Source: Chiloscyllium plagiosum
Taxonomy: Eukaryota
Assembly: GCF_004010195.1 (NCBI RefSeq)
Contig: NC_057752.1
Coordinates: 5,634,971-5,698,970 of the forward strand
Length of the DNA stretch: 64,000 nucleotides
Reading direction: 5' to 3'
Shown here: in pieces, positions 1 through 64,000 of the stretch
How positions within the stretch are numbered: position 1 is the stretch's first letter
Layout of the letters: each line of letters begins with the position of its first letter
Program-made: the position numbers and the translations under genes
Notes under the pieces: generated by a model
Database searches by the model: none
Seen by the model: the letters and a program-made list of their open reading frames with translations, nothing else
What the model was told of the DNA's origin: nothing

Positions 1-212
1 CTCCGCCCCCACCCCCACTCCGGCCTATCACCCTCACCTTGACCTCCTTCCGCCTATCGCATTTCCAACGCCCCTCCTCCCTACCTTTTATCTTAGCCTG
101 CTGGACACACTTTCCTCATTCCTGAAGAAGGGCTCATGCCCAAAACGTCGATTCTCCTGCTCCTTGGATGCTGCCTGACCTGCTGCACTTTTCCAGCAAC
201 ACATTTTCAGCT
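1..212 (+). mobile_element. Penelope-like element 3' pseudo-LTR fragment (family A), cut by the window edge; hammerhead motif at 118-153 with GAAA decayed to AAAA
   Basis: Nearly identical (reverse complement) to 57658-57867. Contains ATTCCTGAAGAAGGGCTCATGCCCAAAACGTCGATT and GGATGCTGCCTGACCTGCTG, also found at the ends of the RT/GIY-YIG copies in this window. Confidence 0.85.
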
Positions 213-249
213 CTTGTTTTAAATGAAGCCAATTTTGGGGCTAGGTTAT

Positions 250-560
250 GACCTAGTGGTATTTTCACTGAACTATTAACCAGATAATGTTCTGGTTTCA
301 ATCTCACCATGGCAGATAGTGGAATCTGAATTCAATATTGGAATTAAGAGTCTAATGATGACAATGAAATCATTGTCAATTATCAGGAAAAAAATCCATC
401 TGGCTTGCTAATGTCCTCTAGGGAAAGAAGTCCAGCATACAGGCAGCTACAGATCCACAGCAATGTGGGTGACTCTTAACTGTTCTCTGGGCAATTACAA
501 ATGAGCAATAAATGTTTGTCCAGCCAGTGACATTCACATCCCATGAATGAATTAACAAAG
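250..560 (+). mobile_element. tRNA-derived SINE (family B) with a LINE-derived 3' tail
   Basis: A/B-box-like head (TAGTGG...GGTTTCAATCTC). Body and tail (GCAATAAATG...CACATCCCATGAATGAAT) are shared with copies at 2205, 27890, 28646 and 46550. Confidence 0.75.
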
Positions 561-610
561 GAAAATAGAGTTAATTAATTACTAAATATGAGAAGCATTG
601 GTATTGCAAT

Positions 611-900
611 GCACGGTGGCACAGCAGTTAGCACTGCTGCCTCACATCGCCTGAGACCCGGGTTCAATTCCCGCCTCATGCGACTGACTGTGTGGAATTT
701 GCACCCCGTGTCTGTGTGGGTTTCCTCCGGGTGCTCCGGTTTCCTCCCACAATCCAAAGATGTGCAGGTCAGGTGAATTGGCCATGCTAAATTGCCCGTA
801 GTGTTAGGTAAGGGGTATATGTAGGGGTATGCGTGGGTTGCGAGTCGGTGTGGACTTGTTGGGCCGAAGGGCCTGCTTCCACACTGTAATGTAATCTAAT
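611..900 (+). mobile_element. HE1-type V-SINE
   Basis: tRNA-like head (GGTGGCACAG..TTAGC; GGTTCAATTCCC), V-domain GTGTCTGTGTGGGTTTCCTCCGGGTGCTCCGGTTTCCTCCCAC, CR1/HER1-like tail and TAATC repeats. Confidence 0.92.
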
Positions 901-1528
901 ACACATGGATTACAAAGAAGAGGCCAGTAAAGAAAGATAAGTGTTTAAAAAATGTTGATTGGTCTCAATTGTTTGTGCACAGCTAATAGTTGAATGTTGC
1001 AACCACTGCAGTGGATGTTACCAATAGCATTGGCAGTTGAACAAAACATCTTTGAGATTCTTGGCTTTGTAGGCTAATTCAAGTTCCTTTATCCTGATTC
1101 CTGTTCAAATCAGTTTAAAGTATTGGAAGTTAGAGAGGGTCTTTATCTGCAACACAGCAGTGACTTGGGTAAAGTTAACCAACTATAACTTTCACAGCAT
1201 GTTAACACTTGAATCTAGCCTGGTACACATGACAACATTCAGTCCCATTAGTTCACTCCAGTAGAGTTGAAACTGGCTTTTTTAACCCCGATGTTTGTGT
1301 ATTCTTCAAAGAGAAAAATACAAATTGTGTATGTTGTTTAGGAATAATCCACAGAGGTTGGCTCGCTATTCAACAGCAAGTCGTTAGACCCTCATTATAT
1401 CTGTAGTCACAAGAGATGACAGTCCAGTCTGTTTGAAGTTTCTTTGACACCTTTGTCATATCCCATTAGTCTCAAACAGAAGATTTTTACACCTGCAGTT
1501 TTTGTCTCTGTAGCAGTCCTCTTTTAAA

Positions 1529-1564
1529 ATTCCTGAAGAAGGGCTTATGCCCGAAACGTCGATT
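1529..1564 (+). ncRNA. Minimal type-I hammerhead ribozyme motif (PLE-type), intact core
   Basis: CTGAAGA (1533-1539), an extra A, stem II GGGC-TTAT-GCCC, GAAA (1553-1556), palindromic ACGT helix III, GTC triplet (1558-1560), and a short imperfect stem I ATTC/GATT. Confidence 0.75.
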
Positions 1565-1621
1565 CTCCTGTTCCTTGGATGCTGCCTGACCTGCTGCGCT
1601 TTTCCAGCAACACATTTTCAG
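1530..1621 (+). mobile_element. 92-bp Penelope-derived mini-insertion starting at a hammerhead motif
   Basis: Flanked by TSD CTCTTTTAAAA (1519-1529 / 1622-1632). Sequence matches the family A pLTR. Confidence 0.9.
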
Positions 1622-1759
1622 CTCTTTTAAAAACAACACATTTTAGAATTAAAAGACTGAAAATATTCACACTGTACTTTGAGTTTCTGACCCACGGTCA
1701 GGACAGGTGTGAAGCTAGTACAATTATAGCCATTTTCACATTGATCCAAACAACATGTT

Positions 1760-2010
1760 TTGATTCATTCATGGGATGTGGGTATCACTAGCTATGCAAG
1801 TATTTGTTGTCTGTCCCTAACTTCCCCTTAAGAAGGTGGTAGTGAATTGTCTTCTTGAACGGCTGCAGGCTATGTGGTGTAGATACATCCACAGTGCTAT
1901 TAGGGAGATTTGATCCAGTGACAGTGAAGAAACAACAATTTATTTTCAAGTCAGGATGGACTTAGTTTGGAGGGGCACTTGCAGACGGCATTGTTTCCAT
2001 GTATTTGAAG
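1760..2010 (-). mobile_element. 3' end of a CR1/L2-group LINE (tail shared with SINE family B)
   Basis: Similar to 11765-12000 and 40440-40650. Its reverse complement ends in the ...CACATCCCATGAATGAAT tail. Confidence 0.65.
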
Positions 2011-2204
2011 TCACAAATTTAAAACTATCCAAACTCAGCTATACCATCACTTCAGGTGGAGAGCAGGCCTTTCTTATTTTGGCTATGCTTCGTATCTGAT
2101 CTATTTATTGACCTCTGCTTTCTAAAGCTGTACTTTAAAGTATCATCATCACTCAAGCTCAGACAGTGCATTGGCATGACTCTTGGATCAAGGGCGGGGT
2201 AAAA

Positions 2205-2578
2205 TAATAGTAATGTGATTGGATGAGTAATCCAGACACCTGAACTCGAGACACAACTTCAAATCCTATCATGGCAACTAGCAAATTTGAATTCAATTAA
2301 TTAACCAAGACAAAGAAAGCTTGTACCAGATTGTTGTTAAAAACCAATCTGGATCACTAATGCCTTCCTGGGGAGGAAATCTACTGTCTTTACCTGGTCT
2401 GGCCTACATGTGACTGGAGCCACAGAGCAATGTCATTAACACTTAGCTGTCTCTCCACTGCCCTAGCAAGTCATTCCATTGTATTGAACCACTGCAGAAA
2501 AAATGTGTCCCTACCCTATGTGGACTGCAGTCACCCTTGAGGAAAATGCAAATGTGCAATAAAGGCTAGCCTTAACGG
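2205..2578 (+). mobile_element. SINE family B, tail interrupted by a solo LTR (resumes ~3231-3247)
   Basis: Shared motifs GGATCACTAATG and TTACCTGGTCTGGCCTACATGTGACT. The tail remainder CCATGAAGGAACAAAAA follows the LTR. Confidence 0.7.
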
Positions 2579-3230
2579 TGACACGATACTGTGGCTTTAA
2601 GAGGTGTATTTTGTCCTGTTTTTTTTTTGAAGAGAGGTTTTAAGACAGATGTATCAAACTGTCTATCTGAATTCAATAAAGTAAACAGCTTGTGAGACCT
2701 TGGGTTTTCTTTAAAGTTGGAACAAAAGAAGTAGCCTGAAAGGGTGGGATCAAACTCCCCCAGAGCCAGGATTTTCAGTTTTAGTTTTTCAGTGTCAATT
2801 TCTGCTGGGGTCTTGAAGTTGGGTTTGGAAGCTGCACTATATCTCTCCCTGCTATTCTCTCTCTCTCTCTCTGAATTTTCTCTTGATATTTTTTACTCCT
2901 CGACTGGAGAATTGCCCGTGAGACAATGTATTTTACTGAATTTGCCTTTGCCAAGGATGTGTTTATGGGATGTTACTACATTAAACAAGTTACTGTTTAG
3001 TAGTTAAATAACCCATAATTCTGTTAAGTTTTCCAATAGAGTTAATTATTCAAATGTCTTTCTTTTGTATATTTAACTATAGTGTATGAATAAAGTACTT
3101 TATTGCTTCATATTTGGTAGTTTGACCAATTAATTTGCACCCAGCATGCAACACCTGGCACTTTCCTTTAAAATAAGATATATTTAGGGTCATCTTAATA
3201 TATTTTGAAGGTTTGGACTGGTCCATAACA
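2579..3230 (+). mobile_element. Solo LTR, family 1 (~640 bp)
   Basis: Collinear with 27147-27785 and with the reverse complement of 62132-62763. Ends ...GGTCCATAACA. Confidence 0.8.
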
Positions 3231-4160
3231 CCATGAAGGAACAAAAAGGGAAGTGCTGCAGCAACATTTTGAATCTCAGCACCATAGAAAATTAAACATG
3301 TTTTCTACTATGTTAAAACCACCTCTTAAACATTCAGATGACTGATAAGGTCAGAAATTAATCTTTCTGCTCTTCAAAAACTGTTCCTTAATAAAAGACT
3401 GAACCACTGGTCAACTTGCGACATAAATTAGCAAGCTGTACCCATTTGCCATGCAGTGAGATCATCTGTCACAGCCAGCTGCAAAACCACAGCACAAATA
3501 TGAAATTCAGGAACATGTCCCTTGACTTGAAGCATGTGCTGGAACCAAACCGCGCAGTTAAACCTCAATAACTAGTTTTAACTGGTTTTAATTTGTACCC
3601 CTGTATTTTATTTCGCAAAATAAATTGTTACTTTTGCTAGTTTTCAACTCTGGACAGACATAGGCCAACAAAATTTGTCTGAAAATACATAAATGTTTTA
3701 CTAAATGCCATTAAATGTTGGTGATTCTGGAGTGGGTTTGGCCCTTCATACAGCAGCCATCTATTATGGTGGGGCACAGGGGATTTTCATTTTTTGCATA
3801 ACTTGCACCAATGCTGAATAACTTCCAGTCCCCAGTGTGATTTGCAGTATATGGAACATGATGCTGATACATCAGATTCAGTGAGTTTTTCATTATTAGT
3901 AGCTATTTGTGCACTTTTGTCTTGTAGTGTCCCCATACAATTTAATTTGGGCAATGCAAGTACAGTATATTTAAGTCCAAAATAAACATGGAAAACTGGG
4001 ACAAATGCAAAAATACTGGAACTGCACAAAGATTAATCAGTTTTTGAAAGGGAAAGACTGACTATTAGCTGAAGAGTTTGCCCTGAAACAGCAATTTTAT
4101 TAACATTTGTTTAAATCAGCGTCCTGAAGCCCTCACCCAAACTGTTAACATATCACTTTT

Positions 4161-4425
4161 TCACATTCTGTGTCTCCATGGGTTTTCTCTGGTTGCTCCA
4201 GTTTCTTCCCACAGTCCAAAGATGTGCAGGTTAAATGGATTGACCATGCTAAATTGCCCCGTAGTGTCCAGGGATATGCAGGCTAGGTGTATTAGCCACA
4301 GGAAATGCAGGGTTGCAGGGATGGGATAGGAGGGTGGGTCTGAGTGAGATGCTCTTTGGAGACTCAGTGTGGATGTGATGGGCCAAATGGCATCAATCTT
4401 TGTGCCATGCATTTATCTCTATAAT
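4161..4425 (+). mobile_element. 5'-truncated HE1-type V-SINE (variant body)
   Basis: V-domain ...CCCACAGTCCAAAGATGTGCAGGTT...CATGCTAAATTGCCCC and a CR1-like tail. Confidence 0.8.
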
Positions 4426-4427
4426 CT

Positions 4428-5165
4428 TGTTGACCCTGTGCTAATCTGCTCATGGCTCAGGTAATAATCCAGAGATTATTACCTTTTTTGGTTCTGCTTT
4501 TTAATTTAGCCCTTAGCTGCTTATATTCTCTCAGCAGAACCTTTTTCTTCTTTCTACCCACATTACTAGTATCTACATGGGCCACAATAACTCTTCCCCC
4601 TCCCAATCCAAGTTCCTCTGCAGCCCAGATGAGGAATCCTGAACTCAGACTCCAGGCAGGCAACACAGCCTTTAGGACTCTTGAACCCGACCAGAGAACA
4701 GTACCTACTACCATGACCATACTATCCCCAATTACAACTACATTTCTCTTTTCTCCCCCCTCTTGAATGACTTCCTGTACCATGGTGCTATGGTCAGATT
4801 GCTCATCCTCCCTTTGGCCTCCATTCTCATCCACACAGAGAGCAAGAATCTCAAATCTGTTAGACAGGATCGAGGGCTGAGGCTCTTTTAGCACTACCTC
4901 CTGCATCCTTCTACCTGAATTGCTCATATTCACATCGTCCTGACTCTGATCAAATTTGCGGTAGTTAATGTAAGGGGTGTGACTGCCCCCTGAACCAAAG
5001 CATCCAGGTAACTCTCCCCCTCCCTGATGTGACACAGTATTTGAAGCTCAGACTCAAACTCATCACCTCCAGAGTTCAAGCAACCAACACTTATTACAGA
5101 TGTGGTCACTATAAACCACAGTGGGGTCTACCAGCTCCCACGTCATATAGTTACAACACATTGCC
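4428..5165 (-). mobile_element. CR1 LINE ORF1 relic (SGNH/GDSL esterase-type)
   Basis: ORF 4457-5035 contains SNRFEIL, VVVIGDSM (GDS block I) and VIVAHVDTSNVGRK (a decayed HxGTND block), typical of CR1 ORF1 esterase. Confidence 0.8.
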
Positions 5166-5671
5166 TGGCCCAGCACCTCTATTTTAATTACTTAGTTCCT
5201 AACTTGATTTTTTAAAAAAGTCCTGGTCTTTTAATTTGTAGCCTGTAAGTATTTCCCCTATTTACCTTTAAGCTGAAAGTAACCTAAAAAATATGATCAA
5301 ATTGGTAGCTATCACCAACCAATGAACTTATGATTGACCTGTGATCTCACTCTTTTGTGCTGGACCCCTGATCCTGAGCTTCAATTTATCCTATTTTAAA
5401 AAAACCTTATTACCTATGAGCCAAAAAACAAGCAAAGAGCATCTCTTACCCTCTGCACTTAATTCCCATGCTTTCTCTCATTCTGAATGTGATCTCCTTG
5501 TTGACCTTGCGAAGCTTACCCACGTAAGTGGTTCCATGGAAGAGGAATTCTTTTACTGCTCTCAATGCCTTTGCATCCTTCCTAAAGTGTCGTGCCCAGA
5601 ACTGGTTACAATACTAGATGGAAAGGAGTTCCAGGAATTTGACCCAGTGATACTGAAGGAATAGTGATGTC

Positions 5672-5843
5672 CTAAGAGATGTACAGCATGGAAACAGACT
5701 CTTCGGTCCAACCCGTCCATGCCGACCAGATATTCCAATCCAATCTAGCCCCACCTGCCAGCACCTGGCCCATTTCCCTCCAAACCCTTCCTATTCATAT
5801 ACCCATCCAAATGCCTTTTAAGTGTTGCAATTGTACCAGCCTC
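5672..5843 (-). mobile_element. HER1/CR1 3'-end fragment nested in the LINE
   Basis: GAGATGTACAGCATGGAAACAGAC..., nearly identical to 35328-35495. Confidence 0.85.
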
Positions 5844-6548
5844 GTATTTCCAAGTCGGGATGGTGAGTGGCTAGGAGGGGAACTTTAAGGTAGTGGTGTT
5901 CCCATGTATCTGCTGACCTTGTCTTTCCAGATGGAAGCAGTTCTGTGTTTGTAAGGTGCTATCTAAGGAGGTTTGGTGAATTTCTGCAGTGCATCTTGTA
6001 GATGGTTCACATTGCTGCAACTGTGCATTGCTGGTGGAGGGACTGAATTTTTTATGGATGTGGATCCAATCAAGTGGGCTGCTATGTTCTGGATTGTGAC
6101 AAGCTTCTTGAGTGTTGTTGGAGCTGCCCCCATCCAGACAAGTGACCAGTATTTCATCACACTCCTAACTTGTGCCTTGACAGACAAGTATTGGGGAGTC
6201 AGGAGGTGGGTTACAGTGTAGGATTCTGACCTGCTGTTGTGGCCACTGTGTTTATATGGCTAGTCCAGTTCAGATTCTATCAATGGTAACATTCAGGATG
6301 TTGATAGTGGGGGATTCAGTGATGGTAACACCATTGAATGTCAAAGGGGTGACAATTAGATTGTCTCTTATTGAAGATAGTCATCACCTCCCATTTGTGT
6401 GGTATGAATGTTACTTGCCACTTTTCAGCACAAGCCTGGATATTGTCCCAGATCTTGTTGCACTTGGATATGTACTGTTTCAGTATCTGAGGAGTTGCGA
6501 ATGGTACTAAACATCGTGCAATCATCAGTGAATATTCCACTTCTGACC

Positions 6549-6663
6549 ATTTTTTTAAACACTCCTGTTCTTTTTTCTTCCCCCCGACACTAACGCCTAA
6601 ATGTGGTAGTGCTTATATTTTCCCCAACACCCATGTGTGAGATGCAGTGAAAGACACAAGGTG
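6549..6663 (-). mobile_element. Short 3'-UTR fragment of the Tx1-like element
   Basis: Matches 42330-42423 (GTGCTTATATTTTCCCC...CAGTGAAAGACA). Flanked by TSD ACTTCTGACC (6539-6548 / 6664-6673). Confidence 0.8.
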
Positions 6664-6771
6664 ACTTCTGACCTTATAACGGTGAGAAGGTAATTGATGA
6701 AGCACTTGAAGATGGTTGGGCTAAGTACAGTATCCTGTAGAACTCCTGTGGAGATGTTCTGGAGCCGAGAT

Positions 6772-7418
6772 GAGGTAGACAGGGTGGTTAAGATGGCATT
6801 TGGCACACTTGCCTTCATTGCTCAAATTGCTCATTGCTCTGAGCAAAAGAGTTGGGATGTCATGTTGAGGTTGTACGGGACATTGGTAAGGCCTCTTCTG
6901 GAGTACTGTCTGCAGTTCTGGTCGTCCTGTTATAAGAAGAATATTATTAAAGTGGAAAGGGTTCAGAAAAGATTATCCAGGATGTTGCCAGGAGTGGAGG
7001 GTTTGAGTTATAAAAATAGGCTGGGACATTTTTCAGTGGAGAGTAGGAGGTTATGGGGTGATCTTATACAGGTTAATAAAATCACGAGGAACAAAGATAA
7101 GGTGAATAGCAAAGGTCTTTTCCCCAAGGTGGAGGAGTTCAAAACGAGGGGGCATATTTTTAAGGTGAGAGGAGAAAAATTTAAAAGGACAGAGGGGCAA
7201 CTATCTTTTAAAACAGAGAATAGTTAGTGCATGGAATGAGCTGCCAGAGGAAGTGCTGGATACACGTACAGTTACAATGCTTAAAAGACATATTGATACG
7301 TACATGAAGGAGGGATATAGACCAAACGCAGGCAGGTGGGACTAGTTTATTTTGAGAATATGGTCAATGTGGACTAGTTGGACAGAAGGGTCTGTTTATA
7401 TGCGGTATGACTCTCTGA
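6772..7418 (+). mobile_element. HER1/CR1 LINE, 5'-truncated (RT C-terminus + 3' UTR)
   Basis: ORF 6694-7227 contains LYGTLVRPLLEYCLQFWS...ERVQKR...RRLWGDLI...TRGH, the CR1 ORF2 C-terminal motifs. Confidence 0.9.
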
Positions 7419-8159
7419 CCTCCAACAGCCACAACCATCTTCCTATGTGCCAGGTAAACCTCCAATCAGCAGAGAGTTTGCCCCTGATACCCATTAATAC
7501 CACATGGCTCCTTGATGCCTTTTGCTGTCACTCTCACCTCAACAGGAGAGATGTTGATAAATATTGCAAGACTTGACTGATGTAGGATTTAACATGACCT
7601 TTTTAGTTGGACAGACCGTACCTATCAAGATTTTACTTCTGCCACCAAGCTACTAACGAGAATCATTTTCTCCAAATCACATGATCTTACATCACTTCCG
7701 AATGACAATCTCTCATTTACTCTTCATGCTACAAAAATGAGGCATGTTGTTGGGAGAAAAGAGAAAGGATTACATTTTCACTCTCTGGCCTGGGAATGTT
7801 TCATATTAACAATTTCAATACTGTAACTGTCCAGTGCAACCCATTCCACTAGACTACCCAGGTGTGAAGACAAAAACGTGGCTAAAATGACAGTGTTGTA
7901 TTTAACACATCATTGGAGTGCAAAATCTGCATTGAAACAAATCTGAAATATTTACCATTGACTCGACTTCATGTCTAGTCCAGATACAACACAATGGCCC
8001 CAACAGCATGGAACGGAGCTGAGGGTTTGAGGCAAATTCAGCAGAGTAGCAGAACGTAAATGAAACAGTGATAGTAATTACTGCAATGAATTTCAACTCC
8101 ATCTCCATGCAATATAGGGTGCATTAGTTTCCTACTTGGAGGGAATAGTGAGGAAATGT

Positions 8160-8453
8160 GGGCGGCACTGCTACCTCACAGTGCCAGAGACCCGGGTTCA
8201 ATTCCCGCCTCAGGCAATTGTCTGTGTGGAGTTTGCACATTCGCCCCGTGTCTGCGTGGGTTTCCTCCGGGTGCTCTGGTTTCCTCCCACAGTCCAAAAA
8301 TGTGCAGGTTAGGTGAATTGGCTATGCTAAATTGCCCGTAGTGTCAGGTGTAGGGGAATGGGTCTGGGTGGGTTGCTCTTCAGAGGGTCGGTGTGGACTT
8401 GTTGGGCCGAAGGGCCTATTTCCGCACTGTAAGTAATCTAATCTAATCTAATC
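8160..8453 (+). mobile_element. HE1-type V-SINE
   Basis: B box GGTTCAATTCCC, V-domain and (TAATC)4 tail. Confidence 0.92.
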
Positions 8454-8516
8454 ATAAAGGAATCTCACTCAAAAAGAGCACAGAAGCACTTTGAAAGAAT
8501 GGCATAGACTTGGTGG

Positions 8517-10677
8517 CAAAAGTGAGTACTGCAGATGCTGGAGATTAGAGTCGAGAGTGTGGAACTGGAAAAGCATGGAAGGTCAGGCAGCGTGCGAGAA
8601 ACAGGAAAGTTGACATTTCAAGCATACTCCCTTCATCAGGAATGAGGCTTGTGGACCAAGGGGACTGAGAGATAAATGGGAGAGGGGTGGGGAAGGTAGC
8701 TGAGAGTGCAATAGGTAGATGGAGGTGGGGGTAAAGGCGATAGGTTGGAGAGGAGGGTGGAGCGAATAGGTGGGAAGGAAGATGGATAGGTAGGACAGAT
8801 CATAAAGGTGGTGCTGAGCTGTAAGGTTGGAACTGGGATAAGGTGGGGGAGGGGAAATAAGGAAACTGGTGAAGTCCACATTGATAGCATGGGGTTGGAG
8901 GATCCCGAGGCAAAAGATGAGGCGTTCTTCCTCCAGGCGTCGGATGGTTAGGGAGTGGTGATGGAGGAGGCCCAGGACCTGCATGTCCTTGGCGGAGTGA
9001 GAGGGGAGTTGAAGTGTTCAGCCACGGGACGGTGGGGTTGGTTTCTGCAGGTGTCCCAGAGATTTCTCTGAAGCGCTCTGAGAGTAGGCATCCTGTCTCC
9101 ACAATGTAGAGGAGACCGCATCGGGAGCAACGGATACAGTAAATGATGTGTGGAAGTGCAGGTGAAACTTTGATGGATGTGGAAGGCTCCTTTGGAGCCT
9201 TGGACGGAGGTGAGGGGGAGGTGTGGGCGCAGGCCCACCCAAGCCCTCCACCAAGACTTTTGTTTCCCTGGCCCCAACACCTCATCTTCACCATGGACAT
9301 CCAGTCCCTATACACCTCCATCCGCCATGACCAGAGTCTCCAAGCCCTCCGTTCCTTCCTCTCCTGACATCCCTACAAGCACCCTTCCACTGACACTCTA
9401 ATTTATTTGGTTGAACTGGGCCTCACCCTCAATAATTTCTCCTTTGAATCTTCCCACTTCCTCCAGACGAAAGGGGTAGCCATGGGCACCCGCATGGGCC
9501 CCAGCTATGCCTGTCTCTTTGTCGGCTATGTGGAATTGTCTATCTTCCGTAGTTCCACCGGCACAATTCTCTACCTTTTCCTCTGCTACATTGATGACTG
9601 CATCGGCGCCATCTTGTGCTCCCAGGAGGAGGTTGAGCAGTTAATCAACTTCACCAACACATTCCACCCCGACCTTAAATTCACCTGGACCATCTCAGAC
9701 ACCTCCATCACCATCAATGGTGACCGACACTGACATCTTCTACAAACCCCCCGACTCCCACAGCTACCTGGATTACACCTCCTCCCACCCTGCTTCCTGT
9801 AAAAATGCTATCCCTTATTCTCAATTCCTCCACCTCTACCGCATCTGCTCCCAGGAGGTCCACTTCCAACACAGAACACACCAGATGGCTTCCTTCTTTA
9901 AAGACTGCAATTTCCCTTCCCACATGGTTGATGATCCCTCCAGCGCATCTCATCCACTTTCCACACCACCGCCCTCGAACCCCACCCCTCCAACCGCAAC
10001 AAGAACAGAACNNNNNNNNNNNNNNNNNNNNNNNNNNNNNNNNNNNNNNNNNNNNNNNNNNNNNNNNNNNNNNNNNNNNNNNNNNNNNNNNNNNNNNNNN
10101 NNNNNNNNNNNNNNNNNNNNNNNNNNNNNNNNNNNNNNNNNNNNNNNNNNNNNNNNNNNNNNNNNNNNNNNNNNNNNNNNNNNNNNNNNNNNNNNNNNNN
10201 NNNNNNNNNNNNNNNNNNNNNNNNNNNNNNNNNNNNNNNNNNNNNNNNNNNNNNNNNNNNNNNNNNNNNNNNNNNNNNNNNNNNNNNNNNNNNNNNNNNN
10301 NNNNNNNNNNNNNNNNNNNNNNNNNNNNNNNNNNNNNNNNNNNNNNNNNNNNNNNNNNNNNNNNNNNNNNNNNNNNNNNNNNNNNNNNNNNNNNNNNNNN
10401 NNNNNNNNNNNNNNNNNNNNNNNNNNNNNNNNNNNNNNNNNNNNNNNNNNNNNNNNNNNNNNNNNNNNNNNNNNNNNNNNNNNNNNNNNNNNNNNNNNNN
10501 NNNNNNNNNTCCATCTACTGCACTCTCAGCTATCTTCACCCCCCCCCCCATCCCATTTATTTCTCTTTCTCAGTCCCTCGGCTCACAAGCGTCATTCCTG
10601 ATTAAGAGTTTATGTCCGATTTTCCTGTTCCTTGAATGGTGCCTGACCTGTGCTTTTTCAGCGCCACACTATCGACC
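8517..10677. mobile_element. Penelope-like retroelement with inverted arms (minus arm 8517-~9228: tail, pLTR, GIY-YIG; plus arm ~9229-10677: RT ... pLTR)
   Basis: RT motifs FTMDIQSLYTSI, QTKGVAMGTRMGPSYACLFVG, YIDD and LKFT. GIY-YIG IIYCIRCSRCGLLYIVETG. TSD CATAGACTTGGTGG (8503-8516) / CATAGGCTTGGTGG (10678-10691). Confidence 0.92.
10012..10509. other. Assembly gap (498 N)
   Basis: Run of N. Confidence 1.
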
Positions 10678-10779
10678 CATAGGCTTGGTGGGCCAAATGA
10701 CCCTTTTATTTACCACAGTATAGTACTCTCAAAAGCTGGAGGACCACACTTCTGTTTTTTTTTTAAAAGCCAGATTCTG

Positions 10780-11190
10780 CCAGCGCAGTTTCTCTTTGTT
10801 CACCTGCAATCTATCCTGTTCTCGCGCCATTTAGCTTTCTTCCCATTTTGACCATGGATTTGTCGGTTAAGGCACTCTTCTGCTATAGAATTGAGGTGGT
10901 GTGGTGCTTACCGGGGCTTGTTCTCAGTCATTCCTGAGAGGTAGTTTGTTTGGGTAATCGGACCTTACCGTTGAAAAATCTGCCAATTTTCCCGCCAAAC
11001 AGTGAAAGAAGTGCGATCAGAAAACCGAAGTGTGACGTGAACAACCTCTGGCGGCTCGCGTGACACTTCTAGATCACAACTGGTTCCTAATGACGATTTC
11101 GTCTGTATTTTACTGTGCGCGGTTGGTTTGCAGTTTTGTTAACTCGTTGTCCTCAGTTTGCCAGCAAACTTGGAGAAAAAAAGGGTTAGC
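10780..11190 (-). promoter_or_regulatory. CpG-rich promoter / first-exon candidate with an E2F site
   Basis: About 20 CpGs in ~400 bp of non-repeat sequence against a CpG-poor background. TTTTCCCGCCAAA (10987-10999), CCAAT (10983-10987), TGACGTGA (11033-11040). Minus-strand donors ACG|GTAAGG (~10968) and CCG|GTAAGC (~10911). Confidence 0.6.
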
Positions 11191-11764
11191 TCATGAACAA
11201 TCAATCTTTCTCCAATAGTTCATACTTAACTTGTAGATTATTATCATATTGGTGCAACCTTTTAGATAACTTCTTATAATTTTGTTACCTCCTAATCCGT
11301 CAAATATGCGTTGTACACATGCAAACTGAGAGTGTAAATCTGAAATCGGCAAAATAGAGCTGCGAGTTTGTTCCAATTTTAACTTGGGTGCTATGTCTTT
11401 CACTCGCAAATAACTCATTCTCTCTGTACAACAAATACTACAACACTTGCTGTGATTTTTAAAAATTGTATGTTAAAGCTTAGTTCTTTCAGGGAAATGG
11501 GTCAATTGAATCATTTGACTGTCATACAAATCTCAAGATCATAAAATAATTGAAAGATAAGATTTATTGGTCCAGTTTTGCTAATATATTTAAAAAGACA
11601 TCACAGTCTCCTCACACTTGCCTAATGTTCAACTATTACTTCAAAGTTTTTGATTTTACATTGCTACCAGGAATGCTATTCCACATATTTGCTATTCTTC
11701 TTATGAAGACAAACTTCCTTAATTCTGATATCTCCTTTCACTAATTTAGACATTTTAAAAAATG

Positions 11765-12470
11765 ATTTCTTCATGGGGTATGGGCATTGCTGGTAGGGCC
11801 AAGCTTTGTCCATTCCTAAACATGTTTGAGAAGGTGGTGATGAGCTGCAGTCCTCAGGGTGTATGTAAACCCACAGTGCTGTTCAGGGGAGAGTTCTGGG
11901 ATTTTGACCCAGGGATACTGAAAGAACGGTGATATATTTCCAAGTTGGCATAGGGTGTGTCTTGGAGGGGAATTCACAGGTGGTTGTGTTATCATGCATC
12001 TGCTGTTCTTGTCCTTCTAGGTGGTGGTGGTCACAAATTTGGAAAGTGCTGCCACAGGAGGCTTGCTGAGTCGTCATGTTGCATCTTGTAGATGATACAC
12101 ATTCCTGCTACAGTGCATCAGTGGATGGATGAGGTGTCAATCAAGTAGCTGCTTTGTCCTGATGGTATCAAGTTTCTTGAGTGTTGTTGGAGCTGCACTC
12201 GTTCAGGCAAGTAGAGAGTATTCCATCATACCCCAGACTTGTGCCTTGTACATGGTTTTGGGGAGTCAGGACGTTATTTACTTGCTGCCTCTAGTAGTGA
12301 GTTACTACCCTCTGACCTAGTCTTGCATCCACTTCATTTGTATGGCTGTTCCAGTTGAGTTTCTGATCAGGGGTTAACCTTGGGTGTTGATAGTGGGGGA
12401 TTCAGAAATGATAATGCCATTGAATGTCAAGGGACAGTGGTTAGATTGTTTCTTATTGGAGATGGTCATT
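11765..12470 (-). mobile_element. CR1/L2-group LINE 3' fragment
   Basis: Collinear with 5615-6400 (TTCTTGAGTGTTGTTGGAGCTGC; TTGATAGTGGGGGATTCAG). Confidence 0.8.
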
Positions 12471-12529
12471 ATCAAGCCACTTGTTTTTGTAGTCATTCTG
12501 TCTCAGGCAGTACAAGTGCAATTTCTGTT

Positions 12530-13265
12530 CAGTAGTAAGTCCCAGGATGTTGATTTGAGATCATCTTCGAGTCGCCTCTTTTCGAAGTGGGAAAATTTAA
12601 GCTTCTCTTGTCTTTTCTCACAACATATATCTTTGACTCTAGGGATCTGTCTTGTAGCTCTTCCCAGCAATGCCTGCTGTATTTGAGTGCTTCCCTTGTG
12701 TTTGGATGATCAGAACTGGACCAGGTACTCAAAGTGCAGTCTGTGCAGTGTAAACATTACTTCTCGTGGTGTATGTTCTTCTGTTTTGATACTGTAGCTT
12801 AATGTTCTGTTTGTTTTGTTGATTGATCACGTGGAATCTTCTGATATGCATGAATCTTTTTTCCCATTTTGGTAATATTCATGATTTGACATTGCATTGC
12901 ATTTACTTCCTAAATGTTTTGTACTTGTCCATGTGCAATTTCATCCTGTTCCCCTATATATTTTATCTGAATGTCTCATCTCTGCATGTATATACTTTGG
13001 AATCATCTATGACACTCAGGCAATCTGTATTGACTTTCTGAATTTATGTTGCTAATGTAAATTAGAACTAGGACAGACCCCAATGGGAAATACAGAACAG
13101 CCCAGTGATCACTCCTAACATCACACTCCCTTAAATACTTGCTGCTTCCTACCATTCAGCCAATTTCCTTGTCCATTCCTAGCCTTTGCCAGGAATTCCC
13201 ACTACTTTAAGCTGAAGTCTTTTGTCAGATATTTTATCAAATTATTTTTAGGAGTCCCAGCTACT
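12530..13265 (-). mobile_element. Old, highly decayed CR1-like RT relic
   Basis: The reverse strand retains HFEYLVQF*S-like (CACTTTGAGTACCTGGTCCAGTTCTG) and FDKI-like segments. Confidence 0.45.
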
Positions 13266-13274
13266 TTTTTATTT

Positions 13275-13610
13275 TAGTTTGCTTGCAGGATGTAGGTATC
13301 ACTGGCTAGGCCATCATTTATTGCCCATCCCTAATTGACCAGAGCACAGTTTAACATCGACCATATTCCTGTCAGTCTAGAATCACAGGCGAGACCAGGT
13401 AAGGATAGTAGGTTTCCTTCCCTCCAGGACACTAGTGAACCAGATGGATTTTTACAATGATTGACAGTTACATAGTTACCATTGACTAGCTTTTAATTCC
13501 AGAGTTTTATTCAGCTCATAGTTCATTGTGGTCTGATTCAAACTCATCCCAAGAACAGTAGCCTGGAGTTCTGGATTGCTAGTAACATTGCCACTAACCC
13601 ACCACCTCCC
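13275..13610 (-). mobile_element. SINE family B-related copy
   Basis: CATTTATTGCCCATCCCTAATTG, ACTAGTGAACCAGATGG and CTGGATTGCTAGT are reverse complements of family B motifs. Confidence 0.7.
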
Positions 13611-14449
13611 CATATGGTACACCATATCCTATGGCTCTCCATTGTCCATTTGATATGTCATAAGTCCAAGTCAGAGATAATTGCTTTTTGGATCCATGTT
13701 GGTTGCTGCTTGATAATCTGATATAGAAGCAACTCTCAAGTGTGCTTCCAATAAACAGCTTTAGTTCTTCATGCAGTATTGATGGGAAGCTATCACTGCA
13801 TGGCTCCATTCTCATCTGTTTGAAAATGCTCACCACACTGGCTTCCTTGCAACTAGTAAACCACCTCCACTTTCTTTAACATCTTCACAACAATATGTCA
13901 GTACTTTGCAAGTCTCACACTATGTCCCTCTCAGTGAGTTTGAGACATCCCTTCTATCCTTCACAATTTATTTGTTTTGAGCCTTTTAGTGCATTAAACA
14001 TCTTACGCCAATGTTGTTAATCCTACTTTTTCAAGTGTGGGTGATGTTTTACTCCCTACTTAGCAGAAGTATCTAATTAATAAGTCCATCATTTTCTGCT
14101 TATCCTTGGTTTTATCCTCTTTATATCCATTAGGAATCTTTCTTGAACTACATTCGTACTGGAAATGTTTCTAGGTTTTTTTTTGTACCTATACAGCATT
14201 GTCCCTATTTGACCAACCTTTAAACATGTTTCTGACTTTTTATATTCATCCCAGAGCTCATTTGAACATTCCTAATCATAGGACCTGTATTTTTCCATAT
14301 TTTTTTGATCCATTTCTGGTCACACTTGTTTCATTGATGCTTATTGATCTAGATGTGTGTTTGTCCTCCATGCTCAAAAACATAATTTTAGGTTTTGAGA
14401 TTGGGTTTGAAATGTAGTTTGTCATAATGATGAAACATGGCACCCAGCT

Positions 14450-14755
14450 TGCATACAGCAAGCTTCCACAAACAGCAGTGATGATAAGATACTTTTGTTC
14501 ATGTTGGTTATGGGATAAATATTGGTCAGGACACTGGGGACAATTTACTTACTTTTCTTCAAAATAGTGCTATGCTCTCCTGAGAGGGCATACAAGGCAT
14601 CAGTTTAATGTTTTGTCCCCGAAGATGACACCTCCAACAGTGCAATACTTCCATCAGGATGATATTAGAGTGCCAGTCTTGATTGTCATGCTTAAGCCCT
14701 AGAATGGGACTTGAACCCATAACCTTCTGATTCTGAGGAAAGAGCTGACATACTG
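14450..14755 (-). mobile_element. Deu-domain SINE (SacSINE1/AmnSINE-like)
   Basis: GGGATAAATATTGGTCAGGACACTGGGG...CTTCAAAATAGTGC and head GGGACTTGAACCCATAACCTTCTGA. Similar to 45480-45870. Confidence 0.75.
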
Positions 14756-14794
14756 GGTGAAGAACAAGGAAGCCCTTTCTTGATTCCTAATAAA

Positions 14795-15270
14795 CTAGAA
14801 ACAAGTCATTAGGAGCAGGTGTAGAACATTTGGCCCACCAAGCCTGCTCCATCATTCAACCTTATCAAGGCTGATATTGGGCTTGAACTGCACCTTCCTG
14901 CCTATTTCCTATATCCTTTGATTCTGTAGGAGACCAAAAGCTCTTTGTCCCAGCTTTGGGTATGTTCAATGGTGGAATATCCACAACCCTTTGCGGTAGA
15001 GAATTTCAAAGACTCTCAACCTCTGAGTGAAAAAATTTCTTCTCATCTCAATCCCAAATAATTAGTACCTTATCCTGAGACAGTGCTTCCCCCACCCTGA
15101 TTCCCCAGACAGGAGGATATAACCTCTTGGTATCGACTCTATCAAGACCCTTCACAATCTTGTATGTTTCAATGAAATCATCATACATTCTTCTAAACTC
15201 CAGGTAACAGACCCAATTTACTCAACTTAGCAGCACAAGCCAACCCTCTGATCTCAAAAACCAACCAATT
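14795..15270 (-). mobile_element. CR1 3' end
   Basis: TAGGAGCAGGTGTAG...GGTAGAGAATTTCAAAGACTCTCAACCTCTGAGTGAAAAAATTT, the CR1 3' pattern repeated elsewhere in the window. Confidence 0.75.
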
Positions 15271-15778
15271 GAACCCAAACCTAGGTAGGATGTGTGGATG
15301 CCAGTGCTCACAGGATTGAACTCAATTGTGATACCCTCAGCATAATTTACATAGATTTCCACATCTGAAACAGACCATTCAGTTCAACTGATTTATGTCA
15401 GTGTTTATGCTCCAATGGGACTCCCCCCACTTGCTTTATCTAAACCTGCCAAGCATAATTGTCTCTTCTTCCTCGTGTTTAACTAGCTTTCCATTAAAGG
15501 TATGGGTGGGCTCACGAATGATCTTGTGGGTGATGAAACATGAAGCTGACTATGACCTAGGTGACTACTTTGAAGAACATGGTCAGGAGATGTGAGAGAA
15601 AAGTTTTAGGAAAGAATTTATACACAAATACGTTCTAACACCTGGAGTACCATAGTATGATACAACACAAAATTAGCCCATTTGGTCCACTTGTGCTGGC
15701 TTTTTGTAGGAACAATCTAAATAGTTCCATTCGATGCAGTTTTCCCATAACACTGCACAAGTTTTCTTTTTGTAGCTA

Positions 15779-15987
15779 TAGGCCGTTCTGTTATAATGCG
15801 TGTTTCATCAATGCAAATTTACTGTAACACAATTGACAAATTGGGGATGCTGTTTCTACAGTGTGAACTGTGTTGGTTGTAATGTGATTATGGCACCAGC
15901 ACTTTAAGCACAGTTTCTAAAGCGCCATTTTTCTATAATGTGGGGTTGCATAAGAATGTGACCATTGTGTTATCGAAGAACTGACTG
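15779..15987. mobile_element. Tc1/mariner (Tigger-like) MITE
   Basis: Imperfect ~22-bp TIRs (TAGGCCGTTCTGTTATAATGCG vs reverse complement CAGTCAGTTCTTCGATAACACA). Flanked by TA on both sides (15777-15778, 15988-15989). Confidence 0.65.
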
Positions 15988-16299
15988 TATCTAACCCACT
16001 GTTAAGTGTTAATATTGAATATGTTTTTAGGCAACACCTTCCAGATCATAATAACTCAGTGTAAATACAAAACTTGAAAAGAAATTTCCCTCAACCTCCC
16101 CTCTGGTTCTTTAACTAATCATCTGAGAGACCTGTGTCCCTCAATTACTGATGTAATTGCCAGCAGTAGTTTTTGCAGAAGTTTGTAAATGAATCTGTAT
16201 TGCTGTTCACTTCCCTTGGATTTTGGCATCTGCAATGCATGTTCACCAGTGAGAGGGATGATATGTGTGTAGACATCAGGTAAAAGGTATGTAATTTAA

Positions 16300-18060
16300 A
16301 GAAATGAGCAAAGACAGAGCAGATTCTGAGTGGTCTGGCAGACTTAAATGCAAATAAATATCCAGGGCAGATGAAATGCATCCCACATTGTTGAGTGAGG
16401 CAAGGGAGGAGATAGGGGCATTTGCAAAAATATTCAATTCCTGTCTGGCTGCAGGAGAGGCACCGGAGGACTGGAGGACAGCCAATATAGTACCGTTATT
16501 CAAGAACAGAGCAAGGGATAAACCAGGAAACTATAGGTCAGTTGGTCTAACCTCAGTGGTGGGAAACTATTGGAAGCAATTTGGAAGGACAGAATCTGTC
16601 TGCATTTGGTAAGGCAGGGATTAGGCAAGAACAGTCAGCATGATTTTGTTCAGGCAAGGTCATGTCTGACCAACTTGATTGAATTTTTTTTAAAGAGTTG
16701 ACCAGGTGTGTAGATGAGGGCAATGCTTTTGATATAGTTTACTTGGACTTCATAAAGGCTTTTGATAAAGTCCCACATGGAAGACTGGTAGCAAAGGTAA
16801 GTGCCTGTGCGATCCAAGGGAATTTGGCAAATTGGATCCACAATTGGCTGAGTGGCAGAATGCAGTGGGTGATGGTTGAGGGGTGTTTTTCCAACTGGAA
16901 ATCTTGTGTTCAGTAGGGTCCCTTCGGGGTCAGTGATGGGGCCCTTGCTATTTGTAGGTTATATAAATAGTTTAGACTTGAATGTAGGAGGGTTGATAAG
17001 TTCACAGATGATACAAAATTTGAGGGGTGGTAAACAGTGAGGAGGATAGCCTTTACCAACAAGTGGATAAAGACTGGCGGGTCAGATGTGCTGATCAGTG
17101 GCAAATAATATTCAATCTGATAAGTGTGAGGTAATGTGCTTGGGCAGGACAAAGAAGGTAAGGGAATGCATGATGAATAGTAAGACCCTGGGAAGCACCA
17201 AGGATCACCAGGCACAAGCAACAGTGAGGCAAGTAGATCAAGTGGTTAAGAAGGCATAGAGTCAAGAGCAGGGAGGTGATGTTGCAACTGTTTTAAAAAA
17301 AAAGGTTAGGCCACAGCTAAAATATTGTGTGCAGTTCTGGAATCTACATTATAGGAGGGATGCGATAGCACTGGAGAGGGTGCAGGGTAGATTTATCAGG
17401 ATGTTGCCTGAGCTGGAGAGTTTCAATGATGAAGAGAGTTTGGATAGACCGGGGTTGTTTTCCTTCAAGCGGAGGAGATTGAGAGAAGTCATGATTTGAG
17501 ATGTATAACATTATTAGGGGCATAGGTATGACAGACCAGAAGAAACTGTTCCCCATGATGGAGCAATTAGGGCGGCACAATGGCACAGTGGTTAGCACTG
17601 CTGCCTCTCAGCGCCAGGAACCCAGGTTCACTTTTTACCTCAGGCAACTGTCTGTGTGGAGTTTGCACATTCTCCCCGTGTCTGCGTGGGTTTCCTACGC
17701 GTGCTCCGGTTCCTCCCACAATCCAAAGATGTGCAGGTTAGGTGAATTGGTCATGCTAAATTGCCCATAGTGTTAGGTGCATTAGTCAGGGGTAAATATA
17801 AGGTAGGGGAATGGGTCTGGGTGGGTTACTCTTTGGACGGTTGGTGTGGACCTGTTGGGCTGAATGGCTTGTTTCCATACTGGAGGGAATCTAACCTAAT
17901 CTATTCTAACCAGGAGCATTGATTTAATGTAAGGGGCAGGAGGTTGAAAGGGAATGTGAAGAAAAACATTTTCATCCAGATGGTGGTGAGAAGATAGAAC
18001 TCACTACTTGTAAGGGTGGTAGAGACAGAAACACTCTCAACATTTAAGAAGTACTTAGTG
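16300..18060 (+). mobile_element. CR1 LINE ORF2 (RT) relic; its 3' end resumes at ~21446-21575 after the PLE
   Basis: PEDWRTANIVPLFK, PGNYRSVGLTSVVG and DIVYLDFIKAFDKVPHGRL. 3' UTR TATGGGCCAAGTGCTGG after 21481. Confidence 0.9.
17570..17903 (+). mobile_element. HE1-type V-SINE nested in CR1
   Basis: GGGCGGCACAATGGCACAGTGGTTAGCACTGCTGCCTC head, V-domain and tail. Confidence 0.92.
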
Positions 18061-18072
18061 TTGGATGCAACT

Positions 18073-21000
18073 AGGAGAAAGTGAGGACTGCAGATGCTAG
18101 TTGAGTGTGTGGATCCTTCTCAGGATGAAGAACACCAGAGGTCTTTTTACTGGTCTGGGAGAGTGTAGTCTGAGCTGGGGCAAGGCTGACAGGGAGAGTA
18201 GATAGCAACACATGGCTGTGAGCATGGAGCGGAGGATCTGGAGGGAGAACCGTTTCTGGAGACTTTTGATTCGCTGTAGGAAATGGTAGTCCTGCTCGGT
18301 TCCAAATTGCGATGCTCTGAATGTAGTCTGGAGTTATGGGGGATGAGTCGATTGAGTAGGCAGGTGCTGAAGTCATTATTCACGCAACCATTACAGCCAC
18401 CACTACCACCATAAATGATGTCGCTTCTACTTCCGGCACCAAGCTCACTGTTGTACCGCTTCTGCAAATGCTGCTGGTAGTTCTGCCTCTGCGATCGCCA
18501 CCAGAACTATGCCTCCGCGATCACTGCCAGAGCTAGGGCCTCCACGAGCGCTGCCAATACCTCTACCTCCACGATCACCGCCAGAACTACGGCCTCCGCA
18601 AACATCGCTAATACCTCCGCCTCTGCAATTGCTGCCTGCCACATCACCTCTGCCCCTGTGGTTGCCAATGCTCCTTCCACCCCCACTGACATCACTGACT
18701 GGAAAACCAATGACGACCATGCCGTCCCCACTGCAACTGCCGATAGCACCACTTCCATGAACGCCGCCAAGAGCATCACTTCCACCCCTGCGGTTGCAGC
18801 CGAACATGCAACCTCTGCCCCCGAGAACGCCACCATTGATGTCACTTACTGAATCACTGCTGACGATGTCCCCTTCGCAGCCACTGTCGCTGAGGGTACT
18901 GCTTTCATGAATGCCATCAAAAATGTCACTTCCGCCCCTGCGGTTGCTACCGAACACACCACTTCTGCCCCCATGACCACCACTGTACATGTCACTTCCT
19001 CCAGTGATGTCACCTATGATGTCACTAACAATCACATGATCACCTGCACTCCAGAGACCGTCTCCAGTTCTACACCAAGCCCCAGTCTTGTCGTGTTTTT
19101 ACCAGACCGCCCCCTTGCTGAGGATGAACGATCAGTCAACAGTAAAGGTCTCCCCTTCATCCCAGTACACACCCGGATCAATGAATTCTGTACGTGTTGC
19201 GACATTTAACTTTTCTTCCATCACCTCCGCCTTTGTGCTTACTCTTTCAATCGTGACTCCCATCCACCCTCCAAAGACCCCTTCTCCTACCTCCAACATA
19301 CTCCATCCTCTTGGACACCCCGCTGGCCTCCTACCTTCCCTCAACCTCTTTATCTTCAACTGCTATTTGACATTGACCACATCAACCTGTCCACTCTCCT
19401 CACCTACTCCAATCCTCACCCTTTCAATGCACAGCCCTCCACTCCAACCCCAACATCACCATCAAAACAGCAGACACTGACCTCTACTTCGCCGAAGCCA
19501 GATGTCAACTCGCTGACACCTCCTCCTACCGCCCCCTCCGCCACGACTCCACCTCTCATCACCAAACCATCATCTCCCAAACCATTGACAACCTCATCAC
19601 CTCAGAGGATCTCCTATCCACACCTCCAACTCATAGTTTCCCAACCCTGCACCACCTGATTCTACCTGTTACTCAAAGTCCACAAACCTGACTGCCCTGA
19701 TTGACTTATTGTCTCTGCCTGCTTCTTCCCCATTGAATTCACCTCCTCATACCTCAACTCCATCCTGTCCCCCTTGGTCCAGGAACTCCCCACATATGTT
19801 CAGGACACTACCCTCCACCTCCTCCATGACTTTCGATTCCCCGACCCCCAGCACCTCAACTTCACCATGGGCATCCAGTCCCGATACACATTCATCCCTC
19901 ATGGGACAAGCCCTCCATTTCTTCCCCTCCCACCGAACTAACCAGTCCCCCTCTGCTGACACTCATTCAATTGGCAGAACTGGTCCTCACCCTCAATAAC
20001 TTCTCCTTCAAATCCTCCCACTTCCATCGGACCAGAGGGGTAGCCATGGGCACCAGCATGTGCCCCAGCTATGCCTGTCTCTTTGGGTATGTGCAACAGT
20101 CCATCTTCGGTAGTTATACCGGCACCTTTTCCTCCACTACATCGATGACTGTATCAGCGCTGCCTCTTGCTCCCACGAGGTGGTCAAATGATTTATCAAC
20201 TTCCCCCATTCCTTCCACCCTGACCTCAAGTTCACCTGGATTATCTCGGACACCTCCTTCCCATTCCTGGACCTTTCCATCTTCAGCGACCAACTCAATA
20301 CCAATGTCTACTTCAAACTCCTGACTCCCACAGCTACCTGGACTACACTTTTTCTCACTCCCCCTCCTGTAAAAATGCTATCCCTTACTCGCAATTTCTC
20401 CGCCGTATCTGCTCCCAAAAGGACCAATTCCACTCCAGAGCATCCCAGATGGCCTACTACTTCAAGGACTGCAATTTCCCCTCCCACATGATCAACAATG
20501 CCCTCCAGCGCATCTCCTCCTCTTCCTGAACCTCTGCCCTCAAACCCCACCCCTCCAATCACAACAAGGATAGAAACCCCCTGGTCCTAACCTTCCACCC
20601 CATCCCACTAAACTCCAGATACATCACATCATCCTCCGCCACTTCTGCCACATACAGTCAGACTCCTCCACCAGAGATATATTTACCTCCCCACCCCTAT
20701 CTGCATCCCGCAAAGAGTATTCCTTCCGTGACTCCCCTGTTAGGTCTGTTGCTACCCCCCCACCCCCATCACCACCTTCCAAGGCCCCAAAGGGTATTTT
20801 CACATCCGGCAGAGATTTTCCTGCACATCCACCCACCTCATCTAGTGCATCCATTGCTCTCGATGTGGTTTCCTCTACATCAGGGAGACAGGACGCCAAC
20901 TCACAGAGCGTTTCAGGGAATATTTCTGGAACAAACGCACCAATCAACCCCACTGCCCTGTGGCTGACCACTTCAACTCCCCCTCCTATTCCTCCAAGGA

Positions 21001-21445
21001 CATGCAAGTCTTGGGCCTCCTCCACTGCCAAATCAGAGCCACCCAACACATGGAGGAAGAACGCCTCATCTTCCGCCTTGGGACCCATCATCCACATGGC
21101 ATCAACATCGAGTTCACTAGTTTCCAAATCTCCCCTACCTCCACATCATTCCAGATCTAACCCTCCAACTCAGCACCGCTCTCTTGACCTGTCCTACCTG
21201 TCCATCTTCCTTCCCACCTATCTGCTCCACCCCACCCACCAACCTATCACAATTACTCCCTACCTGCATCCACGTTTTGCCTTTCCACCTGCCTCCCCTC
21301 CCCCCACCCCGCCTCCCCAATTTATCTCTCATCCCCCTTCCACATTACTGATGAAGAGCTTGTGTCCAAAACATTGACTCTCGTGATTCTCGGATGCTGC
21401 CTGACTGACCTGCTGTGCTTTTCCAGTGCCACCCTTTTCGACTCT
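18073..21445 (+). mobile_element. Long decayed Penelope-like element (inverted tail 18073-18098, inverted N-terminal segment ~18099-18372, then S/T/A-rich linker, RT, GIY-YIG and pLTR on +)
   Basis: DERSVNSKGLPFIP, TRGVAMGTSMCPSYACLF, TACATCGATGAC (YIDD), GIY-YIG region ~20820-21120, and a decayed hammerhead at 21344-21380. Confidence 0.9.
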
Positions 21446-21640
21446 TAGCCTTATATGCCTTGGTATCACAAGTCTACATCTATGGGCCAAGTGCTGGAAA
21501 ATAGGATTTGATTTTGGTGGTTGTTTTTGACTTGTGTGGATGTGATGGACTGAATGGCCCTTCTCTGTGCTGATCTCTCTGTCTCTATTTTGAATATCCC
21601 CCCAAGATGATTTTTTTTTTCTGTTGGCAAAGCTGCAGAA

Positions 21641-21942
21641 GTATTAGCACTGCTGCCTCTCAGTGCCAGGGACCTGGGTTCGATTCCTGCCTCGGGCAAC
21701 TGTCTGTGTGGAGTTTGCACATTCTCCCCGTGTCTGCATGGGTTTCCTCCGGGTGCTCCGGTTTCTTCCCACAATCCAAAGATGTGCAGGTCTGGTGAAT
21801 TGGCCATGCCAAATTACCCATAGTGATAGGTGTGTTAGCTGTGGTAAATATAGGCTCGGGGAATGGCTCTGGCTGGGTTACTCGTCAGTGTGGACTAGTT
21901 GGGCCGAAGGGCTTGTTTCCATACTGTAGGGAATGTAATCTA
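21641..21942 (+). mobile_element. HE1-type V-SINE
   Basis: TTAGCACTGCTGCCTC, GGTTCGATTCC, V-domain and tail. Confidence 0.9.
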
Positions 21943-22572
21943 AAAAATACTCCAATGGTAGTATAATTGGCACTCAATCCTGTAGGCAGTTATTATTCAG
22001 GTTTTTAAAAATATTGAGTATTAGTCCATTGTCTGTACTTTATGAGAGTGAACACACACAATACAGAGCACAGTTATAAAACAAGTTAAGGAAGTCTCCA
22101 AATGTTCACTCTGAAAGTCATTATCATCTTTATTTAGCAATTTTTAAAAAGAAATTGCAACTCCCTGTTTGTGGAATTGGGAACATTGAGATAAATTAAA
22201 ATCTTCTGTGATTTTTTGGACCTTCTAAAATTGCTCCCCAGCCACCGTTTTGCTTGTGTTGAATAGTACCATCATAACAGTGAACGCCTCGCCGTCTGGC
22301 TGAGGAATTGTCCGATGAAACACATCTGTTATGAGTTTTCCATCTCTATAAAACTCATCAGAATTGTGCAGTAAAAAAGTGAATTGTTTCGTTACCACTT
22401 CCTGTTTACAGCTGGAAATTAACTTGCTTGCTCAGCTTTGTCTTGCTGCAGAAATTCAAGGGCCCATTGGGTCACGCAAGTGTTGGATGCCCTTTTCTGA
22501 AGGTTGCCTTGAATGGCTGGTGGTGAATTATCATTGTATCTCGGAGATTGATTGATACTGCAAGACTGGGAG

Positions 22573-23606
22573 TCAAGAGTGTAGTGCTGGAAAAGCACAG
22601 CAGGTCAGGCAGCATCCGAGGAGCAGGAGAATCAATATTTCAAGCATCAGCCCCTCATCAGGAATAAGGCTGTGGCCCAAGGGGACTGAGAGATAAATGG
22701 GAGGGGAGTGGGGCTGGAGGGAAGGTAGCTGAGAGTGCGCTAGGGTAAATGGAGGTGGGGGCGAAGGTGACAGGAGAAACCATTCCCTCCGCGACTCTCT
22801 TGTTAGGTCCATGATCCCCACCAACCCACCCTCCCGGCACCTTTATCTGCCACCGCAAGAAGTGTGAAACCTATACCCACATCTCCTCCCTCACCTCCGT
22901 CCAAGGCCCCAAAGGATCCTTCCACATCTGACAGAGATTTACCTGCACTTCCACACACATCATCTACTGTGTCGGTTGCTCCTGATGTGGTCTCGTCTAC
23001 ATAGGGGAGACAGGACACCAACTTGTGGAATGTTTCAGAGAACATCCCTGGGACACACGCACTAAACAACCCCACTGCCCTGCAGCCGAACACTTTAACT
23101 TCCCCTCCCACTCCACCAAGGACATGCACGTCCTGGGCATCCTCTACTGTCAAACCCTAACCACCCAACGCCAGGAGGAGAAACACCTCATCTTCCACCT
23201 TGGGACCCTCCAACCACACTGGATCAATGTGGATTTCACCAGTTTCCTCATTTCCCCTCCCCCTAATCCCAGATCCAACCTTCCAACTCGGTACCGCCCT
23301 CATGACCTGTCCCACCTGTCCATCTTCTTTCCCGCCTATTCGCTCCACCCTCCTTTCTGACCTATCACCTTCACCCCCACCTTCATCCACCTATCGCTTT
23401 CCCAGCTACCTTCCCCCCCAGCCCCACCCCCTCTGCCATTTATCTTTCAGACCCCCTAGGCCACAAGCCTCATTCCTGATGAATGGCATATGCTTGAAAC
23501 GTCGATTCTCCTGCTCCTCAGATGCTGCCTGACCTGCTGTGCTTTTCCAGCACCACACTCTTCGACTCTGATCTCCACTTTTCTGCAGTCCTCACTTTCT
23601 CCTAAT
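22573..23606. mobile_element. Penelope-like insertion with inverted arms (minus pLTR 22573-~22775; plus GIY-YIG + pLTR + tail ~22776-23603)
   Basis: GIY-YIG fragments (YIGETG; AEHFNFPSH; EEKHLIFHLGTLQPHWIN). TSD AAGACTGGGAG (22562-22572 / 23607-23617). Confidence 0.9.
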
Positions 23607-23689
23607 AAGACTGGGAGCACTAACACTCTGGACAGTGGGAGAGAGAAAATGCATCTGAAGTTGTCATTGTTTTTAGAAATTTTTTCTTA

Positions 23690-26600
23690 GATCATCACCG
23701 TGCAGTACAGAACCTTTGGCCCTCGATGTTGCGCCAACCTGTGAAACCAATCTGAAACCCATCTAACTTATACTTTTTCATTATCATCCATATGTTTATC
23801 CAATGATCATTTAAAGGCCCTTAAAGTTGGCAAGTCTGCTACTGTTGCAGGCAGGGCAACGCACACTGTTCCACGCACTTAATACTCTCTGAGTAAAGAA
23901 CCTATCTCTGACATCTGTCCTATATCTGTCACCCCTCAATTTAAAGCTATGTCCCCTCATGCTAGCCATCACCATCAGAGGAAAAAGGCTCTCACTGTCC
24001 ACCCTTTCTAATCCTCTGATCATCTTGTATGTCTTTATTCACAACCTCACAACCTTCTTCTCTCTAACAAAAACAGCTTCAAGTCCTTCAGCCTTTTGTC
24101 ATAAGACCTTCCCTCCATACCAGGCAACATCCTGGTAAAATCTCTTCTGCACCCTTTCCATTGCTTCCTCATCCTTCCTATAATGCGGTGACCAGAACTG
24201 TACACAATACTCCAAGTGTGGCCCCACCAGAGTTTTGTACAGCTGCAGCATGACCTCATGGCTCTGAAACTCAATCCCTCGACCAATAAAACCTAACACA
24301 CTGTACTCCTCCTTAACAACCCTTGGGTGGCAACTTTCAGGGATCTATGCATATGGACACCAAGATGTCTCTGGTCATCTACACTACCAAGAGTCTTACC
24401 ATGAGCCCAATACTGTGTATTCCTGTTACTCCTGCCACAGTGAATCACCTCACACTTTTCTGCATTAAATTCCATTTAATGCCACCTCTCAGCCCAGCTC
24501 TGCAGCTTATCTATGTCCCTCCGTAACTTGCAACACCCTTCTGCATTGTCTACAACTCCACCAACCTTAGTGTCATCCACAAATTTACTAACTCATCCTT
24601 CTACTCTCTCATCCAAGTCATTTATAAAATGATAAACAGCACTGGCCCCAAAACAGATCCTTGCGGTACACCACTAGTAACTAAACTCCATACTTTACCC
24701 GTGTCCACCTGTTTGGTCACCTTCGCAAAGAACTCAATAAGGCTTGTGAGGCATGACCTACCCTTCACAAAACTATCCCTAAACAAATTATCCCTTTCTA
24801 GATGATTATAAATCCTATCTCTTATAACCTTTTCCAACACTTTACCCACAACCGAAGTAAGACTCACTGGTCTATAATTTCCAGGGTTGTATCGACTTGA
24901 ACAAGGGGACATTAGCTATCCTCCTGTCTTCTGGCACTATTCCTGTAGACAATGATGACATAAAGATCAAAGCTAAAGGCTCTGCAATCTCCTCCCTGGC
25001 TTCCCAGAGAATCCTAGGATAAATCCCATCTGGCCCAGAGGACATTTCTATTTTCACACTTTCCAGAATTGCTAACACCTCCTCCTTATGAACCTCAATC
25101 CTGTCTAGTCTAATAGCCTGTATGTCGGTATTCTCCTCAACAACATTGTGTTTTTCCTGTGTGAAATCTGACAAAAAATATTCATTTAGCACCTCTTCTA
25201 TCTCCTTGTACTCCACTCACAACTTCCCACTACTGCCCTTGACCGGCCCTGATCTTACTCAAGTCATTCTTTTATTCCTGATGAACCTATAGAAAGCTTT
25301 AGGGTTTTCCTTGATCCTACCTGCCAAAGACTCCTCATGTCCCCTCCTGGCTCTTATTCGCTCTCTTTCGGTCCTTCCTGGCTAACCTGTATCTCTCAAC
25401 TGCCCTAGCTGAGCCTTCATGTCTCATCTTTACATTAGCCTCCTCCTTCCTCTTCACAAGAGATTCAACTTCTTTAGTAAACTACAGTTCCCTCGCTCGC
25501 TCGACCACTTGCTCCCTGCCTGACCGGTACATACTTATCAGGGACATGCAGTAGTTGTTCCTTGAACAAGCTCCACATTTCAATTGTGCCCATCCCGTGC
25601 AGTTTCCTTCCCCATCCTATGCATCCTAAATCTTGCCTAATTGCATCATAATTACCTTTCCCCCAGCTATAACTCTTGCCCTGTGGTACATACCTATCCC
25701 TTTCCATCGCTAAAGTAAACATAACCGAATTGTGGTCACTATCACTAAAGTGCTCACCTACTTCCAAATCTAACACCTGGCCAGGTTCATTATCAGTACC
25801 GAATCCAATATTGCCTCGCCTCTTGTTGGCCTATCTACATACTGTGACAAGAAACCCTCCTGCACACAATGGACAAAAACGGACCCATCTAAAGTTCTCG
25901 AACTATAGCGTTTCCAGTCAATATTTGGAAAGTTAAAGTCCCCCATACCAACTAGGTAAAAACAATGACTGCAGATGCTGGGCTTTTGCCCGAAACGTCG
26001 ATTTTGCCTGTCCTCGGATGCTGCCTGAATTGCTGTGCTCTTCCAGCACCACTGATCCAGAACCCCCATACCAACTACCCTGTTACTTTTGTTCCTATCC
26101 ATAATTATGTTTTCCAGAGCTGTAGAGGAAAGGATTGCACTTTTCAGAGGCCTATAGAAAACTCCCACCAGGGTGACCTCTCTTTTCCTGTTTCTAACCT
26201 CAGCCCATACTACCTCAGTAGGCTAGTCCTCATCAAATGTCCTTTCTGCCACTGTAATACTGTCCTTGACTAACAATGCCACACCTCCCCCTCTTTTACC
26301 ACCTTCCCTGTTCTTACTGAAACATCTAAACCCCAGAACCTGCAACAACCATTCCTGCCCCTGCTCTATTCCATGTCTCCGAAATGGCCACAACATCTAA
26401 GTCCCAGGTACCAACCCATGCTGCAAGTTCACCCACCTTATTCCGGATGTTCCTGGCGATGAAGTAGGTACACTTCAAACCACCTTCCTGCCTGCCGGTA
26501 TACTCTTGCGACTTTGAAACCTTATTTATGACCACACTACTCTCAACCTCCTGTACACTGGAGCTACAATTCAGGTTCCCATCCCCCTGCTGAATTAGTT

Positions 26601-27065
26601 TAAACCCTCCCAAAGAGCATAAGCAAATTTCTTCCCCCCAAGGTATTGGTACCTCTCCGGTTCAGGTGTAGACCATCCTGTTTGTAGAGGTCCCACCGAC
26701 CCCAAAACGAGCCCCAATTATCCAGATATCTGAATCCCTCCCTCCTGTACCATCCCTGTTGCCACGTGTTCAACTGCTCTCTCTCCCTATTCCTTGCCTC
26801 ACTAGCACGTGGCACTGATAACAAACAAGAGATAGCAACTCTGTTTGTTCTAGCTCTAAGCTTCCACCCTAGCTCCCTGAATTTCAGCCTTCTATCCCCA
26901 TCCCTTTTCCTACCTCTGCTGTTTGTGCCTCTGTGGACCACGACTTGGGACTGCTCCCCCTTCCTCTTAAGGATCCTAAAAACACGATCTGAGGCAACAC
27001 ACCAACCGTGAGTCTCTCTCGTTCCCACAGAATTCCTATCTGTCACCCTAACTATGGAGATTCCA
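23690..27065 (-). mobile_element. Long decayed CR1 LINE: ORF1 esterase, APE endonuclease, RT and 3' UTR
   Basis: ORF1 VVVHRGTN...DGLHLN. EN VVAISETW, MGDFNFP and SDH. RT PGNYRPVSLTSVVGK, GVPQGSVLGP and LYKTLVGPHLEYCVQFW. Confidence 0.93.
25955..26062. mobile_element. 108-bp PLE mini-insertion (inverted tail + pLTR starting inside the hammerhead) nested in the CR1 endonuclease
   Basis: TSD CCCCCATACCAACTA (25940-25954 / 26063-26077). The duplication repeats 'VGMG' in ORF 25770-26168. Confidence 0.88.
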
Positions 27066-27146
27066 CCATACAATTCTTTAGGATATTAGGGGAATGCACG
27101 AAAGTAAAAGGGAGGACTGCTGGTAGATCTAGGATTCTAAAATTGG

Positions 27147-27785
27147 TGTGACAATACTATGGCTTTAAGAGATATATTTTGTCCTTTTCTTTTTAATGAA
27201 GAAAGATTGAGGCAGAGGTGAGGAATGGTCTGCTCAAAGTCAATACAGTAAACAGCTTGTGAGGCCTTGGGTTTTTATTTACAAGTTGGAACAATAGAAG
27301 TAGCCTGAAAGGGTGGGATCAAGCTCCCACAGAAGAAGAATTTTTAGTTTTAGTTTTCTGCAGTTGCTGGGACCTTAAAGCTGGATGTGGAAGTTCTTAT
27401 TCCTCTCTCTGTTACAGCTAAAAACTGGAGTTCTCTTTCTGCTGCGAGAATTGCAATTGAGATAACCTGTTTTATTGAATTTGCCTTGGCCAAGGGTGCG
27501 TTTATGTGATGTTACTATATTGGAACAGTTAATTGGTAGTATATATATATATATATTATTTTGTTAAGCATTTTGATAGTGTTAGAGTTAAGCCAACTCT
27601 TTTCTTCGATTTTGATTGTGTCTGTATTTTAACTGTAGTGTAAAAATTATGTTTTGCTTAACACAGAGTAGTTTGACCAATTGAATTGCATCTGGAACAC
27701 AACATCTGACACTTTTAAGATAACAAAAAGTTAGGGTCTAGGCTATTTTAATATATTTTGAGGGGATTTGGTCTGGTCCATAACA
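27147..27785 (+). mobile_element. Solo LTR, family 1
   Basis: TG...CA termini, 4-bp TSD TTGG (27143-27146 / 27786-27789), collinear with 2579-3230. Confidence 0.88.
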
Positions 27786-27889
27786 TTGGTCCAATACCAC
27801 AGCATCAAATCAACCCCAATATTTAGTGCAGTAATGAGAGTAAGTCCTTTGCATGTCTTATGATGTGGTTTTCCTGTACCTCACTGGGG

Positions 27890-28240
27890 AAATGGTAATA
27901 TGGTGGTATTGTCACTGCAGTAATGATCTAGGACCCCAGGATAGTGTTCTCGGGATGTTTGTTTGAATTACACCATGGCAAATGGTGAATTTTAGGTTGA
28001 GTATAAATCAAAACTCTAGAATTGACCTACTGGCAACTATTATTGTCAATTGTCATAAAATATCATCTGTTTCACTAATGTCATTTAGAAAATCTGTGGT
28101 CCTTACATAGTTTGGCTTACATGTGGCTCCGAACCCACAGCAATGTGGTTGACTCTAAATTGCAATTGAGCGATTAGGAACGGGCAATAAATCCTGGCCT
28201 GGCCAACAACACCCACAACCCCATAAACATAAAAGAAATA
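27890..28240 (+). mobile_element. SINE family B
   Basis: GTGGTATTGTCACTG head, CCACAGCAATGTGGTTGACTCT, and GGGCAATAAAT tail. Confidence 0.75.
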
Positions 28241-28456
28241 AACTTTATTTTACTATGTTCAGAGCTTATTCTTCTGTGACACCTATTTCTGTACTAATTT
28301 GGAGAGAGAATACACATGAATCGATGTAACATTTGGGAGGACTATTGAAAACTTGTCTTTTTATCCTGGTTAGCCAACTGCATCATTTTCAATATTGAAA
28401 GGATTTGTGTCCTGAATGGCTCACATACACTTGCGCTTTGCTGCTAGGCCAACAGC

Positions 28457-28645
28457 AGAATAGACAATAGGTGCAGGAGTAGGCCATTCTGCCCTTCGAG
28501 CCTGCACCACCATTCAATATGATCATGGCTGATCATCCTTAATCAGTATTCTGTTCCTGCCTTATCTCCATAACCCTTGATTCCACTATCCTTGAGAGCT
28601 CTATCCAACTCTTTCTTAAATGAATCCAGAGACTGGGCCTATACT
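28457..28645 (-). mobile_element. CR1 3'-end fragment
   Basis: AATAGGTGCAGGAGTAGGCCATT...GATCATGGCTGATCATCC. Confidence 0.75.
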
Positions 28646-28960
28646 GTTAAACCAGAGATCCAAGCAATGTTCTTGTGACTCGGGTTCAAATCCTGCCATG
28701 GCAGCTGATAGGATTTGAATTCAATAATAATCTGGAAATAAGAGCCCAGTAATGATCATTAAACCATTATCGATTTTTGGAAAAATCCATGTAGCTCACT
28801 AAAGAAAAGGAAAATTGCATCATTTTTTCAGCTTTGCCCTACATGTGACTCCAGACCTGCAGAAATGTGGTCAACTCTTAAGTACACTCTGGGCAATTAA
28901 GAATGTGCAACAAATGCTGGTCTAGTCAGTAATGCCCACATTCCTTGAATGATTTTAAAA
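28646..28960 (+). mobile_element. SINE family B
   Basis: GGGTTCAAATCCTGCCATGGCAG and CTACATGTGACTCCAGACC, plus the tail. Confidence 0.75.
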
Positions 28961-28999
28961 GAAGATTGTGGGGACAAGGTCAGAAAGTAGATTTCAGTG

Positions 29000-30625
29000 G
29001 GTTTGATAGGAGAGTGAAAGAAATTTTGAGATTGTGTCTTTCCATGCCAGTGAGTATCAAAAGAGGAGAATGGAGTGATTGCTAGAAACCTACTTTAGAA
29101 GGGTGGTAATTTCTGGGGCACTGGGACTGGTTCTAGGGAAACTGGAACCTATATGACCAGATGGTCTATATATGACAGGGCCAAGATAAATATCTTTGCA
29201 GAGAGATTCGTTAGAACGGTTGAGGATTTAAGCAAGATTGGCAGGGAGGTGGGAACCTAAGGGCAAGTTCAGAGCATGGAATAGGATGCAGAAATTCAGC
29301 GAATATCTCTGCTGCTTCTGCTTTTCGGGAGTGAAAGGCTATAAAGTGCAGGAATTTGGCAGTATCAAAATGCACATTTGCGATGCAAGGAGTATACAAA
29401 AACTGAGGGCATAGGTCAACGCATAACTTGATAGCATAGCTACACCAAAGGGGAGGCAAGAAGACAGCTCATTATTACCGGATTTCAAGTTTTCAGGCGA
29501 ATAGAGAAGGGGATTTAAAAATTGTGATGTATTATACTTAAAGATCCTGGAGAGTGATACTGAAAAAAAAAACCTTGGAGTGCACATCATAGTTCCTTGA
29601 AAGTAGAGTCACAAGTAGCCAGAATAGTGAAGGTGGTGTTTGGGTATGCTTGCCTTTATTGGTCAGTGCAATGAGTATAGAGCTGGGAGGTCATGTTGTG
29701 GCTGTACAAGACGTTGGTTAGGCCACTTGTGGAATACTGCATTCAATTCTAGTCTCCCTCTGATAGGAAGGATGTTGCGAAACTTGAAAGGGTGAATAGC
29801 CAAGGTCTTTTTTCCTGGGATAGCAGGGCATATGTTTAAGGTGAGAGCGGAAAGATTTAAAAGGGACTTAAGGGGCAACTTTTTCTCTCATACACTGTTT
29901 GGAATGAACTGCCAGAGGAAGTGGTAGAGACTGGTACAATTACAACATGAAAAGGCAACTGAAATGGGTACACTAATAGGGAAGGTTTAGAGGGATAGGG
30001 CCAAATGCTGGCAGATGGGACTCAATTGATTTTGAGGTGTAGTGGACAGCGAAGGTTACCTTGGATTACAACAGGATTTTGATCAGATGGGCCAATGGCT
30101 GAGGCAGAAACCCACCCCAGTCTCTTCCCTGGGGTGGAGAAAGTCCAGAACTAGAGAGCATAGGTTTAAGGTCAGAGAGGAAAGCTTTAAAAGAGACCTA
30201 TGGGGTAACTGTTTCACACACACAGCGGTGTGTGTGTGGAATGGGCTGCCAAAGGAAATGGTGGAGGCCAGTACAATTACCTTATTCCGCCAATCAGGAT
30301 GTTGGTTTGAAATGTATGTACTTGAATGCTAGGAGCATCCAGAATAAAGTGAGTTAACTTGCAACATGGGTTGGTACCTAGGATTTCAATGTTGTGGCCA
30401 TTTCAAAGACATGGCTAGAGGAGGGACAGGAATGGTTGTTGCAGATTCCAGGATTTCGATGTTTCAGCAAGAACAGACAAGATGGTAAAAGAGGCGGGGG
30501 TGTGGTATTGTTAATCAACGGTAGTAATACAGCAGCTGAGATAATGTTTGAGGACTCATTCACTGCTGTAGTTTGGGCTGAGGTTAGAAACAGGAAAGGA
30601 GAGGTCACCCTGTTGGGAGTTTTCT
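29000..30625 (+). mobile_element. Cluster of CR1 fragments (ORF1/EN relic, HER1 RT 3' ends, EN start running into the gap)
   Basis: LYKTLVRPLVEYCIQF-type segment at ~29700; SRTREHRFKVR; AISKTWLEEGQEW...RGGGVVL...WAEVRNRKG. Confidence 0.8.
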
Positions 30626-31181
30626 NNNNNNNNNNNNNNNNNNNNNNNNNNNNNNNNNNNNNNNNNNNNNNNNNNNNNNNNNNNNNNNNNNNNNNNNNNN
30701 NNNNNNNNNNNNNNNNNNNNNNNNNNNNNNNNNNNNNNNNNNNNNNNNNNNNNNNNNNNNNNNNNNNNNNNNNNNNNNNNNNNNNNNNNNNNNNNNNNNN
30801 NNNNNNNNNNNNNNNNNNNNNNNNNNNNNNNNNNNNNNNNNNNNNNNNNNNNNNNNNNNNNNNNNNNNNNNNNNNNNNNNNNNNNNNNNNNNNNNNNNNN
30901 NNNNNNNNNNNNNNNNNNNNNNNNNNNNNNNNNNNNNNNNNNNNNNNNNNNNNNNNNNNNNNNNNNNNNNNNNNNNNNNNNNNNNNNNNNNNNNNNNNNN
31001 NNNNNNNNNNNNNNNNNNNNNNNNNNNNNNNNNNNNNNNNNNNNNNNNNNNNNNNNNNNNNNNNNNNNNNNNNNNNNNNNNNNNNNNNNNNNNNNNNNNN
31101 NNNNNNNNNNNNNNNNNNNNNNNNNNNNNNNNNNNNNNNNNNNNNNNNNNNNNNNNNNNNNNNNNNNNNNNNNNNNNNNNN
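30626..31181. other. Assembly gap (556 N)
   Basis: Run of N. Confidence 1.
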
Positions 31182-31765
31182 CAAAAAGATTCAACTTGTT
31201 CCTGACAGGTACTTCCCCCGCGGTCTCTTGTACGTGTCTCCTCTCTGCCTTCCTCATTGTCTGCTCTCTTCTGGTATGGTCGGTGTAATAACCTCGCTGA
31301 AGGTCTTGTCCAGAAAGATCTCGTTCTCTCGGATGAGCCTAAGGTCCTCAAATTCTTTCATCTGTGCTGCAATATGCTCGGTCAGTAGCTGAACGTGCAC
31401 ACACTTTCCACACTTATACGAGCCAGACACACCAGAGTCATTGGCCTCCCACATCAAGCATGTAGCACACTGAACCAGCTTGGCAGTCATGTCTTCACCC
31501 TCTTCAACTGTGGCGTAATCACTTCACTCAACCTCCTTGTCAAAGATTCCTGAGCTAAAGCCTTACCCTTCAATCCACAGGAACTTCCTTGGACCCTCTT
31601 TTTGGGGCAAGTCTGTGTACTTTTAATTTAGGTTAGAGGAGGAGGGTGGGCTTTGTAGGACCTGGGGTCTAGAACACACCCACTCAAATAACAATCACTT
31701 ACCTTCCCGACCGGCTTTGCGCTCCAACTTCACTTCCGCCCAGCTCCCGCCGCTCTCTGCTGCAA
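31182..31765 (-). mobile_element. CR1 5' end: 5' UTR and ORF1 N-terminal zinc finger/leucine zipper
   Basis: MTAKLVQCATCLMWE...YKCGKCVHVQLL...EFEDLRLIRENEIFLD (CxxC...CxxC followed by a coiled coil), typical of CR1 ORF1. Confidence 0.8.
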
Positions 31766-32029
31766 AAAGAAGGTGTAGATGTCAGCAGAGGATCAGTGAG
31801 GGTCAAACCAGCAGTCATGTTCTCAGACTGTTATCCCAGGGGTAACTCACAGGTCAAATGGGAATGGCTGGAACAAGACAGAAGGAGAAACAGAGTGATT
31901 ATGTGACAGTGCATGGACAATTTCAAAGACTCTTCTCTCCTTTGCCTGAATCTATAATTGTTGCCTTCTCCACATTCCTAACATCAATCTACTAATCAAT
32001 AGTGAATCAGGTAATTGAACTAGGGATGT

Positions 32030-32250
32030 GGAGCTGAGGAGTTGTTTTTAATGCAGTGAATTGTTAGGATCAAGATTGCGCCTCCTGAAGGGGTAGTTGA
32101 AGCATTTTCAATCATAACTTTCAAAATGGAATCTGTTAAATACTTTTGAAGGGGTACCTTACACAGCGATGGGGAAAAGGCAGGGGTGTGGAATGAATTC
32201 GATAGCCCTTTCAAAGAGCTGGCATAGATACAATAGGTTAAATGCCCACT
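32030..32250 (+). mobile_element. Old CR1 3' end
   Basis: GCCTCCTGAAGGGGTAGTTGAAGCA...CAAAGAGCTGGCATAGATACAATAGG. Confidence 0.6.
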
Positions 32251-32817
32251 TTTTTTAAACTCAAGGGCTCATAGAAGGATAGAACCTGGGCAGTGTTGGT
32301 GTTCCTTGTGAAATGCGTCACTGTTCTTGATTGCCCAAATTGCGCACAGATCAGCAGCCTTTCTTCCCAGGGCAGAGTTCATCTTATCACATATGCTGAA
32401 GAAAACTAAGGCTGCTGAAACTCACTCCTGATAGAATTACAAGATTAATTCTCAAGATTTTGAATTGTAAGGATGGGAATGATTTCACCATGTAACTCCA
32501 AGCTTTATTTGAACAAAAAATGCAGTAAATACCAAAGGTGTCCACCTTGTTTCTTCTAATGGTATCTTACTCAATTTGTAATTCTTGAGTCTAGATAGAG
32601 TTACTTGACTATGTGGAGAGTCTCGCTGACACTTGAGGGAGGCTGCTGTCAAGTACAATGAACCCATCACCATCTCAGTTGTGAACTTGGAGCTTTCTTT
32701 GGTCTGGTTACCTCCATGACATGGTTGATGAGGCCATGTAACCCTGGGCCACAAGGGAAGTTGCCCCACCAAGCATTGTACAAACAGTAGGAAGAGAGTG
32801 GGGAATCTACTGAGAAT

Positions 32818-33011
32818 AGGAGATAATGATGCTGGAGAGTCAGAGTCAATAACGTATGGCGCTGGAAAAAGCACAGCAGGTCAGGCAGCATCCGAGGAGC
32901 AGGAGAGTCGACGTTTTGGGCAGGATCTGATGAAGGGTTCTGCCCAAAATGTGGATTTTCCTGCTCCTTGGATACCACCTGACCTGCTGTGCTTTTTTCA
33001 GTGCCACACCT
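32818..33011. mobile_element. Fold-back (palindromic) PLE mini-insertion
   Basis: Two ~65-bp inverted pLTR arms around a loop containing CTGATGA. TSD AATCTACTGAGAAT (32804-32817) / AATCCACTGAGAAT (33012-33025). Confidence 0.88.
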
Positions 33012-33059
33012 AATCCACTGAGAATTCAGTGATACTTCACAGCTACCTCCAAATGTCCA

Positions 33060-33275
33060 TCTGAGAGATTTTCAAATGGACCCATAGGAGAGTGGTGAAC
33101 CTTTGGAATTCTACACTCCAGAGAGATGTGGAGGCTTAGTTGCTGAGTATTCAAGACTGAGATTAATAGATTTCCAGAGATATGGGGAAGATGGAGTTAA
33201 AGTAGAAAATCAACCTGATTGAACTGGTAGAATGGGCTTGAGGGGCTGAGTACCCTCCTCCTACTCCTATTATGC
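33060..33275 (+). mobile_element. CR1 3' end
   Basis: GAGAGTGGTGAACCTTTGGAATTCT...CCTCCTCCTACTCCTATT. Confidence 0.65.
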
Positions 33276-33374
33276 TCAGTTCTTCACTTGGTTTTTGTGA
33301 TTGAGAATCATTACATGAGATCTTAGCCCTTGCTGGAGCCAATGAAATGCCACAGGCTGTTGTTACCTGAAACA

Positions 33375-33548
33375 GAGGGTGCTGGAGATACTCAGCAGCA
33401 TCTGTGGAGAGACCCACACAGTTAATATTTCTTACCGGACTTGAAATATTGACTCTGTTTCACGCTGCACAGATGCTGCCAGGCCTGCTGAGTTTCTCCA
33501 GAATTCTGTTTGTTTCGGACTTCCAGTATCCACAGTATTTTACTTCTA
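33375..33548. mobile_element. Older palindromic PLE-pLTR-derived repeat
   Basis: TGCTGGAGATACTCAGCAGCATCTGTGGAG ... CACAGATGCTGCCAGGCCTGCTGAGTTTCTCCAG inverted arms, and a decayed tail TTCCAGTATCCACAGT. Confidence 0.65.
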
Positions 33549-33982
33549 TTCAATAAACCAAAGTTTGTGAGCGTCTTTCTTTAAATATTATTAATCTATT
33601 TCAGAGCTGAGGGATAGAATAGTCATTTCTTTGGCAGTGTTTGTAATTATTCTAATAAAGTTAACTGATGTTACCGTAAACTCTTTTTCTGAAGTGATAG
33701 TGATCAGGGCAGCTTGCCCCTCATTTTTGGGACAGACATCTGCTAGTACGCAGTCAGTATTCATTAATCTGTGGATCTGCCTAATTTTGTAAGCTACTGC
33801 GTATCCGAATCCATGACATGTGTGACCCATGTGCTTTTTGGATGCCTCTGTGTTCATGTACACAATAGTTATCCATACACAGATCTGCTTGCATCAGCTC
33901 TCGGCCTTGGGGAGCAGAACACACAGCTGTAAAACATTGCTCTTTTCTGACCTTCGGTAACTCGACCAAATAGACTCCTTAC

Positions 33983-34026
33983 CGTTTTGGGGTGTCACTC
34001 CACAGCTAGTTTCAGAGTTCACAGGT
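33983..34026 (-). other. Candidate 44-nt exon
   Basis: Acceptor TGTTGTCCTTTCAG| and donor ACG|GTAAGG in unique sequence. One open frame (PVNSETSCGVTPQN). Confidence 0.25.
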
Positions 34027-34657
34027 CTGAAAGGACAACAGGATGACAGTCTTGCTAACAGGAGAGTTGAAATTCAGTCATTTACTTTCCCAAGACAGGG
34101 AATTCTGACCGAATCTGCATCTATGATTTGATTTCTGACATATTATTTCTTTCTTAAATTGTGAAGCCATCTTAGAGCTCAACGGCCACAAGACAAGAAC
34201 CCCCTCAACTTCCAGAGGCTCTGACTGACATGCAGCACTTTCCTGTTCATCTGGTATTGAGGTACCAGCTGGGCAAAGTATGAGAGGTCATGGTTCAGAG
34301 AATATACTTGCACATGTTTCCCCAAAAGGAACAGCAGTAGACACAGTCCCAGAAATTTGCAGGACAAAGTTGACTCAATGAGATCACTCCCCACTTGGGG
34401 ATTTAACTGGACTGTAAAATCAAGCCGAGTTAAACCAGCATCCAATGTGATCAGTTTCGCTACCAGGCAGTTCCAATTCAAATGATCTCCTGCATTTGGA
34501 GGAGAAATTTGAATGACTGTGTGTTCAGCCTGGGAGCAAATTTCACCAGGTGAAATAAATGGCAGATTTATAACATTGGTCCATTAACAGAAGAGACTGA
34601 AGACATACATTGAGGTGATGGAGGACAAGACTATTAAAATGGCAGAGACAAGACGCT

Positions 34658-34779
34658 AGGCGAAAGTGAGGACTTGCAGATTAGAATCTGGAATGTGGTG
34701 CTGGAAAAGCGCAGCAGGTTAAGCAGCATCTGAGGAGCAGGACAATCGACGTTTCGGGCATAAACCCTTCATCAGGAAT
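34658..34779 (-). mobile_element. 122-bp tailed PLE mini-insertion with an intact hammerhead core (34744-34779)
   Basis: Reverse complement ATTCCTGATGAAGGGTTTATGCCCGAAACGTCGATT. Imperfect TSD GAGACAAGACGCT (34645-34657) / GAGACAGGACACT (34787-34799). Confidence 0.85.
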
Positions 34780-35171
34780 CAGACAGGAGACAGGACACTG
34801 CCTGACATGCAAACCTCTCCAACCAAGGAAAGGTTTGTGTACCATGGCTTGTTTATCATTGTTCCAGATTTTCTTGCCAACCAGGTCAGCTTTTCCCTTC
34901 TGTGGTCTTCGATGATAGCACCTTATTCTCAGACAGTGTTTTACAACAGGCAGCGGATAGTAATCATTTTCAAAGTGCTGTTTTAATGATACTACAGGAT
35001 GTCACTTAATAGATTCAGGCCACTTCAGCGCATGCTTGAGTTTGCTAACTCTGATGCTGACACACATATCTTGTTGCATTTTCATTCCACTGGTAGACTG
35101 CAGAGCAATCGTGAGCTATAACTCAATAGAATAGCATTGACTTCCAAGTGCAGTACCTTGAACTGTTTGAG

Positions 35172-36415
35172 AGGCCTGCCCGACAGCGTCCAAATAGCAC
35201 AGAAACAGACCCTTTGGTCCAATCCGTCCATTCTGACCAAATTTCCCAAACTAACTTCATCTCACTTGTTTGCGTTTGGCCTCTAAACCTTTCCTCTTCA
35301 TGTACCTCCAAATGTCATAGAGTCATAGAGATGTACAGCATGGAAACAGACCCTTCGGTCAGACCCGTCCATGCCGACCAGATATCCCAACCCAATCTAG
35401 TCCCACCTGCCAGCACCCGGCCCATATCTCTCCAAACCCTTCCTATTCATTTACCCATCCAAATGCCTCTTAAATGTTGCAATTGTACCAGCCTCCACCA
35501 CATCCTCTGGCACCTCATTCCATACATGTATCACCTTCTGTGTGAAAAAGTTGCCCCTTTGGTCTCTTTTATATCTTTCCCCATCTCACCCTAAACCTAT
35601 GCCCTCTAGTTCTGGACTTCCCGACCCCAGGGAAAAGACTTTGCCTATTTACCCTATCCATGCCCCTCATAATTTTGTAAACCTCTATAAGGTCACCCTC
35701 AGCCTCCGACGCTCCAGGGAAAACAGCCCTAGCCTGTTCAGCCTCTCCCTGTAGCTCGTATGCTCCAACCCTGGCAACATCCTTGTAAATCTTTTCTGAA
35801 CCCTTTCAGGTTTCACAACATCTTTCCGATAGGAAGGAGACCAGAATTGCACGCAATATTCCTACAGTGGCCTAACCAATGTCCTGTACAGCCGCAACAT
35901 GACCTCCCAACTCCTGTACTCAATACTTTGACCAATGTCTTTTGAATGTTGTAACTGTATCTCCATCTACGACTTGCTCTGGCAGTTCATTCCACATATG
36001 ATCCACCCTCTGTGTAAGAAAATTATCCCTCAGTCCTTTTTAAATCTTTCTCCTCTCACCTTAAACCTATGCCCTCTAGTTTTGAACTCCCCTACTCTGG
36101 GGAAAAGACCTTGGCTATTCACCCTATCCATGCCTCTCACGATTTTATAAACCTCTGCCAGGTCACCCCTCAGCCCACCACACCAGTGGAAAATTTCACA
36201 GCCTATGCAGCCCTCCTCATAACTTAAATCCTCCAGTCCTGGCAACATCCCTGTAAATCCTCCCCGAACCCTCCCCAATTTAACAACATCCTTTCCACAG
36301 CAGAGCTAGCAGAACTCTACAAAGCGGCCCTACCAACACCCTGCACATCTGCTCAATGGTCTGAGCAATGACGGTAAGTATGCCAAACACATTCTTAACA
36401 ACCCTGTCTACCTGT
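35172..36415 (-). mobile_element. HER1/CR1 3' end with a younger HER1 copy (~35317-35933) nested inside
   Basis: Two successive CR1 3' UTRs. AATGTC is duplicated at 35311-35316 / 35934-35939. LRGDLAEVYKIVRG...TRGHRFK. Confidence 0.85.
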
Positions 36416-37440
36416 GATGGGGTTCTGTTTCAGGTTGATGACCTGTGGCTGTGGGGTTCCACAGGGGTCAGTGCTGAGTTCAAAACTCTTTACAATATAT
36501 GTTAATGACTTGGAGGAAGGCAGAGAATGTACTGTTGCCAAATTTGCAAATGCCACTACAAGGGCAGGTTGTGAGATGCATACAAACAGTTACAGAGAGA
36601 TTTTGATAGGTAAAGTGGGCAAAAAAAGTTGTCAAATGGGGTATAATGTGAGAAATCACAAAGTTGTACATTTTGGAAAGAAGAACAAAAGAACAGTATA
36701 TTATTTGAATAGAGAGAAACTACAGAAAGCTGCAATACAAAAGGATGTTGGGGTACTTGTGTACAAAACACAGAAAGCGAGCACACAGTTTCATCAGGTA
36801 ATCAGGAAGGCAATGGAATATTGGTCCTTTTTTCATAGGAGTACAAGAGTAGGGAAGCCTTACTGCAACTGCACAAGGTGCTGGGGAGACTATATCTGGA
36901 GTACCTTGAGCAGTTTTGGCCCCCCTACCTAAAGATCATATCACTTGAGGCTGTTGAGAGAATATTCACCAGGATATGCCCTGGTATGGAGGGATTGTCT
37001 TAAGAGCAAAAGATCAACAGGCGGGGACTTCACCCACTGGAGACCAGAAAAATGAGGCAATCTCACTGACACACACAGGATTCATAAGGGGTTCGACAGG
37101 GTAAATGCTGAGAGGATGCCCATCCCCATGGGAGAGTCTAGGACCAGAGGGCATCATCTCAGAACAAAGGGGTACCAATTTAGGACTGAAATAAGGAGAA
37201 ATTTCTTCTCTGAGGGTTGGGAGCCTTTGGAACTCCTTGCCACAGAGAACTGTGGGGCAGAGTCCTTGTGTAGATTTAAATCTGAGATAGATAGATAGAT
37301 TCTTGGCCAGTAGGGGAATCAAGGGTTATAGGGAGGAAGGGTAGAAAAGTGAATGTGAGGCATGCCAGACCAACCATGATCCCCCCAAAAGCAGAACAGA
37401 CTCGATCGGCAAAACAGCCCACTCCTGCTCCTACCTTCCA
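36415..37440 (+). mobile_element. CR1 RT C-terminal half + 3' UTR
   Basis: GVPQGSVLSSKLFTIYVNDL, KFA, KDVGV and SRTRGHHLR...RRNFFS. Confidence 0.88.
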
Positions 37441-38028
37441 TTGCCAATTGTCCTTGTTCAAAAATAAGGGGTCACCTGTTTAAAACAAAGATGAGGGAAT
37501 ACTTTTACTGCCAGAGGGTTGGGAATCTTTCTTCCTCAAAAGGCCAGGAGATGGAGAACCTTTAAATATTTTTAAGGTAGAGATAGGTAGATTACTGATG
37601 ACCAAGGGAATGAAAGATGATTGAGGTATATGCAAGAATATAGAGTTGAGGTTAAAAATCAGATCAACCGTGAGCTTATAGAATAGAATAGTAAGCTTGA
37701 AGGGGCATGTGACCTTCTGTAATGTCCCTATGTTCCAGTCTTTCCAATAAAGGGAAACATCCTTGCTGTGTTATTTAAGCGTTCACTGACTAGGCCGTCA
37801 TTATTTTCTCTTGCCCTCGAGAGCACGGTGGCAAGTCGCCCTTCCCAAACTGCCACAGTACCCTACGTGGTGCAGGGGCACCCTGCACTGCGCTGCGAGG
37901 GGGGAGCCCCAGGGTCCTGACACTGAAGGAATGGCCTATACACCTCCATGTCAAGATGAGTTCGCAGGGGCAGCAATGATAACAGTTCTTTGGTCTCTTC
38001 AAGTAGAAAGGAAGTACAAGTGGAAAGT

Positions 38029-38127
38029 ATTGAGAGAGTGGTGCTGAAAAAGCACAGCAGGTCAGGCAGCATCCGAGGAGCAGGAAAATCGACGTTACGA
38101 GCATAAACCCTTCATCAGGAATGATAC
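38029..38127 (-). mobile_element. 99-bp tail-less PLE mini-insertion (hammerhead 38087-38122, GAAA mutated to GTAA)
   Basis: TSD TACAAGTGGAAAGT (38015-38028 / 38128-38141). Confidence 0.9.
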
Positions 38128-38739
38128 TACAAGTGGAAAGTGTGAATGGTGACGCTAGTATGTACAAGAATGAGCTACAAATTTGGCTTCTCCGTCAGTT
38201 ATCTGACGCAGTGACCCTGAGAAAGATTCACTTGCTGAGAAGCTTAATGCTTTGGTGGCATTTGCAGCCAAGGCACAAGCTTTCTCAGCATTAAGGTGAC
38301 TTGTTCTGAAGCACTTGCTTAGCTTGCACATTCCTTTTAGAGTGCCAGGCCAGTACAGTCTGGCCTGTAAACCTGGTTCTGCAAACATTAATACAGTAAA
38401 TAAACCCTGTACTGCTGACACTGAGGGGTGTGCCTTTAGAAATTTACCGAAACTTCAAGAGTCTGAGTGTGCAGATTAGGACTGCATCTGTCAAGTATTT
38501 ATCTTCATGGCAAAGTGTGCACTAAATATTGGTTTATTTAAATAAATTAGACTTCTTAACTAAACCTTTGTTCTTTTAGCAATGTTGGATCCCAGAGGCC
38601 TACAAACACATGCATGTCCAGCATTCCTGGGCTACAAATGAGGGGGATGAGTTCTTGTGTTATTTAGGGGCAGGTATCTCCTTCACCCAAAGTCATTGAA
38701 AGTTTTGGTGAATAGAATCCAGATCCCACTCAATTCCAT

Positions 38740-38985
38740 ATTCACACTCCAAGTGTCAGCAGTAGTACTATTCTTGCTTCGAAGCCATAAGGTCCGGAAT
38801 TGAAGCCACATTCCGAATACACACTTGATCTAGGCTGACACTCTTTGTGCCAGTACTGAGTTCTACTCTGAGGTGGAGTTGGTCCCACGATTCCAGTGTC
38901 CTCTCTCTCGTATTAGGTTTATGTGAATCCTGTGGATCTCATTAAAGAAGAACAGGGAATATTTATTCCCCAACCAGTTAAGGGC
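38740..38985 (+). mobile_element. Decayed Deu-domain (SacSINE1-like) SINE
   Basis: ATCTAGGCTGACACTC...CAGTACTGAG and AAGAAGAACAGGG...ATATTTATTCCCCAACC, the reverse of motifs in 14450-14755. Confidence 0.5.
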
Positions 38986-39094
38986 CTCAATTGGTAGTAG
39001 AGTTAGAAACCTGACCATGGAAAATCCCACCCAGTCCTTAATTCAGTCAGAGATGGGAAGATGGCAGGGTTTGGGTGCTGTAAGTGACACAGAA

Positions 39095-39467
39095 ACGTAT
39101 ACAATAGAAGCAGGAGTAAGCCATTTGGCCCTTTGAGCCTGCTGCACAATTCAGTAAAGTTGTGGCTGATCATCCAACTCAGTCCCCTGTTCCCACTTCC
39201 TCCCCATACCTTTTGATCCCTTGGCCCCAAGACCCATATCTAACCCCTTCTTAAAAACAATGTTTTGGCCTCAACCACTTTCTATGGCAGTGCATTCCAC
39301 AGGCTCACCATTCTCTGGGTGAAGACATTTCTCCTCATTTCAGTCCTAAGTGGCCTACCCCTTATCCTTAAATTGTGATCCCTGATTCTGGACTCCCTGG
39401 TCAATGGGAACATCCCATTGTGTTTACCCTGTCTGGTCCTGTTAGAATTTTATAGATTTCTATGAGA
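39095..39467 (-). mobile_element. CR1 3' end
   Basis: AATAGAAGCAGGAGTAAGCCATTTGGCCC...CATTCCACAGGCTCACC. Confidence 0.8.
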
Positions 39468-39995
39468 TACTGTCCAGTTTTGGTTGCTCAGTTATAGGAA
39501 GGATGTCATTAAGCTGGAGAGGGTTCAGAAGAGATTTACCAGGATATTGTTGGGTGTGGAAGGTTTGAGTTATAAAGGCTGGACAGGCTGGGACTTTTTT
39601 TCAGTGGAGCGTAGGAGGTTGAGACGTGACCTTTATAGAAGTTTATAAAATAATGAGGGGGTGTAGATAGAGTTAATGGTAGCTGTCTTTTGCCTAGGAT
39701 GGGGGACTTCAAGACGAGGGGTCACATTTTAAGGTGAGAGGAGAGAGATTTAAAAAAGACATGAGGGGCAATTTTTTTTACAGAGGGTGGTTCACATGTG
39801 GAATGAACTTTCTGAGGAAGTGGTGGATGTGGGTACAATTGCAATGTTTAAAAGACGTTTGGATAAGTACATGATTAGGAAAGGTTTGAAGAGATATAGG
39901 CCAGGAGAAGGCAGGTGGGACTAGTTTAGTTTGGGATTATGTTTGGCAAGGACTGGTTGGACCAAAGGGTCTGTTTCTATGCTGTATGACTATGA
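39468..39995 (+). mobile_element. HER1/CR1 3' end
   Basis: Closely similar to 6900-7418. Confidence 0.88.
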
Positions 39996-40942
39996 GAAAC
40001 TATAATGGTGACTTTATCAATGGTGGTTGTCAATTTTAGAAACAACCTCTGGTGATTTCATAGACTATTGGAAAAACAGCACTGGAAATCTTTTTAGCCA
40101 ATGGTAAGCCAGCTCTCGTGACCTTCCTGGCCTTTTTGGATAATTACAAAGTTGTAGTGATTGTGGTAATAGAAAAATGCACATTTGCTGACTCACCAAC
40201 TGAAGCCTATCATTGTTGAATTTTGTCTGCAGAAGGCATTCAAAATGAGTCCTTCAAAAATAAGCAAACAAGCTATTCCCGAGTCACGAATCTTAGTGGG
40301 TGAAGAGTGCTATCAAGGTCATGGCTCCTTTCTCCCCCCCGACCCCTGCAAAATTAAGTGTTTTTAACCCACCAACAAAAATGTGTTTCATTAGGTTCCT
40401 TCCTCTTCTCAAATATCAGAAAAGACTTTGCTTTAATTTAACTTATTCATAAGATGCAGGTGTTGCTGATAAGGCCAGCATACTCATCCCTAATATTTTT
40501 GCTCTTAAAAAGTGGTGATGAGCTGCCTCATTGAACTGCTACAGGTACATTTGCTGTAGGTATTCTGTGCTGTCACATCAGAAGTTCCAGGATTTTGACC
40601 TAGTGATGCTGAAGAAACTGCAAAATATTTCCAAGTCTGGATGGTGACACTCTTCTCTTAGGAGAGATTGAGGAGATTGGGCCTGTATTGTCTGACGTTT
40701 AGAAGAATGAGGCAATCTCATAGTAATTAACAACATCTTTAAAAGGGACAGACTGAGGAGATGTAGCTAGGATGTGGTGTCTAGGAACTGGAGACAGTCT
40801 CTGAGTAAAAGGCAAGCCATCTAGGACTCAGCTGAGAACGAACATAGCTCAGACAGTGGTGAATTGTTGGAATTCTTGACTCCAAAAGGCTGTTGAAGTT
40901 GAGTCATGAACTAAGCTCAAGACAGAGACCAATAGATTTCTG

Positions 40943-41500
40943 GAGCAGAATCTTACTTTTTTTAGCTAAATAAGAATTGCATGGGTATTTTAGAGAGTTT
41001 ATTATTAGATTTAACCAAACTTGCCTCATTAACTACTACACCTCCCATGGCATCGCTCACATCTGACTGTCCCTGCCTTACCATGCGCTATTCATGGAAC
41101 AACTTACCACTCAGCGGATACCTGCCGAAAGGCCAGCATCCCTTGTGCCTGCTGCTCCTTGAAAAGCGTACTGTGCATCCAGACATGCCTGTCAGCCTGA
41201 CGCTGCCCTGCACAGTTCCTGACATTTTCCTCCACTGTGGCAGATAGGGAAATTGGTGCTCTGCTTTATGGACAGGGACCTAAAGGTCCAGCTGGACAGA
41301 GCGGTGCAGATGCAGGATGACCTGTTCCAGGCAGTAGAGGACACCAGATCATGCCAGCCTGGTCTGAGGTTGCCATCTGGGCCAGTGCAGTCTAAGACAT
41401 CTGAAGGAATCTCCAGCACTGTAGGAAGAAAGTCAAAGACCTTCCCCACTCCTCCAATTTAAGTACCACCGTCTTCTCTCTGATATCTCACACTCACATG
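40943..41500 (+). mobile_element. PIF/Harbinger-type relic with a Myb/SANT-like ORF remnant (~41236-41452)
   Basis: Across a frameshift: LCFMDRDLKVQLDRAVQMQDDLF ... PAWSEVAIWASAV*DI*RNLQHCRKKVKDL. This fits the F-x-D-x-D-L / W-x-x-VA / R-x-x-x-QC-x-KK-x-x-DL pattern of Harbinger Myb/SANT (trihelix) proteins. Confidence 0.6.
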
Positions 41501-41617
41501 GACTGGTTGGACTGAAAGGCTTGTTCTATACATTTATTCAAAAGTCCTATAATATCACTTTCTGTCATCATCCAATCATATGCATCTGAAATTATTCCAA
41601 TTATGTTTAGCCTACCA

Positions 41618-42125
41618 CATAGAGTCATAGAGATATACAGCACAGAAACAGACCTTTTGGTCCAACACATCCACGCTGACCAGATATCCTAAATTCATCT
41701 AGTCCCATTTTCCAGCACTGGGCCCATATCACTCTAAATTATTCCTATTCATATTCCCATCCAGATGCCTTCTAAATGTTGTAACCATACCAGCCTCCAC
41801 CACGTCTTCTAGCAGCTCATTTCATACACGCACCACTCTCTGCGTGAAAGCATTGCCCCTTACATTCCTTTTAAATCCTCCCCCTCTCACTTTAAACTTA
41901 TGCCCTCTAGTTCTGGACTCCCCACCCCAGGGAAAAGACCTTGTCTATTTACCCTATCCGTGCCCCTTATGATTTTGTAAACCTCTATAAGGTCACCCCT
42001 CAGCCTCCGACGCTCCAGGGAAAACAGCTCCAGCCTATTCAGCCTCTCCCTATAGCTCAAGCCCCTCAACCGTGGCAACATCCTTGTAAATCTTTTCTGA
42101 ACCTTTTCAAGTTTCACAACATCCT
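41618..42125 (-). mobile_element. HER1/CR1 3' end
   Basis: [13 protein letters not shown]...[19 protein letters not shown] and a (CATAGAGT)-type tail. Confidence 0.92.
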
Positions 42126-42193
42126 CACCTGACTGTGTTTTATGGCTAACCTGTTTAAACACTGTTTGCAGGCAGTTGGAATTTGTTTTATTT

Positions 42194-43049
42194 TTTCTCA
42201 GGAACACACTTACTGTAGCACCAGGCAGCTCAGCGTCAGTCCCCTGAACTGAGTAGATTCTAAATCCCTTGTTTATACATTTTTTTCCTTTTTTGTTTCT
42301 TTTCTTTTTATATTTTTTCTCTCCGTACCCCTCACTACCACTTAACTGCAGCAGTGCTTATATTTTCCCCAGCACCCATGTTGTGTGTGTGCAGGTGTGA
42401 GACACAGTGAAAGACAACAGGTGATTAAATCTTTATTCAATTTCCACCACCAGGAAGAAAGGAAACACCCAAGTGGCCAGTGACAAGCAATGCCGTTCTC
42501 ATCAGAGGGCAATGTTGTGTGATCAAAAAAGTGAAGGGAAGGGTAGGGATTAAATCAAAATAGAGTTGGAGAGGGAAATAAAGCACTCCACTCCCTGCGG
42601 TACCCCACCTGTCCCTGAACAGCTCAAGGGTGTTGGTAGATACCATGTGCTCCTTCTGCAGAGACACCCAGGCTCGACCATAGCCGTGGAAGAGGGACAG
42701 GCAATCGGCCTTAACGACCCACTCCACGGCCCGCTTTATGGCCAGTTTGTCCAGGCCCAGGAGCAGACCCACGAGGAGGTCCTCTGACCTGCCCTCCCCC
42801 CCCTCCCCACAGGGTGCACAAAGATCAGGAGCGTAGGACTGAAGTGCAACCAGAAACAAAGAAGAAGGTTTTTAAGAAAATCAAAGAGGGAGTGCAAGTA
42901 CCCACACCCACTCCACAGCACCACACAACAAGCAGTCAGGCTGGGAGTCCATGAACCACCGCAATCTGCGGTTGCAGGAAACTGCCACATGCAGCACCCT
43001 CCACCCCAGATCCCCAAGAGAAAGGGGGAGACTCCCGAGTAGAGAGCCC
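42194..43049 (-). mobile_element. Tx1/L1-clade non-LTR retrotransposon, 5'-truncated (ORF2 C-terminus + 3' UTR)
   Basis: RALYSGVSPFSLGDLGWRVLH...CLLCG, FWLHFSPTLLIF and LLVGLLLGLDKLAI...FRDRW. 17-bp TSD TGGAATTTGTTTTATTT (42177-42193 / 43050-43066). Confidence 0.82.
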
Positions 43050-44129
43050 TGGAATTTGTTTTATTTCAGTTGAAAGAAGTCTGCCGAAGAATAGGCTAAT
43101 TAGCTGAACTCCCTGTTTCTGAAACATCCTTGTGAATTCAGTGCAAGATCTGATTCTCAACTTAAAGACCAACTGGAAGAATTGTCATTGTTGTGTTTCC
43201 CAAGCAACATGCATGTGCTCAGACCTCGGAGACAACAGTGATTCCTGAGCACTAGATCAATAGCCATCTGAACATACCACACCTTATCCTACTGTTTCTT
43301 TCAAGAGCTAACCACTATTGGCCAAACATGTTTTATTTCACAAAATGAGTATGATAAATGTGTTCATCTTCCATTACCTGCTGTACTTGTGTTCATAGTA
43401 CACAATTGTATTTTCATATGTGTGTTAACCAAATCTGCATTTTGTGTGGAATAAGTTTTGATTTATAATCGTTTTGTGCTTATTAAAGAACAGTCATTTT
43501 TATTTTACGTCTAATGTAAAGAAAGCATCCAGCTGGCAACATCAGGAATGGAGTAAAACAAATTTAAGTTTTGACCCAGGGCATAAATGGCTATCACAAG
43601 GGGGCATAATTTTATGGTGAGTGCAGCAAGGTTTAGGGGACAAAAGAACTGCTGCAGATGTCTTCAAGCTGTTAAAATTGAGAAAGGTTTGATTATCATG
43701 TTTCTTTTACTCCCATTGTTATCTGCTGTAATGCATTTTCCTGTGTTTGCATCTTGCTGCTGCAGGTATGAAATGTACAACAACAACAAAAGAGGTCTGA
43801 TATGTGTATACATGTATAAATTGCACAACAATTTACCAGAGAATCAAATTCACATAGTAATTTACAATTGGGTGCAATAGGGGAAGGAAGTGGTTGGTGT
43901 GTGTTGCAATGTTATATGTAAGAAAACAAATGTGTTCACACCATTGGTCACTGAAGCAAAAAAAGTTCTGTTCTCTCATTATATAACTGCTTGAGTTCAA
44001 GTAGATCACATGTTTTAAACATGATTTGAGACAGTTTGACAGTGATGTGAAGATTGGGATGTTGCACAGTAATCATACTCCTTAGCATTTTGGAAATCAG
44101 ATTTATCATGGAACAGCCTTCTTTTAATT

Positions 44130-44700
44130 ATTGAATGAATGGTTTTTATTGTCAGATGTATTTTGCTGTGAGAAATGCAATAAAATACAGTGAAAAGCTT
44201 TCATGCATCAACACAATACAGCACCATTTTGATAGCTTCAGAATGAGAAAAATGAAAATATGGTTTGAGAATACATCCCTCTGCACCAGAGTTCTGACCC
44301 GCTCAGAACAACTTCCATCTACGCCCGACCCAACTAAGGTCGCAGTCGCTGTTCTCAGACGCCATCTTTTGCCACTGGGCCAATTCACCTCCGCCACTGC
44401 CTGCGGCCCACCTCTGTAACCATGATGCTCTTCTCACACTGCCACCACCAGTGCCAGACCCAACCAACGAAGTCACCGATCCTCAGGCACTAGCTTTTGC
44501 TGCTAGGCCTACCCCACTGACATTGCCTCAAGGCTCACTCTCCCTGGGGTAACTCGCTGCTGCAGATGCCATCTGAACTCTTTAGTGAGTGAAGTAAAAG
44601 AAAAGAAAGAGGGGAAAAAAGAAACGAAAAATAGAAGAATGGGAATAAAATGGGAGATTATATTTGTTATTTTCTAAAAAGGGAGCACGCCATGAATCAT
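44130..44700 (-). repeat. Unclassified non-autonomous retroposon-like repeat
   Basis: Shares TTTATTGTCA...ATACAGTGAAAAG...CCAT(T/C)TT with 50790-50870. The minus strand ends TGACAATAAA plus a short tandem tail. Confidence 0.45.
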
Positions 44701-45479
44701 GTACCTGGTAATACATTGAGTCGAGATAATGACCTAAACCAGAAGAGGACAAGCAGCTTGGCCATGTCCTCTTATTTCCTGCACCCCAAATCTCTTTCTT
44801 GCGTAATCGTTTTTTTTAATCAATGCAGCTTAAAAGTTGGCAAAATAAAGCTGACATTAATCTAGTGCCACTCTTGTGTCATTATTTGTTTCAGATCTCA
44901 GCCTTGTGTATATGTAGCAAGTTTTCTGCTGTTAAGTTTAAAGAATCTATGCCAAAAACAGCTAGATTAACACTTGTCGCAACTCGACCACTCAAACAAG
45001 TCCGGACTTTGAATGTAGATTTCAATGTCATGCTAATTGATGTTAAAGGCAGTTCAGAGCTTATTTTGAAAGTGCTGTTTCCGTCCAGGTCCTTGTACCT
45101 CTAGTAGTAGGAAGAAAGGAAAGCTTGTCATTATTTTTAGAACAGGCTTGTATCAGGTTCGTATCAGCCCCATTTAATTCAACTGTAGAGCTGACAGAAA
45201 ATTGCATTTGGAGGAGTTTTGTCTTCAGGCCAGCAATCTTGTGCAGCCATTTTTAAAAAAAATCCAAAGAAAGCACAGCAAATTCAAACACGTTTTACCA
45301 ATAACACTCCCCCAGCCCCCTTTTCAGGTCTCTGAATATGTGCTGGTAATGCAGACATGCCAATGCACATGACATTGCAAAATACAGTTACAAATTCCAC
45401 CTAACACACAATTTTATTTTGTGTTGTCTTCAGCAACATGAGCCATAAAAAAGACTTGCACCTTTCACAGCCACTGGAT

Positions 45480-45870
45480 ATCTCAATGCTCTTTACAGCC
45501 AATTGACTACACTTGTTCAAAGAGTACTCTATGTTAAAATGTAGGAAACAGCGGCTAATTTGTGGACAGCAATCTCCCAGAAACAACAATATGATAATTG
45601 TCAGGTAATTTCTTTTTGTGATGTTGGTTAAGAGATAAATTTTAGGAATGACACTAGGGAGAAATTCCTTGCTCTTTTAACTTAGTGCTCCAGGATCTTA
45701 TGTTCACAGAGTGGGCTGATTTATTTAACCTTAACTGAAAGGCAGCACCTCCAACAGTTCCACACCACCTCGGTACTACACTGGAGTATCAGCCCCAATC
45801 TTTGTGCTCAAGCCTTGGAGTGGGACTTAAATCAACTCCCTTCAGACTCAGAGACAATTGTTCCCAGCTG
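45480..45870 (-). mobile_element. Deu-domain SINE (SacSINE1/AmnSINE-like)
   Basis: Tail GCTCTTTACAGCCAAT, Deu core TTGTGATGTTGGTTAAGAGATAAAT, and head GGAGTGGGACTTAAA...TTCAGACTCAGAG. Confidence 0.75.
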
Positions 45871-46549
45871 ACACATCCAGATCTTGGGGTTGACCTTCGC
45901 CCACCAGACAATGGGGCTGTTGCAACTAACTGCCCACATCTTCAGCATGGGAAAAACTGGGGATAAATCAGTGAGGTGGTCGGGGGTGGGTGGGGTTGTA
46001 AATGACAGGTACATGCAAGTAAGTGTGTACACCATAGATTACATCAATTGCAATAGCCAACAGTTGCAAACTCCTGGTAAAATTCACTGTTCAACATTGA
46101 GGGTGGTACTGAGGGATTGATGGGCTTGTAACAGTTGTTGATTGATGCCAAACTCAATATGGGATTAGAAAATCAAAATGTAATTCTTTTTACTCGTAAT
46201 ACTGGGACACCATGCTCATGGCAGAGCATATTATTTTGTAGTTGTGTTGTGCTCTGAAGATTTCCTCTGCATAACATCAAACTCCGCTTATATTTGGCTA
46301 TTTTAGAATTGCTATCTAATAGTGAGTTGGTGGCAGGCAATGGCGGTGGCATATCCATTTGAGAATGTTCCTCAGAAGCACTTTGGAACATTTTCACAGT
46401 GTTAGAAAGGTTTTTATACAAGCACAGGTTATTGTTTTGCTGCTGATTGCTTGGTCTGCTCAAAAGTTGGATTTGGTGAAAACCAAAACAGTCATTTGTT
46501 CTAGACTCAGATCAGTTCTGTAGCAAGTACTCTGAGCAATGAACCTTCT

Positions 46550-46990
46550 CATACACAGGTGCACAGCCTGACATGGTAATGCAATGGTGGAATCCCAAAC
46601 TCTAATCAGAAAAAAAACATTGGACTCGCCCCACTCAGTAACCATGGTAATGAGAATACTGGCTTTTTGTATTTTAAAAAAATACTTTCTGATTCACTAA
46701 TGCTCTTCAGGAAAGCAAATCTGCTGTCTTTACGCAGTCTGGTCTGCATGTGACTCCAGACCTACGGAAGTTTGGTTGACTCTTAACTGCCCTCTTTAAA
46801 AAGAATGGCTAAGCAAGCCACCTTGTCCTATCAAACTGCAACATTTTAAGAAAAGAAAAATTCTGTTGGCATAACTACACCAAATGGACTGCAGTAGTCA
46901 AGCAAATAACTCATCACTACCTTGTCAAGGACAATAGGAATGAGTGACCCAGCCAGCAATACTCCCAACCCAACACCAAATAAGTGAAAA
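46550..46990 (+). mobile_element. SINE family B (long variant)
   Basis: GATTCACTAATG, CATGTGACTCCAGACC and TGGTTGACTCTTAACTGCCCTCT. Confidence 0.65.
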
Positions 46991-47759
46991 GAACAACAGT
47001 AAATTTGTTAGCCAATCAATAGATAAGCTATCCAATGGCTTATTGTCTGAGCTGGGTTACATCAATTCAGCCAGAGTCAACTCTTGGCCTCCGACCCCTT
47101 CAGCTTGGGAAGTGATCGACGATAGGGTCCCTGCTGTATCCTGAGTGTGCAGTTACACACAAAGCGGGAGTAAGATTCTGTGCTTGGGTGCAGTCATTCC
47201 CATTTGTTCCACATAGTTTGTTCTTCTGTCAAGATTTGTAGTGCAGCCAAAAGGGAGGGGTGCTAAAGTGAGGCCTGTGACCTTGGAGGTGGACCTCCCT
47301 TTCAGCCAGCATTCTTGGGACATAAAATTTAGAGGCGAGAAGCTTGTTGTTAAAATTAGAGACTTTAAATTTTAGTGTCCAGTAACATTTAATTGAGATC
47401 TTGCTCAAGTTAAAGCAGTCCCATTTATCATTGTTATGCATTGCATTATATCGGATTAGCTGTGTTTAACAGGCTGCATCATCACTCCTCTAGGGGGAAT
47501 GTTGGAGGCATGTAGTCTGATTTTGATTAATTTGACACACAAATAACTGATTGATTGCACAACACTGTCTGAGGCAGACTCCATTAGTAGTGAATCAGGG
47601 CCTGCCTGAAATAATGTACAGATTCCACATTCTCTCAATTGTAGCACCCCACCCCCTCACCCACCAGGTTGCCTGCGGTCACCTCATGTCACAGGGGAGG
47701 ATATGGGACTGTGGGAAAGATCGACATTCCCTCTTTCCAAACGCCTGACCACATTTTCA

Positions 47760-48700
47760 CTTGCAGAGTGTCTTTTACAACCAAGCTGGAATAATCCACG
47801 GAAGCAATTTAGCCGCACTAGAGGCAAAATGTCAATGGCAACGTGGTTATTGTTTCTCTGCAAGGCCCTTTAGCCACTTGTAATTAACTCTCTCAGCCCA
47901 TTTTAACGGCAAGAGAACAGCTTACCTTGTATGTCCCAGCCCCACTGCTTCCCTGCACATCACTCTGCATTCTAACGCTCCTGAGATACCCAGCCATAGC
48001 AACCGTGGCAGGGCCATTGCTAATCCCCAGGCACCGCACATTTTTGAACCAGTGCGCACCTACTTTCTGTTAAAAGACTCGCAGCTTAAATGCACGACAA
48101 ATAGCCAGTGGAAACAATCAAGACAATTCTGCACAGCCACGGGTGTCTAATGCAAATCTTCACGGGTAGGATGTGCGGCATTTCAGGCTTAATGAATTGT
48201 CCATCACTGCTTTCAGCTCCAGCTCAGGGCCTGAATTAATCTAGCAGGCTCAGCAGGAAGTCAGACACTAAGTCGCTATTTATTACACATCCATTGTAAC
48301 TAATTGATGTAATTAACACTGATTCCAATCCTTACAAACAATAGCTTATTCAGAGAGGAGCTGCCACGCAGTGCTATCCCATCCACTCAAATGACTTCAC
48401 TAGAATAGACTCCCCTCCGTGGACAAATTTATCCCAGTGTCTGATGGGATAGCCTGGAATTTCCCATCATCCTTTCTGACATGTCCTCTTTCTCCTCTTT
48501 TTGCTCCTGAATTAGATTAACCCATTTGTGCCCTCTATATTCTACCCCCAGTGCGCGCGCGCACACACACACACAATTAAACAATGCATTTATGGTGATG
48601 AAGTGTGATTTATGAAGAGCAACACAATTAGCCACTGTCGATGGTAGATTGATGCTGATGAGCATTCTATTTTTGAGGGAATGTGTTGTTCAAATTATGC
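47760..48700. promoter_or_regulatory. Repeat-free, motif-dense enhancer/CNE candidate
   Basis: RFX-type CCATAGCAAC (47994-48003), Sox AACAAT (48113-48118), octamer ATGCAAAT (48150-48157), many TAAT/TAATTA sites and retained CpGs. Confidence 0.4.
47926..48066 (-). other. Candidate 141-nt exon
   Basis: Acceptor TCTTTTAACAG| and donor AAG|GTAAGC. The phase-0 frame is fully open (KVGAHWFKNV...GAGTYK), and a second ATG-initiated frame is also open to the donor. Confidence 0.3.
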
Positions 48701-49259
48701 AAGCAAATGCCCAAACTCAGTTAAAATGCCAATTCCCTAACTCTTCCTCAGTTGCTTCTGGAAGAGTATCATGAATTTTGCTCTCTTGACTTGGTGTATG
48801 AGGAATTTGTGGCACAGTGGATAGCATCCCTGTACCTCTGAGCCAGGAGCTCTGGGTTAGAGTCCCACACTAGCACTTGTTGGCCATGGAAAGTGCGTTT
48901 CTATTGTGGCTAAACATGTTGATTGTCAGCTCGTAAATCCTCCCAATATGCAGGCAGTAAGAGGAGGAGAGCCTCCTGGTCGGCCATCTTGCACACTGCA
49001 ATGGCACACCACTGCAGTATTTGCCCATATGCTTAGATGGAAGTCTCACAAATGGAAATCCATAAAACAAGGAGGGGACAAAAGACAGACATAGTTGCTT
49101 TGTGGAAGTAGATTTTGTTTCAAATAACGTTTGGCTTCTGGAAAAGTGTAACTTGAGCTTTATTGCCAAATCAAAGATTTGAGTTTCTTCAGTGAATGAA
49201 GTAGACAGTTGAAGGGTATGCTCCTATCATCTGCCACAATCTTGGTACTTTCTTCCAAG

Positions 49260-49476
49260 TCAGAAGGTGGTGCTTGTATGGAATAAGCTGCTAGTGGAAG
49301 TGGTGGAGGCTAGTACAATTGCAACATTTAAAAGGCATTCGGATAAGTATATGAATAGGAAGGGTTTGGATATGAGCCGGGTGCTGGCAGGTGGGACTAG
49401 ATTGGGTTGTGATACCTGGTCGGCATGGACAAGTTGGACCGAAGGGTCTGTTTCCGTGCTGTACATCTCTATGACT
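49260..49476 (+). mobile_element. HER1/CR1 3'-end fragment
   Basis: GGTGGAGGCTAGTACAATTGCAACATTTAAAAGG...CTGTACATCTCTATGACTC. Confidence 0.88.
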
Positions 49477-49734
49477 CGTAAGTCCTCTCATGTTTAAATG
49501 CTGAACAATTAGAAGAATTCCAGCCGGAGTTTGGGGATCTGTGACTGATAGGGGGTTGGAACAATAAATCCTAAAACATCCAACTTTTCCAATAAGGTCT
49601 CCCTATTTCCTGTTGATGAAGTCCCCCTGTACTTGGATTGAATGCACAGGGAGTATGGCGTCAGCATTCATTGGCTGTCAGTTGAAAGATGAAACAACCA
49701 GTCACTATTAAAAACCTGCTGCTGACTGCTAATA

Positions 49735-50330
49735 GAATAGAATCATAGAACAGGTACTGCACAGAAGGAAACTAATTGAACTGTTGAGCCCACACCAGAA
49801 CAGTCAAGCCAGTCCTATTCCCCTGCCTTCTCTCCACAACTCTACGGCTTTCTCTCTCCAGATGCTTATTAATTCTCTTTTGAAAGCCATTATTGAACTT
49901 GCCTCTACCATACACTCTCAGGCTATGTATTCCAGATCCTAACCTCTCACTGCATAAAACTTTATTCTCCTGTCACTGTTGCTTCTTTTGCCAATCACCT
50001 TAAAACAGTGTCCTCTCATTCTCTGGGCACAGTTTCTGTCTATCTATTCTGTCCAGCCCCCTCATGATTTTGAGCACCTCAATCAAGACTCCTCTCAACC
50101 TTCTCTTCTCCAAGGAGAACAGCCCCAGATCCGCCATTCCATTCCTGACATAGCCGTTCTCTCAGACCTTTTCAGCGCCATCTCTAAAGCCTTCACATCC
50201 TTCCTAAAGTGCCTAGAATTAGATACAATCTTCCATTTAAGGCTAAGCCAGGAATTTATAAGCATTTGCCATAACTTGCTTGATTTCTACACTCTACCTC
50301 TATTTAAAAGGTCTGGATCCCAAATGTTCT
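49735..50330 (-). mobile_element. Older CR1 3' region
   Basis: ATAGAATCATAGAA tail and CCTCTCAACCTTCTCTTCTCCAAGGAGAAC (reverse strand FSLEKRRLR). Confidence 0.7.
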
Positions 50331-50739
50331 ATTCCTCTTCAAGAGGAATTCAGAGGGCAATCATCTTTGATTAGAGTTTGAAATGCAAGAACTTTGTGTA
50401 TTTTCACGTAAACTCCTGTGCTAAACACCTTAGCAGCCAGCCCTGAGAATGAGGGAGGTGCACCAAAGGGACAAATTCCATAAAGTTTCACTCTTGTTGG
50501 GAAATGATCACCTGACAAATGCCATGTTCCAGACTATCTTCACCTGGAAATGAAGTTGGAAAGAGCTCTCTGACACATTCACAGTCTCGTGATCAATGCA
50601 GTACATTAGCAGACAAATTACTCTTCCATCATACAAGGTGCAGCCCAAGTTGAGCTATTTGCTCCATGTGGAAGCCTCCTCTGAAGTCTTGGGTTGAACA
50701 ATAGAACAAGTTGACCTTCTGAGAGCTTCAAAAGAAAAT

Positions 50740-51985
50740 ATAGGTGTTAGACAAGGAGTTGGGATGTCATGTGACAGCTGTACAAGACTTTGAATTGAAT
50801 TAGCTTTATTGTCACATACTCATATGAATACAGTGAAAAGTTTACAAGTCACCATTTATGGTACCATCTTGGGTACAAAGGTATAAATTCTTGAGTACAA
50901 ATTCTTGGGTTTGAGTTCTATGGATACGCTGGGACTTTTTTTTTTACCTGGAGAGTTGGGAAAAAATCTTAGAAAAATAAATAAAGAAAAAGTCCTGCAT
51001 TACAAACCTTCAGAAGTCATAGTTATAAATGAGAAAAATAAAGAAATAAAATTTCAGAATAATAGTCCTTCCATGATAATATAATCAAGGAAAAGTAAAG
51101 AATATAAGACAAATTCCACTTAGTCCATTTCACAGCTCTGGGCCTGGGGGCTCACTCCCCCGCTGGAAACCTGGGCTGACCTACCATGATGCTGAAGGAA
51201 ACGCCACATGGAGCCACAGACTGACTGAAGCTGCCACAAGGCGATCCAGACCAATGCCGCTGAAAACAGCTGCCAAACGGAGTCCCAGGCTGGTCCAGAC
51301 CAACCATACCGCTGCAAAGATGCTGCAGAAGCCTCCAGGAAAACCCAGGCCATTGGAACCCCGGGCTTGGACCCTCCTTGTTTTCAACAGCTGCTGAAGC
51401 AGCCTAGTCGAAGGAACCACCAGAATACAGCCACGAGGAACTCCCCTACCATTGACAAGGTCACATTTTGAGGACTGCGTACAATTCTGGTTGCCCAGCT
51501 GTATGAAGAGTGGTATTAAACTGGAAAAGGATGCAATAAAGATTTACAAGGATGTTACCGGGACTGGAGAGTTTGAGGTCTATGGATAGGCTGGGACATT
51601 TTTCCCTGAAGAGTAGGAGGCTGAGGGGTGACCTTATAGAGGTTTATAAAGTCATGAGGGGCATGGATTGGGTGAATAGCCAAAGTCTTTTCTCAGGGCT
51701 TAGGTTTAAGGTGAAAGGGTCAAGATTTAAAAGGGACCTGAGGGGCAGAATTTTCACACAGAGGGTGGTGTGTGTATGAAACTGACTGCCAGAGGAAGTG
51801 GTAGAGGTGGGTACAATTACAACATTTAAAAGATATTTGGACAGGTGCATTGATAGAAAAGGTTTAGAGGGATATGGGCCAAATGCAGGCAAATGGGATT
51901 AGTTCAGTTTAGGAAACCTGGTCGGCATGGATAGGCTGCGCTGAAGTGTCTGTTTCTGTGCTGTATGACTCTATCACTCTATGAA
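50740..51985 (+). mobile_element. HER1/CR1 3' region interrupted by an unclassified repeat (~50790-51450)
   Basis: GGGATGTCATG...CTGTACAAGACTT resumes as ...CACATTTTGAGGACTGCGTACAATTCTGG at ~51455. [16 protein letters not shown]. Confidence 0.85.
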
Positions 51986-52044
51986 ATGGACCATATAAAG
52001 GCTTGGTATGAACTCACGATAAATACATTTTGTTTTTAATTTCT

Positions 52045-52395
52045 CAAAATCACAGAATTTTTTCAGCACACAAGGAGGCTATTTGGGCCACTGAAGGAAA
52101 ACTGGCTCCTCGAATAAGCAAATCTCTTGGTGATTCTGCCTTCTCCCCACAACCCTGTGCATTGTTCCTTTCCAGAGAGCAGTCTAATTCCCTTTGAATG
52201 CTTTGATTGAACCTGCCTCTACCACACTCTCAGGCAGCATATTCCAGATTTAACAACTCACCATGTGAGAAAATTTTTCCTTATATTACTTTTGTTTCTT
52301 TTGCCAATTACTTTAAATTTGTGCCCTTACATTCTCAATCTTTTTATGAATAGGAATGGTTTCTACTTATTCACTTTGTCCAGACCCTTCATGGT
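52045..52395 (-). mobile_element. Older CR1 3' end
   Basis: Similar to 49735-50070 (ACCACACTCTCAGGCAGCATATTCCAGAT). Confidence 0.65.
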
Positions 52396-55139
52396 TTCTC
52401 TTTGAAACATGTATTGTTAGGTCAAGGATTGAAATGGTCAAAAAGTGATATAATGTTATAAAAATAGAGCAATTCTGATTGAGTATATGGACTAGGTTCC
52501 CACCTTCAAGTCAGATGGCTGGAGGGGTAAACTTAAAGACTTGTAATTTTGCAGTTGACCCATTGCATTGTGGCAACAAATGGACCCTCCTGTCCACTCA
52601 ATGCTAATCTTTGCTTGCTTACTTCCCAAGTATCTCGGGATGTTTCCCTATGTTGAAGGCAGTGTTGGTTACTGTTAGTAGCTGCTAATCCGGAGGTTTA
52701 GCCCCACTCTTGGTCTCTCTACTGAAACCTCCTATGCCTGGAAGGCATAGTCTGTGCATTCAGGCCTTGTTTGAATAAAACTTTGAATAGCGTGCAGCAT
52801 TTGGTGATGGCTGTGTCCTTCCTGAGTTGTTCATACTGTAATGCTGCAGGGTTCTGGCTGTTCCCCAGGATGTTGGATATTTAAAGCAGCAGATGGCATG
52901 TTTGCTGGGACAGCATCTTGATGATCTTCCAAGTGGGAAGGTCATAGCAGCTCAACAGGGCATGTGATTTTTCTCTGTACTGTCTGAGTTTGTTGATGAA
53001 ATCCATTTGGCCATTCAGGCTTGCATCATATTACTGTGGCTACTAACACTCTACCTACTGTACTTCCAGAGTGGCATCTCCTCCTATTCATAGAAACCTG
53101 GAGATTTGCACGAGAAGCATTCTTGAGTTCCATCACCTGGACCCTGTCCTGTTAATCTGATGAAGTTCAGAGTTTTGTGTTCTCTCTTTCATAACATTTA
53201 AGTAGATCAAGCTGCAATGAATATAATACTAAAAACATTGAACATTTGTTTTCCTATGTGTTTTGGATAATTTGAAAGAGTCCTCCCATGGGACAGATAA
53301 CCACTTACTAGGAAGTTGTGCAGATAACACTTCTATAGACAACACTTTTTCTCTCTCTGAAGCTAACAGTGCTCATTATTTAGTCAAGTTATATTTGAAA
53401 CTCCATCCTGTCCCATGACTGTTCAACTGTGGGACTTAACCCATCATCAATCAATGGCTTCTGCAGTGGAGAGAAGCAGCAAAATAAAATCACAGTCTAT
53501 TGTTCAATGAATTTTTTCTTACTCTGTTTTTTACACAGTACAAGTTATTCAAAATGACAATTAATCTTGTTCCAGAGCTGTGTGATATGAACTACATTTC
53601 TAAGAGTTGTAGGCAGATACTCCAGTCATTTAATTAGTCAGTGTCAACATGTAGCAAAACTTGGACAACATCCAGGCTATCGAGTAACAAATGACATTTG
53701 CACCACACAAATAGCAGGCGATAACCAATGTTAAACAAGAGAGAATCTAAACGTGGCCCCTTGTTGTTCAATGACATTGCTATCACTGAATCGCCCATTC
53801 TTTGGGCAAGGGGTTTAGCATTGATCAGAAACTCAACTGGATCAAGTATATGCAGTACATACTATGGGTACAAGAACGGGTCAGAATCTGAAAATTCTGT
53901 GGTGAATAATTCACTGCGTAATGGAAAATTTTAGTTCTTAGTAAGGGGTTTGATATGCTGTAGTTGTTTTCTTTCGAACAGAGGTGCTCGAGGGAAGACC
54001 AAATTGTAAAATATTGGGGCCTGGATGGAGTGGATAGGAAGGGCCCACTTCCCTTAACAGGGTAATAACTAGCCTGCATAGATGTACAGTTATTAGTGAA
54101 AGATTAAGAGAGGCATTGAGGAGAACGTTTGTCACCCACAGTGTGGTAGGTGTCTGGAACTCACTGCCTGAAAGGATGGCAGAGGTAGAAAACCTGATCA
54201 CATCGCTGCACCCTACAGGGCTACTGATTCAAAGCTGAAAGGTACAATTTGGCAGGAATTCACTTTATCAGCCTGGACTGACATGGTGTGCCATAAGGTC
54301 TGGATTTTCCAATGCCCAGGCAGTCACTTCTGCAGCATAGATGGGAGTTGTGTATCAGGACCCTGTAGAATCTTTGATGTTGCAGACTCCAAGGGAATTA
54401 ATGATTGATGATTTCCCTATGCCTGAAATCTTCCAAAAGTATCTATTCAAATCGGACAATTTAAAAACCTAATTTAACTCCTGGTTAACTATTAAACTGA
54501 CCCCCTCACCCAACATACCTTGCACAACTCCTGATTACACCTCCCCAACAACTTTCATTCCCTGGTCCCTGACCCAACCCACCACCACCAGATCTGACAT
54601 GCCCATCTCCACTCAAGGAGAGCCACCCACCACCACCAGCAACCAAGACACTTCAAATCCCCACCTGCCCAGCCATCACCACCACCGGGAGCCCACAACA
54701 GCTCACCAGTGCCCCCACCCAGGGACCCAACATCACGCCCCTGCTCCAAGACTTAAGATTGCCCTCTTACCCCCCCCCCCCCCCCCCAACCTTCCCACCT
54801 TGTGGGACTGGACACTGCCCCCTCCTCTACCCCAGAACTGATTTTCCCCACTCACCCCAACCTACCCTAATCACTTAATCACTTAACTGGCATCCTTCTC
54901 ACACAGCCTCATTCAGGACATATCCTGAGCGAGGGACCCTAGGCCAGCTTACAACAAAACCCCGAAACAAAGTTGAGCCTCGGCCAAGTGGCTAAAATGT
55001 CCTTCAGGATCTGGGCTGGGAAGCCATTGTAGTTATTGCCAGTATGCGGATTCAAGACAGCAAAGGAGACCTAAGAGGCCTGACCTGAGTCAAAGAACTC
55101 ATAGGCCAGTTTCCAGGAGAGTGCACACCCTGGAAAGCC

Positions 55140-55895
55140 CACCTCCATCTGGTCTGGAACAGTTAAATTGCTTAGTGACATTCAAATCTGAACCGATCAA
55201 AATAAACATCTGGTAAAATGGTCACCCAGCTCTAATGGAGGTTGATACCATCGCAGCTGTATCAGTGATCGCAGAACCAGTCTTGAACAAAATTCACTCT
55301 GGACTCCAACCTTATGTTTGCACAGCACCTTGGTCAGACTGAGAACATATACCGGGGAACCTTTACAGATTAAGGGGGCAACTTTGGTTCCGGTCTCATA
55401 TGAGAAGCAGTTGCTGCAATTCCTACTGATTGTAGTAAAAGGCTCGGGCCCAAGCTTGATGGGGTGGAATTGGTTGAGAAAGATTCATCTTGATTGGCCC
55501 AACATTTTCCAATTAGAAAATGGCTGCCCGAGTGAGGTCTTAATTAAATACCTGGAGGTTTTTTTAAGGAAAGTCATGGGACGATCAAAGGCACCAAGGC
55601 CATCTTGCATATTGTCCAGGAAGCAATTCCATGATTCTGCAAGGCCCGTCCAGTGCCATTTGCCTTACAGGCAAAAGTAGAGCCAGAAATCAGGAGGCTT
55701 GAAAACGAAGAAATCATCAAACCCATCCAGTTTGTGGAATGTGTAGCAGCGGTTATGCCGGTTTTGAAGCCCGACAGGTCGGTACACCTTTGTGGGTATT
55801 TTAAACAAATGGTAAATGACTTCTAACAGCTGGATAATACCCCAATCCCTTGCGTAGAGAACTTGTACACAAAGTTGGTGGCGGAAGGAGAGGGG
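55140..55895 (+). mobile_element. Ty3/Gypsy LTR-retrotransposon pol relic (protease + RT N-terminus)
   Basis: MEVDTIAAVSVI (decayed DTGA protease site, ~55236), LRTYTGEPL, GPSLMGWNWL, VLKPDRSVHLCGYFK and YPIPCVENLYTKL. Confidence 0.85.
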
Positions 55896-55899
55896 AACA

Positions 55900-57250
55900 G
55901 TGAGAAACTGTAATGACTTCTTCAGGAGACAGATGCAAACTGCAACCGACAGGGTACCCTTCATTGTCCAGTACTTCCCAGGAGCCGAAAAACTACGCCA
56001 TGTTCTCCACAGCCTACAGCACATTATCAATGAGGATGAGCACCTCACCAAGACCTTCCCCAAGTCTCCACTTCTCATCTTTAAACAGCCACCAAAGCTC
56101 AAACAGATCATTGTCCGTAGCAAACTGCCCGGCTTTCAGGACATCACCATACAACCATGTCACGGCAGACACCGCAACACATGTCAGAGTGTCTACACGT
56201 ATACCACCATTACGCGTGGGGACTCCTCCCATCATGTACTTGGCAGGTACTCATGCGACTCAGCCAATGTTGTCTATCTCATATGGTGCAGGCAAGGATG
56301 TCCTGAGGCATGGTACATTGGTGAGACCAAACAGAGGCTATGGCAACAAATGAATGGACACCGCACAACAGTCAACAGACAGGAGTGTTCCCTCCCAATC
56401 GGAGAACACTTCAGCGGCCTGGGACATTCGACCTCGGACCTTTGGGTGACCGTCCTCTAAGGTGGACTTTGGGACAGGCAACAACGCAAAGTGGCCGAGC
56501 AGAGGCTGATAGCCAAGTTCAGTACCCATGGGAATGACCTCAACCGGGACCTTGGGTTCATTTCACACTATGGGTGACCCCACTGCAACACGCAACACAC
56601 ACACACACACACTCTGTCTCATTCATAAGCTCTCCCTCATATGCTCACATGTATGCACCCACACTCACTCTCTCATAGACTTATACCCCTTTACACTCGC
56701 ACACGTACACACAGTCTCTCACAAACACTCATAAGCTCCCCCACCCCCCCCCCCCCCCACCCCCGCACACACACCCACGTACAAGTTTGTGGGGTGAATT
56801 TGTACTTGCCGAATTGCACTTTATTTTGCTCAAAAACTACATTAATCCATGTAAGATTCTGTAAATCAATTTTTTAGATTAGAATCAGTCTAAACTTTAT
56901 GGCACAGACAGTCTCATACAGGGCACCTCACACCTTAAATGCATTATCTGGGCTGACATAACACCAATTGTTAAAGTTCACTTGAGAATGTAAGTTTTAA
57001 ATGTTCTGCGATTTACATATGAAAGAACTGAAACCAACATGTTCATTCTAAAAGATGAGAGATTTAACAAATAATCCAGGTCTTTTTCAATATATAATTT
57101 CAGTTACATCACACTGTAAACTTTTGCTATAGATTCTGTGTCTTACGATCTTATACTCTATTACCACCTGATGAAGGAGGAGCGCTCTGAAAGCTAGCAC
57201 TTCCAAATAAACCTGTTGGACTATAACCTGGTGTTGTGTGGTTTTTAACT
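55900..57250 (+). mobile_element. Second Penelope-like family (B): GIY-YIG endonuclease + long 3' UTR
   Basis: ORF 55900-56460 contains RVPFIVQYFP and YSCDSANVVYLIWCRQGCPEAWYIGETKQRL...MNGH...EHF. CA-rich tract and a terminal hammerhead. Confidence 0.9.
57163..57200 (+). ncRNA. Minimal hammerhead motif of PLE family B (partly decayed)
   Basis: CTGATGA (57168-57174), an extra A, stem II GGAG/CTCT, GAAA (57189-57192), palindromic AGCT and a CTA triplet. Confidence 0.6.
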
Positions 57251-57374
57251 AAATCCTTCTAATGAAAGCAAATGTTCTTTAAACAGTTTTATATGTACAT
57301 GATCACAGGATTACAAAGGAATGAGATCCTAATATTTATTAGAGTTAAGGCCTCCACCACACGCATGACATTAA

Positions 57375-57942
57375 GGGCGGCATGGTTACTCAGTGGTTAG
57401 CACTGCTGCCTCACAGCACCAGGGATCCAGGTTTGATTCCAGCCTCAGGCAACTGTGTGGAGTTTGCACATTCTTCCCGTGTCTGTGTGGGTTTCCTCCG
57501 GGTGCTCCTGTTTCCTCCCACAGTCCAAAGATGTGCGGGTTAGGTAGATTGGCCAGGCTAAGTTGTCCATAGTGTTAGGTGCATTAGTTAGAGGGAAAGG
57601 GGTCTGGGTGGGTTACTCTTCAAGGAGAAAGTGAGGACTGCAGATGCTGAAGATCAGAGCTGAAAATATGTTGCTGGAAAAGCACAGCAGGTCAGACAGC
57701 ATCCAAGGAACAGGAGAATCGACGTTTCGGGCATAAGCCCTTCTTCAGGAATGAGGAAAGTGTGTCCAGCAGGCTAAGATAAAAGGTAGGGAGGAGGGAC
57801 TTGGGGGAGGGGCATTGGAAATACGATAGGTGGAAGGAGGTTAAGGTGAGGGTGATAGGCCGGAGTGGGGTTACTCTTCAGGTCAGTGTGGACTTGTTGG
57901 GCCAAAGGGCCTGTTTCCACACTGTAGGGAATCTAATCTAAT
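57375..57942 (+). mobile_element. HE1-type V-SINE interrupted by a PLE fragment
   Basis: Head, V-domain and TAATC tail. The body is split at 57622/57868. Confidence 0.92.
57623..57867 (-). mobile_element. 245-bp tailed PLE pLTR insertion with an intact hammerhead core (57717-57752)
   Basis: TSD GGGTTACTCTTCA (57610-57622 / 57868-57880). Reverse complement ATTCCTGAAGAAGGGCTTATGCCCGAAACGTCGATT. Confidence 0.92.
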
Positions 57943-59739
57943 ACTCATAATCTACCTGACAGTGGATATTCACCTCTTCAAAGATCAACCTCCCTCAGTA
58001 TTAAATACAACCAAGATGCTTTTCCTCAGACCTGTATCAGAATCCTTGTTCTAACTGAGGTGAAAACAAAGTAGTTTTGGTTTAGATATTGGGCTGATCT
58101 TGATTCAAACACATGGAACTCAGAGCCAGATTCAAACATTGCAATGAAAGTTGATGGTAAAAGTGGAAGCTCGACTCCTGTCTACTAATTTTGTTGGTTG
58201 GGCTTTTGTTTGTATCTCTTGTTGTGGAAGAGGCTGCCACTTGACAAGAAGTTGGAACGTTCCCTGACCAAACCAGTCCAACTAGGATTCGGCTTAAATT
58301 TATGTGCCTTTTTTAAGGAATGATGAGTTAAGATTGTTGCCAAAGTTTAATATAGCTCATATTCAGTAATCTAGGTAAAAGCTAAATGGTTAAGAATTGA
58401 GCCCATCCCAAGTCTTCTCGATTCATCTCTTCTGTAGGCTTCAACACTCTGTATCTCAGCTAAGCCCAAAAAGAAATTTGCCTGGTTAGTGCTGTGGCAA
58501 TATCGCCACTTGTCATGATCTCTCAACCTACTCCTGGGGGCTTTAATGGATGCGAAAGCAATAACAACTAAATTTGGATGACGATCAAAGCATGATAATT
58601 TTATCCATAAAAGGTCATTGTGGTCCAACCATTTCCTCAATGGAGGCAACAGTCCACTTTGCTACAGGACTGAGATTGTCTATAAAGCACCCATCTCACA
58701 ATAAAATGCCTTGTCTGTGGATGGGAAACATATGCCACATGTGACACATCATTAGATTCCTGAGTGTGGTTTCTGGTAACTGCAGAGATGATAACTGCTC
58801 TGGGAAATTTGTCAGAAGCATTACGAAATGAAACAAATCAAGAGGGTCATAGAAAGCACCCAAAAGTAAAGATTTTGTAGGTCTTCATTTTATAGAATAA
58901 TAATTATGAGACTCAATTATAGACTCAGTAATTCAATAGATATCATTGTGATAGGTTTGCTGTTTTCTGTGCAAACATTTTTTTCAAATGTATCTTTAAT
59001 TCAGCAGAATTGCCCTGCAGCACATGTGGTTGGATTGTTGAGTCATGGTTGCATATGATAAGATGTTAAACCTATCATTATGGGATGCCCGCATTTTCCA
59101 TCATAATCATAACACACATCTGGTATGACTTAGTGGCAAGCATGGGGAAATGTTAATTCGTCACAATAACTGTACATTATCCATGAGGTGAGGTTTACCG
59201 GTGTGGTCTAATTAATATCAAGGTGAGGAAATGAGCCTGGCCGTTAGTCATTATTAATTTTTGTAGAATCAGAGTTGCTGCACCTGTGCTATACCAATTT
59301 GGAGCAAAAGTACTGTGAGTGATGCAGGTCTTGTCAATATATATAAGATCACATCCACCTCTGAAGCATGTGCTGGGAGATGTTGATGGTATTTGATCTT
59401 ATAACCCAGATTTTACAGTGAAATGACAATTAATGACTGTTGTTATGGCACTGAAACTGATAGAAACCTTGGGAGCCTGTATGCACATGGATTAATGCAG
59501 AAATCCAGAAGCTGTTATCAATGAGTCTGTGATCCTCCATAGAGTGCGCTGGAGATATTCCTACAGACTGCAACTTTCATTACAAAGTGATTTACAAGAA
59601 TTTGAATGTGATTTTTCTGGGTGTTTTTCTTCTCAAAAAAAAATCCTGGGATTAAGTTACACCTTTTTTAGATGAGGTGTAACTGGGTTTTTAGTCATGT
59701 ACCAACTTTATGTTCCAACTTTTAGTCATGTACCAACAA

Positions 59740-60058
59740 GTGGTAAGCACTGCTGCCTCACAGCGCCAGAGACCCGGGTTCAATTCCCGCCTCAGGTGAC
59801 TGACTGTGTGGAGTTCGCACATTCTCTCCGTGTCTGCGTGGGTTTCCTCCGGGTGCTCCGGTTTCCTCCCACAGTCCAAAGATGTGCAGGTCAGGTGAAT
59901 TGGCCATGCTAAATTGCCCACAGTGTTAGGTGAAGGGGTAAATGTAGGGGTATGGGTAGGTTGCGCTTCGGTGTGGACTTGTTGGGCCGAAGGGCCTGTT
60001 TCCACACTGTAAGTAATCTAATCTAATCTAATCTAATCTAATCTAATCTAATCTAATC
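59740..60058 (+). mobile_element. HE1-type V-SINE with a (TAATC)9 tail
   Basis: Well-preserved B box and V-domain. Tail 60014-60058. Confidence 0.93.
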
Positions 60059-60334
60059 AACTTCATAAATTGATAGTCTGAAAAACTTATTGAATGTTTG
60101 CATAATGTTAACTTTCTCTACAATGATTAAAAATTCCAAACTTTTAAAAATGTAATTTGTTCTTTCAAAGGCCAGTTTAGCTCTTATAATATTGATCTGA
60201 AAACTTAAATTCTAAGTGAAGGTTTTTTAAGTTCCTTTAGCTTTATGTTTTGCCATCTGTGAGAATACTTCAATCTGATTGATCATCTTGCTGCTTGATG
60301 ACATAATTGCTGCTGTGCTTCAAGACATTGCCAT

Positions 60335-60571
60335 TGAAATAACTCCCCAGAGGCCAGTATCCTGTTACCAAGTCACCCTTTATTTACAGGTGGAAAGACT
60401 TTGACACTGATCTAACTTCCTCAAAGCCAGCTTTCTGAGTGAACAGAACCTCTGACCCTCCTGTTTATATCTGTCAGCCAAGGTTCCCTGATTTGACCAG
60501 GTTAACAGCCTCAATCAGGGAACTCATATTCTATGAGTTTCCCCCTGGCTGACCTCGTTACAATCACTACA
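60335..60571 (-). mobile_element. Solo LTR, family 2 (237 bp)
   Basis: TG...CA termini (TGAAAT...ACTACA), minus-strand AATAAA, and a 5-bp TSD GCCAT / GTCAT (60330-60334 / 60572-60576). Confidence 0.75.
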
Positions 60572-61499
60572 GTCATGATTTGGCACCCAATTTGAACTGG
60601 CTTTGGAAAAGGAGTAATTGCCACCACAGAGGTTGTTAGAGCTTTGTGGGAATCTTTCTTGCTTTGCTACTGACCTCAAAATCTAGACTATTCTATCTCA
60701 TTGAGATGCAAATAGAGTTTGTGCATATCTATTCCATTATCCTTGGAATTACACTAGTTAGCTGACGTTTAGTTAATCTGAGGCAGATCTGAGTGAGGAA
60801 AATATCACAATGGTGCTATGATGGTTCAAGCAAAAACTGGTATGAAACCACTAGCTATTTAGCATATATAATTGAGGACAGTGGACATTAATTAGGGATT
60901 TGCTGTGCACCAATAAATACAAGCGGATTTAAACTGGGGTTGGTAGGTTAGGAGATTTATGTTTATATTATGAATCTCTATTAATAAAGGCTTATAAAAG
61001 TGTGTAAAGATTTGCTGCAGTTCTATCTTTTGCTATCAAGTGCTTCCAAATTGAACATTGGACACTTGATCTCCTGCAATATTTTATGTCTCCTCTACCC
61101 ACCCCCTATTCTCGCATTGCTGTGTTGCACCCTAGACTTCCCTGCAAACGTTGGGCACCAAAAGGGATCGATACAGCAATTATTTTTAACATCATGCTGG
61201 ACAGCCTCAATGAATGACACATCTTATCATACAGTGAAATATCAATTAAAGATTTAGGCAGAATTTGAGAAGTGATTGAAATCACCTCCAAGCCACATCA
61301 CAAGCGATTGTAAGATATTTAACATTTGAATGTAGCTACTATTATTAGAGAGCAGAGAAGAGGAGACAACAAATTACAGTTACCACCTCTGTTAAAATGG
61401 ATGACATATAAACTGTTGGTCAGTTATCCCATCAAAAATAATTTCCGGCCAAATTTTTTAAATTTTCAGTGAAATGCATAGTATTCAAATTAACCAGAC

Positions 61500-61765
61500 A
61501 ATTAACCACTCCTGCCTCACAGCACCAGGGCCTCTGGTTCGATTCCAGCCTCGGGTGACTGTCTGTGTGGGTTTCCTCCGGGTGCTCCGGTTTCCTCCCA
61601 CAATCCAAAGATGTGGCGGTTAGGTGAATTGGCCAGGCTAAATTGCCCAGTGTTAGGTGCATTAGTCAGAGGGAAAGGGGTCTGGGTGGGTTACTCTTCA
61701 GAGGGTCAGTGTGGACTTGTTGGGCCAAATGATCTGTTTCCATACTGTAGGGAATCTAATCTAAT
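61500..61765 (+). mobile_element. HE1-type V-SINE (internal deletion)
   Basis: GGTTCGATTCC, V-domain and GGGAATCTAATCTAAT tail. Confidence 0.9.
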
Positions 61766-62131
61766 ATAACTGAGCTGGAGAAAAGAGCGTAAAATCACAA
61801 GCCTTAAATAACATTTGAAAGGGAAAGGATTTATTCTTTCTTATGGGATAGTTATGTGGAATTAATTCTAATTACTAAATCCAAACCTTCAAGGCAGATT
61901 AAAAATTCAGTACTGGGAGATTTTTTAAAAATTGAGAATTAAAGACAGGAAAGAACTCACTTTATTTTCCAGTGATCAGCACTCAAACAGATAGTCATTG
62001 ATCAGGGCCTCGGCTGAATTGACTGCTTTGGTTACAAAGTCAGGGTCAGCACCAAACTCTTCATGAAGATTCTTGAAGCAGTAAGGTCTTTATATTAGGA
62101 GTGACGGAATCATTTAATATTTAAGACTCCA

Positions 62132-62763
62132 TGTTCTTATGGACCAGACTAGACCATACCCCTTCAAAATATATTAAGAAGGTAGCTTACGCCTTATCTT
62201 TTTCTTATTTTAAAGATAAATGTGAGGATCTGTATTTCAGATGCAATTCAGTTGGTCAAACTATTCAACGTTAAGCAAAATACAATTTATTCAAACACTA
62301 TAGTCAACAAAAGAAAGAGGAACTTGGAATAACAACTCTATTGGAAAACTTAACAGAATAATAGATTATTTCACTACTAAACAGTAACTGTTCCAATATA
62401 GTAACATCCCATAAACACATCCTTAGCAAAAGGGAAATTTCAAAAGCAGATTGTCTGGCATGCAGTTCTCCAATCCAGGAGAAAAGAACATCAAAAGACG
62501 ATTTGGAGAAAAACCTCAGAGAGAGAGAGAATGTAGCAGGGGGAGAGATTCACTACCTTCCAACCCTGCTGAGACCCCAGCACCAAATGCTGAGAGAGCT
62601 TGACATACCCACTCAGGCTGCTTCTATTGTTCCAACCTTTAAAAATAAACCCAAGGCCTCATAAATTGTTTATCTTCTCACAGACTGCTCATCACTTGTC
62701 CCCTAGTCTCTCTCAAAATGAAACCAGCCAAAATGCACTTCTTAAAGCCCCAACATCATCACA
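62132..62763 (-). mobile_element. Solo LTR, family 1
   Basis: Reverse complement is collinear with 27147-27785 (TTATGGACCAG...CTTAAAGCC...CATCACA). Confidence 0.8.
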
Positions 62764-64000
62764 ACACAGTGAATTGCTTTAAACATTTGTAATTCAATGG
62801 CTGTGATTTAAAGTTCAATCTAGAAATCTAGAAGGTTAGCACCAGAAATTGACAAATTGGCATAAAACTCCAGCTGGTTGATTAATGTTCTTCGGACTAA
62901 GTAACCTGACATCCCTAATCAGTCTGGGCCTCCAAGCAACTTCAGTCCCACATGGTGGAATCCTAGTGTCTTCAGGGCAACCAGAGATGGACAGCAAAAG
63001 TGCTGTTGTTTGAAATAGCTTGAATCCTCTTTTTTTAAGAGTTTTAAATGAGTCCTGTGGTTTCCAGCTGTGGCTTGCAATTGGAATGGGATGGGGTGCA
63101 GGGGACATGCAGAGATGGAGGGGACGAAAGTTCATCCTCATGGCTCCAGATGCACGCACATTGGCGTTAAGGACTAAATTACACCCCACTTAAAATAAGG
63201 GAGAGTCGCTTTTGTTTTCTAAATTCCCTGTTTGCTGCATTAAAGGCTCTTTTGGAACTCATCTGTGTTTGTGGTTTAAACTGGAAATTCTAAGCCTGGG
63301 TGGCAGTTACTACTGACCCACCCAACACACATATGTCTATACTTTTGGGAAGCCATTACTGCCAGTATGATGCTCAGCAGAAACTGAGAGCAATCCAGCA
63401 ACAATTGGCAAAAGATATTAACCTGTCCAGAGTTCTCCATTCGCCACCCACCCCAACCAGTTCTTTGTGCAGACATACATAAAGTCTGAACACAGCACTC
63501 AAACTGCTCATTTCTTACATCCACTATAGTATGGGTTTTGAGCTTTGGTGAGCTTTATCTTACCTTGGCACACCAGCATATATAATGCATTTCATCAGGT
63601 CATTTCACTGAACCATTTCACAAAGTTGGTATGTTGGACTCATGCTTGACAAGCAAATGTTTTCAATTTGAATCATGTTTTTCACATAAGACAATGTTTC
63701 TTCTGTAATTAATTATGTAGGGGATAAATTGCCCCTTTATAGGTCCAACAGACTCTCCATCTCATCAAATGGAAGGATTTTTGCGTATTGGGTCAATGTA
63801 TTTTTTCTCTCTCTGCAACATTAATCAATACCAGAAACTGAAATAAATTAATATAATGTAACTCATGCATTAGGCATGGAACATGGGTCTGGTACTGATT
63901 AAATCTAGCAGGTCCAGCCACCAACTCTGAAGTGATGAGCTTCAACAATTTAGACATTCAACTTCATGCTAATTTTTTCCATAAAAATCTAGTTAGTAAT

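Follow-up and report, generated by a model that had tools for sequence, protein, structure and literature searches.

Minimal type-I hammerhead ribozymes are known from the terminal repeats (pLTRs) of metazoan Penelope-like elements (PLEs) (Cervera and De la Pena 2014, PMC4209133), where a helix I of 4-5 bp is the criterion and where no cleavage was observed for monomers. The shark copies analyzed here share with them the CUGANGA core, the extra base between A9 and 10.1, the G10.1-C11.1 pair, the palindromic 15.2-16.2 segment, the absence of a loop 3 and the short helix I, and they likewise occur mostly as single dispersed copies, with close opposite-strand pairs and a U3-A8 variant in one family. 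They differ in that helix I of the commonest subfamily is interrupted at its third pair by a U-U mismatch. In the part of that report available to us, no shark was found among the species named.

In the Poseidon element PAc of Anolis (Frangieh et al. 2024, PMC11167929), the motif needs the element's protein for cleavage. The shark elements resemble PAc in a hammerhead at the pLTR-ORF junction, an uncut RNA as the apparent template, a pair of 3' end sites separated by about 34 nt (the tail) and no RNA read ends at the cut site. Unlike PAc, they have a CX4CXXC linker, putatively of the Neptune/Nematis type, and a first ORF methionine well past the core. Their 5' ends also form a hotspot that has a TATA upstream, which the available part of PMC11167929 does not describe. 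Insertions of endonuclease-bearing PLEs, as described in the available parts of PMC3846280 and PMC8557442, show a head-to-head inverted 5' copy with palindromic joints, an optional 30-40-bp tail, 8-15-bp target duplications and, in Adineta, a putative TATA plus initiator in the pLTR. The shark insertions agree in these respects, but most are reduced to a 95-130-nt end module with joints centered on the hammerhead front. Non-LTR retrozymes are also short type-I hammerhead units related to pLTRs (PMC7229834; bioRxiv 10.64898/2026.07.22.740005, both as far as available to us); unlike their head-to-tail arrays, the shark copies are solo or head-to-head.

Published work already covers the motif, the element that carries it and its mass dispersal, and the shark copies form a large natural record on the role of the hammerhead in PLEs. 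They are probably dead, decaying terminal-repeat hammerheads, likely dense because the element RNA would start at helix I and run-off on internally primed, uncut RNA would give 95-130 nt.

Hammerhead copies in the window

The window (the whole 64,000-nt stretch analyzed) was found to contain 13 family-A copies and one family-B copy. The family-A copies lie at 118+, 1529+, 8643-, 10594+, 21344+, 22665-, 23472+, 25980+, 32922-, 32927+, 34779-, 38122- and 57752-, and correspond to about 10 insertions because three of the pairs are each a single insertion with inverted arms. Three of the 13 retain an intact core and stem II (1529, 34779 with one G-U pair, and 57752). In the family-B copy at 57164+ the core is intact, but the closing pair is G-U and helix I is broken past one pair. 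The features are as follows.

9..215, plus strand: family-A Penelope-like 3' end with the hammerhead at 118-153 (G12 changed to A), truncated by an assembly gap at the window start.
1529..1625, plus strand: solo stub of 97 nt, with the 5' strand of helix I at 1529-1532, the core at 1533-1560, the cut predicted at 1560/1561, and then the tail; 11-bp target-site duplication (1519-1529 and 1622-1632).
8515..10687, arms on both strands: one head-to-head inverted insertion with an 8-bp flanking repeat; the minus arm (8515-9233) carries an endonuclease remnant and, at 8643, a broken hammerhead, and the plus arm (9235-10687) an RT remnant at 9368-9730, a gap and, at 10594, a deleted hammerhead.
18067..21452, plus strand: an old element close to full length, with an inverted tail and N-terminal block at 18067-18370 (minus), an N-terminal region of low complexity, remnants of RT and endonuclease and, at 21344, a broken hammerhead.
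22543..23604, arms on both strands: one head-to-head inverted insertion with arms meeting at 22779; the minus arm (22543-22779) has a decayed hammerhead at 22665, and the plus arm (22779-23604) contains an endonuclease remnant at 22986-23360 and, at 23472, a broken hammerhead.
25980..26053, plus strand: stub starting in stem II, with a 15-bp flanking repeat.
32819..33016, both strands: head-to-head stub pair with the joint within the hammerhead and a 9-bp flanking repeat; hammerheads at 32922 (minus) and 32927 (plus) both broken.
33443..33503, plus strand: remnant of a third, related hammerhead-bearing family.
34657..34779, minus strand: solo stub from helix I with an intact core and a single G-U pair in stem II; C3 lies at 34775 and the cut is predicted at 34748/34747.
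38030..38122, minus strand: solo stub from helix I, A13 changed, 14-bp flanking repeat.
55897..57250, plus strand: family-B element truncated at its 5' end, with an endonuclease remnant at 55858-56460, a TATA-like box (TATAGA) at 57128-57133 and a hammerhead at 57164-57200 whose core is intact and whose helix I is broken.
57623..57870, minus strand: young family-A 3' end plus upstream repeat; a TTTATC box lies at 57783-57778 and helix I starts at 57752, the core at 57748-57721 is intact with the cut predicted at 57721/57720, the tail is complete and the target-site duplication is 13 bp long.

Every position listed in an earlier note on this DNA was found to hold a copy, and the three cores that it called intact (1529, 34744 and 57717) are the same three, 34779- and 57752- being counted here from the start. 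The copy it described as partial at ~25980 begins within stem II, its motif of a different family at 57163 is the family-B copy, and its predicted cut 3' of C1560 agrees with hammerhead numbering. The single copy it placed at ~32925 is present as two copies standing head to head. Minus-strand copies are given in that note by their low coordinate, with the strand unstated.

The core (CUGANGA...GAAA...UH), the G10.1-C11.1 pair closing stem II and one extra base after A9 were all found. Helix III is palindromic and loopless, with ACGT in family A and AGCT in family B. Helix I in the commonest family-A form (ATTC/GATT; 24 of 80 descriptor matches) consists of two pairs, a U-U mismatch and one pair; it reaches 4 bp in the ATTC/GAAT subfamily (5 of 80) and three pairs in family B. 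Stem II varies by family (GGGC/GCCC, GGAG/CTCC, GTTAC/GTGAC, GTC/GAC), and a change of the 10.2-11.2 pair from G-C to A-U was found in 207 copies compared to 11 expected from single changes. Since 96 of the first 100 A-U copies belong to one subfamily, this amounts to one covariation event. The stem II covariation across family copies that the earlier note required is present between subfamilies, and its identification of minimal type-I hammerheads with a palindromic ACGT or AGCT helix III in Penelope-like terminal repeats holds, with RT and GIY-YIG remnants linked.

An Rfam cmscan of the window gave no hammerhead family at E<=1, and is therefore unusable for hammerheads of this kind. Generic CTGANGA..GAAA matches at 4069, 6528, 22300, 22361, 25278, 32396, 37595, 46710 and 57647 failed the structure descriptor.

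Carrier elements and genome-wide abundance

RT and GIY-YIG remnants lie directly upstream of window hammerheads, and the order shown is upstream repeat, hammerhead, tail, ORF. No element sequence beyond the tail was common to the 420 sampled copies; the link to the ORF was obtained instead from N-terminal-block relatives, in which a same-sense family-A hammerhead or tail precedes the ORF start in 7 of 11 genome loci, at a spacing of 270-322 nt in six and with a deletion in one. The first ORF methionine lies about 160 nt past the hammerhead core. A GIY-YIG domain (PF01541) was over the cut-off in two of three proteins examined, and at one locus (L201) it stands directly before the hammerhead in both arms. 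At another (L209), a 527-aa frame carries RT motifs followed by LLYIGET, with CX4CXXC in the linker that joins RT to EN; a CX2-5CxxC linker at this place is the Neptune/Nematis criterion in the available part of PMC8557442. The hammerhead was also seen after EN, and the tail and inverted pairs were observed as well, but not all of these in one intact element. A Pfam search of 7 decayed window ORF fragments gave no match. No intact full-length tandem element was recovered, and 14 loci chosen as candidates turned out to be insertions that were independent or inverted, with assembly gaps in several of them.

Exact intact motifs numbered 75,764 for family A and 19,737 for family B, at least 95,500 in the genome or one per 37 kb; this is about ten times the 2014 figures of about 4,000 in coelacanth and 9,000 in Xenopus (PMC4209133). 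The reversed patterns of both motifs gave 0 genome matches, indicating that the matches are not due to chance, and the structure descriptor gave 80 matches in 1.86 Mb compared to 1 in reversed sequence. When copies were counted whether intact or not, 420 were found in 1.82 Mb of called bases, and 60 of 181 core-bearing sampled copies were intact. The density of approximately one motif per 5 kb proposed earlier applies to all copies and not to intact ones, which occur once per 37 kb (exact) to 23 kb (lenient).

The least probable of the alternatives, to which we give very little credence, is that the stubs are a separate non-autonomous SINE- or retrozyme-like family spreading via hammerhead-cut circles. 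Stubs do have target-site duplications of their own (8-15-bp flanking repeats at window insertions), a few DNA contigs contain head-to-tail 130-nt units, and retrozymes have been proposed to derive from such repeats (bioRxiv 10.64898/2026.07.22.740005). However, matching stubs exist for each autonomous subfamily, the upstream box is missing from the stubs, and the borders of the unit are helix I and the tail rather than the cut site. No tandem (head-to-tail) hammerhead arrays occur in the window, and only 6 of 337 copies had a same-strand neighbor within 170 nt. Head-to-head pairs no more than 100 nt apart account for 133 of the 337.

Ends of the copies and the element RNA

The 5' ends of 284 A-type copies were found to accumulate at the front of the hammerhead. 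Positions -7 to 0 from C3 held 145 ends (mode -4, 43 copies), compared to 19 at -8 to -39, 65 at +2 to +20, 3 at +25 to +31 (the cut site is at +28) and 24 later. A further 28 copies were longer, a number that is low because ungapped end-mapping misses long copies of divergent subfamilies (28 compared to 62 rows of at least 30 nt elsewhere). With a gapped method, 142 of 218 core-bearing copies stopped within 13 nt, and exact genome counts dropped from 30,393 for matches from C3 to 18,012 from -4 and at most 11,569 from -8. Among young copies, 1 of 69 ends fell between -8 and -39; the 3' ends of these 69 formed two clusters, at +85 to 96 and +120 to 130. The 5' edge is not a single base, as ends range from -5 into the core, and loose read ends were also seen at 57752/57751 in RNA and DNA runs. 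None of 128 cores ended at C17. A bump of 5' ends at +33 to +40 was considered as a cut product and on inspection consisted of other families and random truncation. A splice site was rejected as the cause of the edge, the nearest AG being about 20 nt upstream and varying.

The motif is likely dense because copies begin at the front edge of the hammerhead, a point missed by the earlier note. Since 5' ends lie at helix I and hardly ever at the cut site, it is uncut RNA that serves as the template for insertion, in agreement with one in vitro study (PMC11167929).

A TATA or TATA-like box was found about 30 nt upstream of the 5' pile-up in four families. In family B, 13 of 15 regex-picked long copies had a TATAAA-like box 36-40 nt before C3, and the remaining 2 were chance flank matches. 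In family A, 46 of 50 long copies had TTTATC, which is not a consensus TATA, 32-38 nt before C3; the long references were selected by TTTATC, and this count therefore shows fixed spacing, not presence. Three long copies of two further families had TATAAATA or CATAAATA 32-34 nt before helix I. The measured promoter of D. virilis Penelope is TATA-less, and its start lies upstream of an intron that precedes the hammerhead (PMC2377424, PMC4209133).

From the TATA spacing, the element RNA would start at the first base of the hammerhead. Priming may be internal on the uncut RNA, by analogy with the anole element, with run-off after 95-130 nt, and head-to-head pairs could arise from two joined cDNAs or from one folded back. 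In an active element the motif would be a slow, protein-assisted cutter that removes the capped first 32 nt and does not act on host RNA. We put forward, as a tentative proposal, that the hammerhead makes up the first 36 nt of a transcript driven by a TATA box, that internal priming on uncut RNA gives promoterless run-off stubs in the hundreds of thousands, that cut RNA is never a template for insertion and that the ribozyme is a decapping off-switch for the element's own mRNA, not the processor of the transposition template. If true, this start site explains the abundance of stubs.

A rather unlikely alternative is that the pile-up reflects RT stalling or template switching after unwinding of the hammerhead, or an endonuclease cut at ATT before the core. 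The anole endonuclease does prefer 5'-ATT-3' (PMC11167929), self-priming has been proposed for palindromic joints of this sort (PMC3846280), the inverted joints use short microhomologies, and the 65 ends at +2 to +20 would fit such events. In contrast, the ends in families B, E and F lie at ACAAC/ATCAC, AGTT and AGCT rather than at ATT, although these families retain a TATA box about 30 nt upstream, and the scarcity of ends at -8 to -39 describes a step rather than a stall gradient.

Intact copies and host RNA

The earlier note had suggested that this genome could contain very many potential self-cleaving or trans-dimerizing sites in nascent RNA. It is highly improbable that cleavage of host pre-mRNA or trans pairing by intact copies is frequent enough to be of consequence, despite the number of exact intact cores, the one-third intact among core-bearing samples and the subfamily with a 4-bp helix I. 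In seven genes, intact motifs were on the sense strand in 36 of 66 cases, compared to 198 of 370 for all copies; there was no sense depletion, and the 95% interval (0.42-0.67) is still compatible with a mild one. Decay appeared neutral: the catalytic G12 was changed in 21% of 181 copies compared to 14-27% at other CpG sites, core and tail G were each changed in 5.9%, and helix-breaking A-C (1,039) was no rarer than pair-keeping G-U (791).

Folding gave a probability of 0.004-0.08 for the first helix I pair and of 0.002 for the catalytic intermolecular pair, and close same-strand pairs are few. Among recorded runs that contain this stretch none is RNA, which speaks neither for nor against cutting. 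In one polyA RNA run, family sequence was found in both orientations (2,613 reads), a point in favor of cutting; in this weak test, family-A read ends showed no pile-up at the predicted cut site, and the strand ratio across it was flat (1.58, 1.51, 1.45 and 1.49). Published motifs of this type were inactive as monomers (PMC4209133) or needed the element's protein (PMC11167929). These findings do not bear out such nascent-RNA sites as working ones, and the strand test suggests that a vertebrate genome can tolerate approximately 100,000 intact cores with no selection being visible.

Core A was changed less than tail A (2.8% compared to 5.5%, p=0.01, at 5 and 3 sites, respectively), which may reflect detection bias or slight conservation. 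In a vinculin-like gene, all 5 of 5 intact copies were on the sense strand.

Hammerhead copies and their carrier element

When blastn and nhmmer were run with the 1529 copy as the query, the window, G000:C43:5634971-5698970, was found to hold one weak remnant and 13 copies of family A, a hammerhead-bearing Penelope-like (PLE) family, and the motif at 57164 was found to belong to a second such family, B. The approximately one dozen hammerheads reported in the earlier note are real and of a known kind, and the three intact cores it listed were borne out for family A (3/13). The 13 copies represent about 10 insertions, since three pairs are the arms of single inverted insertions; flanking repeats of 8-15 bp occurred at 6 of 12 tested insertions. 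Intact motifs matching the exact patterns numbered 75,764 for family A and 19,737 for family B in the 3.56-Gb genome, compared to 0 for controls, together one per 37 kb. In a chosen, non-random 1.86-Mb sample (the window plus its 100-kb flanks, and 1.6 Mb from seven genes), a structure descriptor gave 80 matches compared to 1 in the control, and profile searches yielded 337 A-like and 83 B copies, 420 in all. Extrapolation of these 420 copies from the non-random sample gives a rough genome total of ~0.8 million.

The identification as PLE minimal hammerheads was also correct. Family-A ends accompanied RT remnants at the 12 loci examined from an RT search of the genome (36,780 first-look candidates), and GIY-YIG was found immediately upstream of the hammerhead, above the Pfam cut-off, at sampled locus L201. 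Of 11 relatives of the N-terminal block in the window (18100-18370), 7 had the hammerhead or its tail (the sequence 3' of it) ahead of the ORF, in the same sense. The family-B element starts at 55897, has the hammerhead motif at its end and shares a 1,410-nt alignment with another copy. The CX4CXXC linker, judged by the criterion in PMC8557442, suggests an element of Neptune/Nematis type.

A low-complexity, Thr/Ala-rich reading frame at 18445-19100, in which a 27-nt sequence is repeated, belongs to the element's N-terminal region and was found, in variable form, in relatives. Adjoining the family-B element, a frame at 55246-55680 resembled by eye the start of an LTR-retrotransposon protease/RT, with no Pfam match. 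Assembly gaps lay within long head-to-head insertions at L193, L194, L207, L208, L210, L214 and L215, and long inverted copies are therefore likely under-assembled. A short inverted repeat at 22300-22361 (ATGAGTTTT...AAAACTCAT) contained hammerhead-like words on both strands and failed the structure descriptor. A 300-nt repeat family, which we take to be a tRNA-derived shark SINE, was located in the window at:
611-906, 300-nt repeat
8165-8457, 300-nt repeat
17569-17909, 300-nt repeat
21644-21943, 300-nt repeat
59739-60040, 300-nt repeat
61503-61769, 300-nt repeat

Stem II covariation and other hammerhead types

Exact pattern counts for pair 10.2-11.2 genome-wide were G-C 75,764, A-C 1,039, G-U 791 and A-U 207, the last compared to 11 expected. 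Of the first 100 A-U copies, 96 had one subfamily marker in common, so A-U was counted as one compensatory event. Stems differed in other hammerhead families. The stem II covariation proposed earlier as a check was thus found, and, judged from sequence comparison, the hammerhead structure is real between lineages.

One family had a U3-A8 core variant, already described in PMC4209133. This family (TTGACAA) had AGCT/AGCT in helix I, the first bases before the core, with TATAAATA 32 nt upstream of helix I, and was present at several sampled loci, e.g. G000:C14:19510001-19710000. Two further types with a longer stem II (GTTACT/GGTGAC, and GTC/GAC with a long loop) are probably other Penelope-like families. 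Longer-stem-II hammerheads were located at:
G000:C2:23116294 (position 46294 of the L131-L150 block)
G000:C15:50621687 (position 141687 of the L171-L190 block)

Decay, strand and folding of the motifs

The functional proposal of the earlier note, that these could be self-cleaving or trans-dimerising sites in nascent RNA, was not supported, given neutral decay, no strand bias and a weak helix I. There was no sign that the copies are under selection. Among 181 core-bearing copies, G12 was altered in 21% compared to 14-27% at other CpG sites, and core G and T were altered at the frequency of tail G and T. Core A was altered less than tail A (2.8% vs 5.5%, p=0.01, few sites), possibly through detection bias. 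Seven genes were sampled as nine blocks, whose orientation came from Pfam exon matches (PF01044, PF06484) that we read as catenin, vinculin and teneurin. No strand bias was found in them for intact motifs (sense 36/66, p=0.54, interval 0.42-0.67) or for all copies, intact or not (198/370, p=0.19). One block had 2 sense vs 7 antisense motifs in an intron that presumably hosts an opposite-strand gene.

Folding energies, which leave out tertiary contacts and protein, predicted that stem II forms (P 0.88-0.99) and that helix I hardly does (0.004-0.08). The predicted best dimer adopted a different pairing register, with the catalytic pair at P 0.002. In RNA run X20, a weak test since it is a polyA single-cell library (about 2 in 100 reads used; the species may differ from that of the window), the 2,613 reads on 57623-57870 showed no pile-up of starts or ends, and their strand ratio was flat across the predicted cut site.

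The 5' edge and a possible start site

The 5' ends were taken from 284 A-type of the 337 copies, with 53 excluded as other families and about a dozen more of these still included. They lay at -7..0 from C3 in 145/284 copies (mode -4) and within 3 nt of the predicted cut site (+28) in only 3/284, and none of 128 cores ended at C17, the predicted cut base. Exact genome matches numbered 30,393 for patterns starting at C3, 18,012 at -4 and at most 11,569 at -8; 24 of 25 young copies passing -8 reached -40. In family B, 59/83 ends lay at -9..0. Approximately 30 nt upstream of the edge was a TATAAA-like box in family B and in three long copies of two further families, E and F, and TTTATC in family A. 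This edge before the core, with its upstream box, is a pattern absent from the earlier reading. A putative TATA plus initiator is described for the pLTR of a rotifer in PMC3846280. The 3' ends fell into two groups separated by about 34 nt. Of the 337 copies, 133 belonged to head-to-head pairs within 100 nt, and within 1.5 kb there were about 83 head-to-head vs 19 tail-to-tail pairs.

Transcription of the element probably begins at helix I; less probably, the 5' edge marks a reverse-transcription stall or an endonuclease hotspot. If transcription does start at helix I, the element protein would prime reverse transcription at tail sites, by analogy with the anole element, for which such priming is demonstrated (PMC11167929). 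Priming at the 5' repeat would yield a run-off stub of 95-130 nt, and priming at the 3' repeat a long copy with random truncation; two cDNAs, or one fold-back, could give head-to-head pairs. Since the core lies inside the stubs, uncut RNA was the template. Cleavage at +32 would take the cap off the element RNA. The helix-I start is one testable lead.

In a search covering subscription journals thinly, no paper was found on shark Penelope hammerheads or on a start site at helix I. Shark motifs or 5' end profiles may be included in the supplements to two papers, from 2014 (PMC4209133) and 2024 (PMC11167929), and to a preprint (bioRxiv 10.64898/2026.07.22.740005) with one cartilaginous fish in its sample. 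The literature covered also included PMC6765202, PMC6155905 and PMC2377424, with PMC7229834 as a listing.

On 57623-57870, a few contigs from runs X1 and X15 joined 57752 back to 57623, giving 130-nt units in head-to-tail order that might seed retrozyme-like arrays.

Follow-up and report, generated by a model that had tools for sequence, protein, structure and literature searches.

Throughout the genome of the shark Chiloscyllium plagiosum, about half of the pLTR arms of a Penelope-like element (PLE), short insertions among them, have their 5' end at the 5' edge of helix I of a predicted hammerhead ribozyme. The short insertions likely arise (with a probability of roughly 0.6) by internal priming of reverse transcription, followed by run-off at the 5' end of an uncleaved RNA that itself likely begins at helix I. 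The inserts are the terminal 90-130 bases, comprising the pLTR and a predicted minimal hammerhead, of ordinary Penelope-like retrotransposons, which a linker motif assigns to the Neptune type.

Insertions in the window and their parent element

The window, a 64,000-nucleotide stretch of contig NC_057752.1, contains the features listed below. Positions within the pLTR are counted from coordinate 0, the A of ATTCCTGA, which is the first base of helix I; the predicted ribozyme cut falls after +31.

1529..1564, plus strand: minimal type-I hammerhead, read from the sequence, cleavage activity predicted
1530..1621, plus strand: direct mini-insertion of family b, pLTR from 0 to a short 3' end at about +92; TSD 1519-1529/1622-1632, 11 bp, exact
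34655..34786, minus strand (34658-34779 in the first-pass annotation): tailed direct mini-insertion, 5' end at 34779-34782 (-3..0), 3' end at about +129; TSD 34645-34654/34787-34796, 10 bp, 1 mismatch
38029..38127, minus strand: direct mini-insertion, 5' end at 38122 (coordinate 0), short 3' end at +90 followed by a few further bases up to the TSD; TSD 38015-38028/38128-38141, 14 bp, exact
25955..26062, no single strand: head-to-head insertion, inverted arm 25955-25981 of tail only (+103 to about +130), direct arm 25974-26062 (+6..+94); TSD 25940-25954/26063-26077, 15 bp
32818..33011, no single strand: head-to-head insertion, minus arm tailed with 5' end about +17..+23, plus arm from +4 (32927); TSD 32804-32817/33012-33025, 14 bp, 1 mismatch
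8519..10676, no single strand: long head-to-head copy of the same element, minus arm 8519-9233 tailed, plus arm with short 3' end, an RT fragment (9368-10010) and an N gap
22570..23601, no single strand: long head-to-head copy, minus arm 22570-22779 short-ended, plus arm tailed, extending to 23601, with a GIY-YIG fragment (22986-23360)
20498..21445, plus strand: long copy, 5'-truncated, reading through 0
57621..57871, minus strand: young family-b copy, tailed, reading through 0 (to about -119)
9..214, plus strand: family-b copy, short 3' end, reading through 0

The three direct insertions had been described as independent, and each has its own TSD, with 5' ends at 0, -3..0 and 0, the TSD of 34655..34786 being weak when taken alone (score 7, matched by 8 of 300 shuffled flank pairs). 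Both insertions said to switch strand inside the ribozyme are real, but in 25955..26062 only the direct arm ends there, the inverted arm being tail.

The pLTR is linked to an RT domain: RVT_1 scored above the Pfam cut-off in two loci (L188 and L175), and the pLTR lies about 1.1-1.5 kb past the RT piece in most of 20 loci; four short fragments from the window gave no Pfam match. A C-terminal GIY-YIG endonuclease with two internal cysteines was recognised by eye in the L188 frame and at window positions 22986-23360; a Pfam search of the L188 and L175 ORFs returned no GIY-YIG match, and a PDB sequence search with the ORF returned none. The L188 frame also contains a CX4CxxC linker, and a CX2-5CxxC linker before the endonuclease is given in the available text of PMC8557442 as a feature of Neptune and Nematis that Poseidon lacks. 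The ORF begins about 40 nt past the tail. The pLTR with a 30-40 nt tail, the inverted 5' copies and the TSDs were all found, as bimodal 3' ends, 56 head-to-head pairs and TSDs above shuffles (score at least 8 in 22 of 62 direct copies, vs 1 of 300 shuffles). With the pLTR linked to an RT ORF and with tails, TSDs and inverted arms, the PLE origin proposed in the first-pass annotation stands.

The hammerhead at 1529..1564 consists of a helix I 5' strand ATTC, a CUGAnGA box, an extra A, helix II (GGGC/GCCC), GAAA, a palindromic ACGU in place of helix III, a GUC cut site after 1560, and a helix I 3' strand GATT. Sequence and alignment together reveal the CUGAnGA and GAAA boxes, helices I and II, the palindromic helix III and the NUH site of a minimal type-I hammerhead; an Rfam scan of the window gave no hammerhead match.

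A genome-wide boundary at helix I

The 5' ends of pLTR arms were examined in 160 systematically spaced 10-kb stretches of the genome (1.533 Mb excluding N), from which about 790,000 arms are extrapolated for the genome. Arms adjoining N gaps or stretch ends (22) were treated as censored. Among 206 uncensored arms of families a, b and d, 115 have their 5' end in -7..+10, bounds that were set after inspection of the histogram, and 6 end in -8..-69. The mode is exactly 0, with 58 ends within 2 nt of it vs just 5 within 2 nt of +32, where the cleavage site shows no peak. Measured against the element's own flanks as baseline, the stop rate is 6.02 per 100 nt in -7..+10, compared with 0.23 in -8..-69, 0.24-0.32 further upstream, and 0.72 and 0.41 downstream of the peak. 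A shoulder of ends extends up to +10, low-rate ends persist through the hammerhead core, and 47 of 164 arms at risk (about 30%) read through 0 seamlessly. Simulated uniform truncations (500) gave a flat distribution, leakage into the peak amounting to 9 of 227 upstream ends. Thus the breakpoint histogram is not smooth and peaks at the ribozyme, and two suggestions made from the window alone, that the ends cluster non-randomly at helix I and that they lie away from the predicted cleavage site, are borne out genome-wide.

The 3' ends of the pLTR are bimodal, short at about +90 and long (tailed) at about +130. The 5' end lies in the peak in 54 of 94 short-ended and 57 of 106 long-ended arms, with a median of +4 in both, so the boundary is fixed by position and not by length. 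Families e and f (89 uncensored arms) were kept outside these counts because they have few long references; by eye and in two further analyses their 5' ends cluster near 0 too.

Three earlier treatments of the breakpoints were set aside: a single-reference histogram, confounded by families with differing upstream sequence; an initial breakpoint method, in which 29 of 164 simulated ends leaked into the peak; and all-against-all extents, whose bump at -80..-200 was an artefact of head-to-head pairs matching each other and was removed by masking.

Solo hammerheads (PMC4209133) and the tails and inverted ends of PLEs (PMC8557442, PMC3846280) are already described in the available portions of published accounts; searches of mostly open-access literature found no paper with this boundary.

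Head-to-head pairs

A long and a short 3' end are combined in 52 of 56 head-to-head pairs, the remainder being one short with short, one long with long and two unclear. The long-short combination (52 of 54; p = 1.6e-13) may be set beside the direct mini-insertions, which split 26:25. TSDs were found in 45 of 56 pairs vs 6 of 150 shuffles, and 29 of 46 called TSDs are 14-16 bp long. Within a pair the two arms differ less from one another (0.108) than from arms elsewhere (0.196), and private variants are common to both (30 pairs). This likeness could also reflect one active source at a time, or gene conversion. Some pairs have identical arms and must therefore be very young. Twin-priming geometry, in which the long arm ends at +79..+103 at the beginning of the short arm, is present in 4 of 52 pairs. 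Fold-back self-priming was rejected as the main route: it predicts a long-arm 5' end upstream of that of the short arm, an arrangement seen in 18 of 52 pairs, with 32 showing the reverse.

Probable run-off at the 5' end of the RNA

About half of the ends stop at the front edge of the hammerhead, likely because the copied RNA begins there. This reading, absent from the first-pass annotation, is favoured over the two options offered there, a discrete mini-retroposon and a structure-determined stop. The endonuclease would cut both target strands about 14-16 bp apart, and RT would start on one RNA at the two tail sites where the upstream pLTR meets the ORF, each site serving one strand. Each cDNA would end at the 5' end of the RNA, most likely a Pol II start (a pyrimidine, then A at 0); one cDNA retained would give a direct mini-insertion, and both joined would give a head-to-head pair. 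The arms that pass 0 call for other templates, which may have been a tandem transcript, a circle made by the hammerhead, or a template jump.

Copies containing the ORF start bear on this reading. Among 50 such loci, which are best matches to two queries (one itself a junction copy) and not a random draw, the upstream pLTR begins in -7..+10 in 14, and in 11 the ORF sequence is joined straight to a pLTR starting at -13..+7, the junctions leaving the ORF at varied points, 438-974 nt beyond the tail. A pyrimidine at -1 and A at 0 occur in long copies of five seed families and of a sixth. As an initiator the motif is weak: the flank is pyrimidine-rich, 0..+3 belongs to helix I as well, and YYANWYY does not hold in the sixth family. 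Two read alignments revealed no site at which many molecules begin, and reads lay on both strands; in the alignment to the family-d reference, loose read ends at 0 are confounded by other families. The 5' junctions gave no sign of an extra G derived from a cap (2 of 8 with G at 0, 7 of 20 at -1..+1).

According to the available text of PMC11167929, the PLE protein of a lizard cuts the two strands and extends them, begins reverse transcription at two internal sites, requires RNA downstream of these sites and mostly uses uncleaved RNA. That in vitro work concerns a Poseidon element, and the shark element is Neptune-type. In Drosophila virilis, transcription of Penelope starts 46 nt ahead of a 75-nt intron (PMC2377424), the end of which maps to helix I in the accessible part of PMC4209133, so a start at helix I is not general.

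Alternative origins of the short copies

A non-autonomous ribozyme retroposon, SINE-like or retrozyme-like, with its own master copies mobilised in trans by the PLE RT, would account for the discrete size, TSDs and high copy number of the mini-insertions, and PLE-derived retrozyme monomers are described in the available text of a preprint (bioRxiv 10.64898/2026.07.22.740005). This proposal of the first-pass annotation is largely refuted, since mini-insertions and long copies are interleaved. In a tree of 163 arms there are 41 changes between long and short vs 44.4 +/- 2.6 when shuffled, the nearest neighbour of a mini-insertion is a long copy in 41% of cases vs 32% under permutation, and the three largest clusters (48, 10 and 9 arms) are mixed; mini-only clusters exist (one of 6, one of 2), and the 84-nt alignment has limited power for small sub-lineages. 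The same boundary also occurs in every family and in ORF-bearing copies, and by analogy with the lizard protein the mini-insertions would lack the required RNA downstream of the start sites. None of the five inserts in the window is arranged in tandem head-to-tail units as in retrozymes; each is either single or head-to-head. It is only slightly less improbable that each mini-insertion is a solo pLTR that remained after the two direct pLTRs of a full-length insertion had recombined. Such recombination would preserve TSDs, could leave head-to-head pairs too, agrees with the boundary seen in upstream pLTRs, and is proposed, alongside deletion, for rotifer solo pLTRs in the available text of PMC3846280. 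However, just 2 of 340 sampled arms continue into the ORF start, some pairs are very young, the homology is only about 100 bp, and the start of the upstream pLTR at 0 is left unexplained.

Stalling on a longer RNA, where a folded or dimerised ribozyme or a bound protein would block RT or repair synthesis or favour template switching, is unlikely, though the strongest competitor. It would suit a boundary that coincides exactly with helix I in every family inspected, the seamless passage of about 30% of arms, and the shoulder and low-rate ends within the core. However, RT arrives from the 3' side of the structure and meets the hammerhead at +35, so stops would be expected at +35, +25 or +4, yet the ends accumulate on the opposite, 5' side, where their upstream edge is sharp, and few lie at +32. 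Moreover, helix I has just 4 pairs, with a U-U mismatch in most a, b and d copies, and predicted folds of monomers are no more stable than shuffles (z -1.1 to +0.8, 5 sequences). The sharp 5' boundary at helix I stands, but structure, one of the causes suggested for it in the first-pass annotation, is less likely than a template end. The RNA end at 0 might instead be produced by processing, such as 5'-3' exonuclease trimming to a protein-bound hammerhead, with run-off otherwise as proposed; as a variant within the favoured reading, it retains a very small probability outside it. The exact match to helix I, the missing cap-derived G and the weak initiator match are compatible with it, and nothing counts directly against it, although in six families the pyrimidine and A at the boundary (Y-1/A+1) are conserved where helix I is variable at +1..+3.

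A broader proposal may be advanced tentatively, with the odds somewhat against it, that PLEs have a strong-stop step. A dimeric RT/endonuclease would prime both strands of the target at two fixed sites close to the 5' end of a single RNA, and the default product would be a dead cDNA of 90-130 nt. Copying the gene would then require a jump to another template, a tandem transcript, or a circle formed when the hammerhead cleaves and the RNA is ligated. On this view the hammerhead would serve to place the element's 3' end ahead of the priming site, and the mini-insertions, in their hundreds of thousands, would be a fossil record of unprocessed RNA.

Comparison with known systems

Penelope-like elements are the sister group of telomerase. 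In L1 twin priming, two target strands prime on one RNA and an inversion results; retroviral minus-strand strong-stop DNA is a short cDNA, synthesised close to the 5' end of the RNA, that must switch template to continue. In the shark PLE both arms usually copy the same stretch, and priming would occur on target DNA at fixed internal sites, with no tRNA primer or RNase H.

EN+ PLE insertions, as presented in the available text of PMC8557442 and PMC3846280, resemble those of the shark in an ORF with RT and C-terminal GIY-YIG, the pLTR, a tail (30-40 bp) at one end, an adjacent head-to-head inverted and 5'-truncated copy, TSDs and heavy 5' truncation. They differ in that those portions give no fixed 5' boundary and treat the tail as optional, whereas the shark copies have the helix I boundary and the long-short pairing (52/56). 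Inversions are attributed in the accessible part of PMC3846280 to self-priming on an antisense template; the shark data fit two primers on sense RNA better. The solo metazoan PLE hammerheads of Cervera and de la Pena (2014, PMC4209133) are likewise type-I and minimal, with a palindromic helix III and an extra base before helix II, mostly single and sometimes two on opposite strands, and in the text available were interpreted as truncated PLEs; thousands of motifs per genome are reported there, compared with the far larger number extrapolated for the shark. With PAc, the Anolis Poseidon studied in vitro (Frangieh et al. 2024, PMC11167929, available text), the model for the shark element has in common a pair of internal sites, 3' of the hammerhead and matching genomic 3' ends, at which RT starts, as well as cutting and extension of both strands and use of uncleaved RNA; the element differs in where the ORF starts, which is in helix II in PAc and past the tail in the Neptune-type shark element.

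The base-level boundary, the strict long-short pairing and the jump junctions give concrete predictions for this sole in vitro PLE system, and bear on how PLEs complete insertion and why hammerheads are carried. Non-LTR retrozymes, in the portion of the preprint available (bioRxiv 10.64898/2026.07.22.740005), are similarly non-coding, pLTR-related, dispersed as monomers and equipped with a type-I hammerhead, but are defined as tandem hammerhead units, whereas the shark inserts occur singly or head-to-head and form no separate lineage. In annotation of the genome, this very abundant short repeat should be labelled as PLE ends rather than as a SINE or a retrozyme.

Short inserts in the window

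Coordinates are counted from position 0, the A of ATTCCTGA, with which hammerhead helix I begins; from the sequence and alignment, the hammerhead is predicted to cut after GUC at +31. One kind of repeat end, the pLTR arm (the terminal piece of a Penelope-like element, PLE, with a minimal hammerhead), is present as 16 pieces within the 64-kb window, including the following short inserts:

1530-1621, direct insert, 11-bp exact TSD, 5' end at 0
34658-34779, direct insert, 10-bp TSD with one mismatch, 5' end at -3..0
38029-38127, direct insert, 14-bp exact TSD, 5' end at 0
25955-26062, inverted insert, 15-bp exact TSD
32818-33011, inverted insert, 14-bp TSD with one mismatch

The first-pass annotation had taken the direct inserts to be independent and to begin within a few nt of the first strand of the ribozyme, and on both points it was right. 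The inverted inserts, which it described as switching strand inside the ribozyme, are both present with TSDs, but the inverted arm of 25955-26062 consists of tail only, so the switch is not symmetric within the ribozyme. Longer copies in the window continue past 0. The window also contains at least seven copies of a repeat, SINE-like and ~270-300 bp long, with a putative tRNA-like head:

617-889, 8151-8453, 17581-17906, 21633-21929, 57386-57948, 59733-60033 and 61492-61771, SINE-like repeat

Genome-wide survey of 5' ends

The 3.56-Gb vertebrate assembly, whose repeats look shark-like, was sampled in 160 evenly spaced 10-kb stretches of contigs C1-C37 (1.533 Mb without N), in which five real seed copies matched 340 pLTR arms, or ~790,000 by extrapolation to the genome. 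Breakpoints of the 318 arms that passed a coverage filter were mapped against real long copies belonging to their own family group; when 500 uniform truncations were simulated and mapped in this way, the result was flat (median error 0, 88% within 5 nt, 9 of 227 leaking into the peak). Families a, b and d contributed 228 arms (22 censored, 206 counted), of which 115 have their 5' end in a peak at -7..+10 (21 at 0, 14 at +1, 11 at -1) and 6 in -8..-69. The stop rate at this helix I peak is 6.02 per 100 nt, compared with 0.23, 0.24 and 0.32 upstream, and 0.72 (+11..+30) and 0.41 (+31..+60) downstream. The 5' boundary is sharp and non-random, as had been argued from the window.

Because the arms of one pair (a head-to-head insertion of two arms) are not independent, ends were also tallied per event: a peak end is present in 41 of 92 direct copies and in at least one arm of 46 of 56 pairs. 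The 3' ends are bimodal, near +90 (short arms, without tail) and +130 (long arms, with tail), with one 5' boundary common to the two classes (peak ends in 54/94 and 57/106), which indicates that the 5' end is set by position. TSD scores of at least 8 were obtained for 22 of 62 direct short copies (59 sampled, 3 from the window) versus 1 of 300 shuffles. In runs from other organisms, X19, X20 and X21 have loose ends with unlike flanks at 0/+1 within the six listed, and X15 does not. A sixth pLTR family (L011:5836-6050, L019:8553-8820, L091, L178) has a UUGACAA core, a variant of the U3-A8 type. At 0 this family carries the palindrome AGCT, and its head-to-head pairs are joined there or close by.

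Lineage and pairing of arms

A discrete mini-retroposon with its own master lineage, one of two readings proposed in the first-pass annotation, is not borne out. A tree of 163 arms (53 long, 110 short) has 41 label changes versus 44.4 +/- 2.6 in 500 shuffles, the nearest neighbour of a mini (a 90-130-base copy) is a long copy in 41% of cases versus 32% in permutations, and long and short arms are mixed in the three largest clusters. The minis form no separate lineage.

Head-to-head pairs (54 sampled, 2 in the window) combine a long-ended with a short-ended arm in 52 of 56 cases; direct minis comprise 26 short and 25 long. TSDs, mostly of 14-16 bp, surround 45 of the 56 pairs, and the two arms within one pair are alike beyond family level. 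A simple fold-back origin is disfavoured, since 18 pairs have the 5' end of the long arm upstream of that of the short arm and 32 have it downstream; in 4 pairs the long arm ends near the short arm's start site. The geometry fits a process in which two target strands would be primed at two start sites on one RNA.

Parent element and ORF-bearing copies

Loci matched by the window's RT fragment mostly have this pLTR 1.1-1.5 kb downstream. Locus L188 encodes a 590-aa frame with an RT domain match and, read by eye, a CX4CxxC motif followed up by internal cysteines in a GIY-YIG-like segment, a motif set that fits the Neptune/Nematis definition in PMC8557442. The ORF starts ~40 nt beyond the tail, and just before it, at the position of the long 3' end (+130), lies a sequence resembling a 3' splice acceptor (CTCAC, a run of pyrimidines, TAG); family e has a second such run, ending near +55.

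34656-34675 (-), acceptor-like sequence at +130
23590-23606 (+), acceptor-like sequence at +130
18070-19999 (-/+), PLE 5' part (tail fragment and ORF start, ~18173-18372 minus), adjoining RT-like frames 19637-20324 and long copy 20498-21445
55858-56460, different PLE fragment with GIY-YIG, CX4CxxC and WYIG motifs in frame, apparently another family

Long PLE copies are under-assembled, since N gaps in the assembly repeatedly interrupt their C-rich 3' part (window 10012-10509 and most of L171-L190).

Fifty loci with an ORF start were compiled (30/40 and 20/40 of the matches listed for two queries). Their upstream pLTRs start in the peak in 15/50 by script, or 14/50 after the doubtful L219 is dropped, and are more widely spread than terminal-arm starts; a start at -11 in L192 was rejected as a false match. 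At 11/50 loci, one being the query itself, ORF sequence is joined directly, at varying points, to a pLTR starting at -13..+7, and two other visible junctions, those of L207 and L216, are further upstream. The direct junctions look like template jumps made once cDNA had reached 0.

Gutted derivatives, in which 440-970 nt from the start of the ORF lie between two pLTRs and the junction differs from copy to copy, occur at 11 loci (L191, L194, L199, L218, L222, L226, L229, L235, L236, L238, L240); since they retain a complete pLTR-ORF junction and the terminal hammerhead, some could be mobile in trans. In L202 and L210 (also L195, L206) the direct arm begins inside the ORF, ~470-1020 nt past the tail, without a terminal pLTR, suggesting priming at a stray internal site; L202 and L210 have an inverted tailed arm and, by eye, a TSD. 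At L219:1940-2300 a family-d copy end precedes a family-b inverted arm and a family-b pLTR reading into an ORF start, suggesting a nested or mixed-family structure.

Possible mechanism and relation to known elements

In a Poseidon element, according to PMC11167929, two internal RT start sites coincide with genomic tail ends, both strands are cut and extended, RNA downstream of the start sites is required and uncleaved RNA is used. If this behaviour holds here, priming would occur only from a pLTR followed by an ORF start, and a transcript begun in the upstream pLTR would give cDNA ending after 90-130 nt. Six families retain a pyrimidine at -1 and an A at 0, and five have the full initiator consensus, YYANWYY. 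No pile of molecule starts was seen in RNA reads aligned to PLE references, and no extra G was found at 5' junctions. In D. virilis the Penelope transcription start lies ahead of an intron (PMC2377424) whose end falls at helix I (PMC4209133), which counts against the generality of a start at 0.

The short inserts are truncated PLE ends, a real and strong signal that is ordinary in kind. Minimal hammerheads that occur singly and are read as truncated PLEs (PMC4209133), PLE tails and inverted pLTRs (PMC8557442, PMC3846280), pLTR promoters (PMC6765202) and retrozyme monomers (bioRxiv 2026.07.22.740005) are already published; neither the helix I boundary nor the strict long/short pairing was found reported in the literature searched. 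The precise 5' boundary and the pairing of arms bear on the mechanism of PLEs.
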